In this document: positions 1 through 64,000 of the stretch, one piece after another
Layout: the number at the start of each line of letters is the position of its first letter
How positions within the stretch are numbered: position 1 is the stretch's first letter
Sequence record: OR699282.2
Length of the DNA stretch: 64,000 bases
Reading direction: 5' to 3' (one strand)
The notes under the pieces: generated by a model
Told to the model about the DNA's origin: nothing
Databases searched by the model: none
Seen by the model: the letters and a program-made list of their open reading frames with translations, nothing else
Translations under genes and position numbers: made by a program

Positions 1-85
1 TGTTAATCTCCAATCTTATTGTTATTTTTATAAAGTATTTACCCAATTTTACGTTTTACATAGTTTATATGGAGAAAGAAGTAAT

Positions 86-1388
<1,303 letters not shown>

Positions 1389-1415
1389 CTTGAAATGTAA
1401 AAATCAGTCGAGGGA

Positions 1416-2759
1416 ATGATGAGTAAAATTAAGCTTACGGATAAGCAACAAGAAATCTTTGATGATTTTATAGATCGTGTTTACAATTATGCAGGTAAGA
1501 CCATTTCGGTTTTGTCTGCCCCAGCAGGAACTGGAAAAACATTCACTACTGCTGAGATTGTAAAAGCACTATGTAAAAACTATAATATTGCAGTAACTTC
1601 ACCTACACATAAAGCCAATGCTGTTATTCGTAATATGCTAATCAATAATGCTGGTCTTACTAAGGAAGATGCACAAGTTAGTACTATACACTCTTTTTTA
1701 GGATTAAAATTAGTATATGAAAAGAATCGTCAAGTACTGAAGCATGATCCACAAAGTAAAGTTAGTAATACTAACGTTGACATTCTTATTGTTGATGAGT
1801 GTAGTATGATTTCAGATGAACTATTCCAGCACATACAAGACCAATTGTGGCGTGTCCGTCGAGCAGTTTTATTCATTGGTGATCGTTGTCAATTGCCTCC
1901 AGTTGAGTCAGAAGGAACAATGGGCGAGACTAAATTGTCTCCTACGTTTGATGTACCTGTTCAATATGAGTTAACTGAGGTTTTACGACAAGCATTAGAT
2001 AATCCGATTCTGGCAGTTGCAACTGCTATTCGTGAGTGTATTGGAACTAGTAAAAATCCATTTGATATTATGCATCAGACATATGGTTTAAGCACTATTA
2101 CACCTATTGATGATGAAGATTTATTTTTAGATGTTTATCGTGAATTTATTATGGAAAACAAGGGTTCATCTAAAAAAATATTTGATTTCGTAAATGAAAA
2201 TAAAATCTTAGCATATACTAACTATCGAGTTAATTTGGCTAATATTTACATTAGAAGTCAACTATTTGAAGTACCAGATGAATTTACTAAAGGTGAACCA
2301 ATTGTTTTTGAAAGCATAACTGAGAATAGTCCATATGTAGTACAACAAATTATACAATGTCCTGAAGTGAAACGTGAAAGTTTTATGGGGATTGATTGTT
2401 GGCAATTCCGTTTACCTAATGGTAGTTATATTTTAGGCGTAGGACCAGAAACAAGAATTGCAATGGACGAAAAACTAGATAAACTTGTTAAGGATATTGA
2501 GAAAAAAGAAATAAATCCATTGACAAAGAAACCATATATGTGGCAGGATTACTATGTAATAAAGAATAAATTGCATATTATCAATTATCCTTACGCAACA
2601 ACTGTTCATAAATCGCAAGGAAGTACTTTTGATAACATTTGGTTTGATACTGATTTTATTGAACGTATTGGTACAAATGATACTAAGTGTAGAATTTTAT
2701 ACACTGCCATGACACGTCCACGTTATAGTGTTATGTTGAGACAAAATGCACGATTCTAA
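1416..2759 (+). CDS. dda: Dda/RecD-like SF1B DNA helicase
   Basis: Walker A APAGTGKT, VDECSM, GDRCQLPPV, YATTVHKSQGSTF, LYTAMTRP. Confidence 0.9.
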   Translation: MMSKIKLTDKQQEIFDDFIDRVYNYAGKTISVLSAPAGTGKTFTTAEIVKALCKNYNIAVTSPTHKANAVIRNMLINNAGLTKEDAQVSTIHSFLGLKLVYEKNRQVLKHDPQSKVSNTNVDILIVDECSMISDELFQHIQDQLWRVRRAVLFIGDRCQLPPVESEGTMGETKLSPTFDVPVQYELTEVLRQALDNPILAVATAIRECIGTSKNPFDIMHQTYGLSTITPIDDEDLFLDVYREFIMENKGSSKKIFDFVNENKILAYTNYRVNLANIYIRSQLFEVPDEFTKGEPIVFESITENSPYVVQQIIQCPEVKRESFMGIDCWQFRLPNGSYILGVGPETRIAMDEKLDKLVKDIEKKEINPLTKKPYMWQDYYVIKNKLHIINYPYATTVHKSQGSTFDNIWFDTDFIERIGTNDTKCRILYTAMTRPRYSVMLRQNARF

Positions 2760-2777
2760 AAGACTAAATGTTATACG

Positions 2778-2806
2778 TAAATATTTTTGATTTTTAATAA
2801 TAAATA
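2778..2806 (+). promoter_or_regulatory. putative T4-like late promoter(s) TAAATA
   Basis: TAAATA at 2778-2783 and 2801-2806; same hexamer precedes 4831, 11316, 17296 and (minus strand) 54116. The hexamer is common in AT-rich DNA. Confidence 0.45.
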
Positions 2807-2842
2807 ATCAAAAGTGTTTTGTATTATGGAGAAGAATATACA

Positions 2843-3409
2843 ATGAACAATTTACTACAAGTATTTAAAATTGAAGTTGCAGGGACGAACCTAGATAATA
2901 TCCCATATTATATGTATGGTGATTATGATTCATCTTCCCCAACAACCGCACCGACTGACCAGCAAACTATTGATAAGTCAATTGCACTTTTGCGTTACCT
3001 ACAACTTTCTCGTTTGCTTTCAACTTATTCAGTACCAGTTTATAGCAATGTTGAATTTGCTACACCAGGAACTGCAAAAACGATTCCAACTGGTGCAACA
3101 ATCACCGTTGGATATATTAGTTATCAACCTTTTCTTAGTACTTTGAGTGTTGCAGAACAAGCAGCACTAACTACTGAAGATATGAAAACAGCAAAAGCTG
3201 CTGAGATTATCCAAACACTAATCAATGATTCATTGAAAGGTAATGGCACTAATGCACTAGAAAATGAAGAAATTACTGTACAAAAAACCATACAACGTAT
3301 CAAGAATGCTCTTACTACGAGTACTGTTGATTTTATTGAGTATGAGAACGTGTATCTTAATGTTCCTTCTGTTTCTGATGCATCTGTAGTATCTTACGTT
3401 AAATTATAA
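2843..3409 (+). CDS. hypothetical late (possibly virion) protein
   Basis: ORF 2819-3409; ATG 2843 follows GGAG; preceded by TAAATA. Confidence 0.55.
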   Translation: MNNLLQVFKIEVAGTNLDNIPYYMYGDYDSSSPTTAPTDQQTIDKSIALLRYLQLSRLLSTYSVPVYSNVEFATPGTAKTIPTGATITVGYISYQPFLSTLSVAEQAALTTEDMKTAKAAEIIQTLINDSLKGNGTNALENEEITVQKTIQRIKNALTTSTVDFIEYENVYLNVPSVSDASVVSYVKL

Positions 3410-3432
3410 TTTTATAACATGGAGTTCTTGAC

Positions 3433-3627
3433 ATGACTGACAAAACATTTTATGATCGTATTATTGAAGACAAGGGAGTTTTTGATAAGGTAGTTTATGA
3501 CCTAGAACTTATGATCAAAGACGCACCGAACCCCCGTGTGCGAACCCAAGCAGAATTTGCAAAAACTTATCTTGTTCAAGTTCAAGCAATCTGTGAAGCA
3601 ATTAAAAAACACAATGATAGTGCTTGA
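3433..3627 (+). CDS. hypothetical protein
   Basis: 64-aa ORF with GGAG RBS. Confidence 0.6.
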   Translation: MTDKTFYDRIIEDKGVFDKVVYDLELMIKDAPNPRVRTQAEFAKTYLVQVQAICEAIKKHNDSA

Positions 3628-3652
3628 CAGAACTAATGTTCTATCCTATAAT
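3624..3652 (+). promoter_or_regulatory. sigma70-type early promoter upstream of IF3
   Basis: TTGACA-17 nt-TATAAT; spacer contains the inverted repeat AGAAC-TAAT-GTTCT. Confidence 0.85.
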
Positions 3653-3696
3653 TACTATCGAACAAAACATTAAAATCATATTGGAGCTTTTATTAC

Positions 3697-4759
<1,063 letters not shown>

Positions 4760-4770
4760 AATATAGACTT

Positions 4771-6936
<2,166 letters not shown>

Positions 6937-6937
<1 letters not shown>

Positions 6938-7728
6938 TGCCAAGTAAGAGTAAAAGTCAGGCTAAATTCTTCGCAGCCGCCGCACACAATCCAGAATTTG
7001 CAAAGAAAGCTGGAATTTCACAAAGTGCTGCTAAAGAATGGAATGCCGCTGATGAAAAGGAAGGAAATCTTAAAAAAAGTTCTAAACTTCCTAATAAAGT
7101 AAAAGAAGCAAGTATGCGTAGTTTAGTCGATATTGTACAAGATGCAGAATTAGCTGATACAGACGACAGAACTTGTGATATAATGGATTCATGTGAAGAC
7201 GACAAAGATAAGTTGGATGAAATGCCACAACGTTTCGATAGTTTTCAAGGTCAAGACCGAGACGAGTTTGTCGATAAAACTGCCGAAATGACAGGTAAGC
7301 ACAACATGGTTAAGTTCGCAGAACATAAAGACTATGATGTATATATGAACAAAAACGGTACTGGATTTATCGCTTACGATAAGTCTGGTAAACAGCTTGC
7401 TATAGTTAGTGGGCATTTATCCAATGATGCAGTACTTGGTGTTCAAAACGTTTTTGAAATTGCCGCAACTGCTTCTAAAACTGGAACTAAAGGTATAATT
7501 TATAATATCTTTATGGATATGATATCACATGGTATTAAAGTTCTGAGTGATAGTCTGCATACTGATGATGCGATTAAATTCTGGACCCGTTTAATTGGTT
7601 CCCATCAAGTTTATATTGTTGGTGGCGGTGAAGTACTTGCAAAGGCGAGTCCAGATAAGGTTCATAAGTACTGGAGTGATGATGAATCAAGTCCAAGTGC
7701 CGAACTTCAACTTATGTTAGTAAAATAA
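6937..7728 (+). CDS. phage protein with N-terminal AHNPEFAKKAGI motif and C-terminal GNAT-like domain
   Basis: MPSKSKSQAKFFAAAAHNPEFAKKAGISQ; C-terminal KGIIYNIF...VLSDSLHTDDAIKFWTRL. Confidence 0.45.
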
Positions 7729-7732
7729 TAAT

Positions 7733-7765
7733 ATATCGGGACAAATCGTTCCGATATTTTTTTTT
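7733..7765 (+). terminator. intrinsic terminator
   Basis: ATATCGGGAC/GTTCCGATAT stem followed by a T run. Confidence 0.75.
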
Positions 7766-7827
7766 GAGACAAACAAAACATTGGTGATACAATGTTTTAT
7801 GACAAAGAGACATGATAAGGAATTCAA

Positions 7828-9792
7828 ATGGCTAAGAAAGAAAGTGCTGTTCTACAGGAACATGATGTTCAACGACTAAATGATTATCAACATGCTCGTT
7901 TGCGTACCGAGATGTATCTTGGTTCTCGTTCAGTGCATGAAAGTCAAGTACTGATTTTTGGCGAATCAGGTTATGAGGTTAAGAACGTAGAATGGGTTCC
8001 TGCAATTCTTACTGCTACACGTGAAATTATTGATAACAGCTTAGATGAATTTAAAAAAGCTGGAACCAAAGAACCTGTTTTGAAAGTTGATTTCAATGAA
8101 GAAGAACTATCATTTGAAATTAGTGACAATGGACGTGGTATTCCAATTGATTATGTTCCAGAGTATCAGAAAAACTTGTGTACTATGGTAATGACTGAAA
8201 CAAAAACAGGCCGTAACTTTGACGATTCAAAACGTGATGAAACGATTGGTCAGAATGGTTTAGGTGGTTCTGTTGCAATGATTGTCAGTTCTAAGGCAGA
8301 GTTAGAAATTCATCGCCAAGGTCGTCCGTATAAAACACAAAGTAGTAATGATGGTTATGATGGGTTTTATAAGTTCAATCAGAAGTTTGAGGAAGGAACT
8401 ATTATGTTCCCTGAGCTTCATGTACACGAACCTACTATTAGAAAGGTACAAACCGATAAAACTGGAACAACAATTCGTTTTACTTTGAGTAAAGAAGTTT
8501 TTCCAAACAGAAAACTACCAACCGAATTACTTTATAGTATTCTTAAAGAAATGGCAGCAGCTAACCCAACTTATAAAATCTTTCTGAACGGGAAACGTAT
8601 TGCTATTAAAGGAAACACTGAAAAAGCACTCTTCAATGCATCTAAATTAATGCAGTTGAATGTTAAAGATGATTCATTCAATTTTAACAGTACTTTTTAT
8701 ATTGTTCCTAATGCAGTAGCTGGCATGAACACGAATTTCCATATGCATGGGTTGGTTAACAATGCTCCTGCATTTGATGGTGGTACACATCTTGATACAT
8801 TCAAGAAATTCTTCTCACTCGGTGTAGGAACTGCACTAGAGAAAGAATCTAAGAAACGTAGGATGAAACCAAATCGTTCTGATATTGAAGAAGGTTTGTT
8901 GATTTATAATGTCACAACTATGAAAGCACCTTCATTCAACTCACAGATTAAATCTAAACTAACTAATGAAAACGTAATCCGTCCAATTCAACAAGCTATG
9001 AGTACCGAATGGTTTGATGAATTAGTTAAGAAGAACAAAGAATGGGTTGATGAAATCTTCGAACGTTGTGCTGCCCGTACAAATAAGAAAGATGCAGAAG
9101 AAGATCGTCGCCTAGCAAAGAAACTTCTAAAAGGTAAAGTTGCAAAACTATTGGATAGTACTGGAACAGACCGTTCACAGTGTATTCTATTGATTGCAGA
9201 AGGTGACTCTGCAATTTCCAACATGGCTAGTGCTCGTATACCAAGTATTCATGGTATTCTACCATTGCGTGGGAAAATTATGAACGTCAGTGGTACTGAG
9301 AAAACCAAAGAATTAATGGATTCAATGGCTTTACATGATATAATGGCTAGTATCAACTTAGTTCCAGGTGTCAAAGCAGAACGTTCTGAACTAAACTATG
9401 GTAAGCTTTACATCTGTGCTGATGAAGATGAAGATGGGAAGAACATTGGTGCTCTAGTGTGTAACTTCTTATTTAAATTCTGGCCTGAATTGTTTCAAGA
9501 CCCAGAAAATCCATTTGTGTATGTATTCAAAACACCATTTATCATTCTTGAGAAAGGTAAAGAATCAAAATACTACTATGGTCATAATGTGCATGAATAT
9601 AACCCAGATGATTGGAAAGGCTGGAAAGCAACGCGTGCAAAAGGTTTAGGAACTTTAGAAAAAGCAAACTTCCGTGATGCATTCACTAATAGTGTTGCAG
9701 TAGCGATCACCGATGATGGCCGTCTTGGTGAAACTCTTGATTTGATTTTCAACAAGAAACGTGCAGATGATCGTAAGAACTGGATGGAATAA
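7828..9792 (+). CDS. type II DNA topoisomerase large (ATPase/TOPRIM) subunit, GyrB / T4 gp39+60-like
   Basis: EIIDNSLDE, DNGRGIP, TGRNFDD, GQNGLGG, IAEGDSA, PLRGKIMN, ADEDEDG, KGLG. Confidence 0.95.
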   Translation: MAKKESAVLQEHDVQRLNDYQHARLRTEMYLGSRSVHESQVLIFGESGYEVKNVEWVPAILTATREIIDNSLDEFKKAGTKEPVLKVDFNEEELSFEISDNGRGIPIDYVPEYQKNLCTMVMTETKTGRNFDDSKRDETIGQNGLGGSVAMIVSSKAELEIHRQGRPYKTQSSNDGYDGFYKFNQKFEEGTIMFPELHVHEPTIRKVQTDKTGTTIRFTLSKEVFPNRKLPTELLYSILKEMAAANPTYKIFLNGKRIAIKGNTEKALFNASKLMQLNVKDDSFNFNSTFYIVPNAVAGMNTNFHMHGLVNNAPAFDGGTHLDTFKKFFSLGVGTALEKESKKRRMKPNRSDIEEGLLIYNVTTMKAPSFNSQIKSKLTNENVIRPIQQAMSTEWFDELVKKNKEWVDEIFERCAARTNKKDAEEDRRLAKKLLKGKVAKLLDSTGTDRSQCILLIAEGDSAISNMASARIPSIHGILPLRGKIMNVSGTEKTKELMDSMALHDIMASINLVPGVKAERSELNYGKLYICADEDEDGKNIGALVCNFLFKFWPELFQDPENPFVYVFKTPFIILEKGKESKYYYGHNVHEYNPDDWKGWKATRAKGLGTLEKANFRDAFTNSVAVAITDDGRLGETLDLIFNKKRADDRKNWME

Positions 9793-9803
9793 TATAGACT
9801 AAT

Positions 9804-9826
9804 GGGGAACATGGTGTTCCCCTTTT
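9804..9826 (+). terminator. intrinsic terminator between the topoisomerase genes
   Basis: GGGGAAC-ATGGT-GTTCCCC-TTTT. Confidence 0.7.
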
Positions 9827-9842
9827 ACCAAGAGACAATGGA

Positions 9843-11255
9843 ATGGCTAAAAGTAAAAAAACAGAAAATCATAATATCGATAACCAAACACTAACTCTAC
9901 TAGATTATAACAGTTCTGATTATGTGAATACAACATCACTAGAATATTCGATGTATACACTAGACCGTGCTATTCCTGGAATTGATGGTCTAAAGAGTTC
10001 ACAACGTAAAGCAATCTTCACATTATCTAAAATTAGTGGGGAAATTAAAACAGTATCATGTGCTGGAAAAATGATTAGTGATGGTATCTATCTTCATGGG
10101 GACACGTCAGCATCAGGAACACTTCAAAATCTAGCATCTCCAGTAGCTAACAACTATCCTCTTATTGGAAAACGTGGTGGTTTTGGTACACAAGTAAACA
10201 GTACACCAGCATCTGCTCGTTACACTTATGTTAAAAAGAATAAGAGTACTGAGATGCTTGTTTTGCGTGATGCTGATATTATACCAATGAAAGAGAACTA
10301 TGACGGGACAACATATGAACCTGTTCATTTCTTGCCTATTATTCCATTATCATTGTTTGGTAATGATAGTATGTCAGTTGGTTATAAGAGTACAATTCTA
10401 CCACATAAAATTGAAGATATTATTGATAATTGTATTCGTGCTATTGATAAAAAACCACTAAAAGAAATGACCCCATATTATGTTTCATGTGGTGCAAGTG
10501 ATGTTGTGACTAAGCTTGATGAAAATAAGTATGAATTCTATGGTAAAGCTGAGGTTATTGATGCAAGCACTGTTAAAGTAACAGGCTTACCACCTAATTA
10601 CAGTATTGAGAAATTCATCGAAAAACTAATCAAAATGAGTGATGATGGTGAGATTCGTGATTATGACAATGATAGTACTGATGTAATTGATATTACCATT
10701 AAACTTCCACGTGGAACGTCAGCTAAATGGACAGAGATGGATGTTATTGAGTATTTTGGCATTAACAAAAAAATGACTCAACATTTAACTGTTCTAGGTG
10801 AAAATGGCAAAGTGAAAGTTTACGATACGACAATGGATTTGATTAAAGACTTCGTTGATTTCCGTTTCAAATATTACATCAAGCGTTATGAAAAGAAACT
10901 TGATGATTGTGCTGCTGAAGTTCGTTATAAAATTCTAATTAAAGAATGTTTCGATAATGATATGATTGCTAAGGTAAAAGGATTTGCAAACCGTGCTGAA
11001 ATGGTTGAATTCGTTAAATCGTTAAATACCGAAATTGAAGCAACGGAAGAGAATATTCAAAGCATTGTAAACTTCCCTTCATATCGCTGGACGCAAGATA
11101 ATTATCAATCAGTACTACAAGATATTCAAGATAATCTTGATTTGATGGATAAGTACAATGAACTGTTATCTAATCATGACTTAATTTGGGACATTTATAA
11201 ATCTGAACTAAAAGAACTAAGAAAGATTGACTTTACTCCTAAATCAGACAATTGA
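9843..11255 (+). CDS. type II DNA topoisomerase DNA-binding/cleavage subunit, GyrA / T4 gp52-like
   Basis: RAIPGIDGLKSSQRK, YLHGDTS, GGFGT, ASARYT, EPVHFLPIIP. Confidence 0.95.
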   Translation: MAKSKKTENHNIDNQTLTLLDYNSSDYVNTTSLEYSMYTLDRAIPGIDGLKSSQRKAIFTLSKISGEIKTVSCAGKMISDGIYLHGDTSASGTLQNLASPVANNYPLIGKRGGFGTQVNSTPASARYTYVKKNKSTEMLVLRDADIIPMKENYDGTTYEPVHFLPIIPLSLFGNDSMSVGYKSTILPHKIEDIIDNCIRAIDKKPLKEMTPYYVSCGASDVVTKLDENKYEFYGKAEVIDASTVKVTGLPPNYSIEKFIEKLIKMSDDGEIRDYDNDSTDVIDITIKLPRGTSAKWTEMDVIEYFGINKKMTQHLTVLGENGKVKVYDTTMDLIKDFVDFRFKYYIKRYEKKLDDCAAEVRYKILIKECFDNDMIAKVKGFANRAEMVEFVKSLNTEIEATEENIQSIVNFPSYRWTQDNYQSVLQDIQDNLDLMDKYNELLSNHDLIWDIYKSELKELRKIDFTPKSDN

Positions 11256-11265
11256 TATATTTAAT

Positions 11266-11304
11266 GGAAGACCTTATGGGTCTTCCTTGTCCTTTATATA
11301 AATA
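11266..11304 (+). promoter_or_regulatory. terminator hairpin followed by late promoter TATAAATA
   Basis: GGAAGACC-TTAT-GGGTCTTCC; TATAAATA at 11297-11304. Confidence 0.65.
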
Positions 11305-11342
11305 ATCTATAGATAATGGCAGCTTGGCTATGGAGAATTATA

Positions 11343-13736
11343 ATGACAACTTTTACCCCACGATGGGATATAAAAGCCGATGCTCGATATATACAAGAAG
11401 GACAAGACATTCTTGTGCGTTTGAGTATCAATAAAGAAAGCACAACGGATGATAGCTATGTATTAAATGAAGATGAATACTTAGAAATGATTCTTAACAT
11501 ACAATGCTTGGATAGTTCAGGTGCTGTATTTGATCCAGAACCACATTATACTTTTTATGTTGGTAATGACGAAAATACTTTTGTTCCTATTTCAGATGGT
11601 ACAACTGGTAATAAATTAGTAAATGGTAAGCATAAGTGTAAAATCAGCAAAAATGAATTTAACTTATCTGCAAGTACTAATAGTGAAGATGTTTATTTTA
11701 TAAAAATTCATTGTAAAAATGATGGAACCTATAATAATACAGAAATTATAAATTTTTATTTACAAGCAGTAAATGTTATGTATTTTGGAAATATTTCACC
11801 AAGTGGTGTTCTAGGATTAACTGATACATCAATAACATATGATAGTCAAGAAGTTTGGGTTACACCCGGAGTTGAGATTGGTGATGACAAAAAGCTTTAT
11901 TGTATTGGTGATGTTGAGTATGGCTCCAACAGTACATTGTTCGTTCAAGGATTTGGAAGAAGACGACCTTTCATTTTGGGTACTGACATGACTACTGATA
12001 TTACACCTCGTGTCTTTTTTCCAGCATATCGTTTGATTGACATGGATATTTCTGAAGTTCCAGATAAACATATTACGAATGATTTCGCAGTATTCAAGCC
12101 AGCACAATCAACATGGCCTATTTCTGGTATAAACAAAGAAGTAAAAGTTAATATTCAAAATAGAAATGGTAATTTAATTGACACTGGAATGGTGTTCAAC
12201 CCAAATGGGCAATTATTGCAAACATTTTTATATGACTCAGATGCTTGTGATGCATATTTTAAAGTTGAGATTGTTGATATATTAAGTACATACACCGAAG
12301 AAAGTGAAAGGTTTGCTATCAATCAACGATATAAAGCATATCAAATGTGGGTTTGTCCTGAAGACATAGATACTATATATTCTATTTCAGAAAAACCACT
12401 ACCCAATCATTTATATCAATTAAAAGATAATGTTGTGTATCCATACGTAATTAGTGGTGAATACGATAATGGAACAATTAAGCCCGTTTATGATAGTAGT
12501 GATTGGATTGATTTAGGATATTATGACTCTACTCTTGGTGATAATATCATTGGTATGCAAAAAATGTTCAGGGTTTTGATAAACGCAGAAGAAGGTAATA
12601 ATATAAACTTTATTACTGATAGTGATTTAGGAACCATACATGTTGGTGAATATTTTGGAGACAGTATATATCCTAAAATTGAAACTGATAGCTCTAATCA
12701 AGTTTCGTATGTTTTAGATGGTGGTGATGACATTAGAAAGTATGGGATAGATTTGACACCAGATGGATATCTTGTAGGAACTGCATATGCCAAAAGTATT
12801 GATTTTAGTGAAAATGATGATATTAAATTATCGTTTTATGTTAAAGCATTTAGTACTGAAGGTGGTGAAGCAAGAAAAATATTTAACCTTAAGATTGTAA
12901 GAGGATTCGGACAGAATTATTTGAGTGCACATGTATTACCTTCGGTTGCATTTGAGAGAGAATGGTTTAAATGTATAAGTACTTCATCATTCACTAATCA
13001 ACTATTTTTCCGACAATCTGACAATAGATATGGTCTTCAGAAAATACCGAAGATGTTATTGAAAGAAAACTTCCTAAGTCAAACGTATCCATATACTAAC
13101 CTTTCTGATATCAAGAAAGTATTGAGAAATAGTATAATTAACCCAAATGGAACTACTATTCCAAATGGAAAATTTAAAATGGTAATGGGTAATTATAAAA
13201 TAATATCAGCACTTGACAATCAAGGTAACTTACAATATGATCTATTATATAGAGAGGTTTTACCTGAAGGTTCTTTAGTATCTGTATCCAAAAATCCACG
13301 TCAATATACTCAAATCGACAACGGTCAGCTTGGTGAATTATTTGGTTTACGACAAAATATTTTTCAGGCTATTGGTGAAGACACAACCAACTTAGTAAAA
13401 GACCCAACCGATTTACAAAATCGTGGTCTATACGTTGATGCGATACCAAGTATCAGTGATGAAATGCTTGATACGGTTCCAAGATTTATGAATCACCCAT
13501 ACATTGAAGATGGTATACAGAAAAAATTCATGCCTATCATTCCAGTTGCATATTGTCAACCAGGCAAAGGTGAAGCATTTTTCAACACTTTACTTCAGAA
13601 CAATGAACATGGTACAATGGTAGGTGTAGAGTTCGAAATCACATCGGTTGAATTCGGATACTTTTCGCATGAATCAGTGAATTATGTTTCAGATACATTT
13701 TTGATTACATTGCAAAACAATAACATAGGAGGTTAA
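11343..13736 (+). CDS. large late, probably virion structural, protein
   Basis: ORF 11316-13736; ATG 11343 follows GGAG; beta-rich composition; behind TATAAATA. Confidence 0.55.
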   Translation: MTTFTPRWDIKADARYIQEGQDILVRLSINKESTTDDSYVLNEDEYLEMILNIQCLDSSGAVFDPEPHYTFYVGNDENTFVPISDGTTGNKLVNGKHKCKISKNEFNLSASTNSEDVYFIKIHCKNDGTYNNTEIINFYLQAVNVMYFGNISPSGVLGLTDTSITYDSQEVWVTPGVEIGDDKKLYCIGDVEYGSNSTLFVQGFGRRRPFILGTDMTTDITPRVFFPAYRLIDMDISEVPDKHITNDFAVFKPAQSTWPISGINKEVKVNIQNRNGNLIDTGMVFNPNGQLLQTFLYDSDACDAYFKVEIVDILSTYTEESERFAINQRYKAYQMWVCPEDIDTIYSISEKPLPNHLYQLKDNVVYPYVISGEYDNGTIKPVYDSSDWIDLGYYDSTLGDNIIGMQKMFRVLINAEEGNNINFITDSDLGTIHVGEYFGDSIYPKIETDSSNQVSYVLDGGDDIRKYGIDLTPDGYLVGTAYAKSIDFSENDDIKLSFYVKAFSTEGGEARKIFNLKIVRGFGQNYLSAHVLPSVAFEREWFKCISTSSFTNQLFFRQSDNRYGLQKIPKMLLKENFLSQTYPYTNLSDIKKVLRNSIINPNGTTIPNGKFKMVMGNYKIISALDNQGNLQYDLLYREVLPEGSLVSVSKNPRQYTQIDNGQLGELFGLRQNIFQAIGEDTTNLVKDPTDLQNRGLYVDAIPSISDEMLDTVPRFMNHPYIEDGIQKKFMPIIPVAYCQPGKGEAFFNTLLQNNEHGTMVGVEFEITSVEFGYFSHESVNYVSDTFLITLQNNNIGG

Positions 13737-13737
13737 T

Positions 13738-14049
13738 ATGTTTAATCCGTTTTTTGACCCGTCTGGAATGACGGAAAAAGAACTACAGTTAAAAATTAAT
13801 GAACAGTCAATGCGTTTAACTTCTGCTCGTGCTGCTGGCCTAAGCGACATGATTATTGGTAATATGCAAACTGTCTTAAATCAATGTTATGCTGAACTAG
13901 AACTTCGCCAAGGACAAAAAGAAAAAACTGTTTATGACGAAGAAGACCCATGTATCTTCGATATGGATTCATATCTAACTGACAACGAAGAGGCCCAGAA
14001 GAAGAAAAATGAAAGTACAAGGAAACAGATTTATAAGTCCCAATGGTGA
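13738..14049 (+). CDS. hypothetical protein
   Basis: 103-aa ORF with GGAGG RBS. Confidence 0.65.
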   Translation: MFNPFFDPSGMTEKELQLKINEQSMRLTSARAAGLSDMIIGNMQTVLNQCYAELELRQGQKEKTVYDEEDPCIFDMDSYLTDNEEAQKKKNESTRKQIYKSQW

Positions 14050-14527
14050 TGTGAAATGTAATCTTAACGCAGTTGTTTATGCAATCAATTGCGGTGCAGA
14101 TATCCAGTACTTACAATTGCAGGAAATTGATGAACCTGAAAGGTTGAAATTCAATGATAACTGTAAAAAATTTGGCTTAGAACAACGTATGCTGGATTAT
14201 ACAATTGAGCATGATAAAAATCATGAACTGTGGCGATATGATCCAGTATACGACAATATAAATCTGCGTGACTTTTTCTTACAAAAATGCACATCCGATG
14301 AAGCACGAAAACGTGTTGAGTATGAACTTGATTTATATGAATATTATAATATGACAAAGCTACTAAGATGTATGATATGGCTTGTTGATTATATGGAAGA
14401 AAATGAGATCTTTTGGGGTCTAGGTCGTGGAAGCTCTGTTGCATCATACTGTTTGTTTTTGATTGGACTACATATGGTAGATTCATTGAAGTACGAACTT
14501 GATGTTAACGAATTTTTGAAATGGTAG
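14009..14527 (+). CDS. truncated DNA polymerase III alpha (DnaE)-like protein
   Basis: RVEYELDLY, WGLGRGSSVASYCLFLIGLHMVDSLKYELDVNEFL matches the DnaE GRGS region; ends before the catalytic PD(F/I)DxD. Confidence 0.75.
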   Translation: MKVQGNRFISPNGDVKCNLNAVVYAINCGADIQYLQLQEIDEPERLKFNDNCKKFGLEQRMLDYTIEHDKNHELWRYDPVYDNINLRDFFLQKCTSDEARKRVEYELDLYEYYNMTKLLRCMIWLVDYMEENEIFWGLGRGSSVASYCLFLIGLHMVDSLKYELDVNEFLKW

Positions 14528-14590
14528 AAAAACATGTGATATAATGTTTATTGTAGGCTTATATCACACATACAATAAAAGGATTTTGAT

Positions 14591-14935
14591 ATGTCTAAAC
14601 ATACAACTTATCGTGGTACAACAATTGACATGGATATGCTCAAGTACCAAAATCAACATCAGGTAGCATTAGGTAATGCTAATTTAAACGCACGTGGTGA
14701 TAAAATCGGTTCAGGTGGAACAATTATTAAAACTCGTGAAGAGTTGATTCAAGAAAAAGAACGAGAAATGCAAATTCCTGATTATATCCCTGAACATCAA
14801 CTTCATAGTACTGAACATGGTACGGATGAAGTATGGGATGATGAGAGTTTTGAAGTTAAGCCCGAAGAACAAGAAGCTGAGGTTTCTGAAGAGAAGAAAG
14901 CACCACGTCGAGCTAGAACCAAAGATCAGGAGTAA
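14591..14935 (+). CDS. conserved jumbo-phage hypothetical protein
   Basis: TYRGTTIDMDMLK...GNANLNARGDKIGSGG; AAGGA RBS; acidic tail. Confidence 0.6.
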   Translation: MSKHTTYRGTTIDMDMLKYQNQHQVALGNANLNARGDKIGSGGTIIKTREELIQEKEREMQIPDYIPEHQLHSTEHGTDEVWDDESFEVKPEEQEAEVSEEKKAPRRARTKDQE

Positions 14936-14943
14936 TATATTAA

Positions 14944-15270
14944 ATGACTAATAAAGTAATGACTGCATGTAAAGGTAAAGTACTGGTAACTGAACTGGAA
15001 CATGGTGAACGCAAAACAGCAGGTGGTATCGTTTTAACAAACGATGACGGTAAAATTAGAGGTATTCGTTCTCGCTGGGCAAAAGTTTATTCTGTAGGCG
15101 AAGACATTACTGATATTAAAGAAGGTCAATGGATTTTAATTGATCATGGTCGATGGTCAAGAACTATTGAAGTTGATGGTATTGAATTAAACTTGGTTGA
15201 TTATCCAGCCGCAGTTAGTTTAGTTTCAGATGAAGATCCACGAACTAAAATGCTAACCTTTGGTCGTTAA
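14944..15270 (+). CDS. groES: co-chaperonin GroES
   Basis: KVLVTELEHGERKTAGGIVLT, KVYSVG, IKEGQWIL. Confidence 0.85.
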   Translation: MTNKVMTACKGKVLVTELEHGERKTAGGIVLTNDDGKIRGIRSRWAKVYSVGEDITDIKEGQWILIDHGRWSRTIEVDGIELNLVDYPAAVSLVSDEDPRTKMLTFGR

Positions 15271-15323
15271 TAAAATATAATTAAAGCTCGGATGAATATC
15301 TGGGCTTTTTATTTGGACAGATT

Positions 15324-15596
15324 TTGATGATAACTGATGATGGAAAATTTAGTTTCAAGGATGTAACATTAGTATCTAAAAACGGAAGATTCATGTTTGA
15401 AGATAGAAAAAATACCAAATATGTATATGAAGTTTCACATGATATGTTTAAAGTTTTATTAGTTGCATCAGCCCAAGCTGAAAGTACTGGGATTAAAAAT
15501 AAGGCAAATTCTTTTAATTTTTTATTAAATCAATTGGAAATGACAGAAGAACTTTTCACGGCTTTATTATATAATTCAGCCGATTGGATTCTATAA
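15324..15596 (+). CDS. hypothetical protein
   Basis: 90-aa ORF after terminator 15285-15310. Confidence 0.5.
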   Translation: MMITDDGKFSFKDVTLVSKNGRFMFEDRKNTKYVYEVSHDMFKVLLVASAQAESTGIKNKANSFNFLLNQLEMTEELFTALLYNSADWIL

Positions 15597-15619
15597 CACG
15601 TACACATAAGGAAATACAA

Positions 15620-16573
15620 ATGACCACACTATGGACTGAAAAATATCGCCCACAATCAATGGAAGATTATGTATCAAAAAACGATGCACTACGCCAGAAA
15701 ATGGAAGAATGGATTAAGACTGGTGACATTCCACATATTGGGTTTTTTGGCCCAGCAGGAACTGGTAAAACATCTGCGATCAAAGTACTAATTAATGGAC
15801 TAGTTCAAAATGGACACCTTGATCCAAGTGATGTGACCACGCTTAACATGTCCGATGAAGGCATTGATGCTGTTCGTGACAAAATCGATGCCGCAGCAAA
15901 GCTATCATGTTTTGGTAGATATCGTATTTTTGTTCTTGAAGAAATGGAGCAGATGAACCACAAAGCACAAGGTAGTTTGAAACGTGTAATGGAAGACTAT
16001 CATGAAAATGCTCGCTTTATTTTAACAAGTAACGAACCACATAAAATTCAAAAACCTATCATTTCTCGTGTTCAAGTTATTACAATCGAAAAGCATGATA
16101 TGGAACAATTCATGACTCGAATTTATAATATTCTTCTAGCAGAAGGTGTTGATTTGAGTAGTGATGATAGTGTTGAACAAGTTCAAAAGTACATCAATGC
16201 TTCCTATCCTGATTTCCGTAAAACACTAAACGTATTGCAAAGTTCAGTTGTTGATGGTAAGCTAGTAAAACTTGAAGATAGTATTGAAAATTCAGCAGGG
16301 TATCGTACTGCAATTGTTGAAGCATTAAAGGCAGGCAACATTCGCCAAATGCGTGAACAAATTGTACAAAATATCCCTGATGATGAGATGGATGCATTTT
16401 TCTCTTACTTGTACAGAAATGCTGAAATGTTCAGTACTGATGAAATCACACTGATGAAGATTAAAGTTAAAATTCGTGATGCAGTTGTTAAGCAAGCAAC
16501 CGTATCAGATCGTGAAATGAATCTTAGTGCTTTACTGTGTGAAATTGACCTAATTTGTTCGGGGAACATGTAA
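15620..16573 (+). CDS. sliding-clamp loader subunit (RFC / T4 gp44-like AAA+ ATPase)
   Basis: LWTEKYRPQS, GPAGTGKTS, GIDAVRDKI, LEEMEQM, SLKRVME, ISRVQ, PDFRKTLNVLQ. Confidence 0.9.
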   Translation: MTTLWTEKYRPQSMEDYVSKNDALRQKMEEWIKTGDIPHIGFFGPAGTGKTSAIKVLINGLVQNGHLDPSDVTTLNMSDEGIDAVRDKIDAAAKLSCFGRYRIFVLEEMEQMNHKAQGSLKRVMEDYHENARFILTSNEPHKIQKPIISRVQVITIEKHDMEQFMTRIYNILLAEGVDLSSDDSVEQVQKYINASYPDFRKTLNVLQSSVVDGKLVKLEDSIENSAGYRTAIVEALKAGNIRQMREQIVQNIPDDEMDAFFSYLYRNAEMFSTDEITLMKIKVKIRDAVVKQATVSDREMNLSALLCEIDLICSGNM

Positions 16574-17199
16574 TGAAGCCACGTTGTATAGTTTTTGATT
16601 GTGATGAAGTTCTATTGGACCATATGGGTATGCTTTCTGAGTTTGTAAAACAAACTTATAATATCACACCATCAACACCATACCCATTAGAATATGATTT
16701 ATCAGACTGGTTGGGTGTTCCTCAACCTGAAGTTAAAAAGATTCTTGAACAGTTCAACCAACAATCATATTTGTTTGGGTTGTTAAAGCCAGTCGAACCA
16801 AATACAGTTGATATTGTACAAGAGCTACGTGATCGTTTTCATAAAGAAAAATTCGTAGTACTCACAAAATGTGGTAAAAAAGGCTATGGTGAAGTTTTAC
16901 GAAATGTAAATCTAATGCGTGAATTTGGTGAAAACTGCTTTGATGAGATTATTATCATAGAAATGAATGAATCAAAGAAAGAAGCATTAGAGGATTTACA
17001 AACACGATATGATGTAAAACTAATGATTGATGATTATATCAATAATATTGAAACTGCTATGGGTCTTGGTATTCCATCAGTTATGATGGGATGTTCTCAT
17101 AATACTATGTATAAGAATCATAGTGGTTTTGAATATATCGAAAACTGGACAGAACTTAGACTGAAAATTTATTCAGTACTAGGTAAATATTACAAATAA
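16573..17199 (+). CDS. HAD-superfamily hydrolase (5'-deoxyribonucleotidase-like)
   Basis: FDCDEVLLD motif I and LMIDDY motif IV. Confidence 0.7.
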   Translation: MKPRCIVFDCDEVLLDHMGMLSEFVKQTYNITPSTPYPLEYDLSDWLGVPQPEVKKILEQFNQQSYLFGLLKPVEPNTVDIVQELRDRFHKEKFVVLTKCGKKGYGEVLRNVNLMREFGENCFDEIIIIEMNESKKEALEDLQTRYDVKLMIDDYINNIETAMGLGIPSVMMGCSHNTMYKNHSGFEYIENWTELRLKIYSVLGKYYK

Positions 17200-17295
17200 A
17201 ACTTTTAAATTGGGGTTTGATTCAAACCCCTTTTGTTGTATTTTAAAAGTAGTAAATAGTATTATATGTGCTAGTTTTTAAGGATAATATAAAAT

Positions 17296-17859
17296 ATGGA
17301 CGATTTAGATTATACAGATAATGCTATTCAGCAGTTGTATGATAACAGTGGTATGTTAGATATACTTCTTGCTGTAGAGAAATATTTCGATGATAATGAT
17401 TTATATGCGTATAAAGGAATTATTGAGGGTGAGTTGGTAGAGGGGCCAATTGTAAGTAAGTATTGGTGTACTGTTACATTTAAATACTATCGTGAAAATT
17501 TTCCCGATCCTACCGCATTCTCTATTTTAGAGAAACATGGAACTAAAGTATATGTTAAAGCTGATTATGAAATAACTCCTATTAAAGAACCAAATCGTCA
17601 AGCTGACATGAAAAGTGTAGCGACACAATCTGGCTCTGTACGTATACCAAAAAATGAAAGAATCCCAGTACTATTGGTTAGAGTGCAGATTCCACGAAAC
17701 TTGATTAATCCAGAAAGTTTTGATGAATATAAACTAATGGCAGCAGAATTCAATAGTAATCCAATGAATTCTCCTGAGAATATTGAAGAACCTGTAACTG
17801 GTGATGATGTGGATTTAGATGTAGAAGTAACGGATGAGACACAAGAAGGTGGAATGTAA
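17296..17859 (+). CDS. conserved jumbo-phage hypothetical protein (late)
   Basis: GELVEGPIVSKYW...PDP; TAAATA at 17253; AAGGA RBS. Confidence 0.6.
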   Translation: MDDLDYTDNAIQQLYDNSGMLDILLAVEKYFDDNDLYAYKGIIEGELVEGPIVSKYWCTVTFKYYRENFPDPTAFSILEKHGTKVYVKADYEITPIKEPNRQADMKSVATQSGSVRIPKNERIPVLLVRVQIPRNLINPESFDEYKLMAAEFNSNPMNSPENIEEPVTGDDVDLDVEVTDETQEGGM

Positions 17860-18539
17860 TGAAAAAGAAATTAAATGAACAAGGCTTACGTCCGCAAGTT
17901 CTCAAAGATTTGATTCATCCTATCATTAGTGTTGATGAATATACTCCTAAAATTGAAGATAGTAATATTGTTATTATGTTTCAGGTACTTAACAATTTTG
18001 ATGCAGCATATGATTTATCTTCTTTTATTGAAAAATCACCTATTGATGTAGCTGATACAGAAGCAGCAGAAACACCAAATTTAGATGGTCGATATCAAGT
18101 TTATGTTGAAATGGAACGAAATGCTGAATTCCCTGAAAAACTTTTACGTTTAATTAAAACTATTGAAAATATTTGTCCAGACCCAGGTTGGAAAATACAA
18201 CTATATGGTGTTAATGACCCAATCGATGTTGATTTTGAAGAAATACAGCAGAGAATTGATTTGGGTATTCCTAGTTCAATTAGTGAGTTCCTTGATTATG
18301 CTGGTGTTTCAGTAATCAAAGAAGGAAACATGTTGACATTAAAAACAGCATATGGTAAATTACATTACAGTACTGGAAGCGGTTTTGTTTCAGAAACATA
18401 TGTGAAAAAGTTATTAAAGAATGATACACAATTAGACACTTCTCGTCTTAGTTCCATACTAGGGGAAAGCTATACAGTACTACGAAGTGGTGATCAATAT
18501 GTAATTGGAAGAAACGGGAAATATTTGGTGTTGCGATGA
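17859..18539 (+). CDS. conserved jumbo-phage hypothetical protein (late)
   Basis: MKKKLNEQGLRP...ISVDEYTPKI; coupled to the previous ORF. Confidence 0.6.
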   Translation: MKKKLNEQGLRPQVLKDLIHPIISVDEYTPKIEDSNIVIMFQVLNNFDAAYDLSSFIEKSPIDVADTEAAETPNLDGRYQVYVEMERNAEFPEKLLRLIKTIENICPDPGWKIQLYGVNDPIDVDFEEIQQRIDLGIPSSISEFLDYAGVSVIKEGNMLTLKTAYGKLHYSTGSGFVSETYVKKLLKNDTQLDTSRLSSILGESYTVLRSGDQYVIGRNGKYLVLR

Positions 18540-19354
18540 GAATTTTAAATATGCTTAAATCTCTTCACGAAACAACCAAATTACATCAGGATGAAAAGTA
18601 TCGTCGCAGCCTTACTAAAGATTTAGCATGTCGTATGTATATGCGTAGATTTGAAATTTCAAGAATTGGTAAAGGCTGGGATGATGTAAATCGTGAAGAC
18701 ATTGATCCAGATGCAATTTTTAAAGCATACATGGCTAGAAAAGTTTTCATAAATGAAAAAACTTTTTATATTGATAGTGATAGAGAATTAGAAAATAAAT
18801 TTACAAAAGGTTTATGGAAGATATGGTGTGTTGAAGTATTCGGTGAAGTATTACCTGAGCCACCTGTTCCAGAAACTTATAAAGATTTAAAAAGTATTTT
18901 TGATAATGAACATATACATTCAAATTTCTCATTATATGATACTGTGTCAGAAGCTGTATTTTATGGTGAGTTACATGGTCATAACAAATACTTTGATAGT
19001 ATGGTTAGTTTTGATTTGTTTTGTCACTTGCCTGGTGTATCAAGTTGGACATGTGATCAACACAGAGCAAGTAAGATTGATAAGCGAAAATTCTCGGCCC
19101 AAAGATTTATGCAAGTTGCTATGAGTATGTATAAACTTGATTATCTTGGTTGTCCAGAACCATATAAACATTTTTGGAAAGAAAGAGCACAAAAATGTTT
19201 AAACTATTGTATAATCCGTTTAATGGACACATACATTCTTAAGTTTAGAAATGCAACTGTATACGACATGCCTGAACCACCAAAGAATGAAAAATATCCA
19301 CCTGTCAAGACATTTGTATGGTACAAGGATAAAAGTAACAAAAGGATGCACTAA
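18536..19354 (+). CDS. hypothetical protein
   Basis: 272-aa ORF with ATGA overlap; terminator 19345-19375. Confidence 0.65.
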   Translation: MRILNMLKSLHETTKLHQDEKYRRSLTKDLACRMYMRRFEISRIGKGWDDVNREDIDPDAIFKAYMARKVFINEKTFYIDSDRELENKFTKGLWKIWCVEVFGEVLPEPPVPETYKDLKSIFDNEHIHSNFSLYDTVSEAVFYGELHGHNKYFDSMVSFDLFCHLPGVSSWTCDQHRASKIDKRKFSAQRFMQVAMSMYKLDYLGCPEPYKHFWKERAQKCLNYCIIRLMDTYILKFRNATVYDMPEPPKNEKYPPVKTFVWYKDKSNKRMH

Positions 19355-19381
19355 GGTGCGTCCTTTTTTCTTTTCAGGTGT

Positions 19382-19410
19382 TGACATGTGCAGTCGAAGT
19401 ATGTACAATA
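19382..19410 (+). promoter_or_regulatory. sigma70-type promoter
   Basis: TTGACA-17 nt-TACAAT. Confidence 0.75.
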
Positions 19411-19450
19411 TCACCATCGCGTAAATTTTAATTGATTATGAGGTTTTATA

Positions 19451-20578
19451 ATGAAAGGTAAATATTTTTTCATTGAAAATGGCAAAGAAGTTGAGATTCA
19501 AGAATTTAACTATAATTATGTACTGAACTCTTTATTGAAACAATATGACCGTTCATCAAACAAAAAATACATTTATAATGTAATTGTTCGCCGCACCTAT
19601 GACTCATTGGGTAATCCGTTATTTGATGTAAAAACTCTGTCATTAGATGAAATCTATTTTGATAATAAACGTCTGAAAGTTCTTGATTTAATGAAGGATA
19701 AAATTCATTTTAGTAATATTAGAATTGATCCTAACATGCCAGTACCGCCATTAGAGTGTGAATATCGTGAATGGAAAGAAGGTCGTGCCAAACCACGTTT
19801 AGACTTGGTACAAACATCACCAGATGTACCTGCACCTATTGTTCTTAAGAAAAAACCTATCAACCCAGACGATAGCAGAATTGATGACATTGAAAGATGG
19901 GTTGAATTCCCTAGTACTATTGAAAAGAATTCAGTAAAAGTACTAGACTGGTTTGTAAACTTACCAGTTTGTGCACAAGAAATTGGAACTAAGATTCAAC
20001 AAATTTCAGAACGTCAATTGGATCTTAACTCAGCATTACAACAGCATAGTGATTATATTAGAATGCTTATGAATAACCTTACTGTTGCGTTGGAAACGTT
20101 GTTCCCATTGAAGCCGACCTTTACACAGAAATTGTTTGGTAAAACTGATATCAAAGTGCAACCATCAGATTTGCCAAAAGTGATGAAAGCACTAAATGAA
20201 GCAGTTAAGTATGACACTAATAAGTTTAGTGGTCTTAGTACGATGTTTTCAGAACTTAGAAACGAAGTTAATGAAATCAAAAATGAACTTGAATATGGTA
20301 AGTTGGGTTGTGAATACGCACTACGTTGTGTGGATGATGCGTTTGAATATGAATTAACATTAGAACGTATTATGAAAATGGGAATCACCACCTCCATGAC
20401 TGAAACGAGCATTATTGCAACAAGTAAGCAATATCAAGTTGATATGAATCGTATGGTAGATATTCAAACTATTACTATTCCTTTGATTATCAATCGTTTA
20501 CAATCACAGACAGGTAAAGCTGTGGATGAGAGTACTGTAGAAATTATTCGTAATCTGGCATATGGTAACAAAGAGTAA
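19451..20578 (+). CDS. divergent TelA-like coiled-coil protein with an extra N-terminal domain
   Basis: C-terminal half parallels the neighbouring TelA (KPTFTQKLFGK vs KSIVGRIKKFF; RMVDIQTITIPLI vs KFEDLKSVVIPAW). Confidence 0.45.
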   Translation: MKGKYFFIENGKEVEIQEFNYNYVLNSLLKQYDRSSNKKYIYNVIVRRTYDSLGNPLFDVKTLSLDEIYFDNKRLKVLDLMKDKIHFSNIRIDPNMPVPPLECEYREWKEGRAKPRLDLVQTSPDVPAPIVLKKKPINPDDSRIDDIERWVEFPSTIEKNSVKVLDWFVNLPVCAQEIGTKIQQISERQLDLNSALQQHSDYIRMLMNNLTVALETLFPLKPTFTQKLFGKTDIKVQPSDLPKVMKALNEAVKYDTNKFSGLSTMFSELRNEVNEIKNELEYGKLGCEYALRCVDDAFEYELTLERIMKMGITTSMTETSIIATSKQYQVDMNRMVDIQTITIPLIINRLQSQTGKAVDESTVEIIRNLAYGNKE

Positions 20579-20665
20579 AAAAAAATACTTGACTATCATA
20601 CGTGCTGCCCGTATAATGTTTATCACAGAGCAGCACATCATATTAAATTAAACGAGGAATACTAA

Positions 20666-21802
20666 ATGTCCGAGAAAGAAATCAATCCTAAAAAAGCATC
20701 CACCGCAGCTAAATCAGCAAAACGCACTACTAAAACTGCGTCTAAAGGTCATACAATTGATGCAAGTGATATTTTTAACCAAACTACAAAATCACTACCA
20801 GTACTGAAAGATGTTAAGGGAAATACTATGTCTCTAACAGTTCAAAACATCAATACTGTTGGTACAACTGCTGGTGCTGCTGTTGGGCGTTTGGCTGATG
20901 AAATTATGTCTAAAGTTAATGTAACGGATGACAATACCGAGTTTGGTAAATCAATCACCACAATTCTTACGTTGACTCGTGCAGTTGATATTGACAGTCT
21001 TCAAGAAGATAAATCAATTGTTGGTCGTATTAAGAAATTCTTTGTTAATGCTCAACAGAAAGTAGGTGATCAGTACAAAAACAGTAAAGAGCAAATTGAC
21101 GAAATTATGAAAACTCTTCAAACTGGTATTAATCGCCAGCACGGAGAATGTGAATGGCTTGATAAAGCATATAATGAAAACAAAGAATATTTGTTTGAAT
21201 TACGTGATACATTAGTTGGTTTAGAAGAAGTAACTAAAACACAAGATGCATTATTATTAGAAATGCAAGCAGACAAAAATGTAGACTCTTTTGCTATTCA
21301 AGAGCAAAAGATGATTTGTGAAGCACTTTCTAAACAAGAAGATAAGATTCGTCGTCTTATCATGATGTGCGAGCTAAGTGGTCCACGTTTGATGAGTATG
21401 AAAAAAGTAAACTTGAACACTGTTTCTAAGTTTGAAGATTTAAAATCTGTTGTTATTCCAGCATGGAAGTCTCAATTGGCTGAACAGTTAATTTCCGAGC
21501 GTCAACGTAAGGATAATGAACTAGGCAATCTAATTGATAATGAGACAAACCGTCTTTTGGAAACTAACTCTAAAATGGTTGCAGCAAATATGTTGGACGC
21601 AGCAAAGGCAAACAACCGTGGTATTGTGGATATTAAAACCTTGCGTAATGTACATAAAACGATGATTGACAGTATTGAAGCAGTTATTGAAGAAGAGAAA
21701 AAAGGTAAATTGGAACGTGAACGTGCTAAACAGGAAATTGCACAACTTTCCTATGAACTGGAAGACACTCTTCGTGAAATTGCCGAAAAAGCTAACAAGT
21801 AA
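20666..21802 (+). CDS. telA: TelA/KlaB toxic-anion resistance family protein
   Basis: helical coiled coil, IVGRIKKFF, QIDEIMKTL, VIPAWKSQL, NLIDNETNRLLETNS; own promoter TTGACT-17-TATAAT near 20590. Confidence 0.75.
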   Translation: MSEKEINPKKASTAAKSAKRTTKTASKGHTIDASDIFNQTTKSLPVLKDVKGNTMSLTVQNINTVGTTAGAAVGRLADEIMSKVNVTDDNTEFGKSITTILTLTRAVDIDSLQEDKSIVGRIKKFFVNAQQKVGDQYKNSKEQIDEIMKTLQTGINRQHGECEWLDKAYNENKEYLFELRDTLVGLEEVTKTQDALLLEMQADKNVDSFAIQEQKMICEALSKQEDKIRRLIMMCELSGPRLMSMKKVNLNTVSKFEDLKSVVIPAWKSQLAEQLISERQRKDNELGNLIDNETNRLLETNSKMVAANMLDAAKANNRGIVDIKTLRNVHKTMIDSIEAVIEEEKKGKLERERAKQEIAQLSYELEDTLREIAEKANK

Positions 21803-21806
21803 TAGT

Positions 21807-21855
21807 TGACATATGAGTGCGTTTTTAATATAATCTTATTGAAAACGCACTCTTT
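21807..21855 (+). promoter_or_regulatory. sigma70 promoter nested in an inverted repeat
   Basis: TTGACA-17-TATAAT; GAGTGCGTTTT...AAAACGCACTC brackets the -10 box. Confidence 0.75.
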
Positions 21856-21881
21856 TTAATGTACAGATAAGGAACTAACTT

Positions 21882-22571
21882 ATGAAACGTCGTCATATTA
21901 GTGTTGATATTGAAGCTCTTGGAACACCTGAACTTTCCGGTTATGATATTATTATCCCAAATTACGCAGCAGTAGTAGTTCCAAGTAAACCTGAAAATGA
22001 CATTCGTCAGTTCTTATATATTAAATTACCATACCAGGATCAAGTTGCAACTGGTTTAAAATCAGACGCAGGTGCAATGGATTTTTGGATGAATACATGT
22101 CAGAAAGAATACCCTAATGCATATGCTGAAGTTGCCAGTACTATGAAACTCAAAGCACCTGAACTGTATGGACCTAATGGTCAATCACGACGTTTTTTTG
22201 CATACAGTAGTATTGTTGATTTCTGGAAAGAATTACGTTACAATGATTATGGTGAAGAAGTTCCTCATTCAGTCTGGGGCAACGGATGTAACTTCGATTG
22301 TAGTATTTTACAAGCAAACCATTTAAAACTAATGAACGCTGGTGAGTTGTGGAAGTATGATGCACCTGAAAATGCACGCACATTGAAACGTTTATTGAAT
22401 GAAGAAGCTCGTATTGAAATGGATGAAATCGTTTCGGTACAGTTGGATAAATTTATCAGATATGCAAATACGTGTGGGATTAATGGGTTGGAGTTACATC
22501 ACCCACTGTTTGATGCAGCACGTGAAGCAATCCAGATTTCATTCTGTCTAAACAAGCTTAAAATGGATTAA
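21882..22571 (+). CDS. DEDDh 3'-5' exonuclease (T4 DexA-like)
   Basis: ISVDIEALGT, WGNGCNFDCSIL, HHPLFDA. Confidence 0.75.
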   Translation: MKRRHISVDIEALGTPELSGYDIIIPNYAAVVVPSKPENDIRQFLYIKLPYQDQVATGLKSDAGAMDFWMNTCQKEYPNAYAEVASTMKLKAPELYGPNGQSRRFFAYSSIVDFWKELRYNDYGEEVPHSVWGNGCNFDCSILQANHLKLMNAGELWKYDAPENARTLKRLLNEEARIEMDEIVSVQLDKFIRYANTCGINGLELHHPLFDAAREAIQISFCLNKLKMD

Positions 22572-22574
22572 TAC

Positions 22575-23669
22575 ATGAATTTCATTATTCTGTTAATACC
22601 TGCTCTTATCGTTGTATTCGTTATGAAATACATGTACGATAAGCATATCAGTACTAAAGAACTATTGATTCATATTGGTTGTTGTCTGGTTGGTGCGGCT
22701 CTTGTTCTTGGTATTTCATACGCAATCAACTATAGCCAGCTTTATGATGTTGAGATTCTGAATGGTCAAGTAACTTCAAAATACAGCCACAAAGAATATT
22801 GCACACAATCTAGTTCATGTAAGCACTATACATGGCATGAGAAGTGCCATACGCGATATGATAGTAAAGGTAAATCACATCGTGAGTGTGAATCATATAA
22901 GGTTTTTGATTACTCATATGAAGTTGATTGGTATGTGAAAAGTACAGTAGGTGAGTTTGAGATTGAACGTGTGAACCGTCAAGGTACAATGACACCACCA
23001 CGTTGGCAGCAAGTTATGATTGGTGACTATGCCGCCGCAGAGAGTTCATATATCAACTATCTATTTGCTGATAAGAACTCATTGTTTAGTCCTGAAGAAC
23101 TACACAACATGTATGATGAAAAGTATCTTAGTACTATTCCAGAATACCCAAGTGTAGTTGATTATTACAAAATACATCACGTAATTAACACTACAAATTA
23201 CAACGTTGATGGTTACGATGAATACCTTCGTAATGAGCTAAAAACGATGGGTGCAAGAAAGCAGGTAAACATCCAAGTACTAGTTTATGATTACAAAGAT
23301 GTGGATTTTGTTGATGCTACCCTTGCATCGTGGCGTGGTGGTAAGAAGAATGATGTTATTATGTTCTTTGGTATTGACAATGATGGTAACGTTGTCAAAT
23401 TTTACAGTACATCATTTGCACAAGGAATGAAGAATGAAGAGTTACATGCAAAGATGCGTATTGATGCATTAAATGAAAAATTAACTCTTGACTTACTAGT
23501 TAAAGAAGTACATAATATTGACAAACATTTTGAGAGACTCTCTAATAAAGAGTTTGAGTACTTGTCAGTAAAAATGGAACCTAGAAAAGATGTTCTTATC
23601 GGTGCTTCCATTGTGTTGTTGATTCTGTCTATTTTCATTGGCCTTTATATGAGGGATAACGATTTATGA
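22575..23669 (+). CDS. membrane protein with a large extracytoplasmic domain
   Basis: two N-terminal and one C-terminal hydrophobic segments; Cys-rich middle. Confidence 0.6.
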   Translation: MNFIILLIPALIVVFVMKYMYDKHISTKELLIHIGCCLVGAALVLGISYAINYSQLYDVEILNGQVTSKYSHKEYCTQSSSCKHYTWHEKCHTRYDSKGKSHRECESYKVFDYSYEVDWYVKSTVGEFEIERVNRQGTMTPPRWQQVMIGDYAAAESSYINYLFADKNSLFSPEELHNMYDEKYLSTIPEYPSVVDYYKIHHVINTTNYNVDGYDEYLRNELKTMGARKQVNIQVLVYDYKDVDFVDATLASWRGGKKNDVIMFFGIDNDGNVVKFYSTSFAQGMKNEELHAKMRIDALNEKLTLDLLVKEVHNIDKHFERLSNKEFEYLSVKMEPRKDVLIGASIVLLILSIFIGLYMRDNDL

Positions 23670-24220
23670 ATGGTAAACTCCTTGCGTTAATTGGTATTTT
23701 GGTAGTTATCGTACTAATGGTGTTTGGTTCTATTAGTATGTATGTTGGTGCACATGATCGTGCAGTTGAGTTTGAAGGAAACATTAAAAAGTACTATGAT
23801 GCATCAGAAAGTCAACTTAGCAATTATACTCTTACTATTCAAGATAAGGTTCAAGTAGCCGATAAGTATAAAGATGCGTTGAAAGAAACGATTGAATCAT
23901 ACTTTAAAGGGCGTGAAGGTGTTGACCAGAAGTTTGTAATGTCACAGATTCAACAACAGGTTCCAAATCTTGATCCTAAAATTTATCAGGAATTGATGGT
24001 GACAATTGAAACAGGACGTACAAAGTTCAACAATCTTCAGAAAATGAAAATTGACCAGTGTACTGATTATGCTAAGTTCCGCAAAGGCTTCTGGAATTCC
24101 AAAATTCTTGATTCGAATACGTTTCCAAGTGAAAATATTGAACACCTTTGTACAGTAGTATCTGATACGCGTACCAAGAAAGCAATGGATACTGGTATTC
24201 AAGAATCAATTAAACTATAA
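23666..24220 (+). CDS. membrane-anchored LemA-like helical protein
   Basis: N-terminal TM helix; QQQVPNLDPKIYQELMVTIETGRTKFN recalls LemA; ATGA-coupled to the membrane protein. Confidence 0.4.
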   Translation: MNGKLLALIGILVVIVLMVFGSISMYVGAHDRAVEFEGNIKKYYDASESQLSNYTLTIQDKVQVADKYKDALKETIESYFKGREGVDQKFVMSQIQQQVPNLDPKIYQELMVTIETGRTKFNNLQKMKIDQCTDYAKFRKGFWNSKILDSNTFPSENIEHLCTVVSDTRTKKAMDTGIQESIKL

Positions 24221-24227
24221 TTAAATG

Positions 24228-24254
24228 TTGGGAGTACTTTGTACTCCCCTTTTC
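24228..24254 (+). terminator. intrinsic terminator
   Basis: GGGAGTAC-TTT-GTACTCCC-CTTTT. Confidence 0.75.
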
Positions 24255-24255
24255 T

Positions 24256-24855
24256 ATGGGGTGTACTATGTTTTTAAAAAATACTTATGAATTAATTAAA
24301 ATGCTTCAAAATATGAATTCCGGTGGCTTGTTTCCCTATTACTCTGAGGATGAAACTCATCGTTTAGTCCTTAAATTGGATGAAACTGGACGTATTATAT
24401 CACTAAGAACAACAGTCCCCAGTGTAGAACCAGTAATTACCAAATCAACTCAAAATTCAGGAACTGCTGTTAAAACACCACAAACATACAACTCTAATTA
24501 CCAACAACCACAAATGTACACGATTAGCACTCCACCTATTAAACGAGTTGCTTGTATTGTGAATATAAAAGTATCTAAGGACTATCGCGACTTAATATCA
24601 GTTGAATGGTCAGAACTAACATCATCATTAGCAACAAATGGATTTGTAGTAACAAATACAGGTCTAGCACAAAATGTGAAAGAAGGACAACAGATCATGA
24701 GTGCATTGTATCTTAGTAATGGTTGTGTTATCATCAATGGTAAGTTGTATAGCGATGCCGACCCCACTGCATTCACTGAAGATTTGATTGGTGATAAAGA
24801 ATACAGCATTCTTGAAATTATGAATTTGAAAAAGGTATATGAAAACCATGACTAG
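24256..24855 (+). CDS. hypothetical protein
   Basis: 199-aa ORF. Confidence 0.6.
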   Translation: MGCTMFLKNTYELIKMLQNMNSGGLFPYYSEDETHRLVLKLDETGRIISLRTTVPSVEPVITKSTQNSGTAVKTPQTYNSNYQQPQMYTISTPPIKRVACIVNIKVSKDYRDLISVEWSELTSSLATNGFVVTNTGLAQNVKEGQQIMSALYLSNGCVIINGKLYSDADPTAFTEDLIGDKEYSILEIMNLKKVYENHD

Positions 24856-25420
24856 ATTTCATCAAGATGATTTGCCATTTATCCAAGAACTAGAAGAACT
24901 GGTGATAAGTATTATGGATGAAATTAGTACTTGGGATATAACAGTTTTTCGAAATGTATATGATAAAGTGGTGAATTTTAAAAATGTTAATATTGAAGTA
25001 AAACATAATAATTTTTACTTAACAAAACAATTCATTCTAACTCGACCAGGATCAAAGCCAGTTAAACGTAATTTATCATTCGGACACCTGATTGGTGCAG
25101 AAAATGTACATGATGAATGGGTTGATTCAATCTATTCGTATACAAAAGAACTTATTCCTGATATTGAGAAAAAATATTATCTTAGTATCACATTAGATGA
25201 AAACGGTAATCTTAATGCATATTCAATAAATTCTTCTTCAAATGTTCCATTACATTCACTGACGATTGGTGATAAAAAAATGCTAATAAATTCTGAAACA
25301 TGGTATAATAGAGAAAATTTCGCAGCAGAATCATTTCAGTACTCAGTATCTGAACCAAAGTCACCTTTTGATTTAGTGTTTGTTAATAATATTATTTTAC
25401 GTTTTGGTGTAGGAGTGTAA
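24839..25420 (+). CDS. FQxS-box family protein (divergent)
   Basis: ENFAAESFQYSVSE near the C-terminus. Confidence 0.45.
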   Translation: MKTMTRFHQDDLPFIQELEELVISIMDEISTWDITVFRNVYDKVVNFKNVNIEVKHNNFYLTKQFILTRPGSKPVKRNLSFGHLIGAENVHDEWVDSIYSYTKELIPDIEKKYYLSITLDENGNLNAYSINSSSNVPLHSLTIGDKKMLINSETWYNRENFAAESFQYSVSEPKSPFDLVFVNNIILRFGVGV

Positions 25421-25423
25421 TTT

Positions 25424-25777
25424 ATGCTAATTTATTTAAGTGTTATTGTAATTTCATTACTGGTATCATTCGCTGTTCTTAAAATTGTTGCTATTTGTAG
25501 AAGTAAGATTGATAGTTCTGAAACTAGTTCAGTACTTGACTTGATTATGGACCATCCTAAAATCTGTGGTATTATTGTATTATTCGTTGTACTGATTAAT
25601 ACATATATTGTCAGGGAACATTTATATAATATGTATGATTGTAGTGTTAGATCTATATCACAAGGTGTTGAAACAGACTATAGTTGGTACTATGAGAAAT
25701 GTCGATTTAAAAACCAGCATGGTATTTGGGTTGATTTTGATAAACTACGTGGAACACCTTCAGGAGAAGAAGAATAA
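25424..25777 (+). CDS. hypothetical membrane protein
   Basis: two hydrophobic helices. Confidence 0.6.
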   Translation: MLIYLSVIVISLLVSFAVLKIVAICRSKIDSSETSSVLDLIMDHPKICGIIVLFVVLINTYIVREHLYNMYDCSVRSISQGVETDYSWYYEKCRFKNQHGIWVDFDKLRGTPSGEEE

Positions 25778-25779
25778 TT

Positions 25780-26271
25780 ATGTTTGAATTCCCAGAAGAG
25801 TCATTTAACTTCATTGACCCTACTGATGATGGATACCGACATATTAACATTTATAGTAAAGCCAGAACGAAGTTAGGTAGAGATCTATCTAACTTTTCTT
25901 CGCATAGCTTCACACTTGAACCATATGGTTGGTTCCCTTCAGTTGAAACATTTTACTTTTGGTTTTTAACTGGGCAAAAACATGATGACCTTAGAAAAGT
26001 ATCTGGTGCAGCAGCAAAAGCAGCCGCTAACAAATATATGCATGATCGAATTGAAATGACGGATGATTGTATTTCTATTATTCAAGATGCTATTTGTGCT
26101 AAGATAATTCAAAATCCAGAGTTAGCCGAAAGATTAAGAAAAAGCAAGTTGCCTTTTTACCATTACTATGTATATGGTGGTAAAGTTGTAGATGTATCCG
26201 ACGAACATGATTGGTTTGTTAAAACATTCGAATATATAAGAACGGTGTTAAAGGAAAACTATAATGGGTAA
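25780..26271 (+). CDS. NADAR-family ADP-ribosylhydrolase (T4 gp30.3-like)
   Basis: LSNFSSHSF...FPSVETFY...VSGAAAK...AKIIQNPELAERLRKS. Confidence 0.7.
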   Translation: MFEFPEESFNFIDPTDDGYRHINIYSKARTKLGRDLSNFSSHSFTLEPYGWFPSVETFYFWFLTGQKHDDLRKVSGAAAKAAANKYMHDRIEMTDDCISIIQDAICAKIIQNPELAERLRKSKLPFYHYYVYGGKVVDVSDEHDWFVKTFEYIRTVLKENYNG

Positions 26272-27858
26272 ATGTTGGGTATGCTTCAAGGTGTTTGATG
26301 AAGAATATGAAATAATATTAGATGTATTGCCACAGCAGTACATGGTGTGTAATGAAAAATACAAATTGGACACCTACCCGACCCCCAAGTACATGGGAAT
26401 ATGTCCTTTGTGTGATGCAAATGGCGTGTCCAATAGTGAGATTTCATTCACTAACCAAGCCACAACTAACTGTGTATCTGGGTATATAAGAGAGAATCGA
26501 GAATATTTTATTAGGAGATTATATGAACGACAAAATCTTTGATACATATGACATCGATACTTTACTAACACCATCTGATAACAGTACTGTTAAAATGGAC
26601 ATGTACTGGATTGTCGTTGATAAAAAAGTATTTAGACATAAAATTACTAAAGTTTGGCAATGTAATAAAAACAAATCTATTGTTGAAGGATTGGCACAAT
26701 GCATTCCTAATGCAGAGGTTTTATTTTTACCATATGCATATACAAAGGAATAAAATGAAAAAAACTTGGAAAATATTCACAATACCTGCTATAATGTTGT
26801 TATTGGCACTTTTCACACCGCAGAGTCATGTATTGTCTCTTAATATTGTGGAAATAATTCTTCTTGTAATTCACTGTGTCGTGTGTTATAATTATGTAAA
26901 AGGTGATAAAGAATGAAGTTCTTTAAAATTCGAATTGGTGTAAGTTCTGGTTTATCTCATTGGGTATTTTATGATTTACCTGATAGTTATACTATTGATG
27001 ATGTAATTGATTTATATACCGAAGATCAACAATGGGTGTTAGATACCGAAACACATAGAATTGATTGTCAAGAGATTAGTGAAGAAGATTACAAGCACGG
27101 AAAGCAAGCCATGAAGTATTTTGAAACAAATATCAAAATGCTGACTGAAAACGTATTTCCAGTAAAAGAATGGGCAATTTTACTTGCTAATCCTAAAAAA
27201 CCTGTTAGAATTGGTTATCCAAATTTTCATATGGTGTATCGTATGAATGATAAGCGAGAGCTTAACTATCAATACGATTACGATTCATCTAAGTTTGGAG
27301 TTCTTAAACAATTTTTAAAGGCTTATCCAGTATGAGTGAAGATAGTAAAGAGTATATTTTACGTTGTTCTTGTGGCGATAAAATGGAGCATTGCGTTCAC
27401 ATTGCACAATTTGACTTGACAGAGGAATATGGAGATGATAAACTTGGTCAATGTCTGATAAGTATGCGTTTAAATCCTTTTTTAAAATGGTATAACCGTG
27501 TATGGGTTGCAGTAAAGTATGTTTTTGGTGTAAACGACTATCAATATGTAGAAGCAACAATTGATGTTGACATTCTAAAAGAAGTTGTGTTACAATTAGA
27601 AGATACTAGAACTGATGAGGTTAAAAAAGAACAAAGAGAAAAACGTACTGATGTGAAGGTTTTATGAGTACTGAACTTTATGAAAAAAAGTACTGTACAA
27701 ATTGCTCAACTGAGTATACAATACAAGGTATGTTGATTTGTACAATATGTCAGTCAAAGAAATCAGCAACTTTCATCGTTGATGATAGATTTGGTGATTT
27801 GAAACAGTTTAAAGCAAACCGCAATCTTCGTATTTTTAGCAATCTAAATAAGGAATAA
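26264..27858 (+). other. run of small hypothetical ORFs (26264-26542, 26523-26753, 26913-27335, 27332-27667, 27664-27858), some with CxxC pairs
   Basis: tightly packed overlapping start/stop codons; CxxC in 26264 and 27664. Confidence 0.55.
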
Positions 27859-27861
27859 TAT

Positions 27862-28290
27862 ATGAATATCGAACAAACTATCCGTGAACATTCTTTCTTC
27901 GCTCCAGAAACTGGTCGTGTTATTGAGAGCGTCAAAATTGAAGAACTAATGGTCAATGTTAAATACAAAGAACCAAATGATGAGATTAGCAGTACTTTTT
28001 GTGCTCTACGTGCACCATTCCGTAATGAAAAAGCTAAGAAACCAGCATATGTTCTTGCCATTGCACTGGGTTGTGTTGTAAAACTTGCAGTTGATGAAAA
28101 TCTTCTGAATATTAAAGTTGCACCAAGCAATGACGATGAAAACATTGATTTGAACTTTGATGGTTCTCTTGATGAAGATGTATTTTTCCAACAGTCACTT
28201 GTTTACGACTTCCGTACAGTGACACATTCTCACATCAAGTTCATTAATGAAATGGTTGGGATTGTTGCTGAATACGAAGAATCTCTCTAA
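27862..28290 (+). CDS. FQxS-box family protein
   Basis: DEDVFFQQSLVYDF. Confidence 0.7.
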   Translation: MNIEQTIREHSFFAPETGRVIESVKIEELMVNVKYKEPNDEISSTFCALRAPFRNEKAKKPAYVLAIALGCVVKLAVDENLLNIKVAPSNDDENIDLNFDGSLDEDVFFQQSLVYDFRTVTHSHIKFINEMVGIVAEYEESL

Positions 28291-28343
28291 GTAAATACAA
28301 AAGCCTCCATTATGGAGGCTTTTATCACATAAGGAAATGAAAT

Positions 28344-28895
28344 ATGATAGACCAAATTAAAATCCTTACAAAGCAAATCACTGATTTTCTTTCTGATAAA
28401 GATGGATTTAATACAGAAGTAAAAATGCACGGTGTTAGTGTTGATGTAATTGCACCAAATGGTAATGTAACAAGTTACGACATGTATGAATTACTTCTTT
28501 ATACTCTAGCAGTACGTAAACTAGGTAGTGATATTGAACTCAATATCAATACTGATGAAAGTGGGAATAAAATTTTTGCAATCAACACCAGTGCTAAATT
28601 CGATATCAGTACTGAAATTAAAAAAATAAATGAAAGTTTTATTGGCTTTAAGCATGAATCAATTCAAAGTGTTTTTATTGGAAAGCAAACTTCTAATAGT
28701 GAATGCCCATATTGTGTAATGACTTTATATAAAGATGGAAACTGGATGCGTCAAGATTTAGTATTTGCTGAACTTCTGTATGCATTTACACATGAACTTA
28801 AAATCGAATTGGACGATAGTGTTTATTGCTTTAAGAAAATTCGAAATATAACTAAAGATATACAAACCCAACTTAAAGAATTAAATGATAAATAA
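28344..28895 (+). CDS. hypothetical protein
   Basis: 183-aa ORF with AAGGA RBS after terminator 28300-28323. Confidence 0.65.
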   Translation: MIDQIKILTKQITDFLSDKDGFNTEVKMHGVSVDVIAPNGNVTSYDMYELLLYTLAVRKLGSDIELNINTDESGNKIFAINTSAKFDISTEIKKINESFIGFKHESIQSVFIGKQTSNSECPYCVMTLYKDGNWMRQDLVFAELLYAFTHELKIELDDSVYCFKKIRNITKDIQTQLKELNDK

Positions 28896-29035
28896 ATATA
28901 CCAGAAATGGTTAACATATCATGTTACTTTCCTCCCTTACATAATAATGATGCGTTATTATATTTTCATTTTGTTCTTATTCCCCTTTTGGTACAAAATC
29001 ATTTTAGTACTGCCCCGATCTTCGGGGCATTTTTC
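28889..29035 (+). ncRNA. candidate small RNA with C-rich single-stranded segments
   Basis: TAAATA twice, three hairpins separated by TTTCCTCCCTT and TTATTCCCC, then terminator TGCCCCGA-TCT-TCGGGGCA-TTTTT. Confidence 0.4.
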
Positions 29036-29055
29036 TTATCTAAAATTGAGGATAT

Positions 29056-29451
29056 ATGAAGAACAATATTGGAACTTCAATAATTAAACCACTTTCTTAT
29101 TACCTTGAAAAATTTAGAAGCACAAATGGTAATAAATTTAATAATATATTTCAGTTCTCTCATAAAGAATATATTACAATTGATCATTTTTCAAAGAAAC
29201 TAATGTATGTAAATGATAATAGTCATATTATTAAATTATCATTCGATATTGAGTTAGATAAATTAACATTTACGGAATACATTAATCAAAAAACTTCTTT
29301 TTTATGTCAATACAATAGGAAAGTATATAGTAATATTTCTATGTATCTAAATGATGAATATCACTTTCAACAATCTACAATAGAAGAAGTATTGTTCAGT
29401 ACTGAAGAATTAAAAGAACTATATTACTGGTATAATTATTTCACATCTTGA
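29056..29451 (+). CDS. FQxS-box family protein
   Basis: NDEYHFQQSTIEEV. Confidence 0.7.
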   Translation: MKNNIGTSIIKPLSYYLEKFRSTNGNKFNNIFQFSHKEYITIDHFSKKLMYVNDNSHIIKLSFDIELDKLTFTEYINQKTSFLCQYNRKVYSNISMYLNDEYHFQQSTIEEVLFSTEELKELYYWYNYFTS

Positions 29452-29506
29452 CATTATTGTGGGTTTATCCTACAATACATGATGATGCTGCATTGAGGAT
29501 AAATTT

Positions 29507-29917
29507 ATGAGTTTAGATTTACACAATGAACTAAAATATTTTTTAGATTTGGACATATCAGAATTGAACCACCACGTCAATCATATGACTAGTACTGTAT
29601 GGTGGTCTAATGATCAAGACGACCCAATTATCCAACTAAGTGATGAATCGTCAATTATGCGATTTTATAAGATTAATTATAAAACGAACATCAAGATCAC
29701 ATATGTACCATACAAAAACATACTACTAGTCGAAACACTTAATCCAAGTTCTTTATTAAAAATCACCGATTTAGATACATTACAAACAAGTGAATCTTTA
29801 TTCCAACGTTCATTAGTTGATGATCTTGGTGGTATTACTTTTGAAGATATATTACAATTGAAGAATATGTATAGTGAATTGTTGGAGATTAAAAACACTT
29901 TAGTAATGGGGAATTGA
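29507..29917 (+). CDS. FQxS-box family protein
   Basis: TSESLFQRSLVDDLGGITFEDI; promoter TTGACA-17-TACAAT near 29448. Confidence 0.75.
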   Translation: MSLDLHNELKYFLDLDISELNHHVNHMTSTVWWSNDQDDPIIQLSDESSIMRFYKINYKTNIKITYVPYKNILLVETLNPSSLLKITDLDTLQTSESLFQRSLVDDLGGITFEDILQLKNMYSELLEIKNTLVMGN

Positions 29918-29918
29918 T

Positions 29919-30323
29919 ATGGTAAGTTTACTAGATATTGATAATACCAGTTTAGTGCTGGTGAAAAAAGGTTTAATTCCAAATTCTAAAAAAATTGATT
30001 ATGCTGTTATTGAAACAAATATTGGAAATATCTGGTACGACTCTGAAAGGGATATTGTGTTTAGCTGTGTAGACAGTGATCGTTCTGAATGTTGTAGAGT
30101 CGGTCATGACGGACAATTTGTTTTTGAATTTCGTTATTGGAAGGACGCAAAATTTCACCAAGAACTGGTTGCTTTGTCAAATGAACTATATACAGAAGAA
30201 TCGTTCTTCATGGCTAGTACTATTAATGATTTTGGTTCAGTTACATTTGAGTACTATAAAAAAATATACGCACTATCCAGAGAAGTTATGAAAATTATCA
30301 GAACTGCTGAAGGTAAAGAATAA
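29919..30323 (+). CDS. FQxS-box family protein
   Basis: TEESFFMASTINDFGSVTFEYY. Confidence 0.75.
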   Translation: MVSLLDIDNTSLVLVKKGLIPNSKKIDYAVIETNIGNIWYDSERDIVFSCVDSDRSECCRVGHDGQFVFEFRYWKDAKFHQELVALSNELYTEESFFMASTINDFGSVTFEYYKKIYALSREVMKIIRTAEGKE

Positions 30324-30324
30324 C

Positions 30325-30702
30325 ATGACTACTATATATGATATTTTGGGTGTTCTGAGTAGAAATATAGATGATGATTTTGTTATTGTTCAAGATACTA
30401 GAAATACATTTCAACTACCAATAGGTTCACCAGATAGGTTAATTTTTAATAGATACTCAAATGAACTAACTTACATCCATGATGGGATTGCAATTGTATC
30501 AGTTTCTATAAACGACTATACAATACGATATGTATATGACTTCAACGATTATTGTACAAGAATCCACAGTATTGATATTTCCGAAGAGGAACTATTCCAA
30601 TTGTCATTGATTGAGAAAAATGTAATAGGAATTACAGAAATTGGTATTATTAAAAAAGCATTAAACTATACAAATATAAGAATTAATGGTGGGTGCGGAT
30701 GA
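30325..30702 (+). CDS. FQxS-box family protein
   Basis: SEEELFQLSLIEK. Confidence 0.75.
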   Translation: MTTIYDILGVLSRNIDDDFVIVQDTRNTFQLPIGSPDRLIFNRYSNELTYIHDGIAIVSVSINDYTIRYVYDFNDYCTRIHSIDISEEELFQLSLIEKNVIGITEIGIIKKALNYTNIRINGGCG

Positions 30703-31154
30703 ATGTTGACGAAATAAAAAATCATTTTGAAATTGCAATGTCATGTGAATTTGACACACAACGTGTTCATGACCCGAAAGAACATATACGAATTTGTTGT
30801 GAATTGTCAGATGATTGTAATATTTTTATTGGAAAAACCTATGACATGATCGATCTTTCATGTATAGATCCATTGGAAAGAAAAACAAAATATTTATATC
30901 TGTACAACACAACATCAGATACGATTGCAATACAACTAATATCAACCACAACATCCCAAAGTTATTATAACATAACTGAGGTTAGTAGTTTAACGTTAAC
31001 CGAAGAAGGATTCTTTCAACAATCGCTTATTCGTGAAATTGGTGTTAGTTATGATGAGTTAAATGTATTAGTAGATTGTTTCGAAAAATTAAGTACTTTT
31101 GTATTATCCCTTTTTAATATACAGTCGCAAAATCCAATGGTGGTGAAATGCTAA
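30693..31154 (+). CDS. FQxS-box family protein
   Basis: TEEGFFQQSLIREIGVSYDEL. Confidence 0.75.
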   Translation: MRMNVDEIKNHFEIAMSCEFDTQRVHDPKEHIRICCELSDDCNIFIGKTYDMIDLSCIDPLERKTKYLYLYNTTSDTIAIQLISTTTSQSYYNITEVSSLTLTEEGFFQQSLIREIGVSYDELNVLVDCFEKLSTFVLSLFNIQSQNPMVVKC

Positions 31155-31588
31155 ATCCAAGTAAATTTCTCCACTTACTTTCGATAACATCAATACCGGA
31201 TCTTACCAGTGAAACTAATGAATATCGTGAAGCTGGGGTGGTGTCTATGGAACTCGATACATTTGACCACAAATGCTATGTGACATATGACCCACCGCGT
31301 TATGGTAAAGAACATTCTTCTTTTATTTTTGTATTCGTATACACTGTATATGATAATACAACACTTGATGATGTTTGTATTGACACTTACGAAATTTGTG
31401 ATAATATCATAACTGATGACAACAATAACTCATTTGATATGTCACTATATAACACAGAAGAATCGTTGTTTCAACTTAGTACTGTTATTGATGCACCATC
31501 ATTAGAAGATATAAAACAATTTCAAGAACATCTTGACGCAGTTCGTGAGATGTTCTATAATCATTATCCAGAAGTAGAGTTCAATTAA
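31148..31588 (+). CDS. FQxS-box family protein
   Basis: TEESLFQLSTVIDAPSLEDI. Confidence 0.75.
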   Translation: MLNPSKFLHLLSITSIPDLTSETNEYREAGVVSMELDTFDHKCYVTYDPPRYGKEHSSFIFVFVYTVYDNTTLDDVCIDTYEICDNIITDDNNNSFDMSLYNTEESLFQLSTVIDAPSLEDIKQFQEHLDAVREMFYNHYPEVEFN

Positions 31589-31602
31589 CTAAAGGTAATA
31601 AG

Positions 31603-31863
31603 ATGACTAAAGTAGTTCGTAAACGCCACATGATGAACATGGATGAATTTCGCACATTTGACAAATATCGTACTATGTTTCGTATGCTTTCACAGGGCCG
31701 TCCAATCGTCATTGTAACAGAGAATTACATGTCACCTGAGATTATGTTTGGTAATTATGAAAAGGTCTTCATGTTGTACGTGAAGCGTGGATTACTTACA
31801 ATCAAGACATTAGCTGAAGCAACTGATGAAGATATGGATGGTGATAATACCTTTACCATGTGA
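31603..31863 (+). CDS. hypothetical protein
   Basis: 86-aa ORF with AAGGT RBS. Confidence 0.6.
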   Translation: MTKVVRKRHMMNMDEFRTFDKYRTMFRMLSQGRPIVIVTENYMSPEIMFGNYEKVFMLYVKRGLLTIKTLAEATDEDMDGDNTFTM

Positions 31864-31871
31864 GGAAATAT

Positions 31872-31949
31872 ATGTCTGAAAAGCCAAAAGAACCATTAGA
31901 TCGTGATGATGATTTTTATGACGAACGATATGGAGATGATGATGAGTGA
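31872..31949 (+). CDS. 25-aa acidic micropeptide (below the ORF-track cutoff)
   Basis: GAGGA RBS; MSEKPKEPLDRDDDFYDERYGDDDE; stop overlaps the next ATG at 31942. Confidence 0.5.
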   Translation: MSEKPKEPLDRDDDFYDERYGDDDE

Positions 31950-32193
31950 ACATAGTGCTGTGCTTAAAAAGATTTTAAAGGAACTTGATGGTGAATTTAA
32001 TGTCACAGAAGAAGAATATCAGCATTGGAAGAAAGGTTTTGAACAACTAACCGAGTATGATAAAGTGTTCAATATGATTGGCGTAATTAGCCAGTATTTA
32101 CTCGGTGGAGGACGTGCAAGTGCTTCAATTCTGGCATCTGCAATCATCTGTACATCACGATGGTGTGATGAAAAAAGTTTGGAAGATTTCTAA
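31942..32193 (+). CDS. hypothetical protein
   Basis: in-frame ATG 31942 within ORF 31903-32193. Confidence 0.55.
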   Translation: MSEHSAVLKKILKELDGEFNVTEEEYQHWKKGFEQLTEYDKVFNMIGVISQYLLGGGRASASILASAIICTSRWCDEKSLEDF

Positions 32194-32245
32194 ATAAGAT
32201 GCTATAATATATTATAGTACCTTAACAATATAAAAAGGATTTTAT

Positions 32246-33106
32246 ATGAAACCTATCCGAATACTTTCTCTTTTTAATGGAATGAGTGTGGGATATATGG
32301 CATTGCAAGATGCGGGTATCCCAGTTGAAAAATATTATTCATCCGAAATTGATAAGTACGCAATAGCTGAATCTCAATCTAACTTTCCTGATATTATCCA
32401 ATTGGGTGATATAACTAAGTGGAGAGAATGGGATATTGAGTGGGACAAAATAGATTTATTAATGGGTGGTTTCCCATGCCAAGCCTGGTCAGTTGCAGGT
32501 AAACAGGGTGGTTTAAATGATATACGTGGGCAGTTATTTTTAGTAATGGTTGAAATTTTTGATCATATCAAAAGTCTCAATCCTAACTTGAAATTTCTGT
32601 TTGAAAATGTTAAAATGAAGGAAGATTTCAAAGAATACATTAATAGTATTTTAGGAATCACGCCAGTACTGATAAACTCCCAGCATTATACGCCTCACTT
32701 CAGGCAGAGATATTACTGGTACAGTACTGATAAGCTTTTTATACCACCTGCATTATCCAATGCACCTAAACTTCAAGATATTATTGAAGATGGTTGGTAC
32801 ACTGACAGAACCGCTTCGTACTGTATAGATGCTAACTATTTTAAAGGTGGTGATTGTAACCAGTACTTTAATAAATCCAGACGACAATTGGTGTTTCGTG
32901 ACCCAGTGATCAGTCGTCAATATCTATTAGAGAATGGCAAAAGAAATATTGACTATAGACACTTAAGTGTAGTAGAATGTTGTAAATTACAGGGTGTTCC
33001 TGAAGATTTCTTTAAAGTGTCTAGTAAGACACAAGCATACAAAATGCTTGGGAATGGATGGACTATGCCAGTTATATCACATTTACTAAGAGAGATATTC
33101 TTTTGA
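32246..33106 (+). CDS. C5-cytosine DNA methyltransferase
   Basis: motif I LSLFNGMSVG, motif IV GGFPCQAWS, motif VI FENV, motif VIII RQRYYW, motif X KMLGNGW. Confidence 0.9.
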   Translation: MKPIRILSLFNGMSVGYMALQDAGIPVEKYYSSEIDKYAIAESQSNFPDIIQLGDITKWREWDIEWDKIDLLMGGFPCQAWSVAGKQGGLNDIRGQLFLVMVEIFDHIKSLNPNLKFLFENVKMKEDFKEYINSILGITPVLINSQHYTPHFRQRYYWYSTDKLFIPPALSNAPKLQDIIEDGWYTDRTASYCIDANYFKGGDCNQYFNKSRRQLVFRDPVISRQYLLENGKRNIDYRHLSVVECCKLQGVPEDFFKVSSKTQAYKMLGNGWTMPVISHLLREIFF

Positions 33107-33588
33107 ACATAAACAAATACCAAACTTATATAAAACGTACAGAAAGTTTCAAACGGCTGGCTGTAAAATCTGAATTAGAATTTAATTTGTATTATCCTAA
33201 TATTGGTGATGAGGTATTTTATTGCTCTCATTCAAAGAATGGAACTTTACTTAAATCGGGTAAAGGAACTATTGTTGATATGACCGCAAATTTCAGAGGT
33301 AAACTTAATGTAATGTACAAAGTACAAGATTCAAGTACTGAGTGTATTCATGAAGTGATGCATAACATACCTGCATATCCAAAAGATTTTGTTCAGCTAA
33401 TATCTCGAAGGGAGAAACCTATGTTTTATTGTGGTTACGACAAATTAACCAAACAAATTATTCCTAATACTATGGGAAAATTTAAAAGTGATGTGAAATC
33501 TGAACTTGAAAAGAAATTTGGCACGTCATGGGAAACTGAAAACGAGTTTATCGAAATTCGTTTAATTGAAATTACTATACTTGAATAA
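33058..33588 (+). CDS. hypothetical protein
   Basis: ORF directly after the MTase (true start may be TTG near 33103); terminator 33594-33619. Confidence 0.55.
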   Translation: MDYASYITFTKRDILLNINKYQTYIKRTESFKRLAVKSELEFNLYYPNIGDEVFYCSHSKNGTLLKSGKGTIVDMTANFRGKLNVMYKVQDSSTECIHEVMHNIPAYPKDFVQLISRREKPMFYCGYDKLTKQIIPNTMGKFKSDVKSELEKKFGTSWETENEFIEIRLIEITILE

Positions 33589-33630
33589 TTACAAATCCAC
33601 GCATTGCGTGGATTTTTCATAGGTGCATAT

Positions 33631-34146
33631 ATGCCAATTCCTTATGTTAAAATTATTAATAATATTCTCGATTCATGGGAAGATGTTATTACTGGTAAAA
33701 AGCAACCATCACCAGTACATGCTTTATCTGGGAAACTTCAATTCAGAATGTCAAACCAAACTGAAACATTTAATAATCATGATATTTGCATTACATTAAA
33801 AACACCTATTAGTATTGTAATTAAAAAAAATAAAGATGATGAATTGACATTATCTATTGGTCGTGATAAAATCATTTTAAGTAATTTGTCTGAAGAAGAA
33901 TTCTTTCAAAGAAGTACTATTATCGATATGAAAGATTTCACATATGAATCATTGGTTGAACTCAATACACGTTTTAACGATATTCAGGAACGATTGCGAC
34001 CAATTCTTCGTATCGAAGAAGAAGCCTGGATTGAAAGTATTAGGAAGATGCAAGAAATGTTGAAAGAAAATATTAACAATCTGGGTAAAGCTACAATGGA
34101 ATTTGGTAAAACTTTTAAACTGAACTTTTCAAAGGATCGTAAATGA
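33631..34146 (+). CDS. FQxS-box family protein
   Basis: SEEEFFQRSTIIDMKDFTYESL. Confidence 0.75.
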   Translation: MPIPYVKIINNILDSWEDVITGKKQPSPVHALSGKLQFRMSNQTETFNNHDICITLKTPISIVIKKNKDDELTLSIGRDKIILSNLSEEEFFQRSTIIDMKDFTYESLVELNTRFNDIQERLRPILRIEEEAWIESIRKMQEMLKENINNLGKATMEFGKTFKLNFSKDRK

Positions 34147-34598
34147 AAATTGATAATTTGATTCATGTTTTAGGATCTTTACATAAAATATTATCACATC
34201 TACATGAGATAAAGAAACTGGGATTTAACATCTCAAATTCAATTGAAACTACATTTAAATATCAATCAATTACTGGTGATGGTTATTACATAATCGAATA
34301 TACTTATGAAACCGATCCAGACTTCTATCCTCTTACGTTGAGAATTTATCCAACAAATCCGAGAGGAATTCACGACATATCATCAATTTCACTTGATCCA
34401 GATGGTGAAACGAGTATTGAATACAATAATGATTCAAAACCAGAATTTTACATTGATGATATTAAAATGATGTTCAACGATGAATATGTGTTCCAGCAAA
34501 GTACAGTGCATGATGTTGGAAGTACTAATGGACAATTTTGGAATACATGTTATTATCATATGATTGAAATTTGTAAATTACTAAAAGGTGATGATTAA
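34143..34598 (+). CDS. FQxS-box family protein
   Basis: NDEYVFQQSTVHDVG. Confidence 0.7.
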   Translation: MKIDNLIHVLGSLHKILSHLHEIKKLGFNISNSIETTFKYQSITGDGYYIIEYTYETDPDFYPLTLRIYPTNPRGIHDISSISLDPDGETSIEYNNDSKPEFYIDDIKMMFNDEYVFQQSTVHDVGSTNGQFWNTCYYHMIEICKLLKGDD

Positions 34599-34981
34599 TG
34601 AAATACAGCATTGAAGTACATTACACTACAGGGGACACTGAAACTGAAGATTCAGTTACCAATACATTGGATGTTCAATGGGAATCAAAGGATGAGGCAG
34701 TTGTAGCATTACAGTCTTTGAAAGAGCATTGGGTATTCTTTAAGAAACTCGATGATGCATATAGTAACGAACGTGCGACAATAATCGATGAAGCCAAACA
34801 TAAAGAATGGTTTGATCCAATGTCATGTGAATTCTCTTTCTTTGTAAAAATTGGAGATAAAAAAATTCCAGTACGAACACCGTGGAACGGCTACTTTGAA
34901 ACTCTTCATAATGCACGAGTTGTCGCTGTTGATAATCCTGAGCAAATCGATTTCGATTCATTGGACTGGAAAAAACTATGA
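34598..34981 (+). CDS. hypothetical protein
   Basis: 127-aa ORF, coupled. Confidence 0.65.
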   Translation: MKYSIEVHYTTGDTETEDSVTNTLDVQWESKDEAVVALQSLKEHWVFFKKLDDAYSNERATIIDEAKHKEWFDPMSCEFSFFVKIGDKKIPVRTPWNGYFETLHNARVVAVDNPEQIDFDSLDWKKL

Positions 34982-35421
34982 CAGTACTGCACCAATTGAA
35001 GAAGGTTAAGCATCCAGTTGTATACGAGGATTGGAAACGACAGAAGTTGATGGGTGATTTTTATTTCCCAAAATCTAAAGTTCTTGCGAATTCAAGATGT
35101 ACATATTTCAAACATAATGATAAAGATACAGTATTTGTTGAAATGGGTTTCAATCCATCAAATACAATGTTCAGTACTAACCAAACATTTTACAAATTTC
35201 ATATCCAAAAAGATTCATTTTCTATCATGATTTTAAAACTTTTCGTTGAAGATCTGCTATACCGTGGTGAAAGTGTTCCTTTATCATTAGTGGATATTCC
35301 TTATAATAATTTAGAGGAAATGTACTTCCAACAGTTGACAGTGCAAGAAAACTTCGGTATGATAGGACTTCAAGAGTTAGAGATGATTAAACAAATTCGT
35401 GATATCTACTTTAAGGAGTAA
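34978..35421 (+). CDS. FQxS-box family protein
   Basis: LEEMYFQQLTVQENFG. Confidence 0.7.
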   Translation: MTVLHQLKKVKHPVVYEDWKRQKLMGDFYFPKSKVLANSRCTYFKHNDKDTVFVEMGFNPSNTMFSTNQTFYKFHIQKDSFSIMILKLFVEDLLYRGESVPLSLVDIPYNNLEEMYFQQLTVQENFGMIGLQELEMIKQIRDIYFKE

Positions 35422-35952
35422 CTATGCCAGTACGTAACAGTACTTCACGCTTTACGCTTCAACAGAAAGCAGATCTTTTGAATATGGCAAACAAAGATTC
35501 TAATTTTCACTATCTAGTGCTCGGTGGGTCAGTAGAAAAGATTGACCTACGTGAGTGTATGAAATAACAAAAGGGGCTAAAATGAGTTTACGTGAATCAT
35601 GGGAACAATTTAAAGAAGAGATTGGTTATCGTGGTGTTAAGATTGAACCAATCAATCGTACTGAAAGCATCAAAGCTAGTACTAATGGTACTACCTATGA
35701 TCGTTATGATGAAAAGTATGGTTTACATTCTAAACCAAAGGATACTGAGTAATGGTGTATACTAATATTTTTACTGGTATTATGCGTAAATTTATTAATG
35801 GTACTGGATACGTATCTAATGACAACGGTAGTACATGGGTAAAAAATAATACGTCTGAATCTTTAGTAAAAAGTCTTCCGTATTATAAAGCTTGACACAT
35901 GAAAATGGAGTATGTATAATACTCCTATATTAATTAAACGAGGATATACGAA

Positions 35953-36525
35953 ATGGCTGGTGTTGATAAAATTTGTGAATTCAGTTCAGATTATGAAGGT
36001 TACGAAATGTACAAGTCCAAGCGTAATCACATCCAAGTACTGTCAAAGTACCGTAAAGAATTCAGAGGCCACAAAGCAACATTGTATGTTTTTGAGAATG
36101 GATATTCTGAAGTTTTCACAAGTGGTGGGTACAGTACAGCTAACATGGCACATATCAACCCAAACCCAACTGAAGATGATTGGAATAGTGGTAACGCTTT
36201 TCGTATTTCAATTTTGAATAAAATGAATCGTTACGACCGTTATTGTACATTCTTTGAAAATATTTCAGAATACAAGCAAGCATTAAAGAAATATAATCAA
36301 CGCTTACTAATGAATTATGATTACATTCTTCATGTGCCAACTGTTCCAGGTCAGGTTAATGGTCTGTATACGAATAGTACACATGATTTAACTGCGGTGA
36401 AGCGTCGCCTCAAACGTATGTTGGGTTGTCGTAATTTAACAATCAAGGTTGTGCGTAATGAATCAATGTATAACTTTTTAGATGTACTACACTACACATT
36501 GAAGGATAATAATGGAAACGATTAA
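35953..36525 (+). CDS. hypothetical protein
   Basis: 190-aa ORF; promoter TTGACA-17-TATAAC near 35893; GAGGA RBS. Confidence 0.7.
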   Translation: MAGVDKICEFSSDYEGYEMYKSKRNHIQVLSKYRKEFRGHKATLYVFENGYSEVFTSGGYSTANMAHINPNPTEDDWNSGNAFRISILNKMNRYDRYCTFFENISEYKQALKKYNQRLLMNYDYILHVPTVPGQVNGLYTNSTHDLTAVKRRLKRMLGCRNLTIKVVRNESMYNFLDVLHYTLKDNNGND

Positions 36526-36705
36526 GTTTATGTTTGAGGTGTTTGTTGCATTCATCTTATGTGCTGTGTCTATTACTATTGCTTTAATCCCAGTAATCGT
36601 TTACCAAGTTAATGGTGGGACAGATCCAACAATTGATATTTTACTTCGTTGTTTCGGGTTTTTTATATGGTTGGCGATGTTTATGTACTACATGCATCTT
36701 GAGGA

Positions 36706-37542
36706 TTGATTATGTCATTAGAAAAAATAATCATTTCTGAATTCCGAAAGTATATCATGGATTGTGATAGAGATGTACAGCGTAAGTTCAATGAGTACCT
36801 TGACAAATATCCGTATTTGATGTTTAATCCGTTTGAAACTGATGATGATTTATATCTTGGTTTTTACATAGGATTTACTCAACGAATTCTTCATAAAGAT
36901 GAAATGAAACAATCTGAGATTTGGGTAGAAACTGACTCATCAGAGTCTAATGTTTTTTATCTTTATACATATTATGCCGAAATTGTTAGAGATACGACAC
37001 CTGATGGTTGTCTATTTGTACAATCTTCTGATATTGAAAGAATATATATCGAACCTGTATCTTTGGATATGGTGGCACAGCTTCCAACTATCCAAGAACT
37101 AGGTGCAGACGAATTAACTTATTCTGTATTTGAATATCTAAATAGAGATGATTTGACTCAAGAAATTGATAAAATGGTTTCTAGATATACTTCATCACTT
37201 ATTTCGAATGGTAAACTTAAATTAGAATTAATTTTTGAAGATACTAGTATTAATCCAGTAAGAGGGGTTACAATTGGAAAAGTTACCATACGTGTTGTTT
37301 ACGATAATGAAGTACTAGGATATATTTCAAAACGTGGACATGATTTATGTATAATTAGTACATTCGTTATTTCTCGTAAAAAATGGAATGATTTAATGCA
37401 AAAAATCGTGGACGGCAGTAAAATTCGTGATATAATATGTAATGACATGGTAATTATGAATCCTGATGTTGACTGTGATGTATATTTTCCAGTTCCTGGA
37501 TTTACACGAGAAAACTTTAGTAAATTGAAGGATACGAAATGA
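36706..37542 (+). CDS. hypothetical protein
   Basis: 278-aa ORF (likely start ATG 36712). Confidence 0.65.
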   Translation: MIMSLEKIIISEFRKYIMDCDRDVQRKFNEYLDKYPYLMFNPFETDDDLYLGFYIGFTQRILHKDEMKQSEIWVETDSSESNVFYLYTYYAEIVRDTTPDGCLFVQSSDIERIYIEPVSLDMVAQLPTIQELGADELTYSVFEYLNRDDLTQEIDKMVSRYTSSLISNGKLKLELIFEDTSINPVRGVTIGKVTIRVVYDNEVLGYISKRGHDLCIISTFVISRKKWNDLMQKIVDGSKIRDIICNDMVIMNPDVDCDVYFPVPGFTRENFSKLKDTK

Positions 37543-38387
37543 AAATTTTAGAAGTCTTGCTAGAAAAAGATGCATCTGGTACTCTTTATGTTGGTAATGA
37601 GTTTAGTCCAGATCCAATTGATATGTTACAGAGAATTCAAACACTGACTCAAAACATCTCGGTTAAAAAACCGTTTCAGAAAGAATTGGAAATCTTTTGT
37701 GATAAAGATATTGAACAGCATGATAATGTGATTTCAGATATTAAAAGTCTATTGACAAAAAATGGTTATGTAGAGTATAATCCTCCTATCGTAATCGTTA
37801 TTCCAGACTTCATGAAAGGAACAATCTAATGACTAAAGACGAAATGAAATCTCGCTTAAGCGAACTGAAGAAAGAACGTAAACTAGTACGTTTAGACTGG
37901 GATATCCTTAACAGGAAAGATGAGCAATCATATGCTAACTGGAGTTCTGATAAAGTACGAAATGACCGTTCTAAAGAAGATGCAAAGCAATTCATGGCAT
38001 TATCGAAGCGACTATCATCTTTGAACAGTGAAATTACTGGCCTTCAGAAAGAGATCATTTCCATTCTTAAAGCGGAGATTGAATCACTCTATGAATAAAC
38101 ATGAAGTAATTCATTTTGATGATAAGATCTATATTCCAAATATTGATAGTACTGAAACATATTACCTAATCAATAAGATTATGGCTGAAACAAATACGTG
38201 TTGTCGTCAACAGCCAGGAAAATATGAGTTCAGTCAGACTATTGGTTATTACCGATATGATATGTTAGAATCATTTACAATTGATAAGTCTAAAGTTATT
38301 GACATTCTTGTACAGAATGGATATAATGAACAACGTGTAAATGATACAGATTTACCAGTTTCAAAAATTGTTCTTTCTAATAATTAA
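37539..38387 (+). other. three small hypothetical ORFs (37539-37829, 37829-38098, about 38091-38387)
   Basis: coupled start/stop codons; 37829 looks coiled-coil. Confidence 0.55.
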
Positions 38388-38502
38388 AAATTGGACAAGA
38401 ACAGATATTGTGATATAATGTTTGTTATCGGCAGATATTAAAATGCAAACCATTCCTCAATGATGAGGGTTTTTCATAAAAAAGAAATAAAAGGGTATTA
38501 AA

Positions 38503-38712
38503 ATGGCTAAAGAAACTAACGCACAAGTACTAGATATCACCGACTTCGACCGCACTGTGAACTACATTCAATTCCAGATTCATCAAGCAGAAGAAGCTCT
38601 AGCAGTATTCCACGGTACTGGTGCAAGGCCAATCCGTTTTGCTCACTTGATTGCATGGAAGAAAAGTCTTCAAGAAGAACTATCTGAACTGCGTAAAGCA
38701 AATCGTAAGTAA
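38503..38712 (+). CDS. small stand-alone, probably highly expressed early protein
   Basis: own promoter (TGTGATATAAT near 38410) and terminator (about 38722-38750); AAC/ATC/GAC/TTC/TAC/CAC codons. Confidence 0.7.
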   Translation: MAKETNAQVLDITDFDRTVNYIQFQIHQAEEALAVFHGTGARPIRFAHLIAWKKSLQEELSELRKANRK

Positions 38713-38777
38713 TTTATCTTACCGCCTCATCATTTTTGATGGGGCATTTTAATCATATAAAGTAAGAGGATTTATAA

Positions 38778-39284
38778 ATGAGTGTTGAATATTGGTTTTT
38801 GTTTGTGTGTATTGGTACACTTGCATTAATCACCATTGGATTGATTTTCAATACCATGATTAGTGGAAGTAAGTACTTTAAGACATTCCAACTTTTAATG
38901 TCTGCTATGCCATATAGTGCTGATGCCGAAAAAACAATTTCTCTAATTTTAGATAAGTTCGATGCAAATCTTTTGGTGGCTAAAATTTCAGCATGTGATA
39001 CAAATATTTCATTCTACTCGGTTGACACGGATCTAGATGGAATTGATACACAATACTCAAATCCAGTAGTTGCTGAAATTTTCATTGGTTCAAAATATTA
39101 TGCCTATGGATATGTAAGAAAATATTATTCAGAAGCAAAAGCTGAGTTGACGAAGAAGCGACCATCAATAAAAACTTTAAAACGCATCATTGCGTTGGAA
39201 AAATCACTTCGTGGTCAAACAAGCGTTAATGAGCCACCATCAGTGATTAAATCCAAAAAAAGTAATGTTGTGGAGTTGGAGTAA
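38778..39284 (+). CDS. hypothetical membrane-anchored protein
   Basis: N-terminal TM segment; GAGGA RBS. Confidence 0.65.
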   Translation: MSVEYWFLFVCIGTLALITIGLIFNTMISGSKYFKTFQLLMSAMPYSADAEKTISLILDKFDANLLVAKISACDTNISFYSVDTDLDGIDTQYSNPVVAEIFIGSKYYAYGYVRKYYSEAKAELTKKRPSIKTLKRIIALEKSLRGQTSVNEPPSVIKSKKSNVVELE

Positions 39285-39574
39285 TGGAACCAGAAAAATC
39301 AAGAAAAATTCTTATTGATGTCCAAACTAAATTACTAGATATTATGGAAATCATCAATGAGTTACCACAGGGTTATCAGTACAAAGTTCGTGAAATGTTA
39401 TCTTGTGCCGAAACCGTTGTTTCTATGTACGATGATATTCAACATGGTATTATCCCTGATATTCTCAAAGATGACGTAAATATTAACACTGAGGTAAAAG
39501 AAACTAAATTAGAATCAGAAACAGTATCTAATAAAAAAGTTCTAGACCTTAGTGGTATAAAAATTAATATCTAA
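39284..39574 (+). CDS. hypothetical protein
   Basis: 96-aa coupled ORF. Confidence 0.55.
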   Translation: MEPEKSRKILIDVQTKLLDIMEIINELPQGYQYKVREMLSCAETVVSMYDDIQHGIIPDILKDDVNINTEVKETKLESETVSNKKVLDLSGIKINI

Positions 39575-39800
39575 AAAACATCCAATAGGAGAAGTAATGA
39601 GTAATCAAAAAATCGACTTAGTAGTAAAACTTCAAGAGATTCAAGCACTAGCTAAAGACCTTGATAACACACGTGCATCAGTAGTTGATTCACTATGTGC
39701 AACAATCCTGACTGTTTTTACAGATTACGAAAAGAAATCTGATTAAACGTTACTTTGTAAATACCCAGTACTTGACTGGGTATTTTTTTAAGGAAATAAA

Positions 39801-40193
39801 ATGACTGAATCAGAACTACACGAAATGATAGATTTCATTTATGAAATGGTACAAGATAAAAATAACATCAATACAATTGCATCAGGCCCAAGACAAATTG
39901 GTAACCAAATAACATATTCTTTGTCCTTATGGTTACACCCGTGCATTAAGGTTGATTGTTTGTATTTCCGTCCTGATATTGATGCTTATTATTTTGTCAA
40001 TCATGATGCATTAATGAAACCACATAATCGTCCATTTGATGATACCTTTGTGACACACCCATTTTACCTGGCTGATTCCGAAGAAGATGAGTTTCAAAAG
40101 AACACAACGTTAAGCCCAGGTGAAATTTGCATCCCTTACGTACTTAAAGATAAAATGAATCACATCACAGAAGTTATGAAAACATGCTGGTAG
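39801..40193 (+). CDS. FQxS-box family protein (divergent)
   Basis: SEEDEFQKNTTLS. Confidence 0.55.
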   Translation: MTESELHEMIDFIYEMVQDKNNINTIASGPRQIGNQITYSLSLWLHPCIKVDCLYFRPDIDAYYFVNHDALMKPHNRPFDDTFVTHPFYLADSEEDEFQKNTTLSPGEICIPYVLKDKMNHITEVMKTCW

Positions 40194-40461
40194 ATGCAAT
40201 GAAACTTTGATATAATACAAATAATGATAATAGGAGGATATATGAAATTTATTGATTTTGATATTTCTAAGGCCAAAGAATTATTTGTAAGAAATGAAGT
40301 TTATGATATCATGTTACATAACGGCACTGTACAAGAAGATGTTGTGTTGTTTTCGTTTGATGGTGAAAATCTCGAAACTATATATAAATTCAGCAACTTA
40401 GATGGTGACTTTTGGGAAACCAGTGCTGTTAAAATGTATAGAATTAAAAAGGAGCATTAAC

Positions 40462-40950
40462 ATGCCAATTCGTGGTGTACCAGAACCATTAATGGAAGTT
40501 ATTAAGCATGTTCGCATTGGAGATCGAGAAGTTAATCTTCGCCGTAATAACATTTATTACTTTAAAACTTCAGAAATGAGTTCTGTACAGATTGTCATTG
40601 GTACATCTATTAAGATCACTCGCGTACTTGATGGTAGTACTGACTTCGTTGAATATAATGTACTTACTAATAAAGTAACGCATATATATAAATGGAGTGG
40701 GTATAAAACTATTAAGTATGAATTTGACTTAGCTAGAACTGAAGAAGAACGATTTATGCTGAGTACTATCAATCCAGCAAACTATCCCGATCTTGATGCA
40801 TTTTTGCTAATTTTAAAATTGTATAATGAAGCAAATCAGAAAGCTAAAGAGTATGATAGAATCATGTATGAACGCCGAAAAGAACGTGCACAAAAAAGTT
40901 ATGATCTGTATGATAGCCCATACGTAAAATATAGTAAGGGATCGAAATGA
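40462..40950 (+). CDS. FQxS-box family protein
   Basis: TEEERFMLSTINP; AAGGAG RBS before ATG 40462. Confidence 0.65.
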   Translation: MPIRGVPEPLMEVIKHVRIGDREVNLRRNNIYYFKTSEMSSVQIVIGTSIKITRVLDGSTDFVEYNVLTNKVTHIYKWSGYKTIKYEFDLARTEEERFMLSTINPANYPDLDAFLLILKLYNEANQKAKEYDRIMYERRKERAQKSYDLYDSPYVKYSKGSK

Positions 40951-41351
40951 ATAAAGAAGTTCAAATTATCATAACTCCACCTATACAAAGTCTGGATGTA
41001 TCCATTAGTGATTTTTTGGAAAAATACTATGAATGGTTTAATGAAGATTCAGTAATTTATAACCATTCATTGCCTGATGGTTTCGTTGAGCTTATTGAAT
41101 TAAATGCCAAATCACTATACTTCTGTGTTGAATACAATGATTATATGACAGATGAAGCATATCGTTTTCGTTGTACATTGTATCCTAACCATTTTTCCAT
41201 TGGTTATAAAGATTACCAGTACTGTACCACTAACTATAGTGTTGAGGAAGAATTTCAGTACAATTTACTTTATCCTGATTTAGATTATACGATTGCAGTA
41301 CTGTTGACTAAAATCATGGATTTTTATAAAGATAAATATAATGCAGCCTAA
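40947..41351 (+). CDS. FQxS-box family protein (divergent)
   Basis: SVEEEFQYNLLYPDLDY. Confidence 0.55.
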   Translation: MNKEVQIIITPPIQSLDVSISDFLEKYYEWFNEDSVIYNHSLPDGFVELIELNAKSLYFCVEYNDYMTDEAYRFRCTLYPNHFSIGYKDYQYCTTNYSVEEEFQYNLLYPDLDYTIAVLLTKIMDFYKDKYNAA

Positions 41352-41526
41352 GACATTTGATGAGTGGTTTAATCTACACTATAATATAAATGCAGCAGAT
41401 ATATACTATTTTAAGCTTGAATTGTATATATCATTGCGTAACCCAATTGAGTACTATAACAACATTATCAATTGTGATGATTTTGGTACATATTTTAGTA
41501 TAGCCGTTATGGATATTAAGAGATGA
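41341..41526 (+). CDS. microprotein possibly related to the THEEW family
   Basis: MQPKTFDEWFN. Confidence 0.45.
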   Translation: MQPKTFDEWFNLHYNINAADIYYFKLELYISLRNPIEYYNNIINCDDFGTYFSIAVMDIKR

Positions 41527-41702
41527 CACATGAAGAATGGATGACAATGATGAAAAAACGTTATGACCAGTTTGGAAATGGATTTATTGATGGTCATTTC
41601 GATATTTTACGAGACAAATATAAGTTCGAATCATATGTACTAGATGAGAATGGAAATCGTTGGTTCATCTATGAGCTTGCGGTTAGAGACAAAAAAATAT
41701 AA
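41523..41702 (+). CDS. THEEW microprotein 1 (59 aa, not in the ORF track)
   Basis: MTHEEWMTMMKKRYDQFGNGFIDGHFDILRDKYKFESYVLDENGNRWFIYELAVRDKKI. Confidence 0.75.
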   Translation: MTHEEWMTMMKKRYDQFGNGFIDGHFDILRDKYKFESYVLDENGNRWFIYELAVRDKKI

Positions 41703-41780
41703 TAATCTTTTCCATTGTCCATTGCAATGCTTTCTTTACAGAAGAATAAATGAAACACTTAATTGAACTGGATACATAAA

Positions 41781-41957
41781 ATGACACATGAAGAATGGAT
41801 AGAGTCACTAAAATATAAACATGATCATTTTGGATTTGGTATACGCCAAGGCCATTATGATGTTTTGAACGATAAAAAAACGTTCGAATCATTGGTTTTG
41901 AACGAAGATTCCAACCACTGGTTCATCTACGAGCTTGCTATTAGAGATAAAAAATAG
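41781..41957 (+). CDS. THEEW microprotein 2
   Basis: MTHEEWIESLKYKHDHFGFGIRQGHYDVLNDKKTFESLVLNEDSNHWFIYELAIRDKK. Confidence 0.75.
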   Translation: MTHEEWIESLKYKHDHFGFGIRQGHYDVLNDKKTFESLVLNEDSNHWFIYELAIRDKK

Positions 41958-41962
41958 TAAGA

Positions 41963-42298
<336 letters not shown>

Positions 42299-42299
42299 A

Positions 42300-42482
42300 A
42301 TGACACACGAAGAATGGATGTCCAAACAGCATAAAGAACATGACTGCTTTGGGAATGGCATTCGTCAGGTACATTATGATATATTAAGAGATGAAAATCT
42401 TTTCAGGTCATATGTTTTGGATACCAGAAAACCCTGGTTTATATGCGAACTGGCATTTAGAAAGTCAAATAATCAAAACTAA
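42300..42482 (+). CDS. THEEW microprotein 3
   Basis: MTHEEWMSKQHKEHDCFGNGIRQVHYDILRDENLFRSYVLDTRKPWFICELAFRK. Confidence 0.75.
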   Translation: MTHEEWMSKQHKEHDCFGNGIRQVHYDILRDENLFRSYVLDTRKPWFICELAFRKSNNQN

Positions 42483-42498
42483 ACAAGGAATACAAAAA

Positions 42499-43043
42499 AT
42501 GGAAACAACTTTATTAGAAGTTATTCAATCATTAAAACCTGAAGATGAGGTTCAAGTACTACTACATGGTTATCGTGTAAAAGGTACTGTGGTTTTAGTC
42601 AATGATACAACATTGGTTATTACAGAAACAAACCCATATGATAGTAATCAACTTGCCAATATCCATATCGATATCACTGGAATTATTGGTGTCGGTGTAT
42701 CTAAAACACTTGCATAAATCATTAATTCATTATATAATGATTATCACTGGTTCTAGATGAGGATAATATTATGCATTTTGAAAAATTCAACGTAAATCGT
42801 AACACACGCATTGAAGTTCTTTATGAAACTCAAGACACCATTAGTATTCGTACAAGTAGTGGGGATGTATATCATGACTGTACGATTGGCTGGGAACAGG
42901 GAAGAACGCGTAGTGCAGTATTTGATAATTATCGCTTTTATCAAGGAGACACTACGATTTGGCCTGAATACGTAGAAGATATTGCGTTTGAAGATGAACA
43001 TAAAGATGAATTTATCAAATTTAATCCTCAAACTGAATCATAA
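42499..43043 (+). other. two small hypothetical ORFs (about 42499-42717 and 42771-43043)
   Basis: AAGGA and GAGGA RBS; promoter TTGCAT-17-TATAAT near 42710. Confidence 0.55.
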
Positions 43044-43060
43044 ATAATGGGACATCACAT

Positions 43061-43176
<116 letters not shown>

Positions 43177-43180
43177 AAAT

Positions 43181-43282
<102 letters not shown>

Positions 43283-43287
43283 AAACC

Positions 43288-43448
43288 ATGACGCATGAAG
43301 AATGGATGAATGACATTAATTTTAGATATTCGGGTATCGGTAAATGGCTAAAGTATCATTGGGAATTCATTTCAGAGCCACATATGTATGATAAACTTAT
43401 CAACGATCCAGCATATGAAATGTACTTAATTGAACTACTGGTACGAAT

Positions 43449-43452
<4 letters not shown>
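43288..43452 (+). CDS. THEEW microprotein 4 (54 aa)
   Basis: MTHEEWMNDINFRYSGIGKWLKYHWEFISEPHMYDKLINDPAYEMYLIELLVRI; AAGGT RBS. Confidence 0.7.
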
Positions 43453-43614
<162 letters not shown>

Positions 43615-43624
43615 AAAAAAAAGA

Positions 43625-44037
<413 letters not shown>

Positions 44038-44063
44038 CTAAATAATTCAGTACTGTATAATGC

Positions 44064-44147
<84 letters not shown>

Positions 44148-44400
44148 TTAATAATTCAAAGGTGAATATGATGCTATCACACAAAACAGCAACTGTTGAA
44201 AATATTGAATCATTATCTGCACAAGAATTGGTTGACAAAATTAAAGAAGTATGTGATAATAATGGCATTGATATGAATGATACATTTATTAGTGTAGGTT
44301 ATGGTGATTTAGAAATTCAATCTAAAACACTATATTATACTTGACTAAATAGTTCAGTACCGAAGGAGATTAATATGTTTAAAGATGAACGTCCAGATTT

Positions 44401-44441
<41 letters not shown>

Positions 44442-44447
44442 GAATTC

Positions 44448-44790
44448 CACAATCAGACGTATATGGTGTAAGTTACGTCGATGCAATCCAGAACAAGATC
44501 TCTGGTACTCTAGGAAGTGGTGAATGTTAACCTAGACGGGTTTGATAATTGGACGATAGGCAATTATTACTTGACTAGCAGGTTGAAACTAGAGGTGACA
44601 GTCCTTCACCAAACTGGAAAACCGGATGGACTTTTATTTAAAAGGGTAAGGCGTGGAAATATGTTTACAGAAGTTGCTTTTAGTAGCCTGTACGCCCCAC
44701 GTCAAGGTAGCCGAAAGGCAAGTTAAAACGGATGGTTATAAAGCTGAATTAACAGCGGCGTTTAAAAGCGTCACCATCCATTTTTTTTAA
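44448..44790 (+). ncRNA. candidate large structured ncRNA A (about 340 nt)
   Basis: behind promoter 44413-44441; about 10 consecutive hairpins incl. GCC-GAAA-GGC; GGATGGT/ACCATCC closing stem then T8. Confidence 0.65.
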
Positions 44791-44804
44791 TTAAAGTTGG
44801 TGAT

Positions 44805-45194
<390 letters not shown>

Positions 45195-45210
45195 TATTAA
45201 GTATTGATAT

Positions 45211-45456
<246 letters not shown>

Positions 45457-45461
45457 CTAAA

Positions 45462-45626
<165 letters not shown>

Positions 45627-45650
45627 ACGAAATTACAATAGGAAATTAAA

Positions 45651-47071
<1,421 letters not shown>

Positions 47072-47073
47072 TA

Positions 47074-47130
<57 letters not shown>

Positions 47131-47215
47131 AGTAAGAGTAAAAATGAAAGTAAGTAAAAAAACTACCAAGCAGCTTGAAGAACTTTGTAGTGCTGCACCT
47201 ATGCCGACTCTTGGC

Positions 47216-47316
<101 letters not shown>

Positions 47317-47328
47317 TATCTTACTTCT

Positions 47329-47410
<82 letters not shown>

Positions 47411-47424
47411 AATAAAGGTACACT

Positions 47425-47850
47425 ATGAAATACAACATTGTTAAAATGGTGAACTATGTATTAAAAAACAACGCATGGTCACTGCATGATGTACATATAG
47501 AAGATATTGGTGAAGTTAGAGTATTTTGCTATGATCCAGATTTGAATCAAACCACAGATTTGAGTAAATGTTTTAATATTTTTCTTGGTTATGAATTCAA
47601 TAATCATTTTTATTCATTTGATGTGTATTTTGAAAAAGTTATATTCAGAAGTTATGAATGTGATAATGAAGATTATGATTATGATGATGAATCAATTGAA
47701 TTGAATGTTAACGATATTGATACTGAAGAAAAATTCTTCCAGTACTGCCTCGTTAACAACACATTAGGATTAACATTTGATGACATTAGTGCTATCCTTA
47801 AAGTTCAAAAATTGATTCCAGAAGAGGTATTAAATCCGTTAAATGACTAG
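47425..47850 (+). CDS. FQxS-box family protein
   Basis: TEEKFFQYCLVNNTLGLTFDDI. Confidence 0.75.
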   Translation: MKYNIVKMVNYVLKNNAWSLHDVHIEDIGEVRVFCYDPDLNQTTDLSKCFNIFLGYEFNNHFYSFDVYFEKVIFRSYECDNEDYDYDDESIELNVNDIDTEEKFFQYCLVNNTLGLTFDDISAILKVQKLIPEEVLNPLND

Positions 47851-48050
47851 AACAGTTTACAAGCACAATGGTGTGGTGTATCTAGCAGATAATACTGGAA
47901 CTTGGATTGTTAATCAAGGTAATCCACCAAATCCATATTCAGTTGGAAGTGAGTTTTCACTTAAAAGAACATGGCTATCAACTGATAATATGTGTAAGTA
48001 TGGGGATTTTGATACATATGAAGATGCTATGAATCGTGTTCGTTCTATAA

Positions 48051-48428
48051 TTGATTAAAAGGTACTTGATGGATAGTCTAATAGTACGTATAATGCAAGA
48101 TGTTCGTAAGAATCTTTATACTGGTAATTTTGATGATCATAACATAAAAATATTATGTTATGATGGTTTCACACTGACACATCCATCAGAATCTAATAAT
48201 ATATACATAGCATATACTTCTCCTAATATTTTGTATCAATTTGATTTATATAGTACAATGGCTAAGATAACCTTAGATGTTTCTAATGAGCCGATTTTTA
48301 TAGCAGTACGTGATGTTGAGTACACAGAAGAGTCATTATTCCAGTACTCAATGATAAATGACATTGGTGACTTGACATTAGAAGAAATAAATGTTATAGT
48401 TGGTATGTGTCGTTTGATTAATCCATAA
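48051..48428 (+). CDS. FQxS-box family protein
   Basis: TEESLFQYSMINDIGDLTLEEI. Confidence 0.75.
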   Translation: MIKRYLMDSLIVRIMQDVRKNLYTGNFDDHNIKILCYDGFTLTHPSESNNIYIAYTSPNILYQFDLYSTMAKITLDVSNEPIFIAVRDVEYTEESLFQYSMINDIGDLTLEEINVIVGMCRLINP

Positions 48429-48441
48429 CTCGGAGCTTAAT

Positions 48442-48917
48442 ATGTTTTGGAATTTGTTATGCTTATTTGGTCGTACATTGGTTCTTGCTATTATTCATAC
48501 ACCTGGTATTCGTAATTATGTTTCTTATGAATTTAAGAAAAATTATCATAACAATACTGAAGTTCGTACAACTAAGATGTGCAAAGACTTCAAGGTAGAT
48601 GTTCCACCATTCAAGAAGTACGAGGATGAATAATGGAATTCATTGTTGCACCTGATGAACTTAAAACATTTACGTTCAGAGATAATAACAATTATCCTTA
48701 TACAAATCATTCATTGAATTCATTGCATGTTATTTCAATCATTGCATCTGAATACAGAGATAATCCATGTATTGATTTTAAAACCACTGATGGTGAATAT
48801 ACATGGGTGTTCCCAAAAGATAAATATAGTTATCAAGGGGCAGTAGAAATTCGTGACTCGATTCTAAAACAAATCGAAGATGGAAATACTCATCCTAAAC
48901 TAAACACTCAGTACTGA
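48442..48917 (+). other. two small hypothetical ORFs (48442-48633, 48633-48917)
   Basis: GGAG and GAGGA RBS, coupled. Confidence 0.55.
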
Positions 48918-48930
48918 AATCGTTTAACCC

Positions 48931-49070
48931 GATAGCTTCTAGTCAGTACTGATTCCTCCTTATGTATAGAAGCTATCACTTTTTTACGTATAATGATATT
49001 ACCCTCAAATTCATTATATTCGTTACCCTCTAACAGTATCTTTTTATTCCTCTTGGATGCTGTAATTTAG
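48931..49070 (+). ncRNA. array of four hairpins with CCUC-containing loops
   Basis: loops contain TTCCTCCTT, ACCCTC, CCCTC and TTCCTC; first stem is an 11-bp terminator-like hairpin. Confidence 0.45.
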
Positions 49071-49142
49071 AAGTTGACTTTTTAACTTCTACTGTGTTAT
49101 ACTTAAGGCTGATTCGATGAATCGGCCTTTTTTCTTATATAG

Positions 49143-49571
49143 GTGAATGCAATGAGTTATTTGTTTACTTTAATTGATAAGTATGTTGACATTGTATACC
49201 GTCAAGTTTGTAGTGATACGTTTGAAACAAAAAACCCAATTAGAGATGGCATTTTTGATGTTGTCGTTGGATCATTTTTGAATGGATACACCGAGACATT
49301 ATACAACAGTAATAATATTTTTATTTCAGTTCAATCCAGACATACATCAGACTATGCTGTTAGCATTGATATTTGGGAAAATAATATAGAAATAGATATA
49401 ACGGAACATACTAACATTCATGTTGATGATACATTTAATCAATTAACTGAAGAAATGTACTTGCAGTTGAATTTTGTACATGATCTTACAAATATCAGTT
49501 ATGATACATTAAGGAAAATATGTTTTCTTAGTGGGGTGATCCGTAGTAATATGAGTAAGGATGGGAAGTGA
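49143..49571 (+). CDS. FQxS-box family protein
   Basis: TEEMYLQLNFVHDLTNISYDTL. Confidence 0.7.
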   Translation: MNAMSYLFTLIDKYVDIVYRQVCSDTFETKNPIRDGIFDVVVGSFLNGYTETLYNSNNIFISVQSRHTSDYAVSIDIWENNIEIDITEHTNIHVDDTFNQLTEEMYLQLNFVHDLTNISYDTLRKICFLSGVIRSNMSKDGK

Positions 49572-49989
49572 AATGTTAAAAATTCCACCTAAGTCGTTAA
49601 CACATCTTATTGAATGTGGTGTAATATTTTCCGAAGGTGATACCTCATCATACACATCGGTCGATGAACCTTATAATTTTTCATACCAATCTTATAAAAA
49701 TAATTCTAAAATTTCTTGTAGATATGCTGAAAACATATTAATAGATGTTTCGTTACATAATGTTCCGAAATTTTACATTGATATCTTTGGTGATTCTTTG
49801 ACAATTCGAACATATGATTATTTTATTAATAACGACCTCTTGAGTCTTCCAATTGAACATGATACTATAGATTCAGAGATGTTCTTTCAACTATCAACAG
49901 TTTACGATTTACAGGGTTTAACTGTTGAGCAGTTGAATGGAATATTTGAGATTTCACGAAACATACGAAGCAGGAATAAAAATGTCTAA
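49561..49989 (+). CDS. FQxS-box family protein
   Basis: DSEMFFQLSTVYDLQGLTVEQL. Confidence 0.75.
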   Translation: MGSEMLKIPPKSLTHLIECGVIFSEGDTSSYTSVDEPYNFSYQSYKNNSKISCRYAENILIDVSLHNVPKFYIDIFGDSLTIRTYDYFINNDLLSLPIEHDTIDSEMFFQLSTVYDLQGLTVEQLNGIFEISRNIRSRNKNV

Positions 49990-50392
49990 TATTTTAAATG
50001 AAAAAACAGTTGATGTTGTTATTGGTGTTCTTAACACCGCAACTTCATTTCAGAAGAAACACAGTGTTGTATACTTCGGTGAAGATTGTTGGCTGAACTA
50101 TACTAATAATTCGTTTATAATTCGTGTAGAGGCTGATGATATTGGATTAACCGTTCAGGTAGGATGTGCCAAAACTGACAAACAAATCACTGTCATTGTT
50201 GATAAACTTACGTCTTCTTTTTATGATAGTATAGATGATTGTGAACACTATAGTTCAACATTTTATGATACAGAAGAAGAACATTTTATGGAAAGTACTG
50301 TTCAAGAGTTAGCTATTCCATATAAGCTAATGAAAGCAGTGAGTGATTTAATTTTAAAATATAAAAAAATAGGAGTTACTAATGCAATTTAA
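49982..50392 (+). CDS. FQxS-box family protein
   Basis: TEEEHFMESTVQELAIPY. Confidence 0.7.
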   Translation: MSNILNEKTVDVVIGVLNTATSFQKKHSVVYFGEDCWLNYTNNSFIIRVEADDIGLTVQVGCAKTDKQITVIVDKLTSSFYDSIDDCEHYSSTFYDTEEEHFMESTVQELAIPYKLMKAVSDLILKYKKIGVTNAI

Positions 50393-52117
50393 TGGTAAAG
50401 TTTCCAAAGTAGGTTTGGTTTTTGAAAACTGTGAATTTGTTGATATTGATGTAAAGAATGTTTTATGGATGCATATTGCTGATGAGAAGACTCTTTGTAG
50501 CCGTTTTTCAAACGGACTGACAATTAGTACTGTTATCGGTGAGTTCGGTATTGCATTACGCAGCAATACACCATCGGATTTCATGGACAACTCTACACTG
50601 TTAGACCGTTTAAAAATGCGTGACGTTACACACGTTTATCTATATGATACTAACGGTGTTGAACAGCGTTATGTAGTTGAATGGGCTAATTATAACCTTA
50701 GTGATCAATATTCAGTAAACCAGCGTGTTCAAATCACCCCTGGTGGTAATATTGTGTTTGTTAGTTCAACTGGTAAATTAATCAGTGTAGATGATAAAAA
50801 CATTGACCTATTCACAGCATATAACTAATACGAGCTTCCATGAAAACAATCAAAATTCATTTCAAAGACACTTGGACAGAAGTAAGTACTGGTAATATTC
50901 AGGATATTTTATATAGTACTGAAACTATTCATGTTTATGATGAAGAGACTGCTTCCGAGCAGTTAAAAGTTTTGCATCGTAGTGTTGGTGTGCACACTGA
51001 ATATGGCATTAAACATACTCGTGAATTACTTAATACTAATCACATTGAAACCCGTAAAGCAAACTTATCAAAAGAAGAAATGTTCGATTTCATCCTGAAC
51101 CATAAAGTTCATATTGAGCCTGATGGGTCTATATGGGAGAACACTGCTGGACAAAAAGTGCTGAAAAAATATCATGTTTCAATTGATAATGTAAAAATGT
51201 CAGGGTATGATTTGGAAGATGCAATTAATGAATATGTATCTAGGCAGAGGGCAAATTGATGAGCTTGATAACATTTACAATTATTTGTTGCATTACTATT
51301 GTACTTTGTCGCCTGATTCATGTATACTCATATCATAAAGCGTTGCGAATCGAACAAGAGATTTACAACGAAAACCGAGAACCAGAACCAGTCAAGAAGC
51401 CACCATCACCTTATGGGTTGAAACGTGAGATGCATTCTCAAAGTAAAAAGTGGGGTTATGCAATTACTAAAAATGGCTACATCTATACTGCAAGTAATGG
51501 TTATTTTCAAATTCACCACGAATTAGAAGTGGCAGTTCAAATTTTGTGGGAGATGGAGGACATTGGTGGTTATGAGCGTACTAAGTTTGAATTCATATCA
51601 AATGATCCAGGAACTTCACGAGAAACATGATATAATTGTTGATGTGGAGAAGAAGGAAGTCGTTATGAAAAAGCAAGCATATAGAATTTTAGAAGACTTC
51701 CATCTAAAAGCATTTATAATGAAGTTCTGTACAGATGAACATCTTACCGGACGAGTAATACGTAAGGAGTTGTAAATGAACTTAAGTTCAACAATTCAGT
51801 ACTTGAGCAGTAACTTCGAGAAAATTATTTCTCGCGGTGGGATGATTGTACACCCAGAAACAGAGGAAATGTACATCATTGGATTTGATAAAAATTCTTA
51901 TGATCAAGTACTTGTAATTTCCAAGTTAGAAAGTTATAATGAAGTTGTTCAGTTTTGCTGTACCGAATTTGGTATCTATATTAAAGACGCTGAAACTAAT
52001 ACAATTTCGCATTATTTTTACCACACACTGATGGGTACTAAAGACTTCGGCTTGAAGTTCGATGATTTAGTACAATGTCACTATATGTTTAAAACCTTCC
52101 CAGCTAGTGGGCATTAA
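50382..52117 (+). other. hypothetical ORFs 50382-50828, 50840-51259, 51256-51630 (membrane-anchored), 51776-52117
   Basis: coupled ORFs with RBS; 51776 ends with DFGLKFDDL like the tail of the FQxS box. Confidence 0.6.
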
Positions 52118-52919
52118 GGAGTATATCAATATGAGCAACATTTTCTTCAAAACTATTTCTTTCAAAAAAGCATCTTACTCCTACGCCTACGTTGATGGTA
52201 AAGTGCTTAATATTGTACTGGATGGTGTTGACGTACCAGTTGAATTTAAAACACATGAAGAAGCAGTTGAAGGTGCTAAAGAATTGAATTCAATTCTTAA
52301 TGGTGAAGTAAGTCAAAAACAACATGTAAAATCTGATTTAGATGTACTTTTGGAAAAAATCAAAACTGGTGAAGTATTAGAAATTTTAGACAACTGTAAT
52401 GAAAAACTTCGTAATGTAGTTAATAATGTTCGTGACCAGATTCAAGAAAAAGCACTAGAGCAAGCATTCAAACATGTATCCAAGAATGCTGAATCTCGTA
52501 TTGACGGTATGGTTAAAAATCTTGATGATGTACTATCCCATCTCTTTACTAAAGAATACGAACAAGAAGTTGAAGAAGAACCAGTAAAAGAAACTAAAAA
52601 AGAAAAACGTAGCTTTGGCTCAGGTGATGATGTGTTTGGTTTTACGAATGTCAGAACAAGTGCAGATGAACCAAAAGAAATTAGTGAGATGCTCATTGGT
52701 GACATGACAACTAAGCAGCTTCGTAATGAAATTGACAAGTTTGTAACTAGTTGTATCAAATCAGAACGTGCACAAAGTATGTTTAAAAGCATTAGTGAGA
52801 ACTTTGGTCCAGAAGCAACTGAGCAGGCACTAACTGCATTTAAAGAATTGATTTATAATGTAGCCATTAGCAATCCAGATAAAACACTTGAAGAAGTTCT
52901 ACGTGACAATTTCAAATAA
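52107..52919 (+). CDS. hypothetical helical protein
   Basis: 270-aa ORF (likely start ATG near 52131 after AAGGAG). Confidence 0.65.
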   Translation: MGIKEYINMSNIFFKTISFKKASYSYAYVDGKVLNIVLDGVDVPVEFKTHEEAVEGAKELNSILNGEVSQKQHVKSDLDVLLEKIKTGEVLEILDNCNEKLRNVVNNVRDQIQEKALEQAFKHVSKNAESRIDGMVKNLDDVLSHLFTKEYEQEVEEEPVKETKKEKRSFGSGDDVFGFTNVRTSADEPKEISEMLIGDMTTKQLRNEIDKFVTSCIKSERAQSMFKSISENFGPEATEQALTAFKELIYNVAISNPDKTLEEVLRDNFK

Positions 52920-52932
52920 TTAGATAAAATTA

Positions 52933-52960
52933 AAGCCACTACAATGTAGTGGCTTTTTTT
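52933..52960. terminator. bidirectional intrinsic terminator
   Basis: AAAGCCACTAC-AAT-GTAGTGGCTTTTTT between convergent genes. Confidence 0.85.
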
Positions 52961-52961
52961 A

Positions 52962-54116
52962 TTATGCGTTGTAACCAACTATTACGACTGAGCAGTCAAG
53001 CGGTTCTACTACTTTAAGAATTACATTATCATCTTCATCCACTTGTATTTCACTATGAACTACATGATTGTCTGAAGAATATAATTGAACTTGTGGTAGT
53101 GCTTTACCATGTTCAGTTACTGGAACTGAGATAGAGTACATAGAGTCTTCACCGAGAACCCACTCACTTAAAGTATATTCTTTATGGAAAGGAGTAGTAT
53201 GCAGTGTTTTTCCGATTATACTCAAAGAAACAGGTAAATTATCAGTTTGATACACAGTAATATTACCTTCTGCGTCTACAGAAAGATCTACACCAACTTG
53301 ATATAAGTCACCACTGTATGCTTGAAGTGCTAAGTACTGTCCACGATCATGAACATCAAATGGAACAACCGCAGAAAATACACCTTCCGAAACAGGTTCA
53401 AATTGGGATAGAAGAACTGATGTAACAAAATCAATATCCTCACCACTTTCAAGAACATCAAATTCCACCACTTTAGTGTTATAATATGGAGAAGTGAGTG
53501 TAGCAGTACCTTTCCCTGATTGTGTGATAACATCAACTGGAATTGTAAATGCATCATTAACAAATTGGGTAGTAAAGTATTCTGTCCCGTCTGGTAATAC
53601 GATTGTTATTACCATACCGTTAGTATCAATTTCTGAACCAGTGTTGAATAATTTACCACTAATTGAGTCATTACCAACAAATACTGGTGAAATGAGAATA
53701 TTATCTATATCACGATCTATAATACCACATTCAGGTGTATACATATGATACAAGGTTTGTGAACTACCTAAAATTGTTTTATGTAGCATGAATTTATATA
53801 CAAATCCAGTATCAGTTTCTTGTGGCTCTTCAGAATATCCACGAACAAAGAAACAATTTTTATTAATTTCACTTAATAGTTGGTCATTAGTTTTATTGTA
53901 ATTTAATAGATAACCTTTATTATCTTTAGTTGTTATTTGTACTTTACGATATATTATATTAGTTCTTGGATCAACTAAATCATATAATCTATGGCTTCTT
54001 TGGCGATAGATTCTAATATTTTTTAGTCTAGTTCCATCATTGAGGATTGCACCATCAACAACATAACCACATTCACCAAACTTATAGCGTCCAGCCGCAG
54101 CAATTGACCTTGACAT
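52962..54116 (-). CDS. late structural-type protein with two C-terminal beta-rich repeats
   Basis: only convincing minus-strand gene; GGAGGG RBS and TAAATA (54148-54153, minus); repeats FSAVVPFDVHDRG.. and YSISVPVTEHGKA.. Confidence 0.7.
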   Translation of the reverse strand: MSRSIAAAGRYKFGECGYVVDGAILNDGTRLKNIRIYRQRSHRLYDLVDPRTNIIYRKVQITTKDNKGYLLNYNKTNDQLLSEINKNCFFVRGYSEEPQETDTGFVYKFMLHKTILGSSQTLYHMYTPECGIIDRDIDNILISPVFVGNDSISGKLFNTGSEIDTNGMVITIVLPDGTEYFTTQFVNDAFTIPVDVITQSGKGTATLTSPYYNTKVVEFDVLESGEDIDFVTSVLLSQFEPVSEGVFSAVVPFDVHDRGQYLALQAYSGDLYQVGVDLSVDAEGNITVYQTDNLPVSLSIIGKTLHTTPFHKEYTLSEWVLGEDSMYSISVPVTEHGKALPQVQLYSSDNHVVHSEIQVDEDDNVILKVVEPLDCSVVIVGYNA

Positions 54117-54232
54117 TTATCCCTCCATTGGTATAATTATTATAACGTATTTATTATGCATATCCAAAAAATGAGCTTGACTGGTGTATGATTTGGTGTT
54201 ATCATGTAGTGAATGAATAATGAGGTGTTTTT

Positions 54233-54817
54233 ATGAATGTTATTGATAATAGATTAGTACTGAAAAATGGAAAAATGACTGTTAAGTTATATAAAGATGA
54301 AGCTGATTCCTTTATGGCAAAAGCGATTGAAAAATCAGAAAGATATAAACTTTTGGCTCCAGCAAGTAAATCGCCATATGGTTTTAATCATGCACATAGT
54401 CATTTTGTTGGTATGGTGTGTGAGCACGCATCTTTAGTACTTTTTAATGAAATTGAAAACAATACTGGTATTAAACTTAATATCGATCCAGCATTCCAAA
54501 ATGAAGCACGTGACGGTGAATGTGATATTAAGGTAAACAACCTTCGTATTGAAGTAAAAGGTATCAAGTATAAATCATGGACTGACTTTGGACCATGTGT
54601 TAGTACTCGACAGTTAAAAAATATCCAGAAAAAAGCTGACGTAATACTATGGGTATTGTATAATGAGAAAAAACAAGAGTTCACGTTTGAGGGATTCAAC
54701 TATGTAAAAGATATTAGTTCTATCCCAGTTGTCCTCACTGGTGTACCAGGGCGACCAATGATTGAAAATCACCCAGTACTCGGTATTATGAAACCACTAC
54801 AGGAGTTACCATTGTGA
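54233..54817 (+). CDS. PD-(D/E)xK nuclease-like protein
   Basis: GMVCEHA...DGECDIKVNNLRIEVK; promoter TTGACT-17-TATCAT near 54177. Confidence 0.55.
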   Translation: MNVIDNRLVLKNGKMTVKLYKDEADSFMAKAIEKSERYKLLAPASKSPYGFNHAHSHFVGMVCEHASLVLFNEIENNTGIKLNIDPAFQNEARDGECDIKVNNLRIEVKGIKYKSWTDFGPCVSTRQLKNIQKKADVILWVLYNEKKQEFTFEGFNYVKDISSIPVVLTGVPGRPMIENHPVLGIMKPLQELPL

Positions 54818-56475
54818 TTACTGCAACTGTATATCAAGATATCAATGAAGAATTTCATTCTAAAATTGCGTTCTTATCATTTCCTGTACTCCCAGTAGTT
54901 GGGTCAACGTTGAATCTTACCATTTGTGGGTTTGAGAAATATTATAAAGTTCTAGATATTGAGTACTGTGCTGATGTGTATTCATGTAATAGTGAAATTG
55001 CAATTCCAGTATCAATCGATATTATTGTAAAAGAGGTTTGATTATGTTTAAGAATTTTATGGTTATCGTAGCAGTACTGTTTGGCACATCATGTTTTATT
55101 TCCCCAGTACACGCAGAAGAACAACGTCAAACTATTAAAACTATTGGGACTGGTAAAACTCCCCCTAAACGTACTGCTGACGAATACATGCCTGAAATGC
55201 GTGAACGTTATCGTCAGACATACAGGGAAAAACATGCTAATGATAAACCCATCAAGAAGCATAAATGGGAAGTTGTTAAATCTCCTTCATTTTGTGCTGG
55301 ATATGCTAAAGTAAAGATTGAGCAGCACAAAAACCAGTACTATAAAGATATGTATTCCTTCTATGACTCCAGAATTTCTGACACAGATATGATGGCAGGG
55401 AAGGTTGATAAAGAAGAATTTCTACAAGGCTATGATATGATGGACGATGACAAAATCATGGAATGCGTTGAAGTGTATGAAAAATACAGAGGCTTCTGAT
55501 GTTAACAATAGTGTTGTTGGTAAGTCCATTTGTGTATTTTGTGCTGTATAATATTTTTAGTAATGCTAATCATTTTAAATATGCACAAACAATTGCAAAA
55601 CATGAAGGATTTTGGAATTTTTTCCCAGCGTTACTATGCTCATATCTATACCATGAACGCTATTTCATTTTTCCTGAATATAAAAATTATGGTTATGATT
55701 CTAAAGTAAATGGTATAATTGAGTACTGTATAAGAAATTATCTTAATAATAATGATAACGTCCAAGTAAGAATAGGAAATGGTAATATATCAAGAATAGT
55801 TTTCATACCTGATATACAAGACCCAATATACTTATATCCATATGATTATAGTATTAGTGTAGGTTGTTCGATACATGGTAGTAAATCTATGTACGATTAC
55901 TTTATCTTACCACCAACACAAATTAAATTAATAGAAAAATATTTGAGGGAAAAGTTTGACAACAAAGATTCTTAGTATTATAATTAACACACCAAGTAAC
56001 CCAAGGGGGATGGAAAATGGATGTATTAGCTACAAATTTCAAACGTAATGTTGAAGAGCGTGAAGGTTATTTTAGTATTAGTGAAGTTGTCGATGACAAT
56101 TTTAAACAATACATTTTTAATAGTGCAATTAAATTAAAATGCACAAAAGATTCACCTGATCGTAGCTTTACTAAATGGATTGCGTATTGGGAAGATTCAC
56201 CAGTTGCAATTGAAATGACTGTGATTACAACAGTACTTGAAACTGGTTACATCAAAGCCATTATAGTTGATAAGAAAGTCCGTACTCTTGATGAAATTAA
56301 TCCATATCCAGCCCGAAATTCTAAAGTTTTTGGTGTGTTGGTTGATGGTAAATTTATGATAGAAAAAGATGCAAAGGAATATGTAATTAATAAACTTCAA
56401 ACTACATCAGAAAAAAAGGAAGTAGTGGACCAAAACTCTGTTGATGCAATCAAAAAAGCATGGGGACTAAAGTAA
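54814..56475 (+). other. hypothetical ORFs 54814-55041, 55038-55499 (signal peptide), 55499-55975 (membrane), 56017-56475
   Basis: coupled ORFs; AEE signal-peptidase-like site in 55038; promoter TTGACA-17-TATAAT near 55956. Confidence 0.6.
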
Positions 56476-56476
56476 T

Positions 56477-57321
56477 ATGTTCACACTAAGTAATGCAAAA
56501 TATCTTTTTCTTATTAGTATTATTGGTTGGGTTATGGCTCCAGTGCTAAATGCACTGGGGTTTTCCGATGAACATAAACTTTTAAATGTTTCAGGTTTAA
56601 TTCAGGGTATTTCATGGTATACATTAATTACATTTTCAGTGTGCATCAATACATTTGCCCGTGATTATCGACGTTTGTTATATCTGAAAGTATTTGGAAC
56701 TACACGATATAGTTTTGTTTACACTTTCATTTTAGTACCGTGTATGTTATATGCATTTGTATTTGATTACTATACATATCTATGGGTATGTGGAACTATG
56801 TTTGTTATGTTGGAATACATCAGAACTGTTCAAAACTCATATGCCGATGAGTTTCATGATCTAGAAGTTAAACGAAAATTAACGGAGCTAAACAAATGAG
56901 AGGCTATAATAAGATTTGTATTTTTGTATTTTTAGTTTGTGCATTCAATTCGTTTGGTTACTACTGTACAGAAAATAATATTTCATATGGTTTAAATCCT
57001 TTGTGGTTTACAATTTCCAATGTAGCACAAATTGGTATTGCTCTTATGTCTGCACTTATGTTCTGTCCAATTGTCACTATGGATACTGATCATGAAAGGC
57101 TTGGATTTCTCCGTGATACTGGAGACGAACCTTACAGTAGATTGATTGTGTTGTATCCATTTATTGTTATTTTAGGTACTAACATCCAACTTGGGTCATT
57201 ATCTAATAGTGTTACATCAGCAGCTATTGCTATATTTGCATTCACATTTTTTATGGTACACAAATCAGTACTTAATTGGTATATCACAAAAATGGCAGAA
57301 GAAGGTACTAAAAATACTTGA
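56477..57321 (+). other. two polytopic membrane proteins (56477-56899, 56896-57321)
   Basis: each has about 4 hydrophobic helices, ATGA-coupled. Confidence 0.65.
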
Positions 57322-57380
57322 CATAATTTAGTATGTTATATATAATTATTTTGTTAAAAACAAATTAGAGTAAGGAACTT

Positions 57381-58392
57381 ATGAACATCGATAAGGTCAA
57401 AGAACTTAGTGCTGCACTAATTAAGAATGAAGAAGTTTGTGAAGAACTTCGCAGTACTATCAAAGTTGAGTACGCACGACTCCAAGGTATGCTTCAAGAA
57501 TCAGAATGGGTAGTAACTAAATCTATCGAAGCAATCTATAAGGATATCGAATCCCTTTTCAACAAGAAAAGTAAGATTGAATCTGATTCATATAACAAAC
57601 GTAAAGAGTTATCTACTGCACTTGGTATCTAAAAGTATTTGAGATAACAAATAATATGGAGTACAATGTGCTCCTAATTTAATTATCAGCTAAAAAGGAA
57701 AACATTATGAAATCTATTCTCGTTGCAGTTAACCTGGTTGCTTCCCCATCTTTCAACTTCAAACAAGTTGTTGCTGATAATCTGAAGAAGATCTGTCCAA
57801 ACGCTGAATTAACTTTCTGTGTGTTTGATTCAGAAAAAGTAACTAAAGTTGATCTAAACTATCTTTTGAACGAAGTAAAAAGCGTTTCTGGTGAAAGTAA
57901 CTTAAAAGTTCTTCATGATATTGCAGAAGATTATGATGACACTCTAGTAATTTCGGAGAAATTCTAAATCAAATGATTACATTCATTCAGTACTTAATCA
58001 TTAAATTTTTTGGCTATCATACGATTGAAGGCAAAGCTACACTCGCACATAAAATCTTTGTAGCATTATGTACGGGTGATTATGACGTATTGAATAAGTA
58101 CTGTAAATCTAAAGCATGTATTGATATAATGGCACTTCGTATCTATGAGTGCCGTTCCAATAGATACAATTTTTACCAATACAGATTTGATGAAAAAGAA
58201 TTTGATAGCATCAAAATGCTTAAGAATTTATGTAACAATAAAAAGAATATGCATATATCAGAATTTGTTGCTTTGTATTTTTATTTAAAAAGTTCATTGT
58301 ATATGAACACAATGCAAAGATTCGATACTAGAATTAATGTATTCACCGATAAAGAATTTTATATATACGATAAATTCTTAGATAAGGTTTAA
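57381..58392 (+). other. hypothetical ORFs 57381-57632, 57707-57967, 57973-58392
   Basis: promoter TTGACA-17-TATAAT near 57318; AAGGA RBS. Confidence 0.6.
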
Positions 58393-58393
58393 T

Positions 58394-58891
58394 ATGACAA
58401 CTGTTTATATTGATAAACGATTAAATTTATTGATTACCGATTCTAGAGTTACGTCAACTATACCACGAAACTTATTTGGTTTTTTCCCACTAAGACCAAA
58501 ATATCAATATGGAGTTGTTAATCAAAAAACTTTATATGTACATGACCGTTTATTCAGTGCTAGTGGGGTAGTAAGTGAAATTGATAAAGTACTGGATTGG
58601 TTAATTAATAAAGTACCAGTTATACCTGACAGAAAGTTAAGTTGCCATTGTGTGCTTCTTTCTAAAGATTATGTTATTCATATGATTTTAACTAAAGGAA
58701 AGTTTATTAAAAAACTTGAATATCTACATGAAGACTACACTTTCTTTATGGGAAGTGGTGGAGAATACATGCTAGATGCTGCTATTCATGAAGAACATAC
58801 AACTTTATATGATAAAGTGTTTAGTACTTTCATGGATGTGCACAACCATGATTGTTTCACAGATGATAATATTAATGTATATCGATTTTGA
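58394..58891 (+). CDS. Ntn-hydrolase / HslV-proteasome-beta-like protein
   Basis: starts M-T-T, then TDSR, QK, SASG, FMGSGG and C-terminal HDCFTDD. Confidence 0.55.
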   Translation: MTTVYIDKRLNLLITDSRVTSTIPRNLFGFFPLRPKYQYGVVNQKTLYVHDRLFSASGVVSEIDKVLDWLINKVPVIPDRKLSCHCVLLSKDYVIHMILTKGKFIKKLEYLHEDYTFFMGSGGEYMLDAAIHEEHTTLYDKVFSTFMDVHNHDCFTDDNINVYRF

Positions 58892-58912
58892 TTTCGTCAT
58901 TAGGAGATGTAA

Positions 58913-59878
58913 GTGAAAAAGCTTGATTTAAATACAATTGCCGAAGAAGTTCTGGATGAATGTTTTGCTAATGAAGAAGTCAACACACTAGAAGCCTTAG
59001 ATTTCGTTGAAGATAAAGATGAAAATGAAGGTAAAGTACAAAGCAGTTTCAAATATAATATTACACTTAAGCGACCACCAAATGTTTCCAATGAAGATCT
59101 AATTCGTGATATTCAAGCTGGTATCAATGTAAAGAAAAACACTGAACTGTTAGTTCGTTACAATTATGGACTGATTATTGATGTAGCAAGTAAATGTACT
59201 TGTTATATCCCATTTGAAGATAAGATTTCATATGGTGTTGAGGGGTTCATGAGAGCACTAAAAACCTTTGATCTTAATAAGAATGTTAAGTTCATTACCT
59301 ATGCTTCTTCTAGTATTTACATGACAGTCTATAACGAAAGTTCTGACGCTAACTATATGGTACACTTCCCACGTTATATGAGTGTTCATAAGATCAAAGT
59401 AAAAAGATTCTGTCAGGAATATATGCGTAAACATGGTGTTCGCCCAACTCCTGAAATAATCTCAGAGGGTACTGGGATTGAGATTCAGCATGTTAATAAT
59501 TGTTTGTTATTTCAAAGCGAATACACTTCGCTGGATGCACCATTAGACGGTGTTACAGATGGTACATTAGGTGACATTATTCATTCACCTGCTTCTGATT
59601 TTAACCTCAATGTTGATAGTATCCGTGCACCTTTACGTTATGCTATCAATGAACTGACTAACGAATTGAGTACTAAAGAACGTGAGATTATCCAGCGTGT
59701 TCATGGTCTAGGTGAATATGAACCTGAAACGCTTCGTGAGATTGCTGATAATGGTTTTGTTGATGATAATGGAAAATATGTTAAATCCCGTTCATCAATA
59801 CACCGAAAGTACAGTGAAGCTATGCAAAAGCTTAAGAAGTTAGTACTTGCAAAAGGGTACGAATACGAAGATTTCTAA
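58913..59878 (+). CDS. sigma70-family RNA polymerase sigma factor
   Basis: LLVRYNYGLIIDVASK, DKISYGVEGFMRALKTFD, KFITYA, RPTPEIIS, SLDAPL, LSTKEREII, ETLREIA. Confidence 0.9.
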   Translation: MKKLDLNTIAEEVLDECFANEEVNTLEALDFVEDKDENEGKVQSSFKYNITLKRPPNVSNEDLIRDIQAGINVKKNTELLVRYNYGLIIDVASKCTCYIPFEDKISYGVEGFMRALKTFDLNKNVKFITYASSSIYMTVYNESSDANYMVHFPRYMSVHKIKVKRFCQEYMRKHGVRPTPEIISEGTGIEIQHVNNCLLFQSEYTSLDAPLDGVTDGTLGDIIHSPASDFNLNVDSIRAPLRYAINELTNELSTKEREIIQRVHGLGEYEPETLREIADNGFVDDNGKYVKSRSSIHRKYSEAMQKLKKLVLAKGYEYEDF

Positions 59879-59885
59879 AGAACAA

Positions 59886-59911
59886 GGGTTGGCTTATGCC
59901 AACCTTTTTTT
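59886..59911 (+). terminator. intrinsic terminator after the sigma factor gene
   Basis: GGGTTGGC-TTAT-GCCAACC-TTTTTTT. Confidence 0.85.
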
Positions 59912-59943
59912 ATGGGATGAAGTAAAAGTTTGTGATATAATTA

Positions 59944-60188
59944 TCTTGTACAATTCTGTTGGCATGATATTCATGTACCTGATCCACTCGAAAACGTAGA
60001 GGGCAGTTGAGCAGTCCGACAGTGCGAACAGCAAAAGAAACCCGTTAGATGTGGGCATAGTTTGAACCCCTCACGGCAATGCGGCTGTATAAAGAACCAC
60101 GTTAGGATAGCTGGTGGTTCCTTGATAGACATATAAGGATAACACCTTACGAATTATCTAAGGGAGAGTTATCGAATTTTGTACAGGA
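59944..60188 (+). ncRNA. candidate structured ncRNA C (about 245 nt)
   Basis: extended -10 TG-A-TATAAT at 59933-59941; 13-bp closing stem; internal GAACCAC/GTGGTTC; raised GC; no ORF. Confidence 0.6.
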
Positions 60189-60200
60189 AAGTTGCGTCCA

Positions 60201-60420
60201 AAATTTGAGTACTCACATTAAGTATTTGATTGCATAGATACTTAATGAAGATACACTATGTTTAAAAGTGTAGACCGTCATATGAAACTGAAGTAGAGAG
60301 AAACAGGATGACCCGCTTTCGCACTCGTTATGAGTAATCTTCAATGCAATAGCTCTGATACCATCAGCGTCAAATTTCCCTCCTTGTGGGGGGAAGAAAA
60401 ATCCCTTCCTCAAATCCCGT
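60201..60420 (+). ncRNA. candidate structured ncRNA D (about 220 nt)
   Basis: AAATTTGA/TCAAATTT closing stem, 10-bp and 6-bp perfect hairpins, TTCCCTCC/GGGGGGAA hairpin. Confidence 0.55.
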
Positions 60421-60528
60421 CAATATTAAAAGTCCTTGACAGTTATTAATCATTCGCGTAGAATACGTAGTATTAGAAGCGAACAGACATCTCGAAGAGA
60501 TGGATGATTAACCATTAAGGAATATCCA

Positions 60529-60965
60529 ATGAATTCAGTAATCTTTTTAGTAGTCGCTTTTTCTGTTAATTCCGGTGTACAAATAACCCCAATGAATTCC
60601 ATGAATCAATGTATAGCAGTACGTGATAGTACATACGAACAAGTAAACAAAGATATTTGGATTACAGTTAATAAAGAACAAATGTGGTGTTACAATAGTA
60701 ATACTAACACAAAGCTTATTGTAGGACAAACTCAATGAGTTATGGTGTTCGTTTTGAGATTCGTTCTATTGTCATCGATGCAGAGAAACAAGTATCGTTA
60801 GATGGTGATATACGTGAAATTTATCTATCATGTATACGTGCGAAATCTGAAGCAGATGCCTTAGTACAAATGTATAGTTTTAACTTTTCAAATGGATTCT
60901 ATTTGGTACGAGTTATTGAAGTGAAAAAAGTACTTATTGGTTGTAGCATAGAAGGATTAATGTAA
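60529..60965 (+). other. two small hypothetical ORFs (60529-60738, 60735-60965)
   Basis: promoter TTGACA-17-TAGAAT near 60436; AAGGA RBS. Confidence 0.55.
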
Positions 60966-60966
60966 A

Positions 60967-61755
60967 ATGAGCACTATAGATGAACTGATTCGACGGAATT
61001 CAAAATATTACCAACCATCAGAAATTGTAGGTAACATTACCAAATCAGAGTTTGGTCCAAATACTCGAAAACTCATTCATGTAATGTCACGTGATGGCTT
61101 TAAATGTGATTGTTGTGGTGAATCAAATGTAGTATTCACTTTACACAAGCACAGTACTAAAGAACGTTATAAATTCAGACCTTATGTACTTAAAGGGAAA
61201 CGCCTTGTACGCATGACGTTAGACCATAATGTACTGGACTGTCTTCAGGGCGGTAATGATAAAGAGAACATGACTGCACTGTGTGAAGATTGTAACGCAT
61301 TACGCCAGCATAAGTTTGCTGAATACAGTGAGTTTAAACACTGGTATCATAACGCGGATCGTTCAATCGAGCCTGACGTTAACTACTGCTTCATTGAGTA
61401 CATTAAGAATGCCAAAGATACATACATTCTTAAATCAATGTCACCTATTACCGTGTTTCCTGAGAACCTATTCACTACATTAAAGAATAGTTTTATTGTA
61501 GGTGATATTGATGCATTCAAGTATTTTGACAAAGGTGCAAAACATTTTGAAATTCAATGTCTTAGTACTGCACTATGTGAACTCATTAAAATTTACATAA
61601 AAGAGTATTTGGGTATTGACAATGTACGTGTACCAGAGTATACTTTTTCTATTGAATTCGATTGTGAATCAATCAAAGAGTTTGGAATTCTTTTCAATAA
61701 ACAAATAGAACTTGCAATTCAAAACGAAATCAAGTACTATACTACTAACATTTAA
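60967..61755 (+). CDS. HNH endonuclease-domain protein
   Basis: CDCCG...TLDHN...GGNDKENMTALCEDCNALR. Confidence 0.7.
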   Translation: MSTIDELIRRNSKYYQPSEIVGNITKSEFGPNTRKLIHVMSRDGFKCDCCGESNVVFTLHKHSTKERYKFRPYVLKGKRLVRMTLDHNVLDCLQGGNDKENMTALCEDCNALRQHKFAEYSEFKHWYHNADRSIEPDVNYCFIEYIKNAKDTYILKSMSPITVFPENLFTTLKNSFIVGDIDAFKYFDKGAKHFEIQCLSTALCELIKIYIKEYLGIDNVRVPEYTFSIEFDCESIKEFGILFNKQIELAIQNEIKYYTTNI

Positions 61756-61770
61756 TCAGAGGAAATTATC

Positions 61771-62164
61771 ATGCAAATTATCATTCTTATCGTTGGCATC
61801 ATGCTGGGTGTTTACGGTCACTCCTGGATGAACGAGAAGTTTCCTAATACGCGTCCTGAGTATTGCAGTACTAATGTATTCCAGAATGGTGAGAAACCAA
61901 AGGAAAGCATTGGTAAAAAGCTGGATAAAGTACTTGATGTGATCAATGAATAAGGGCCATAAAATGTTTAAACCGAATTCCAATGTTGGTAAGAAAGTTC
62001 AATTACTTGAAGATGTATCCACCATGAGTGGAATTTTCCCAAGAGGTCACATCATGACTATTATTGCCGAAACATCCCGTGGGTGGGATTTGGAAGATGC
62101 TGATGGTAATCGCATCCTTGAGGCTGGATTCTATGGTCATCGTGAATATAAAATCATTGATTAA
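61771..62164 (+). other. two small ORFs (61771-61953 membrane-anchored, 61946-62164)
   Basis: GAGGA RBS, coupled. Confidence 0.55.
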
Positions 62165-62260
62165 GGATACAACATGACTTTAGAGATTGTCTTTGGTATT
62201 GTTAGCTTAGTCGTCTGTGTGGGTTGGTTTGGGTATCTGATGATTTTTGGTGATTAATAC

Positions 62261-62288
62261 TTGACATAAGATATCAGTACTGTATAAT
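62261..62288 (+). promoter_or_regulatory. sigma70 promoter with CAGTACTG abutting the -10 box
   Basis: TTGACA-TAAGATATCAGTACTG-TATAAT. Confidence 0.85.
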
Positions 62289-62381
62289 GTTTATATCAAA
62301 GGGAATGCAGTGAAAGGAAAGACAGCATAATCGTACTCGTCACTGCGTTCCCGCCCTTTTAAATTAAATGAGGAATTAACT

Positions 62382-63793
62382 ATGTTTCAAACTAACACTC
62401 AAGGTTTTGTAATCATCGATTTGAATCAAAACAGCGGTTATTGGATGAAACCTACTGACGCATGTATGCAGTTTGATTTTTTAGGTTACAGGATTAGTGT
62501 AAGTACTGGTGCTTCTGTACTGCGTGGTGGTTGTATCGTTGAACATCTGGTAACTGATCCAGAAGGTCGTGAGTATGAAATCGCAGGTTCGGTACAAGAT
62601 GCCATTATGTTTGTATGTCAGCGTGAAATGAATAGTTCGAATTCAAATGCACTGACTCATGCTCTTTCTCAAGAAGTGGAGGTTCGTTAATGAAATATAT
62701 CGTAGCAGTACTCGTTGCATTTTTACTCACTGCATGTGACGCTTCAACAAAAGAACGCACAAGTGATTTTATTCTCCCTATTGAATTACAAGAAGCAGGA
62801 TGTAAGATTTATCGTATGCAAAAGGACGGTGCTGGCGTAACCTTGTATACAGTTTATTGCCCTAATGCAAATACCAGTACTGGATACAGCAGCGGTAAAA
62901 CACGAATCAATACTTCAGTGATTAATGGAGTACAACAATGAGCCTTGATACAACCCGTGCAACAGATTTATTAACTCGTATGAATAATGAAGAATTTCTT
63001 GCTGAAATAAAGTACAAGCTTGAAAAACTGGCACGAAGTGCTGAAGTAATTGAAGTTGAAGGTCACTTACCAATGGACCAATTCAATACGTTCAACGAAG
63101 ATATGGTTTATTATCCAAATGAAATTTGGATTGAGTGGGAGTCATGGACTAACAAAACTCTACGCATTGAAGGTTATTGTGTGAATTATGAATCTGAACC
63201 TGGTGATGTTACAAAAACTCTCTCCATTTGGTGTACAAAAACACATGAACTCGTTGAGGTGAATTTGAATTATATGAAAGGTTTCCGTTGGGGTGATGTT
63301 CAATGATTAAAAAACTATTGACAGTTGTCTTTGTATTCTGTACAATGTTTCTTACAGCATGTAATGATGACGGCAGGTTTAGTGCAAAAGACTTAGTTCG
63401 TCAGGATTGTACATTCACAGGTAAGTCTTTTATTAACGAGTATGAGGTATGTACACAATCAGGCCGTATCTGTGGTGGTTGGGAAAAACGACAGGAGCGA
63501 TTGTATGTATATGAATGCCCTGGACATCACAACAAAGTACTAAGCACACACAAACTTGTTTATGATAAGGTTGAATAATGACTACCAATGAAATGATGCA
63601 GGTTATTTGGGATAAAGGTTGTGATATTAAAATCACTAGTACTGATGTTCGTGTATTCAAAACTGAATATATGGAGTACTTGGACCTTGATACTTATAAT
63701 AATATTGTATCAATTGAACACAAAGGTGCAGTACTGGAAACCATTGACGTAGTACTCAAGAAAGCTACCGACCTATTAGGAGTGGCAGTGTGA
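62382..63793 (+). other. hypothetical ORFs 62382-62690, 62690-62941 (lipoprotein), 62938-63306, 63303-63578 (lipoprotein), 63578-63793
   Basis: coupled ORFs; lipobox-like LTAC in 62690 and 63303. Confidence 0.65.
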
Positions 63794-64000
63794 ATAACAA
63801 AGAGTGGGAAGATTACCGCAAGAAGTGCAGGGAGTTTGATAAAGAACTTACTGGTACAGTGAATGCAGTAATGTGGGTATCTGTAATTATTGCAGTTCTT
63901 GCGTTGGGTGCTATTATTATTAATAAATTATTCTAAGGACTAATATGTTTACTTTATATCTTGCAGTAGTACTAACTAATGGTGAAATCACTCGCACCGT

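Follow-up and report, generated by a model that had tools for sequence, protein, structure and literature searches.

How do so many small open reading frames (ORFs) of one phage genome come to share a short C-terminal box, with sequences upstream of it that look unrelated, and what might this box be for? The ORFs lie in a stretch of 64,000 nucleotides (the window), which is identical to OR699282.2 of Escherichia phage BAU.Micro_ELP-22, a 373-kb Rak2-like jumbo phage (Asteriusvirus), window positions being record positions minus 248000. The initial annotation, made from the sequence alone, had proposed a modular system in which a variable target-binding domain is joined to a constant docking box for one shared partner, similar to the F-box adaptors of poxviruses.

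Box-bearing ORFs in the window and the genome

The loose box pattern F[QM]x[SNCL][TLMF][VITL] was matched by 18 plus-strand ORFs of the window, all within 27862-50392, compared with a mean of 1.1 and a maximum of 6 in 500 shuffles of the same ORFs, and the strict pattern was observed 9 times (mean of 0.002 in 500 shuffles of the same window ORFs), so that the motif reported initially is significant. One further match to the loose pattern is a 52-aa ORF on the minus strand, outside 27862-50392. In the window members the box F stands at residue 88-118 from the N-terminus and 28-46 residues from the C-terminus, with longer tails after it in two of them. A profile of 16 members recovered the held-out ORFs 49143 (E 1.5e-5) and 44805 (E 3.5e-4), which bears out the view that these are true paralogues with a near-invariant C-terminal box. 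Defining the FQxS-box family of Rak2-like jumbo phages by a length of 100-230 aa, a significant hit with the family profile and a box positioned 28-98 residues before the C-terminus, we found 18 firm and two probable members in the window. They are listed below in window coordinates; "trained" marks profile E values for which the sequence itself was inside the training alignment.

27862..28290, plus strand: member of 142 aa, box F at residue 109, box match; profile E 1.1e-15 (trained); Ecwhy_1 orthologue with 87% amino acid identity
29056..29451, plus strand: member of 131 aa, box F at residue 104; profile E 1e-13 (trained); orthologue 73%
29507..29917, plus strand: member of 136 aa, modelled with AlphaFold2, box F at residue 99; matches phrog_24941
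29919..30323, plus strand: member of 134 aa, FM variant, box F at residue 97; profile E 3.7e-16 (trained)
30325..30702, plus strand: member of 125 aa, box F at residue 91; profile E 5.1e-10 (trained)
30699..31154, plus strand: member of 151 aa from the annotated start (ORF opens with GTG at 30693); profile E 2.9e-16 (trained); Ecwhy_1 orthologue with only 49% identity
31148..31588, plus strand: member of 146 aa, net charge -21, box F at residue 108; orthologues in public data with 99-62% identity
33631..34146, plus strand: member of 171 aa whose C-terminal tail is long and basic; profile E 7.5e-17 (trained)
34143..34598, plus strand: member of 151 aa, box F at residue 117; profile E 2.6e-14 (trained)
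34978..35421, plus strand: member of 147 aa, L replacing S in the box; profile E 2.5e-15 (trained); first rank in the leave-one-out test with N-parts only
39801..40193, plus strand: probable divergent member of 130 aa, degenerate box at residue 98; in no training set
40462..40950, plus strand: member of 162 aa from the annotated start (ORF opens at 40402), FM variant with basic tail; profile E 1.8e-14 (trained)
40947..41351, plus strand: probable divergent member of 134 aa, degenerate box at residue 103; in no training set
43684..44037, plus strand: member of 117 aa, between tRNA genes; profile E 1.3e-13 (trained)
44805..45194, plus strand: member of 129 aa, degenerate box; held-out E 3.5e-4, later E 6.2e-9 (trained)
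47425..47850, plus strand: member of 141 aa, C replacing S in the box; N-part similar to that of 48051 (E 5e-5)
48069..48428, plus strand: member of 119 aa from the annotated start (ORF opens with TTG at 48051); matches phrog_17453
49152..49571, plus strand: member of 139 aa from the annotated start (ORF opens with GTG at 49143), L replacing F in the box; held-out E 1.5e-5; Ecwhy_1 orthologue only 44%
49561..49989, plus strand: member of 142 aa; profile E 1.2e-18 (trained); no clear orthologue in Ecwhy_1
49937..50392, plus strand: member of 151 aa from the annotated start (the earlier-listed 49982 is an internal ATG), FM variant; profile E 5.8e-14 (trained)

The alignments of the two probable members to the profile span their full length, and a box-like motif stands where it is expected. 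ORF 39801 matched with E 2.3e-3 among window ORFs and E 6.4e-3 with the genome-iterated profile (profile positions 15-125), and ORF 40947 with E 1.6e-3 (genome-iterated, positions 17-124; earlier profiles gave only E 0.1-0.4). The list of box ORFs compiled initially thus stands for the 18 firm members, is kept as probable for these two, and loses 24839 and 51776, which the genome-iterated profile does not support (E 190 and E 3.4, respectively).

A genome-wide profile search identified 67 firm members at E <= 1e-3, all 67 on the plus strand and 64 of them with FQ or FM at the aligned column; five shuffled ORF sets and one reversed set gave 0 matches. The feature, initially placed at 24839-52117, therefore extends past that span and past the window. 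Two main arrays, array 1 (record 27.5-56 kb) and the window array, jointly occupy about 8.4% of the genome, and the family accounts for about one gene in eleven. A single-linkage network of significant pairs takes in 61 of the 67 members, with 15 significant links between the two arrays; a profile-profile comparison of N-parts between the groups gave no signal, and clustering at BLAST level recovers only small pieces of the family.

Searches of Pfam, NCBIfam, PADLOC and the PDB returned no relative, and the only matches are uncharacterised Rak2-like phage proteins; neither sequence nor fold searches found a homologue of known function, and no named relative appeared in Pfam, NCBIfam, PDB sequences or BFVD. 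The proteins are small, soluble and mostly acidic, and in our preferred explanation the family is restricted to Rak2-like jumbo phages. In PHROGs each window member matches its own group end to end (E 1e-41 to 1e-118), with weak cross-matches centred on the box. The groups phrog_24941, 17453, 24510, 24321, 30548, 21500, 23719, 38573, 30841, 34619 and others contain the same proteins, so that the family is split there into many groups of unassigned function and its unity and size (67 per genome) go unrecorded.

Divergence and predicted fold

The statement that little similarity exists upstream of the box is correct at the sequence level, since the median identity of N-parts equals that of shuffled sequences (0.21 for both), and among the window members only the pair 47425/48051 is significant with N-parts alone. 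Exchange of modules between members is not supported, since similar C-parts joined to unrelated N-parts occur in no pair. The strongest matches join adjacent genes: rank distance 1 accounts for 19 significant pairs, the best of them with E 2e-50 to 4e-33. That neighbouring copies are the most alike points to tandem duplication. Judged from dN/dS against Ecwhy_1 (0.34 for N-parts, 0.20 for C-parts, 0.13 for neighbouring genes), the family genes are under purifying selection, yet evolve faster than their neighbours.

The N-parts speak for a single fold in length and in profile: their interquartile range is 91-103 residues in 145 sequences, and an N-part-only profile used in a leave-one-out manner placed 11 of the 18 window members in the top 4 of 244 ORFs. 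AlphaFold2 predicted the 29507 member (136 aa, alignment of 145 sequences) as one compact domain (pLDDT 89.4, pTM 0.80), in which DSSP assigned helix 5-13, strands 21-25, 30-34, 40-45, 50-56, 61-67, 72-78 and 81-86, and helices 95-102 and 112-134. This confident model covers one window member; an earlier low-confidence model of 31148..31588 has the same order of structural elements. Moreover, independently built BFVD models of members from RaK2, Yersinia phage fHe-Yen9-03 and GAP32 superimpose with TM 0.58-0.87 over 134-153 columns at 14-26% identity.

In the model of 29507 the box is the second-last helix (95-102), lying within the domain with a pLDDT of about 92. The first and second E of the box are conserved in 126/137 and 123/137 sequences, F in 133/135, Q in 118/135, S in 119/135 and D in 97/135; Q is replaced by M in 16/135 sequences and S by several residues, and the residue following Q is variable. 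Since freely variable positions occur only at i, i+4, i+8 spacing and the remaining box positions are conserved, this periodicity argues for a core helix. On the predicted model, the box is best read as the conserved core of a single fold, of which the sheet is the variable part. Conservation of charged residues above 90% exceeds the usual needs of fold stability, and several of the near-invariant box residues (E, E, Q, S, D) are polar, which core packing alone is unlikely to preserve.

Docking, oligomers and other explanations of the box

The same conservation of charged residues (>90%) leaves room for a shared partner, and we considered an adaptor arrangement in which the variable N-part binds different targets and the constant box, together with the helix after it, docks on one machine (protease, RNA polymerase or scaffold). 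The near-invariant polar residues across 67 paralogues and 137 database clusters would suit an exposed site, the N-parts of array 1 vary from 59 to 159 residues, a profile of the C-module only finds 67/67 members, and ClpS-like, HslV-family and Lon-like genes are present in the phage genome. The outcome set beforehand as refuting a modular N-domain with a docking box is, however, what AlphaFold2 predicts, namely a box helix inside one confidently modelled compact domain and not a terminal tag or separate module. Members show no sign of module exchange, and no partner gene or co-variation is tied to the family. Of the partners named initially as lying in the window, the ClpS-like gene does (4214-4756), the HslV-family peptidase is annotated at record 85787-86380, outside it, and neither is linked to the family. 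The likeness to poxvirus adaptors does not hold at the level of domains, since Pfam shows no match to F-box, PRANC or any other adaptor family (10 members at E <= 1 and all 145 aligned members for F-box/PRANC) and no ankyrin or other repeat family. F-boxes bind Skp1 of the SCF ubiquitin ligase, which is not known from bacteria, including E. coli. Poxvirus ankyrin/PRANC proteins likewise form a large set of viral paralogues in which the C-terminal element is conserved and the N-terminal parts vary, but they consist of two modules, whereas the phage protein is predicted as one small domain. The modular docking-box idea is thus weakened by the model, and we regard the adaptor arrangement as unlikely. 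Its combinatorial form, in which the polar box patch would dock all members on one machine such as a ClpS-like/HslV-family/Lon-like proteolytic complex and each sheet would capture a different host protein as a substrate adaptor or decoy, appears clearly improbable.

If the conserved helices were instead an interface for self-association, the proteins might form oligomers, for example a ring similar to the p32/MAM33 trimer, that mimic nucleic acid or soak up basic host proteins. The p32 protein (MAM33, gC1qR) is a ring-shaped homotrimer built of an N-terminal helix, seven antiparallel strands and two C-terminal helices, the same element order as in the 29507 model; both families are strongly acidic, and the p32-family chains 1yqf, 3rpx, 7te3 and 6szw recur among the weak Foldseek matches in the PDB. 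These matches are non-significant (E 0.13-1.3, TM 0.15-0.32), none of the 145 aligned members matches Pfam MAM33 (E <= 1), and the phage proteins of about 135 aa are smaller than the matched chains (141-182 aa). The resemblance is a topological likeness only, and self-association of this kind seems rather improbable. Conserved E, E, Q, S and D within 12 residues are of types that typically contact ligands, so a catalytic or ligand/metal-binding site, with the family acting as small enzymes or sponges for different substrates, comes to mind; we hold it to be very improbable, since sequence and fold searches gave no match to any enzyme or sponge family, and replacement of Q by M, or of S by various residues, would be unusual for catalytic positions. 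The succession of acidic residues, an aromatic residue and Gln also recalls the sites of Gln-specific (3C/NIa-like) proteases, whose cleavage would free the C-terminal helix. Protease cleavage sites are normally extended and exposed, whereas the box is predicted to be helical in a compact domain; the variable residue after Q and the lack of a Gln-specific protease among the genome annotations examined likewise make cleavage scarcely credible.

Genomic setting and proposed role

The members are more acidic (median pI 4.7, net charge -9.5) than neighbouring ORFs (6.0 and -3). The best sigma70-like sites lie on the coding strand in 14/14 cases in the window and 7/8 in array 1. Sigma70-like sites with 11/12 matches lie at 29448-29476, near 29507..29917, and at 43625-43652, near 43684..44037. 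Total counts of promoter-like sites show no excess over the shuffled expectation in the window or in array 1, and the one suggestive feature is that the best sites are biased in strand. None of the members carries a virion annotation, here or in RaK2, whose structural genes map to two other clusters (PMC3622015). An arsenal for accessory functions or host interaction, in line with the anti-defence or host-takeover arsenal suggested initially, fits this setting: the arrays look early, tRNA genes and a DNA methyltransferase lie between the members, and evolution is fast.

Known small phage proteins offer partial parallels. T4-type internal proteins are small and hypervariable, are thought to counter host defences, and carry a short conserved N-terminal capsid-targeting segment that sends the protein into the capsid and is cleaved off. 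The phage family likewise joins a short conserved segment to otherwise hypervariable small proteins, but its box forms an internal helix close to the C-terminal end. Inhibitors such as Ocr, Arn and Ugi are likewise small, acidic, soluble and encoded in early accessory regions; they are single-copy genes, not families of dozens, and no sequence or fold similarity to them was found. An array of immunity proteins (CdiI, SUKH) was rejected, since the matches to SUKH_6 (E 0.021) and CdiI_4 (E 0.025), each from a single member, are at chance level, and the annotation shows no toxin gene next to the arrays. PADLOC defence profiles gave one stray Cas6b match (E 0.0015) among 18 members.

Our preferred explanation, which we consider about evenly poised between right and wrong as a whole, is a single Rak2-like family of single-domain proteins with a variable sheet that act early as host-directed binders. 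The family would have grown by tandem duplication followed by extreme divergence. In each window member an N-terminal helix is predicted to be followed by an antiparallel sheet of seven strands, a short helix and a long helix at the C-terminus. The box comprises the short helix, its caps and the following turn. Its aromatic and aliphatic residues would anchor both helices on the sheet, and the near-invariant polar residues probably make up a single conserved site. The N-part, which forms the sheet, would be free to vary until pairwise similarity is lost, and is likely the specificity surface. Production may start early from host-type promoters, the proteins remaining in the infected cell and not entering the virion, and they might serve as a diversified set that binds or inhibits proteins of the host (or of competitors). 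The members are probably early, non-virion proteins that bind host targets.

Rak2-like jumbo phages (121Q, PBECO4, RaK2, K64-1, GAP32, CBB) are widely isolated, and most of their genes are without known function. Paralogues at BLAST level were reported as about 10% of gene products in RaK2 (PMC3622015) and as 22 ORFs in CBB (PMC5259590), counts that do not reveal a single family. Dozens of seemingly unrelated "hypothetical proteins" now become one tractable problem, for which a single structure, expression profile or partner would be informative about 67 genes in each genome and no fewer than 137 database clusters. The family also illustrates the extent to which a viral fold can diverge and still retain a 12-residue signature. 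The adaptor/decoy reading, if true, would give bacterial viruses a counterpart to the arsenals of substrate adaptors found in large eukaryotic viruses, and should the conserved site serve all members for docking or ligand binding, the family would represent a new kind of diversified phage effector system.

A box-carrying gene family in the window and across the genome

The window, at 100% identity, originates from Escherichia phage BAU.Micro_ELP-22 (OR699282.2; 373,488 bp), which belongs to the genus Asteriusvirus in the Rak2/121Q/PBECO4 jumbo myovirus group; window positions equal record positions minus 248000. All ORFs named in the initial annotation, referred to here by their start in the window, are annotated as hypothetical proteins in the record. 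The C-terminal box that these ORFs had been said to share, [TS]EExx F[QM]xS[TL][VI]x[DE], was confirmed by pattern counts and by recovery of held-out members. A loose form of the pattern matched 18 plus-strand ORFs, all within 27862-50392, and elsewhere in the 64 kb a single short minus-strand ORF, compared to an average of 1.1 and a maximum of 6 matches in 500 trials with residue-shuffled ORFs. For the strict pattern, nine matches were observed versus 0.002 on average in shuffled ORFs. A profile built from 16 members detected the held-out ORFs 49143 (E 1.5e-5) and 44805 (E 3.5e-4). The box phenylalanine keeps a constant place, 88-118 residues into the protein and, apart from two long-tailed members, 28-46 residues before its C-terminus. 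Among the 22 ORFs originally listed, 18 are firm members and two are probable ones, aligned over their full length by the genome-iterated profile (39801, E 6e-3; 40947, E 2e-3), whereas neither 24839 (E 190) nor 51776 (E 3.4) is supported by the same profile. A 96-aa ORF at window 31903-32193, annotated as two small CDSs, matched a profile of the sequence preceding the box (N-part) with E 1.2e-4 and is devoid of the box, so that it may represent what is left of a former family member.

The rest of OR699282.2 was scanned piecewise with the family profile, leaving out record 362-373 kb (the second terminal-repeat copy). Iteration of the profile settled at 67 of the 1299 ORFs scanned (E <= 1e-3); the initial observation is confirmed, and its count of about 21 understates the extent of the family. 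All 67 members are encoded on the plus strand, compared to 780 of all 1299 ORFs, and 64 show FQ or FM in the corresponding alignment column. The family profile had zero matches in five sets of shuffled ORFs and in one reversed set. The C-terminal 42 residues alone, used as a profile, sufficed to recover all 67 members and gave two further candidates at record 33857 and 333145. The members, which fall mainly into two arrays, add up to 31.5 kb, corresponding to 8.4% of the genome and to about 9% of all 751 features in the annotation.

Distribution of family members in OR699282.2 (record coordinates)
27.5-56 kb, plus strand: array 1, about 41 members
275.8-298.4 kb, plus strand: window array, 18 to 20 members
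~67, 107, 123-125, 312, 317 and 348 kb, plus strand: scattered members, the remainder of the 67

BLASTP clustering at 1e-5 recovered mere fragments of the family (six and four genes). Paralogues are treated in general terms only in the genome papers of the related phages RaK2 (PMC3622015) and CBB (PMC5259590), and no description of the family was found in literature searches that included both.

Kinship of the members and divergence of their N-parts

Pairwise phmmer comparison of the 67 members yielded 148 significant pairs out of 2211, and single-linkage clustering joined 61 of the 67 in one component, with 15 links between the two arrays. Adjacent genes formed the strongest pairs (at rank distance 1, 19 pairs were significant, with best E values of 2e-50 to 4e-33). 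Judged from these sequence comparisons, the ORFs constitute one family, which has grown by tandem duplication.

The impression that the N-termini look unrelated was borne out: when the box and tail (C-part) were removed, 47425/48051 was the sole significant pair in pairwise phmmer, and the median N-part identity over all pairs (0.21) equalled that of the shuffled null (0.21). Alignment of N-part group profiles by hhalign likewise gave nothing above reversed-sequence controls. Since phmmer retained one pair and hhalign none, a common N-part fold is not provable from sequence alone. Very similar C-parts go with similar N-parts, and no pair combined a C-part identity of >=60% with an N-part identity of <20%; thus, nothing points to a recent transfer of the box module to foreign N-domains. 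One metagenomic member of the 145-sequence alignment carries also a RecQ-1-like helix-turn-helix Pfam domain (E 3.7e-12), which indicates that fusions exist.

Predicted fold and nature of the box

When 1.84 billion cluster representatives were searched with a profile, 137 clusters were returned at E <= 1e-3, all of 62-185 aa, and many of the alignments covered most of the profile. With 145 aligned sequences, AlphaFold2 predicted member 29507 to be a single domain (pLDDT 89.4, pTM 0.80). A model of member 31148 from a 22-sequence alignment reached pLDDT 54 and was used solely for the order of elements.

Elements of the 29507 model (residues)
5-13: helix
21-86: seven strands within this range
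95-102: box helix
112-134: helix

Independent BFVD models of members from RaK2, the Yersinia phage fHe-Yen9-03 and GAP32 gave TM scores of 0.58-0.87 at 14-26% identity. The N-part has a median length of 98 residues across the 145 sequences (interquartile range 91-103), and with leave-one-out profiles built from N-parts only, 11 of the 18 window members came out among the first four of 244 ORFs. A single fold with the box as an internal helix is therefore well supported for window-type members as a prediction, with one confident model at its centre. In array 1, however, the box is preceded by 59-159 residues, and one subfamily is as short as about 105-120 aa.

The initial annotation had proposed a variable target-binding domain joined to a constant docking box for one shared partner, after the manner of poxvirus C-terminal F-box adaptors. 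This analogy failed on each feature that could be tested. The outcome that the initial annotation had itself named as a refutation, with the box as just a core helix of one fold, is matched by the 29507 model; a conserved polar site within the box is still plausible, however, as the residue shares in the 137 database clusters illustrate.

Conservation of box positions in the database clusters
Before the helix: T or S, 115/136
Position 1: E, 126/137
Position 2: E, 123/137
Position 4: F or Y, 97/135
Position 5: F, 133/135
Position 6: Q, 118/135; M in 16
Position 8: S, 119/135
Position 9: T or L, 126/135
Position 10: V, I or L, 130/135
Position 12: D, 97/135

The last helix, too, begins with a T/S-x-E/D pair. 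The T/S ahead of each helix, together with the acidic residues in its first turn, resemble helix caps, while the aromatic and aliphatic residues of the box would anchor it on the sheet. Only positions 3, 7 and 11 vary freely; with their spacing of i, i+4 and i+8 they probably mark the thin exposed side of a helix that is largely buried. Because the conservation of E, E, Q and S (>90%) exceeds the usual need of packing, a conserved polar site that serves a partner, a ligand or self-association is plausible. The box resembles a Gln-specific protease site, but its use for such cleavage is unlikely, as it is helical and lies inside the domain in the 29507 model.

The family is without known relatives. 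No Pfam family was common to more than two of the 145 members, NCBIfam gave zero matches, PADLOC gave one stray match and no relative, no match was found among PDB sequences, and the PDB fold search returned nothing below E 0.07. Recurrent weak fold matches, the same order of elements and the acidity of the proteins recall p32/MAM33/gC1qR, but the TM score is at most 0.32, so that the resemblance is a topological likeness and not membership. PHROGs contains the same proteins, split into many separate families with function unassigned. The named cluster members all come from Rak2-like phages or phage-sized E. coli records, and BFVD adds members in Yersinia fHe-Yen9-03/04 and, more weakly, in Pectobacterium CBB; the family is confined to jumbo phages of the Rak2-like type.

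Genomic setting, selection and likely role

Seven tRNA genes are interleaved with family members in the window array, an arrangement that is the same in RaK2, and a methyltransferase gene inside the array has kept its position in both Ecwhy_1 and RaK2. The initial annotation had placed ClpS-like and HslV-like genes in the window as possible sources of a partner; the former is present, whereas the HslV-family peptidase is encoded outside.

Genes named in the text
Window 3697-4200: IF3 homologue, neighbour of the ClpS-like gene
Window 4214-4759: ClpS-adaptor homologue (Pfam E 2e-5), annotated 'ATP-dependent protease'
Window 4831-5376: KTSC-domain protein, neighbour of the ClpS-like gene
Window 32246-33106: DNA methyltransferase, inside the window array; called DNA-cytosine-methyltransferase in the records of 121Q and Ecwhy_1
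Window 41985-47408: seven tRNA genes (Gly x2, Ser x2, Met, Asn, Thr)
Window 58913-59878: RNA polymerase sigma factor (annotation)
Record 84851-86380, outside the window: 'protease' and HslV-family peptidase, the latter at 85787-86380 (annotation)
Record 168221-170509, outside the window: 763-aa 'ATP-dependent protease' (annotation)

Array 1 has the terminal repeat of the left end and several arrays of tiny genes as its neighbours. According to the annotation tables, the same run of small genes occurs at both record ends (1-21 kb and 352-373 kb; e.g., 193-372 and 352402-352581), and this recurrence fits a long direct terminal repeat. Other paralogue arrays comprise 23 genes of ~72 aa (record 21.5-27.5 kb), 13 RCC1-like genes on the minus strand (333.8-346.6 kb) and 9 genes of ~62 aa (347.4-351.3 kb); a similar array, of ~55-aa genes, is present on a related metagenomic contig.

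The syntenic region of Ecwhy_1 (about 88% DNA identity) contains 19 profile matches. Positional orthologues were found for 18 of the 19 window profile matches, 49561 (49561-49989) being without a clear one, and Ecwhy_1 has an extra member without window counterpart (17329-17832 of the Ecwhy_1 locus, L006), which together argue for gain and loss within the genus. Orthologue identity is 44-95% in the family (mean 76%), compared to an average of 85% in neighbouring genes. Pooled dN/dS values against Ecwhy_1 were 0.34 in the N-parts and 0.20 in the C-parts, compared to 0.13 in neighbouring genes; the family genes are thus under purifying selection, but evolve more quickly, most of all in the variable N-part. 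RaK2 has 14 members, likewise grouped around its methyltransferase and tRNA genes, and its orthologue of 29507 retains only 27% identity, and a metagenomic jumbo-phage contig carries six members within 20 kb.

The members are acidic and hydrophilic (median pI 4.7 and net charge -9.5, versus 6.0 and -3 in neighbouring ORFs). None is annotated as a virion protein in the OR699282.2 or RaK2 records, and the structural genes of RaK2 have been placed in other clusters (PMC3622015). The best sigma70-like sites (>=11/12 matches) lie on the coding strand in 14 of 14 cases in window 27000-46900 and in 7 of 8 cases in array 1 (20000-39900 of the record piece L008), the total counts of such sites in both regions being equal to the shuffled expectation and not above chance. 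From the acidity, the non-virion annotation, the coding-strand bias of these promoter-like sites and the setting, we therefore infer early, intracellular accessory proteins. The members of this family would accordingly act early and outside the virion, binding or inhibiting their targets, and their sheet would offer a variable surface.

Follow-up and report, generated by a model that had tools for sequence, protein, structure and literature searches.

A promoter-headed cassette of two independent, non-coding structured RNA modules is our best explanation for a stretch in the tRNA region of a jumbo coliphage, and we hold it with reasonable confidence. The stretch lies on the plus strand of a 64,000-nucleotide window from sequence record OR699282.2, to which all coordinates refer unless another phage is named. 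From comparative sequence analysis, the region is a composite of two independent modules and not one large RNA. The original prediction was an unclassified large ncRNA of about 340 nt. Its structured and non-coding character, its place in the tRNA region and its lack of a curated family all held, but the single RNA did not, as its halves are distributed independently. Alignments of homologues show that both modules are conserved as predicted structures and not as reading frames.

Phage tRNA arrays are currently read as a codon supply and as an escape from tRNA-cutting host nucleases. T4 RNAs C and D were sequenced in the 1970s, and to our knowledge the non-tRNA RNAs of such arrays have lacked an explanation ever since. 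Module 1 offers a new example that can readily be worked on, with a well-defined fold, up to 92% identity across T4-like, T5-like and jumbo phages, and natural deletions; the phages that carry it infect laboratory hosts (E. coli, Proteus, Klebsiella and Aeromonas). At minimum, the annotation is corrected and a family model is supplied; at best, the function of an RNA class is opened to experiment. Together with further unannotated RNAs in related loci, module 1 suggests that phage tRNA arrays double as ncRNA islands.

Genomic setting and distribution

The window belongs to a 121Q/PBECO4-like jumbo coliphage (Asteriusvirus), matching 121Q/PBECO4-like phages at 97-99% and Escherichia phage BAU.Micro_ELP-22 at 100%. 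The boundaries first proposed for the region were borne out. A sigma-70-type promoter (TTGACT-17-TATAAT with a TG extension, 44413-44441, 11 of 12 consensus positions) heads the cassette of modules 1 and 2, a run of eight T residues is present at 44781-44788, and GC content is 0.38-0.45 within the region against 0.25-0.33 in the flanks. The 22-nt promoter core, TTGACTAAATAGTTCAGTACTG, has four copies within 800 bp (43625, 44034, 44341 and 44413), where chance would give none. Only 5 nt separate the end of the -10 hexamer from the 5' strand of the first pseudoknot (PK1), and a start 6-8 nt past the hexamer would leave this strand partly absent from the primary transcript of this phage. In phage phAPEC6 both modules are deleted: after the same promoter and ~38 nt from the start of module 1, the sequence runs straight into the downstream gene (84% identical to that of the window). 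Sharanji is another natural deletion variant. Since the cassette can be deleted naturally, the RNAs are not essential.

Module 1 was found in Asteriusvirus, Alcyoneusvirus, Bragavirus (T4-like), Novosibvirus (T5-like), about 20 Aeromonas T4-like phages and one uncultured phage. Every copy sits within a tRNA array, in several phages taking up the space from one tRNA gene to the next. In PM2, for example, it occupies 1498-1699, between tRNA-Gly (1426-1497) and tRNA-Asp (1699-1771). The order is tRNA-Gly, module 1, tRNA-Asp in SdyM006 and tRNA-Leu, module 1, tRNA-Ser in the T5-like Proteus phage 1, and in avDM6 and CC2 module 1 is immediately 3' of tRNA-Pro. The copies in the window and PM2 are 92% identical. 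The neighbouring tRNA-Gly genes are far more diverged (75% mean column identity across seven genes), and the window-PM2 pair of these genes differs at many positions. This contrast is evidence of transfer. Module 1 is a single family common to unrelated virulent phages. GenBank annotation of module 1 in about 70 records consists of nothing, or of spurious small proteins.

The family was widened by degenerate-pattern scans of IMG/VR and metagenomes, which added only loci L008 and L016-L020. A further degenerate pattern gave two chance matches, both rejected by the covariance model, and a search with the 17-mer of the module 2 GAAA hairpin returned mostly chance matches in G+C-rich contigs. Within the window, a covariance search with model R1 found module 1 as a single copy, and neither the covariance model nor BLAST detected paralogues. 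Comparison with 5,426 complete E. coli genomes and with PLSDB plasmids found nothing similar, and the core pattern was absent from 185,579 species genomes; we rejected a host or plasmid origin, and mimicry, on these results.

Fold and covariation of module 1

Module 1 (44446-44632) is a predicted multi-pseudoknotted RNA of ~187 nt that scores 232 bits with covariance model R1; homologues from 14 loci score 144-233 bits. The model comprises six hairpin helices and three pseudoknot contacts, with the 5' tail, the core and the 3' tail each held by a pseudoknot. Across the tested helices of a 14-sequence alignment, 99.2% of cells are paired, with changes on both sides in 12 of 28 pairs; these counts rest on few evolutionary events because the diversity amounts to about four independent lineages. 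The alignment was fitted to a covariance model built within the same analysis; no shuffle out of 500 came as high, and the slid controls stayed at 3 or below. Helices Ha, Hb and Hd were left out of the covariation count because the Aeromonas and L008 rows misalign there.

All the stems named in the original prediction lie where it had placed them, and the five that fall in module 1 (Ha, Hb, Hc, Hd and Hf) have comparative support. It had missed the three pseudoknot contacts and the CTAG/CTAG pairing. The first contact, PK1, joins CCAC at 44447-44450 to GUGG at 44517-44520 in the loop of Hc. It is CCAC:GUGG in enterobacterial phages and GCAC:GUGC in Aeromonas phages, with alignment pair 8-89 seen as CG in 10 sequences and as GC in 3. 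In L008, whose row is misaligned by two columns, it was read by eye as CUAC:GUAG. Helix Ha (44456-44479; GACGUA 44456-44461 with UACGUC 44474-44479) is kept as a hairpin with differing sequences: segment folds give GGGAUA/UAUCCC in Aeromonas phage 65, GGGUA/UGCCC in CC2-like phages and AUGCAU/AUGCAU in L008. Helix Hb (CCAGA/UCUGG, 44488-44505) is a hairpin of variable length, shorter in SdyM006 and Proteus phage 1 (CCG/CGG) and longer in L008 (CCAAUA/UGUUGG). Helix Hc (44509-44536; UCUAGG 44509-44514 with CCUAGA 44531-44536), whose loop holds the PK1 3' strand, is paired in 100% of cells, with double changes at 4 of its 6 pairs.

The stem of helix Hd (AUAAUUG/CAAUUAU, 44545-44567) varies, being UUAAUUG/CAAUUAA in K64-1, AUGAUUG/CAAUCAU in L017, GGUAGU/ACUACC in Aeromonas phages and UCGGA/UCCGA in L008. 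Its loop motif GACGAUA (44552-44558) is invariant in 13 of 13 sequences. An H-type pseudoknot follows at 44569-44592, formed by S1 (ACUUG 44569-44573 with CAGGU 44579-44583) and S2 (CUAG 44575-44578 with CUAG 44589-44592). The outer pairs of S1, which RNAalifold recovered independently, vary by phage (AC/GU, AG/CU, CA/UG and CC/GG). S2 is CAGG/CUUG in CC2-like phages, and one nucleotide of its 3' strand covaries with two alternative partners. Helix Hf (GGUGA/UCACC, 44594-44610) has the loop CAGUCCU, and its pair 175-185 is seen as GC, AU, UA and CG. GUCC in this loop (44601-44604) pairs with GGAC (44628-44631) to form PK2 (44601-44631), which sets the 3' end of module 1. PK2 occurs as GUCC:GGAC, ACCC:GGGU, GCCC:GGGC and AUCC:GGAU; 100% of its cells are paired, and double changes are seen at 2 of its 4 pairs. 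Partners considered for the tail 44611-44627 and CGGGUUUG (GUUUG/CAAAC and CUGG-AAAA-CCGG) were dropped, being absent from other lineages. Single-sequence folding of module 1 gave a wrong, nested fold (z = -1.25), and the z-score of the whole region was -2.15. Thermodynamics alone is weak evidence here, and it is the covariation that lifts the feature beyond chance.

Module 2 and its three-way junction

An A/U-rich linker (CUUUUAUUUAAAAGGGUAA, 44632-44649) lies between the modules, and we infer that it may serve as a processing site. A CTTTT/AAAAG stem proposed earlier falls in this linker; it gained no comparative support, is absent from the tRNA-flanked copies, and was discarded.

In module 2 (44650-44788, MFE z = -3.54), a long hairpin comes first, then a GAAA hairpin and then a three-way junction with a U-run behind it. 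The long hairpin (module 2a, 44650-44703) is built from P1 (GGCGUGG/CCACGUC), a 2-bp step (44663-64/44694-95), P2 (UACAG/CUGUA) and P3 (GUUGC/GUAGC). The closing pairing GGCG/CGCC assumed at first gave way to this 7-bp P1 (44650-44656 with 44697-44703), which covaries, including in Kuravirus, and is part of the MFE fold. The inner TACAG/CTGTA and GTTGC/GTAGC pairings and the GCC-GAAA-GGC hairpin were supported by the comparison as drawn. In module 2a, 95.5% of cells are paired and 4 pairs are changed on both sides, with slid controls at 0, and the MFE fold has the same structure as the comparative model. Kuravirus XT32 shares 83% identity with the window over this hairpin and carries compensated changes in P1. 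The GAAA tetraloop hairpin (44710-44719) sits within the conserved string GGUAGCCGAAAGGCAAG and is kept in Asteriusvirus, Alcyoneusvirus and an EJP2 paralogue; 121Q and L016 have GGU for GGC, which gives a G-U pair.

The three-way junction (44730-44779) is closed by Pa (GGAUGGU/ACCAUCC), the stem that had been predicted, and contains two inner hairpins, Pb (GCUG/CAGC, 44743-46/44753-56) and Pc (GGCGUU/AGCGUC, 44757-62/44767-72). Among nine distinct copies, 95.4% of cells are paired, 6 of 17 pairs are changed on both sides, and none of 500 shuffles beat the covariation score. Copies of the junction elsewhere cap a further RNA, RNA X, in K64-1, follow tRNA-Arg in L018 and lie between tRNA-Ser and tRNA-Arg in EJP2.

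Pa is a 7-bp stem with four G-C pairs, ends one base before the T8 run and encloses a branched interior of 36 nt. A consensus terminator scan passes over the junction and T8 because the stem encloses a branched loop. Read from the sequence, the T8 run is likely a transcript end or an attenuation point. The U-run after the junction is weaker in K64-1 (AAAUUUUAAUUU), and in EJP2 a tRNA comes next; the junction copies of these two phages have a weak U-run or none.

The junction is a loose echo of the acceptor/T-arm stack read by RNase P, in that a helix of 5-6 bp abuts the 3' strand of the 7-bp closing stem without a spacer and UA follows the 5' strand. End-processing elements with tRNA likeness, such as mascRNA at the 3' end of MALAT1 and the tRNA-like 3' part of T4 species 1, offer a similarly distant parallel. 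Unlike a tRNA, the junction has no T-loop consensus, no CCA and no fourth arm, and one of its arms has 4 bp and a 6-nt loop. Neither the tRNA nor the mascRNA model of Rfam matched it, and ARAGORN found nothing in standard and mitochondrial modes and only noise at a lowered threshold; its identification as a tRNA was rejected.

Known RNA families, rival explanations and a proposed role

Rfam 15 had no match to 44400-44800, whether at gathering scores or with the threshold relaxed to E<=10. In 11 loci, the homologous stretches likewise matched no family at E<=0.1, with only tRNAs, and a group I intron elsewhere, being returned. As the original prediction had held, no curated family fits the region. 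We found no descriptions of module 1 or module 2 RNAs in the literature searched, and on predicted structure and sequence module 1 is a new RNA family. Bacterial Y RNAs (YrlA) are structured and non-coding with tRNA-like features, and some are phage-encoded (PMC4201824). The YrlA model did not match the region and no Ro60/Rsr gene was seen nearby, so membership was rejected. The ncRNAs of the related jumbo phage PA5oct were of no help as a comparison, because its authors report no similarity to other sequences.

Asteriusvirus is the only group in which the modules are joined behind one promoter. There, no promoter or terminator separates the halves, one promoter and one U-run bound the whole stretch, and the halves are contiguous in about 35 records. 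These features would favour one structured RNA of ~340 nt acting as a unit, like GOLLD or ROOL, which are structured non-coding RNAs of several hundred nt and unknown function, often located near tRNA genes in phages and prophages. Proximity of structured RNA to phage tRNAs is common to both (compare bioRxiv 10.1101/2024.12.08.627333). However, the region has 340 nt, about half their size, matches none of their Rfam models and splits into separable modules. Module 1 occurs without module 2, between tRNA genes, in T4-like and T5-like phages, and the module 2a hairpin occurs without module 1 in Kuravirus. K64-1 has a sigma-70-type promoter inserted just after the linker point, between the modules, and the metagenomic locus L017 has another RNA cassette and a tRNA-Arg gene there, each unit with its own promoter. 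No base pairing between the halves was found. We consider a single RNA very improbable, and the proposed likeness to GOLLD/ROOL-type RNAs was given up. There is even less to be said for the region encoding small proteins whose coding explains the conservation, which we practically discount. ORFs of 27, 45 and 69 aa are present, and several GenBank records annotate hypothetical proteins, but the 69-aa GTG ORF (44517-44726) is not conserved. The 27-aa and 69-aa frames have stops or a lost start in PM2, K64-1, Aeromonas phages and L008, and indels put K64-1 out of frame with the window. Variable columns are spread evenly over codon positions (22/18/26) without enrichment at third positions, the ORFs of the region have no Pfam match, and paired changes track the helices. 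The region is non-coding, as first claimed, with conservation that follows pairing rather than frame.

Two further explanations concern the role of the RNA. Module 1 begins where the CCA of the preceding tRNA ends (seen in PM2, SdyM006, Proteus phage 1, avDM6 and CC2), and its multi-pseudoknot fold has invariant unpaired nucleotides, both consistent with a self-cleaving ribozyme that trims the adjacent tRNA or frees itself. HDV-like theta ribozymes, also pseudoknotted and immediately 3' of phage tRNA genes, set the precedent (PMC10879173). Module 1 is far larger than a 'minimal' HDV-like ribozyme, however, and in jumbo phages it is expressed from a promoter of its own, with no tRNA ahead of it that could be processed. 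It matches no Rfam ribozyme model at E<=10, and its helix order is unlike theirs by inspection: the nested double pseudoknot P1-P2-P3-P1'-P4-P2' was rejected as a misfit, with the partner of the 5' strand in a 16-nt loop that has no room for P3/P4. The maturation of tRNA is, moreover, already covered by host RNase P and 3' trimming, and we regard a ribozyme as unlikely. The odds are also low for a cis-acting leader (riboswitch or attenuator) that controls the downstream 129-aa gene (44805-45194) through the junction and the U-run as terminator. That gene starts 16 nt past the U-run without a promoter of its own, and the covariation of the S2 3'-strand nucleotide with two alternative partners is switch-like. 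Yet the position of the RNA relative to genes is inconstant, and membership in a riboswitch or leader class was rejected: PM2, SdyM006 and Proteus phage 1 have a tRNA gene as the next element, K64-1 and L017 have a promoter (promoters lie between or after the modules there), and the window has a protein gene. In phAPEC6, the gene sits directly behind the promoter with the RNAs gone.

In genomic setting and probable biogenesis, module 1 most resembles T4 rnaC and rnaD (the species 1 and 2 RNAs). These are likewise small non-coding RNAs in a phage tRNA cluster, beside or between tRNA genes, and module 1 is also non-coding, inside such a cluster and flanked by tRNAs. Transcription of the T4 RNAs comes from the tRNA region, and no role has been assigned to them (PMC3014915). 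They measure 139 and 119 nt, whereas module 1 has ~187 nt and three pseudoknot contacts, and they occur only among close relatives of T4, whereas module 1 spans three unrelated phage groups. Homology was rejected: there are no shared alignment blocks, R1 found nothing in the T4 tRNA region (L005), and BLAST at word size 7 returned chance matches only.

Our best reading, in which function is inferred, is that the modules would act in trans as stable accessory RNAs released from tRNA-type transcripts, with T4 RNAs C and D as analogues and not as homologues. In the phage of the window, they would be co-transcribed from the promoter at 44413-44441 and separated, probably, in the A/U-rich linker; the junction and U-run would be where the transcript ends or is attenuated. 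Among T4-like and T5-like phages, module 1 may instead be freed from a polycistronic tRNA precursor by the enzymes that mature the flanking tRNAs, with RNase P acting at the downstream tRNA and an endonuclease plus 3' trimming at the upstream one. Pseudoknots enclose both ends of module 1, which would let it last as a stable RNA that acts in trans. The three-way junction could be reusable as a 3' end module, with a part in end formation, in stabilisation or in processing.

The movement of module 1 between unrelated Enterobacterales and Aeromonas phages, at up to 92% identity, makes a conserved host component a more likely partner than a phage protein. We tentatively suggest a factor involved in tRNA handling or in translation, or else a defence nuclease directed at tRNA, which module 1 would decoy or block. 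The neighbouring genes, none of which has an assigned function, point to no partner of the module RNAs. It is also conceivable, though speculative, that module 1 represents a new functional class, either a catalytic RNA or one that decoys or inhibits a conserved host factor by which tRNA is handled or attacked, such as a defence nuclease, with a conformational switch and spread as a counter-measure cassette. Of these two options, the trans-acting decoy or inhibitor appears more likely. The built-in switch would set the S2 pseudoknot against an extended Hf stem, and the counter-measure would spread horizontally among the tRNA arrays of unrelated virulent phages.

Related loci hold at least three more unannotated RNA families, namely RNA X, the RNA of the L017 cassette and one in a gap at L022.

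Two independently evolving RNA modules

In a BLAST search of phage genomes for distant matches, the two halves of the region differed in distribution. Sequence matching the first half (about 44443-44630) was found at 91-92% identity in the T4-like Bragavirus phages PM2 and Pm5461 and in Morganella phage vB_Mm5, at 85% in Shigella phage SdyM006, at 86% in T5-like Proteus phages (Novosibvirus) and at 81% in K64-1 and RaK2, jumbo phages of Klebsiella, with 64-nt core matches in Aeromonas T4-like phages. The second half (from about 44645) was found only in Asteriusvirus and Alcyoneusvirus, except that Kuravirus podophages carry its 5' hairpin, 83% identical, within a long non-coding stretch. K64-1 has a promoter (TTGAAC...GATATAAT) between the halves, and the metagenomic locus L017 reads promoter, module 1, promoter, an unrelated structured RNA of ~165 nt, promoter, tRNA-Arg, promoter, module 2. 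Only Asteriusvirus joins them behind a single promoter. These comparisons show that the region is a composite of two structured RNA modules evolving independently, module 1 (44446-44632, ~187 nt, pseudoknotted) and module 2 (44650-44788). The original prediction of an unclassified large non-coding RNA holds for structure and lack of coding; a single RNA of ~340 nt is contradicted by the modular distribution of the halves, which occur apart or separated in relatives.

Module 1 is unannotated in the T4-like, T5-like, Klebsiella and Aeromonas genomes, and in several of them it occupies the gap between two tRNA genes. In PM2 it spans 1498-1699, between tRNA-Gly (1426-1497) and tRNA-Asp (1699-1771). 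The order is tRNA-Gly, module 1, tRNA-Asp in SdyM006 and tRNA-Leu, module 1, tRNA-Ser in Proteus phage 1, and in avDM6 and CC2 the module lies immediately 3' of tRNA-Pro. About 70 phage records carry it; E. coli chromosomes and plasmids contained nothing similar, and its core was not found in 185,579 species genomes. The region had no Rfam 15 match at gathering scores or E<=10, and no earlier account of either module's RNA was found in Rfam or the searchable literature. Stable non-tRNA RNAs within phage tRNA clusters are a known kind; what is new is the module 1 family, its triple-pseudoknot fold, its spread across families and a reusable three-way junction.

A coding reading was rejected. In PM2, K64-1, RaK2, the Aeromonas phages and the uncultured phage L008, stops or loss of the start disrupt the 27-aa and 69-aa frames, and a 45-aa frame inside module 2 is shifted by single-base indels between the window and K64-1. 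Variable columns are distributed 22/18/26 over the codon positions, without bias, and no Pfam family matched. Conservation does not track the reading frame, a check proposed along with the original prediction.

Over the 400 bases around the region, identity is 100% with Escherichia phage BAU.Micro_ELP-22 and 97-99% with 121Q, PBECO4 and about 30 other Asteriusvirus jumbo phages. The modules lie inside a tRNA region of seven genes (41985-47408, ARAGORN). The predicted boundaries and composition were borne out: the promoter at 44413-44441 is real (TTGACT, 17 nt, TG-extended TATAAT), the T8 run is present at 44781-44788, and GC content is 0.38-0.45 inside the RNA region versus 0.25-0.33 around it. 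A 22-nt promoter core (TTGACTAAATAGTTCAGTACTG) has four copies within 800 bp (43625, 44034, 44341 and 44413), each atop a small cassette: in order, a 117-aa ORF; tRNA-Gly and a 60-aa ORF; a decayed copy, then a 10-codon ORF; and the two RNAs. Cassettes may be gained and lost at these repeats.

Structure and covariation of the modules

Fourteen distinct copies of module 1 from GenBank phages, IMG/VR and metagenomes were aligned, used to build a covariance model (R1) and realigned to it; the family was widened by exact-pattern scans. All stems originally listed were found in the sequence. The module has hairpins Ha (44456-61 with 44474-79), Hb (44488-92 with 44501-05), Hc (44509-14 with 44531-36), Hd (44545-51 with 44561-67, with the invariant loop motif GACGAUA) and Hf (44594-98 with 44606-10). 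Between Hd and Hf lies an H-type pseudoknot of S1 (ACUUG 44569-73 with CAGGU 44579-83) and S2 (CUAG 44575-78 with CUAG 44589-92). Two long-range contacts, PK1 and PK2, anchor both ends. PK1 joins CCAC of the 5' tail (44447-50) to GUGG of the Hc loop (44517-20), and becomes GCAC:GUGC in the Aeromonas phages and CUAC:GUAG in L008. In PK2 the partners are GUCC of the Hf loop (44601-04) and GGAC (44628-31); other phages have ACCC:GGGU, GCCC:GGGC or AUCC:GGAU. Several conserved stretches outside these helices are single-stranded. Our analyses show module 1 to be a discrete, pseudoknot-bounded unit embedded in tRNA arrays.

Six cleanly aligning helices of module 1 form standard pairs in 99.2% of cells and have double-sided changes in 12 of 28 pairs, counted over about four independent lineages in an alignment fitted to R1, a model of our own building. 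None of 500 shuffles matched any observed measure, and sliding partners by 1-3 columns left at most 3 double-changed pairs and 24-42% pairing. Ha, Hb and Hd were left out of this count, as the Aeromonas and L008 rows are misaligned there; when the bounded segments were folded independently, each hairpin was retained with a different sequence. Folded alone, module 1 gave a nested MFE structure that was wrong and unremarkable (z = -1.25), as expected because the RNA is pseudoknotted. Single-sequence folding of the whole stretch was only mildly better than shuffles (z = -2.15), so thermodynamics alone is not decisive. At 44591, the middle nucleotide of the S2 3' strand, A is replaced by U in CC2-like phages, where both possible partners, 44576 (S2) and 44615 (in a CUG able to extend Hf), change too. 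This single evolutionary event is compatible with two alternative conformations.

The MFE fold of module 2 (z = -3.54) agrees with its comparative structure. In the long hairpin, the predicted UACAG/CUGUA and GUUGC/GUAGC helices were recovered; the proposed GGCG/CGCC closure was not, and the arm is instead closed by GGCGUGG/CCACGUC, followed by a 2-bp step. Six sequences, Kuravirus among them, have 95.5% of cells paired and four double-changed pairs, versus no double changes in slid controls. The GCC-GAAA-GGC hairpin lies 3' of this arm. Comparison also supports the predicted three-way junction, in which GGAUGGU/ACCAUCC encloses GCUG/CAGC and GGCGUU/AGCGUC: nine distinct copies have 95.4% of cells paired and double changes in 6 of 17 pairs. 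The junction is a reusable unit. A second copy caps the unrelated RNA X 3' of tRNA-Gly in K64-1 and RaK2, another lies 8 nt after tRNA-Arg in the metagenomic locus L018, and phage EJP2 carries junction and GAAA hairpin between tRNA-Ser and tRNA-Arg. With its 7-bp closing stem, UA past the 5' strand and 5-6-bp helix against the 3' strand, it loosely resembles a tRNA acceptor and T-arm stack; neither ARAGORN nor the Rfam tRNA model accepts it, so we do not formally class it as tRNA-like.

Probable mobility and possible mode of action

In the T4 tRNA region R1 detected nothing; it found a single copy in the window and, in phAPEC6, a 38-nt remnant. That phage retains the promoter and the initial ~38 nt of module 1, followed directly by the ribosome-binding site of a downstream gene with 84% identity to the window's 129-aa ORF; Sharanji and several others give a similarly truncated match. 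The cassette is accessory and probably mobile. Module 1 of the window's jumbo coliphage matches that of a T4-like phage of Proteus at 92% identity, whereas the neighbouring tRNA-Gly genes of these two phages are visibly far more diverged in alignment. Such a contrast suggests recent horizontal transfer, very strong constraint, or both.

A cis-acting leader controlling the downstream gene is contradicted, since the downstream neighbours of module 1 vary and phAPEC6 has that gene behind the promoter without the RNAs. Theta ribozymes adjoin phage tRNAs (PMC10879173), and the position of module 1 in T4-like and T5-like phages would suit a similar self-cleaving ribozyme. However, by inspection its topology is a misfit, and each jumbo-phage copy has a promoter of its own; a ribozyme appears improbable.

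We instead propose an RNA acting in trans. In the window phage, transcription would begin at the 44413 promoter and end or attenuate at the junction and U-run, and the A/U-rich linker would be where the modules are cut apart. In the T4-like and T5-like phages, module 1 would be freed as its flanking tRNAs mature, and would then stay stable and act in trans. The -10 hexamer ends 5 nt upstream of CCAC, the PK1 5' strand; if transcription starts at the usual distance, PK1 would be shorter in the primary transcript of Asteriusvirus. The closest precedent is T4 RNAs C and D, transcripts of the tRNA region whose roles are still not known (PMC3014915); module 1 is not homologous to them. Because one RNA serves phages with related hosts but unrelated replication and structural machinery, we tentatively favour a conserved host partner, possibly in tRNA handling, translation or tRNA-directed defence, while holding this with low confidence.

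Other elements in tRNA clusters

RNA X is a second unannotated family (core GAAUAAGGGUUAACAGUA...ACAAACGAGUAACCC.GAAA.ACCCGAAGC) without an Rfam match, located in K64-1 (L002 1334-1434), phage mogra (L028 688-788) and Cellulophaga phage Nekkels_1 (L029 ~700-770). It follows tRNA-Gly in K64-1 and RaK2 and is flanked by tRNA-Met and tRNA-Arg in the T4-like mogra; T5-like Proteus phages, ~145-kb Erwinia and Klebsiella phages and Cellulophaga phages carry it too. K64-1 also has two paralogous non-coding elements (L002 1-100 and 690-790) that have GGCUUGGUGAGCGACGGCAA in common and each end in a T-run, one just upstream of tRNA-Leu.

The non-coding L017 cassette (600-770, minus strand; ~165 nt, with promoter), between module 1 and tRNA-Arg, encodes an RNA closed by a 14-bp helix (GGUGAGUAACAUUG/CAAUGUUACUCACC), with no counterpart in the window or other loci. 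An uncultured 175-kb phage with 17 tRNA genes has a G+C-richer non-coding gap of ~395 nt between two tRNA-Met genes (L022 215-610, minus strand); without an Rfam or R1 match, it holds CUUGCCUAGCAGGUGGAAAC...GGUAGCCGAAAGGCAAG, a string like module 1 S2/L3 and the exact GAAA-hairpin string of module 2. L018, an Alcyoneusvirus-like contig, carries a group I intron at 2460-2692 (104 bits), downstream of its tRNA/RNA cluster. In Aeromonas phages, about 80 nt conserved between module 1 and tRNA-Thr (L013 1290-1367, L003 1590-1669) form two hairpins, GGUUGAU/AUCAACC and AAUCA/UGAUU, and may be another small RNA.

Within the window, five paralogous ORFs of 54-66 aa, all starting MTHEEWM, are interspersed among the tRNA genes at 41523-43613 (41523, 41763, 42282, 43288 and 43449). 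A weak tRNA call at 43181-43259 (29.3 bits, threshold 29), missed by ARAGORN, matches the place where the 121Q record annotates tRNA-Leu(taa).

Follow-up and report, generated by a model that had tools for sequence, protein, structure and literature searches.

A single-copy hairpin array exposing CCUC motifs in a gene-free gap of Asteriusvirus jumbo coliphages

Regulatory RNAs with C-rich loops are known mainly from Gram-positive bacteria. In LhrC, three redundant UCCC sites, two of them exposed in the terminator loop and another loop and the third in a linker, were found experimentally to bind the G-rich region before the start codon; LhrC is G-poor, and its motif was called typical of low-GC organisms (PMC4132741, PMC2790875). 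The array described here shares with LhrC, RsaE/RoxS, RNAIII, and IsrR the placement of redundant C-rich motifs in loops and in a single-stranded linker (PMC4132741, PMC2790875, PMC9410917). It also resembles this group in being a G-poor RNA from a low-GC genome with a motif complementary to the Shine-Dalgarno core. Unlike these RNAs, to which it has no sequence or Rfam relationship, it displays CCUC instead of UCCC, and it is found in the apparent operon tail of an E. coli phage, without a promoter of its own.

Several other described systems share part of this organization. Like the small RNAs derived from the 3' ends of enterobacterial mRNAs, the array is flanked by a stop codon and a strong U-run terminator (PMC9438474), although no extended seed-target match was found for it. 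The PeSL cassettes of T4-type phages similarly place a stem-loop, a sigma-70 early promoter, and a terminator between small variable early ORFs (PMC2839356, PMC4122927). As in these cassettes, conservation is higher in the spacer than in the gene that follows it. However, PeSLs are short and present in many copies per genome, whereas the array is single-copy and adds an extra 130-nt hairpin stretch with C-rich loops. CsrB and RsmZ use the same multivalent display of a short motif repeated in hairpin loops, but the motif is GGA, in about 7 to 22 copies, as opposed to four copies of CCUC in the array, which has no match to their families. Finally, rut sites such as λ tR1, in which rutA and rutB are separated by boxB, are comparable in having ~80 nt of C-rich, G-poor RNA directly after a stop codon, with the C-rich parts split by a hairpin. 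The array departs from the tR1 type in that stable stems take up over half of the stretch, a strong intrinsic terminator comes next, and the motif is sequence-exact.

Asteriusvirus phages are RaK2-like. In RaK2-like phages, early regions of short ORFs stand behind host-type RpoD promoters (PMC5259590), and dependence of such phages on the host RNA polymerase was described for PA5oct (PMC7318152). Little is known of post-transcriptional control in RaK2-like jumbo phages, and a literature search found no transcriptome data for the genus Asteriusvirus. The window, i.e., the whole stretch of 64,000 nt from record OR699282.2 analyzed here, corresponds to Escherichia phage BAU.Micro_ELP-22 (100%) and to the PBECO4/121Q group of Asteriusvirus jumbo coliphages (95-99%).

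Organization and fold of the gap

The array forms the core of a 234-nt gap without genes (48918-49151). All neighboring genes, and nearly all genes in the region, are on the + strand. The two flanking ORFs (Table 1) belong to no Pfam family that a search of the neighboring ORFs could find, and the upstream early operon also includes a tRNA-Thr and four ORFs. A paralogue search revealed no second array in the G17, A4, or JNE01 genomes, making it single-copy. Rfam returned no family at the gathering score, and hits with E up to 10 were at chance level and covered only H4 and T2. The element, an RNA feature not described before, is lineage-specific and present in a single copy.

Table 1. Features of the gap and its borders (positions in the window; free energies and z-scores of single hairpins against shuffled sequences)
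Feature	Position	Strand	Description	Energy (kcal/mol)	z
Upstream ORF	48633-48917	+	94 codons; stop codon 48915-48917		
Upstream TCAGTACTGA palindrome copy	48909-48918	+	overlaps the stop codon of ORF 48633-48917		
H1	48931-48941 / 48967-48977	+	11 bp; 25-nt loop with TCAGTACTGA and TTCCTCCTT	-17.2	-5.5
H2	48988-48996 / 49011-49019	+	9 bp, AU-rich; 14-nt loop UAUUACCCUCAAAU	-6.0	-4.6
H2-H3 linker	49020-49032	+	single-stranded UCGUUACCCUCUA; values for GTTA/TAAC pairing	-0.4	-1.0
H3	49033-49041 / 49055-49063	+	9 bp including two G-U; 13-nt loop UUUUAUUCCUCUU	-10.1	-4.5
H4	49068-49091	+	10-bp hairpin; the -35 box of the following promoter lies within it	-9.0	-4.3
Sigma-70-type early promoter	49074-49103	+	TTGACT, 18-nt spacer, TGtTATACT (extended -10); 10/12 matches plus TG		
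T2	49105-49135 (hairpin 49105-49129)	+	11-bp stem, 3-nt loop, U-run	-14.6	-5.4
Downstream ORF	49152-49571	+	139 codons; Shine-Dalgarno AGGTGA and ATG (49152) within 49141-49154		

The + strand of the whole gap folds into five hairpins, H1, H2, H3, H4, and T2, with a free energy of -61.2 kcal/mol (z -8.7, versus -4.2 for the - strand). Each hairpin was also folded singly and compared with 200 shuffles. A reading of the locus from the sequence only had proposed four hairpins, each with a CCTC-containing loop. Three of them, H1, H2, and H3, hold up (z about -4.5 to -5.5), but the GTTA/TAAC pairing is negligible, being equalled by 8 of the 200 shuffles, and its CCCTC falls in the linker between H2 and H3. 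The CCTC motifs, which start at 48955, 49003, 49027, and 49049, thus occupy three hairpin loops and one linker. All four are unpaired in both the minimum-energy and the centroid fold, in agreement with the proposal that multiple CCUC motifs are displayed in a structured, AT-rich, non-coding stretch. The H1 loop also holds CAGUACUG and UUCCUCCUUA, the latter matching 8 nt of CCUCCUUA, the 3' tail of 16S rRNA.

The + strand is favored by G-U pairs, U-runs, and gene direction, in addition to its stronger fold z. Both U-run terminators (H1 and T2) are read on this strand, and most wobble pairs exist on it only: the one-sided changes in H1 of UE-S1 and JNE01 give G-U on the + strand and would be A-C on the - strand, and nearly all relatives show a U-G pair in T2. 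One change in H2 of UE-S1 favors the - strand, unlike most wobble pairs.

The promoter and terminator at the 3' side of the gap overlap. The promoter -10 region is invariant in 11 relatives and, together with T2, makes up the most conserved part of the gap. T2 hardly varies; JNE01 shows a compensatory swap from U-A to A-U, and the G17 and UE-S1 records annotate the hairpin as a terminator. A GC-containing stem-loop directly followed by a U-run, the signature of an intrinsic terminator, is present at T2; at H1, it is found in the PBECO4/121Q lineage only, in which a U6 run (48980-48985) follows the stem. Given a 25-nt loop and a U-run missing in other lineages, termination is not the conserved role of H1. 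From the usual 7-nt spacing, the promoter is predicted to start transcription at ~49110-49112, inside the 5' arm of T2 (49105-49115). RNAs born at this promoter would miss the GC-rich base of the T2 stem and read on, while transcripts arriving from upstream would carry the full T2 and stop there. T2 should therefore end only upstream transcripts, and we infer that the array forms a ~215-nt 3' tail of the upstream early operon. T2 is probably the 3' end of the upstream operon's transcripts, and the stretch from 48917 to T2 is very likely a structured, untranslated, sense-strand 3' tail of that operon. This tail holds H1 to H4 and has the sigma-70 promoter of the next operon embedded at its end. 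Such a promoter-inside-terminator layout is a neat but familiar way of separating two transcription units.

Other candidate signals in the gap were rejected. No convincing promoter for a separate small RNA was found in the array, where promoter-like sites are not enriched. The TATAAT noted at 48989 is present (48989-48994) but has no -35 box; it is the 5' arm of H2, and the H2 stem explains its conservation. A second candidate, ATGATA-16-TATATT, is a weak site. A boxA-like antitermination signal has only CUCU..AACA in common with the rrn boxA sequence, and the motif is not repeated elsewhere.

Clustering and conservation of the motifs

CCTC is rare on the + strand, with 35 occurrences in the 64-kb window. 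The chance of four falling within 100 nt is P ~7e-4, or P ~0.04 when intergenic DNA alone is considered, and the gap holds 4 of the 12 intergenic copies. In the 370-kb genome of the relative G17, the array is the sole sense-strand cluster of four CCTC. By comparison, K64-1 has no sense-strand cluster of at least three CCTC, and GAP32 has one loosely similar intergenic cluster. The other terminators and hairpins of the window lack such C-rich loops; a C-rich tail that had been pointed out near 60400-60420 does exist.

We compared the locus among relatives in 36 phage-collection records, which represent seven lineages. An exact-pattern scan of viral contigs retrieved only 121Q, and a scan of metagenomes returned 35 loci, of which one is a real, near-identical relative. 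The gap is better conserved than at least one neighboring gene. In JNE01, which lacks the 94-codon gene, identity of the flanking proteins falls to 58% and 29%, but the spacer retains 72.5% identity at the DNA level. Similarly, the downstream protein is just 46% identical in Ecwhy_1 and 44% in A4.

The hairpins differ in how they have been preserved. Across six lineages, the H1 stem is 100% paired; a single compensatory pair occurs in A4, and two changes involve wobbles. Five of the six lineages retain the H1 loop core CAGTACTG..TCCTCCTT, and UE-S1 has TCTCC; taken as CAGUACUG plus UCCUCCUU, the core is almost fixed. H2 and H3 are ~92% paired, with covariation not above shuffled controls: the H2 stem is kept without covariation, and in H3 a single compensatory pair is accompanied by three wobble changes on one side only. 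H4 forms a hairpin in all seven lineages, and both of its arms differ in A4 while remaining complementary.

Among the C-rich motifs, the linker block TTACCCTCTAACAGTATC is the best conserved. The motif in the H2 loop persists in the Ecwhy_1 group and in A4 (ACCTCC), is reshaped in JNE01, and is lost in UE-S1. H3 carries a C-rich loop in the window, in the Ecwhy_1 group, and in JNE01 (CCCCCCTCTC); at the H3 position, A4 has CCCTCCCTC on a different stem, and the C-rich loop is lost in UE-S1 and ph0011. The most distant lineages, JNE01 and A4, present C-rich loops on altered stems (CCCUCA and CCCCCCUCUC in the former, ACCUCC and CCCUCCCUC in the latter). UE-S1, by contrast, keeps the H2 and H3 stems with the C's of both loops replaced, and 6 of its 16 CCTC columns are changed versus 27 of 64 other unpaired columns; in ph0011, a deletion runs from the 3' half of H1 through H2. 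In summary, the motifs are kept in the PBECO4, 121Q, Ecwhy_1, JNE01, and A4 lineages and largely lost in UE-S1 and ph0011.

The evidence on the expectation of conserved loops on covarying stems is therefore mixed: stems are kept and show a few compensatory changes, but loops were lost in two lineages, and H2 and H3 do not covary above shuffles. The pattern that would speak against a role of the loops, stems kept with loops lost, occurs in UE-S1 and is reversed in A4 and JNE01. From these alignments, the CCUC motifs look to be under selection in most lineages and, as UE-S1 and ph0011 lost them, dispensable in some.

Possible roles of the exposed CCUC motifs

CCUC is the complement of GAGG, the core of the Shine-Dalgarno sequence. 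Our favored, still tentative reading, with a rough probability of 0.4, is that the array is a sense-strand regulatory RNA whose redundant CCUC seeds pair with GAGG-type ribosome-binding sites. The RNA would act as the mRNA tail itself or as a cut fragment with T2 as its 3' hairpin. The four exposed CCUC motifs, three in loops and one in the linker, would serve as redundant seeds, and by pairing with GAGG-type ribosome-binding sites on one or several mRNAs, of the phage or the host, they would lower translation, a mode of action known from LhrC, RsaE, and RNAIII in low-GC bacteria. Exact CCUC is present in every one of the 11 C-rich motifs read from loops or linkers in the different lineages, which argues for sequence-specific recognition rather than mere C-richness. 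This exactness, the exposure and redundancy of the motifs, and the lack of G match the design of LhrC and are the reason for favoring the anti-Shine-Dalgarno reading. Along the same lines, the locus exposes several Shine-Dalgarno-complementary C-rich motifs, here four CCUC, in loops and a linker, as expected of C-rich-loop regulators of this class; the cluster is non-random and unique in 370 kb, its loops are kept or enlarged in A4 and JNE01, and in the Ecwhy_1 group (including BF17), the CCTC columns changed in 0 of 16 cases versus 11 of 63 other unpaired columns.

Against the anti-Shine-Dalgarno reading stand the lack of an own promoter, the motif losses in UE-S1 and ph0011, the H2/H3 covariation at the level of shuffles, and the generic nature of four-base seeds. 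A duplex scan of G17 also yielded no phage target above chance; the best non-self duplexes were with the ubiquitous CAGTACTG or were chance-level matches of 12 to 15 nt. Pairing in cis with the neighboring ribosome-binding sites was rejected by eye, as their Shine-Dalgarno sequences vary and offer no extended complementarity. A more specific and rather doubtful proposal is that a phage RNA carrying four copies of the ribosome's mRNA-docking motif (CCUC; CCUCCUUA in H1) masks host or rival ribosome-binding sites. If true, the phage would encode a multivalent translation blocker, a type of regulator so far demonstrated only among Gram-positive small RNAs. More generally, if the CCUC loops act, the locus would offer a compact, easily mutated model of phage control of, or interference at, E. 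coli translation start sites.

The base composition of the tail allows a different interpretation, which we regard as unlikely: the C-rich, G-poor RNA after the stop at 48917 may be a rut site that loads host Rho and ends read-through before or at the next promoter, backing up the weak H1. The 80 nt between 48973 and 49052 contain 19 C but only 4 G, a bias that places them among the top 0.13% of the window's 80-nt stretches, and are part of an untranslated RNA directly after a stop codon. C exceeds G in only 2 of 24 intergenic gaps, of which this one is by far the stronger (44 C, 33 G), and it does so in every lineage, with a C/G ratio of 1.3 to 2.4 compared to a sense-strand mean of 0.78. The turnover of motifs likewise fits a composition-based signal, since UE-S1 gained a CCCTC upstream of H1 as it lost two loop motifs. 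On the other hand, rut sites are usually unstructured, and H2 and H3 are stable (-6.0 and -10.1 kcal/mol); the strong intrinsic terminator T2 within 100 nt makes Rho redundant, and the motifs are always exact CCUC, not any C-rich string.

No better placed, and likewise improbable, is a purely structural tail, in which the hairpins end, process, or protect the upstream mRNA and the CCUC loops are functionless and inherited by descent. Stems are indeed the better kept part among close relatives: in the Ecwhy_1 group, 2 of 58 stem columns changed versus 11 of 63 unpaired columns other than CCTC. The stems of UE-S1 persist without the loop motifs, most of the array is deleted in ph0011, and H1 is followed by a U6 run in the PBECO4/121Q lineage, all as expected for a structural tail. 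However, a purely structural role does not sit well with the loops of A4 and JNE01, whose C content is higher still although the sense strand has only ~15% C, nor with an H1 loop that is more conserved than the unpaired sequence around it, nor with a cluster that is unique in 370 kb when the window's other terminators and hairpins lack such loops. Were the array no more than the structured end of a transcript or a place for Rho to enter, it would count as ordinary phage punctuation.

Somewhat less probable again is a protein platform, in which a phage or host protein recognizes the CCUC RNA loops or DNA sites, among the latter the two CAGTACTG palindromes, which are separated by 35 bp. Exact copies of the CCUC core recur at a spacing of ~22 to 48 nt. 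CAGTACTG occurs 232 times in G17, versus 2 for a control word, and lies in early-promoter spacers in an operator-like manner; neither copy at this locus varies, even where it falls outside coding sequence. For instance, the upstream copy (48909-48918) is invariant in 11 relatives and is still kept in JNE01, where it is intergenic. As the palindromes belong to a genome-wide family, a protein-binding role is plausible at least for H1. For the array as a whole, no candidate protein emerged, the neighboring ORFs being without a Pfam family, TTACCCTC is not enriched genome-wide (12 copies versus 11 for a control word), and the wobble pairs favor RNA stems over DNA sites.

The comparison with CsrB that the sequence-only reading had drawn is not supported. 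An 'inverse CsrB' or CsrB-type sponge finds no Rfam match, and the + strand loops are without GGA; neutralizing CsrB-type RNAs would need UCCU, which only 2 of the 4 motifs contain. Sequestration of CsrA by a CsrB-like - strand RNA with GGA or GAGG loops is very improbable: H1 reads AAGGAGGAA and H3 GAGGAA on that strand, but the conserved core is GAGG and not GGA, which is missing from the H2 and linker motifs and from the loops of several relatives; the - strand folds less well (z -4.2 vs -8.7), turns the G-U pairs of H1, H3, and T2 into A-C mismatches, has neither a terminator nor a convincing promoter, and matches no CsrB or Rsm family in Rfam. Least probable of all is a 25-codon gene (48993-49070) in which the CCCTC repeats encode Leu-Pro-Ser twice: it is annotated as a CDS in the G17 and 121Q records, but its ATG has no preceding Shine-Dalgarno, the Ecwhy_1 group has a 1-nt insertion whose frameshift leads to a stop after 13 codons, and UE-S1, JNE01, and A4 do not maintain the frame either.

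The palindromic octamer CAGTACTG is itself hugely over-represented in RaK2-like phages of three genera, where it is found both in the spacers of early promoters and within coding DNA; here it lies at the stop codon preceding H1 and again in the loop of H1. Pairing between the upstream TCAGTACTGA copy and that of the H1 loop is conceivable, with 98% of the alignment cells paired and one compensatory pair.

Surroundings and variation of the gap

The gap, the 234-nt gene-free stretch that holds the CCUC-displaying hairpin array, lies among ORFs for small proteins of ~120–140 aa. Those beginning at 47425, 48069, 49152, and 49561 (window 47425-49989) are weakly related to one another, with 30% identity and an E-value of 6e-11 for the best pair, a kinship that places the gap within a family of small proteins, expressed early, that is evolving rapidly. 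Among relatives, the gap is itself a hotspot where insertions and deletions concentrate, as seen in phages A4 and ph0011 (see the table). Its most conserved part, in 11/11 relatives, is the module formed by an early promoter and the intrinsic terminator T2 (49074-49135). The predicted start of this promoter, at ~49110-49112, falls within the 5' arm of T2, and thus T2 should halt transcripts arriving from upstream while sparing the promoter's own.

Within the array, the arms of the first and fourth hairpins, H1 (48931-48977) and H4 (49068-49091), look similar by eye but occur in inverted order (AGCTTCTA and TAGAAGCT versus AACTTCTA and TAGAAGTT); alternative long-range pairings or a shared origin are both possible.

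Features within the window and in related phages
Feature	Location	Remarks
Octamer CAGTACTG, example copies	window 43639, 44048, 44427, 46764, 46885, 48909, 48944, 62275	
Hairpin	window 46771-46795	stem GAATCAC/GTGATTC, G-rich loop CAGGGGAGGTT
Loop of the hairpin directly 5' of tRNA-Thr	window 47277-47285	C-rich loop
Insertion in A4	locus extract L008, ~480-575	~95 nt separating H1 from H2 and forming a hairpin of its own
Deletion in ph0011	locus extract L009, 540-600	3' half of H1 through H2 missing
Match to TATTCGTTACCCTC in G17	16625-16646 and 366774-366795 (terminal repeat)	opposite strand, inside coding region

A palindromic octamer in Asteriusvirus and other genera

The palindromic octamer CAGTACTG is over-represented ~100-fold in the whole genomes of six phages. 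Compared genome by genome with a reversed control word, it occurs 232 versus 2 times in G17, 224 versus 2 in A4, 233 versus 4 in JNE01, and 222 versus 3 in Ecwhy_1, as well as 242 versus 1 in K64-1 (Alcyoneusvirus) and 130 versus 2 in GAP32 (Mimasvirus), both RaK2-like phages. Twenty-four copies lie in the window between 16432 and 63729. Intergenic regions hold 23% of the copies in G17 versus 9% of the DNA, and several copies abut the -10 box, within early-promoter spacers. The flanks extend weakly to TTTCAGTACTGAAA. A literature search found no name for this octamer, which looks like a putative conserved DNA site for a protein or modification.

Complementary stretches and other C-rich elements

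The non-coding stretch 46742-47334 contains two hairpin loops, ~500 nt apart, that share a perfect 9-nt complement (AGGGGAGGT to ACCTCCCCT): the G-rich loop CAGGGGAGGTT and the C-rich loop next to tRNA-Thr, which may engage in long-range or loop–loop pairing. The block TATTCGTTACCCTC of the linker, the single-stranded stretch between H2 and H3, has a 14-nt exact match in G17 (22 nt with two mismatches). An mRNA from this coding region of G17 would complement the linker. With E ~0.02 per genome, the match may be due to chance.

In GAP32, the sole sense-strand cluster of three CCTC motifs (CCCCTCT, TTCCTCT, and TCCCTCT; NC_019401.1 275352-275443, extract L106) is flanked by an ATPase gene and tRNA-Trp, overlaps an annotated 43-codon ORF, and may be a loosely similar element. 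Closer to hand, the related C-rich tail described in the sequence-only reading is indeed present at window 60379-60420, where a small hairpin pairs CCCTCC with GGGGGG and is followed on its 3' side by single-stranded CCCTTCCTCAAATCCCGTC, with a TTGACA promoter directly after.

Follow-up and report, generated by a model that had tools for sequence, protein, structure and literature searches.

An apparently undescribed family of large, highly structured non-coding RNAs in RaK2-like jumbo phages

Which product, if any, is encoded in the ORF-free gap of 650 bp that follows a sigma factor gene and its terminator in an Asteriusvirus genome? The DNA analysed here (the window, a stretch of 64,000 nt from record OR699282.2) originates from a jumbo phage of this group: its positions 59850-60530 are 100% identical to phAPEC6 and BAU.Micro_ELP-22 and 99.7% identical to G17, and in the inner part (59930-60470) the identity is 100% with both phAPEC6 and G17. 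The same gap is unannotated in the curated G17 record. In a preliminary description, the segment 59933-60188 was considered to encode an unclassified RNA of about 245 nt, for which the position suggested a regulator related to RNA polymerase or to the sigma factor. The locus is organised as follows:

58913-59878, + strand: gene for a phage sigma-70-family factor of 321 aa (Pfam Sigma70_r2, r3, r4)
59884-59914, + strand: intrinsic terminator of the sigma gene, with a 10-bp stem (59884-59907) and a T-run; an annotated terminator in G17 and UE-S1
59933-59941, + strand: extended -10 promoter TGATATAAT, with an expected start at ~59948-59950
~59949-60428, + strand: the whole conserved RNA body of ~480 nt (nhmmer E=1.5e-130, alignments and metatranscriptome contigs)
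60436-60464, + strand: the next sigma-70-like promoter, TTGACA-17-TAGAAT, serving the downstream ORFs

In G17, 121Q and PBECO4, the upstream gene carries the annotation of a sigma factor. The location of the RNA 3' of the sigma factor terminator and its extended -10 motif had been recognised correctly in the preliminary description, as had the raised GC content (0.51 at 59975-60124 vs. ~0.32 in the background). Between the RNA body and the promoter at 60436-60464 there is no terminator, and the small ORFs downstream of the RNA begin at 60529. The window harbours one family copy only. Further downstream, the ORF 60967-61755 (+ strand, 262 aa), which is labelled HNH in 121Q, shows a weak HNH endonuclease signature (Pfam E ~0.02; CxxC...DH...N...CxxC). 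A functional tie between the RNA and this HNH-like ORF was considered and rejected, since the genes located 3' of other copies of the RNA are unrelated; indeed, the downstream genes differ from copy to copy.

The motif TGNTATAAT is present at 27 sites in the window (43068-43076, 45205-45213, 59933-59941 and 24 others), compared to 8.6 expected sites, and none of 100 shuffles reached 27; the + strand carries 21 of the 27 sites. Sites precede tRNA genes as well as the RNA by 7-11 nt (for tRNA, the site 43068 with the gene at 43087 and the site 45205 with that at 45220). The enrichment and the location upstream of tRNA genes suggest a -35-independent promoter class, which plausibly serves the stable RNAs of the phage along with many other genes, and from which the start of the RNA given above follows. 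The sequence TGnTATAAT precedes nearly all family copies, including the copy in an E. coli island described below. In several paralogues, a GC-rich hairpin with a run of six to seven U is located directly after the promoter and before the RNA body, and could stabilise the 5' end or act as an attenuator. This hairpin is lacking in the window copy, the promoter of which is preceded by the sigma terminator instead.

At none of the copies is the RNA followed by a terminator, and the next sigma-70-like promoter lies 15-80 nt further on. The RNA could thus be part of longer transcripts, and its mature 3' end would probably arise by processing. CGAAG-type hairpins (CATCTCGAAGAGATG, CATTCGAAGAATG, GCGAAGCG) adjoin the sigma-70-like promoter after each RNA copy; in the window, a short hairpin with a loop of this type is located at 60488-60502, and equivalents recur 3' of other copies, for example that of CBB. 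They may represent a separate regulatory or processing motif.

Environmental RNA libraries point to transcription of the locus. Within 5.7 kb (57800-63500), the contigs of two wastewater metatranscriptomes are located almost only on the RNA:

60006-60304, unstranded: contig with a depth of 9.7
60091-60241, unstranded: contig
60363-60513, unstranded: contig extending from the RNA into the downstream leader

The only other matches of these two metatranscriptomes within the 5.7 kb are a short contig at the 5' edge of the stretch and a 33-nt piece that fits poorly. From a third RNA library, a contig at 60124-60408 and a separate downstream block were obtained. Since these are unstranded assembler contigs, with some DNA carry-over possible, the evidence for transcription is supportive, short of proof. 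For a stretch of 2.5 kb around a paralogue, 6-14% of the words were found in many wastewater metatranscriptomes; this coverage is unplaced and constitutes weak evidence, compatible with coverage of the RNA only.

Comparison with distant relatives revealed the extent of the RNA. In Serratia phage BF, Erwinia pEa_SNUABM phages, Pectobacterium phage CBB, Cronobacter phage GAP32, Yersinia phage fHe-Yen9-04, the Salmonella Munch group and the Xanthomonas phages XbC2 and XaC1, the conserved part is not 59933-60188 but ~59950-60428, at 60-72% identity, and conservation ends a few bases past CAAAUCCCGUCAAU (60411-60424). The alignments show a predicted fold of two domains, with at least 15 helices and two pseudoknots, the latter found by a covariation scan allowing crossing pairs:

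59950-60170, + strand: 5' domain, roughly the segment of the preliminary description (RNAalifold, 35 copies)
59956-59962/60016-60022, + strand: helix of the 5' domain
59963-59967/59971-59975, + strand: hairpin of the 5' domain
59984-59989/59999-60003, + strand: helix of the 5' domain, closing the conserved loop GAAAACGUA
60028-60032/60084-60088, + strand: helix of the 5' domain
60042-60049/60071-60076, + strand: helix of the 5' domain
60053-55/60067-69, + strand: helix GGG/CCC of the 5' domain
60094-60099/60115-60120, + strand: stem GAACCA/UGGUUC of the 5' domain, with covariation at 6 of 6 pairs
60134-38/60145-49, + strand: conserved stem UAAGG/CCUUA of the 5' domain
60172-60208, + strand: inter-domain hairpin module, with the stem 60172-60181/60199-60208 and a conserved 17-nt loop (consensus UACAAUAUAGAUCCGUC)
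60209-60428, + strand: 3' domain (covariation, 23 copies)
60216-60225/60238-60247, + strand: hairpin of the 3' domain
60229-60235/60344-60350, + strand: pseudoknot 1, formed by the loop of the hairpin 60216-60225/60238-60247 with a distal segment over 7 bp; double changes in at least 2 sequences at 5 of 7 pairs
60277-60281/60308-60312, + strand: pseudoknot 2, crossing the helices 60289-60293/60339-60343 and 60296-60300/60316-60320
60323-25/60333-35, 60355-59/60363-67 and 60376-83/60388-95, + strand: hairpins of the 3' domain
60411-60424, + strand: conserved tail CAAAUCCCGUCAAU of the 3' domain

The conserved single strands of the 5' domain include GAUAGACAUAUAAGG and UAAGGGAG (60159-60166). 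In a paralogue group of BF, CBB and GAP32, the Shine-Dalgarno-like UAAGGGAG is followed by a mini-ORF of seven codons, MH(R/Q)(I/F)CTI-stop, which neither the window copy nor most of the others contain. The inter-domain position is the usual one for the hairpin module with the loop UACAAUAUAGAUCCGUC, the stem of which shows compensatory changes. One paralogue group carries the module within the counterpart of the hairpin 60323-60335, the E. coli island copy has it twice, once in each place, and RaK2 has none. The apical part of the helix 60042-60076 occurs in short and long versions across the copies.

In an RNAalifold analysis of 17 full-length copies, 45 of 85 predicted pairs keep pairing through changes on both sides. 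For the 5' domain (35 copies) this holds for 27 of 34 pairs, and in the 3' domain (23 copies) 17 of 32 pairs show compensatory changes; standard pairs make up 96.6% and 98.1% of the cells, respectively. The covariation score of the 5' domain was 0.575, compared to at most 0.13 when the 3' partners were slid by 1-3 columns and at most 0.19 in 300 column shuffles. The corresponding values for the 3' domain were 0.502, at most 0.14 and at most 0.29, with the slid controls ranging from 0.05 to 0.14. Covariation in homologues had been named as a check in the preliminary description, and the outcome is clearly positive. The folding energy of the single sequence is no better than chance (z = -1.32 for the whole RNA and -0.79 for 59933-60188), and thus the support for the structure is comparative.

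Among the internal stems proposed earlier, GAACCAC/GTGGTTC was recovered in the form of the covarying stem at 60094-60120, CCC/GGG is supported, and CCTT/AAGG is conserved in a slightly longer version. The stem CGGC/GCTG was not borne out: 60073-60076 pair with 60042-60045, and 60084-60088 with 60028-60032. The same applies to the proposed pairing of the two ends over 13 bp (59944-59956 with 60174-60188), which is confined to the window copy (-6.7 kcal/mol) and phage UE-S1 (-6.8 kcal/mol). The mean energy of this pairing in 26 copies is -2.7 kcal/mol, compared to -6.5 kcal/mol for the local hairpin 60172-60181/60199-60208, which takes the same 3' arm and is the stronger one in 22 of the 26; in addition, the 5' arm is largely upstream of the expected start of the RNA. 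The 3' boundary at 60188 also has to be given up, since conservation and covarying helices continue to ~60428, and the 3' domain with its two pseudoknots had been missed. The preliminary description is therefore partly confirmed. It was right in kind, as an unclassified, structured RNA with an own promoter is present here, but wrong in extent (two domains and ~480 nt instead of ~245 nt) and in the functional inference.

A reading without any RNA gene, in which the locus contains small protein genes or a DNA repeat, could be derived from existing annotations: the RNA is covered by three to five hypothetical proteins or by a repeat_region in the records OR699282.2, PP886230.1, PQ330092.1, JN882285.1 (GAP32_503A) and ON568341.1, the annotation in UE-S1 being repeat_region. 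However, there is no codon periodicity, as substitutions in close pairs of copies are distributed 168/154/159 over positions mod 3, and of the 61 internal gaps, 59 have a length not divisible by three, in agreement with the lack of an ORF noted earlier. Moreover, the compensatory base-pair changes are extensive and strand-specific and include G-U pairs. We give this reading practically no chance. The lack of a coding signal implies that the hypothetical proteins are probably over-calls, which is of practical importance, since three to five of them are annotated over the RNA in several GenBank records.

The RNA family is genuine and, as it appears, hitherto undescribed. We found no description of it in the literature, and all motifs reported from a large screen for structured RNAs in viruses are 29-151 nt long (PMC10690425). 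Family members are recovered with nhmmer E-values of 1e-100 to 1e-151; the window copy (E=1.5e-130) matches the family profile over positions 11-567, and in it the two pseudoknots are retained as well as the covarying helices. By BLAST, 62-72 phage records match, with 3-5 places in each of the non-Klebsiella records and 1-2 places in the Klebsiella RaK2-type genomes; for RaK2 itself, BLAST shows no more than 2 places, and the sequence of a single diverged copy was examined. Copies were recovered by IMG/VR pattern scans and nhmmer. One loose IMG/VR pattern and most metagenome pattern matches were due to chance and were removed with nhmmer, so that only 14 of the metagenome matches are true members, all from the same phage type. 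Each RaK2-like jumbo phage examined in full harbours 4-5 paralogues, which are ~60% identical, are all located on the coding strand and lie ~50-85 kb apart; the genera with paralogues are Asterius-, Mimas-, Eneladus- and Alcyoneusvirus and relatives. Examples are:

Serratia phage BF, coding strand: copies at 30.5, 93.0, 174.5, 258.8 and 335.3 kb
Yersinia phage fHe-Yen9-04, coding strand: copies at 24.5, 93.3, 174.3, 260.4 and 334.7 kb
phAPEC6 (the genome of the window), coding strand: copies at 40.1-40.7 kb (the window copy), 150.8 and 285.2 kb, three of four BLAST places being located

In a tree of 41 distinct copies, the paralogue groups each span several genera, and thus these genera diverged only after the duplications.

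Copies are present also in bacterial genomes, where they are single and are found at prophage ends of Enterobacterales and in an E. coli island. A full-length copy exists in 2 of 5426 complete E. coli genomes, and a scan of GTDB representative genomes revealed three more copies, while PLSDB plasmids contain none:

E. coli LR-29-1: copy in an island at ffs (nhmmer E=1.6e-116)
Serratia sp. 2723: full-length copy adjoining a large serine recombinase
Enterobacteriaceae MAG: full-length copy at a prophage end, adjoining a CI-type repressor
Serratia sp. L9: partial copy

The island of E. coli LR-29-1 (~10.5 kb, located at ffs, the gene for SRP RNA; NZ_AP027515.1, ~3,472,900-3,483,700) contains an integrase split by IS3, the full-length RNA copy, a membrane protein, PDC-M45 and a resolvase; PDC-M45 is a PADLOC candidate defence system, which here consists of DuOB, DUF488 and DUF4326 genes. 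When the island is compared to phage DNA, the RNA cassette alone is similar, with the best match (80.6%) to the BF paralogue at 174 kb. The RNA cassette was captured as a unit by unrelated integrative elements, and it is all that the surroundings of the three full-length bacterial copies have in common with the phages. In two bacterial elements the next large ORF is convergent to the RNA, which therefore is no leader there. No conserved cognate protein was found beside the RNA copies.

On balance, we consider it probable, with considerable reservation, that 59949-60428 (+ strand) is the gene for a stand-alone, trans-acting and highly structured non-coding RNA of ~480 nt. Action in trans is suggested by the self-contained cassette, by the unrelated neighbours and by the convergent gene in two bacterial elements. 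The RNA would be transcribed by the host sigma-70 RNA polymerase and would act through its three-dimensional fold as a scaffold, a decoy or an RNA-protein or RNA-only assembly, with a partner which may be something common to infections of Enterobacterales, in a manner as proposed for GOLLD and ROOL; it would have no regulatory tie to the sigma gene next to it. Such a role leaves the regular dispersal of the copies around the genome unexplained. It is tempting to speculate further, as a tentative and rather doubtful possibility, that the paralogues represent a novel class of large functional RNA, as its subunits or as variants with different specificity, which either form a hetero-oligomeric particle (RNA-only or RNA-protein) as a Gram-negative counterpart of the GOLLD and ROOL cages or are new large ribozymes, and of which integrative elements have captured copies. 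If true, prophages and defence islands took single copies in order to make use of the process concerned or to block it.

Other readings have to be weighed against the trans-acting RNA. A 6S-like RNA of ~245 nt regulating RNA polymerase or the phage sigma factor, in the sense of the regulator envisaged in the preliminary description, was deduced from the position directly after the sigma gene, but this adjacency is peculiar to Asteriusviruses. Unrelated genes surround the remaining 3-4 paralogues of each genome, as they do the orthologues from other genera and the copies in bacteria, and thus the idea is unsupported. Taking into account that the RNA is twice as long, gives no 6S match and has several domains instead of a rod with a central bubble, we regard it as very improbable. 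The even, co-oriented dispersal of the copies would be accounted for by a cis element, which could provide put-like processive antitermination or RNA stabilisation, or serve as an origin primer in the manner of ColE1 RNA II or T4 origin transcripts. In line with this, there are 4-5 copies at the spacing and in the orientation given above, each is located just after a promoter and is followed, without a terminator, by co-directional genes, and the contig 60363-60513 spans the RNA and the downstream leader. However, a strong sigma-70-like promoter of its own precedes each downstream gene block, the GC skew has no inflection in the window, including at the RNA element, and the stand-alone copies in prophages and in the island face convergent genes. 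Known cis antiterminators have a length of ~70 nt, and no requirement for conserved pseudoknotted folds is known for origin transcripts. A cis role thus appears to us quite unlikely.

Unlikely, though worth considering, is a role in defence or counter-defence, in which the phage copies are early-expressed decoys or sponges for host immunity or for an RNA-targeting factor, and the copies in prophages and islands protect their own element or interfere with superinfecting jumbo phages. The bacterial copies are indeed located at accessory or immunity sites (the prophage end with the CI repressor, integrases, the PDC-M45 island), the E. coli island copy is similar to one phage paralogue while its flanks are dissimilar, and the sigma-70-type extended -10 motif of the phage copies would be compatible with transcription by the host polymerase on entry. 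Yet this support is by association only, very few of the complete E. coli genomes carry a copy, no cognate protein is conserved alongside, and a simple sponge needs no 4-5 divergent paralogues. Finally, the RNA could be a large ribozyme that, for example, processes its own 5' or 3' end or cleaves or ligates another RNA such as tRNA or mRNA, in which case the paralogues would differ in substrate specificity. Its size, the two pseudoknots, the many invariant unpaired nucleotides and the relocatable peripheral modules are typical of large ribozymes, and the missing terminator implies a need for processing. However, no Rfam ribozyme matches, including RNase P, group I and II introns and small self-cleavers, no conserved cleavage-site signature was identified, and the metatranscriptome data are without sharp ends; we therefore hold catalysis to be decidedly unlikely.

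The identification of this RNA family is important for several reasons. Large, intricately folded RNAs of bacteria and phages are rare, and the known ones are ribozymes or ornate RNAs of unknown function, the structures of which were surprising. The jumbo phages with the RNA (of E. coli, Salmonella, Serratia, Erwinia and Klebsiella) are cultivable, making the family directly testable in laboratory strains, and its natural variation is already enough for a confident secondary structure. Further, its genetics is unusual, with ancient paralogues in each genome, relocatable modules, and capture by prophages and by a defence island.

How does the RNA compare with known families? With Rfam 15 at gathering thresholds no match was obtained, and at E<=10 the region 59700-60600 of the window and 13 homologous loci gave scattered noise without a recurring family. 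RNase P, 6S, tmRNA, introns, GOLLD, ROOL and HEARO are thereby excluded as families, and the cmscan check proposed in the preliminary description agrees with its statement that the RNA is unclassified. The likeness to the J11/12 region of RNase P seen there was not substantiated, as no RNase P model matched the window copy or any copy in the 13 homologous loci at E<=10. The two RNAs are similar in size, the purine-rich CAGUGCGAACAGCAAAAGAAACCCG is superficially J11/12-like, and the phage genome is tRNA-rich. However, CAGUGCGAACAGCAAAAGAAACCCG is located in and around the helices 60028-60032/60084-60088 and 60042-60045/60073-60076, which is a hairpin-in-helix arrangement instead of J11/12, several paralogues would be unexpected for RNase P, and no P4-type helix with the universal motifs was seen: the long-range helices 60229-35/60344-50 and 60277-81/60308-12 differ from P4 (CR-I/CR-V) in sequence and topology, and the sole AAAGUCC string (60429-60435) is located in the upstream region of the next promoter and is not conserved as such. 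With 6S RNA, a rod of ~180 nt with a central bubble, the RNA shares that it is non-coding and could sit near transcription genes, but here the sigma adjacency is not conserved, the RNA is multi-domain and pseudoknotted, and no model matches. Group I and group II introns were rejected on the grounds that Rfam gave no match and that the RNA is intergenic with an own promoter. There is also no tmRNA match; within the window, Rfam matches to tRNA are confined to 43-47 kb, with 12.5 kb between the RNA and the closest tRNA gene, and ARAGORN found no tRNA or tmRNA in 26 loci holding other copies. Among the tRNA matches, 43181-43259 is a borderline call (29.3 bits vs. a gathering score of 29) adjoining the strong tRNA 43087-43173. 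Hammerhead-like strings (CUGAU...GAAA...GAUGAG) and strings resembling CsrA sites (ACAGGAUGA) were also discarded, as their key bases are not conserved across the paralogues.

Several phage and plasmid RNAs offer functional analogies. The pRNA of phi29 is an oligomeric part of a motor, HK022 put RNA is a cis antiterminator, and ColE1 RNA II is a replication primer. All are much smaller or have another architecture, homology to them is not expected, and the three modes are by analogy candidates for a dispersed multi-copy RNA. In the jumbo phage PA5oct, a distant relative of the RaK2 clade, four long ncRNAs are expressed, with up to 5% of the phage reads; ncRNA001-004 are ORF-free and have 236-619 nt, and two are very abundant in RNA-seq (PMC7318152). 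The family profile has no sequence similarity to the PA5oct region holding ncRNA001 and ncRNA002.

The nearest kind to the RNA family described here is that of the large ornate phage and prophage RNAs GOLLD and ROOL, which are pseudoknotted, have no known function and form RNA-only cages (PMC12286853). The likeness extends to the size (roughly 480 to more than 800 nt), the many helices, the several pseudoknots detected by covariation (PMC12286853), the encoding by phages and prophages, the absence of an associated protein gene and the unknown function; with ~480 nt, at least 15 helices, two pseudoknots and no partner gene, the RNA corresponds to the description of an ornate RNA. Homology was rejected, since no GOLLD or ROOL model matched even at E<=10. 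In contrast to GOLLD and ROOL, which occur once per genome and are often near tRNA arrays, the family described here has no tRNA adjacency and is present in jumbo phages of Gram-negative hosts with 4-5 diverged paralogues per genome.
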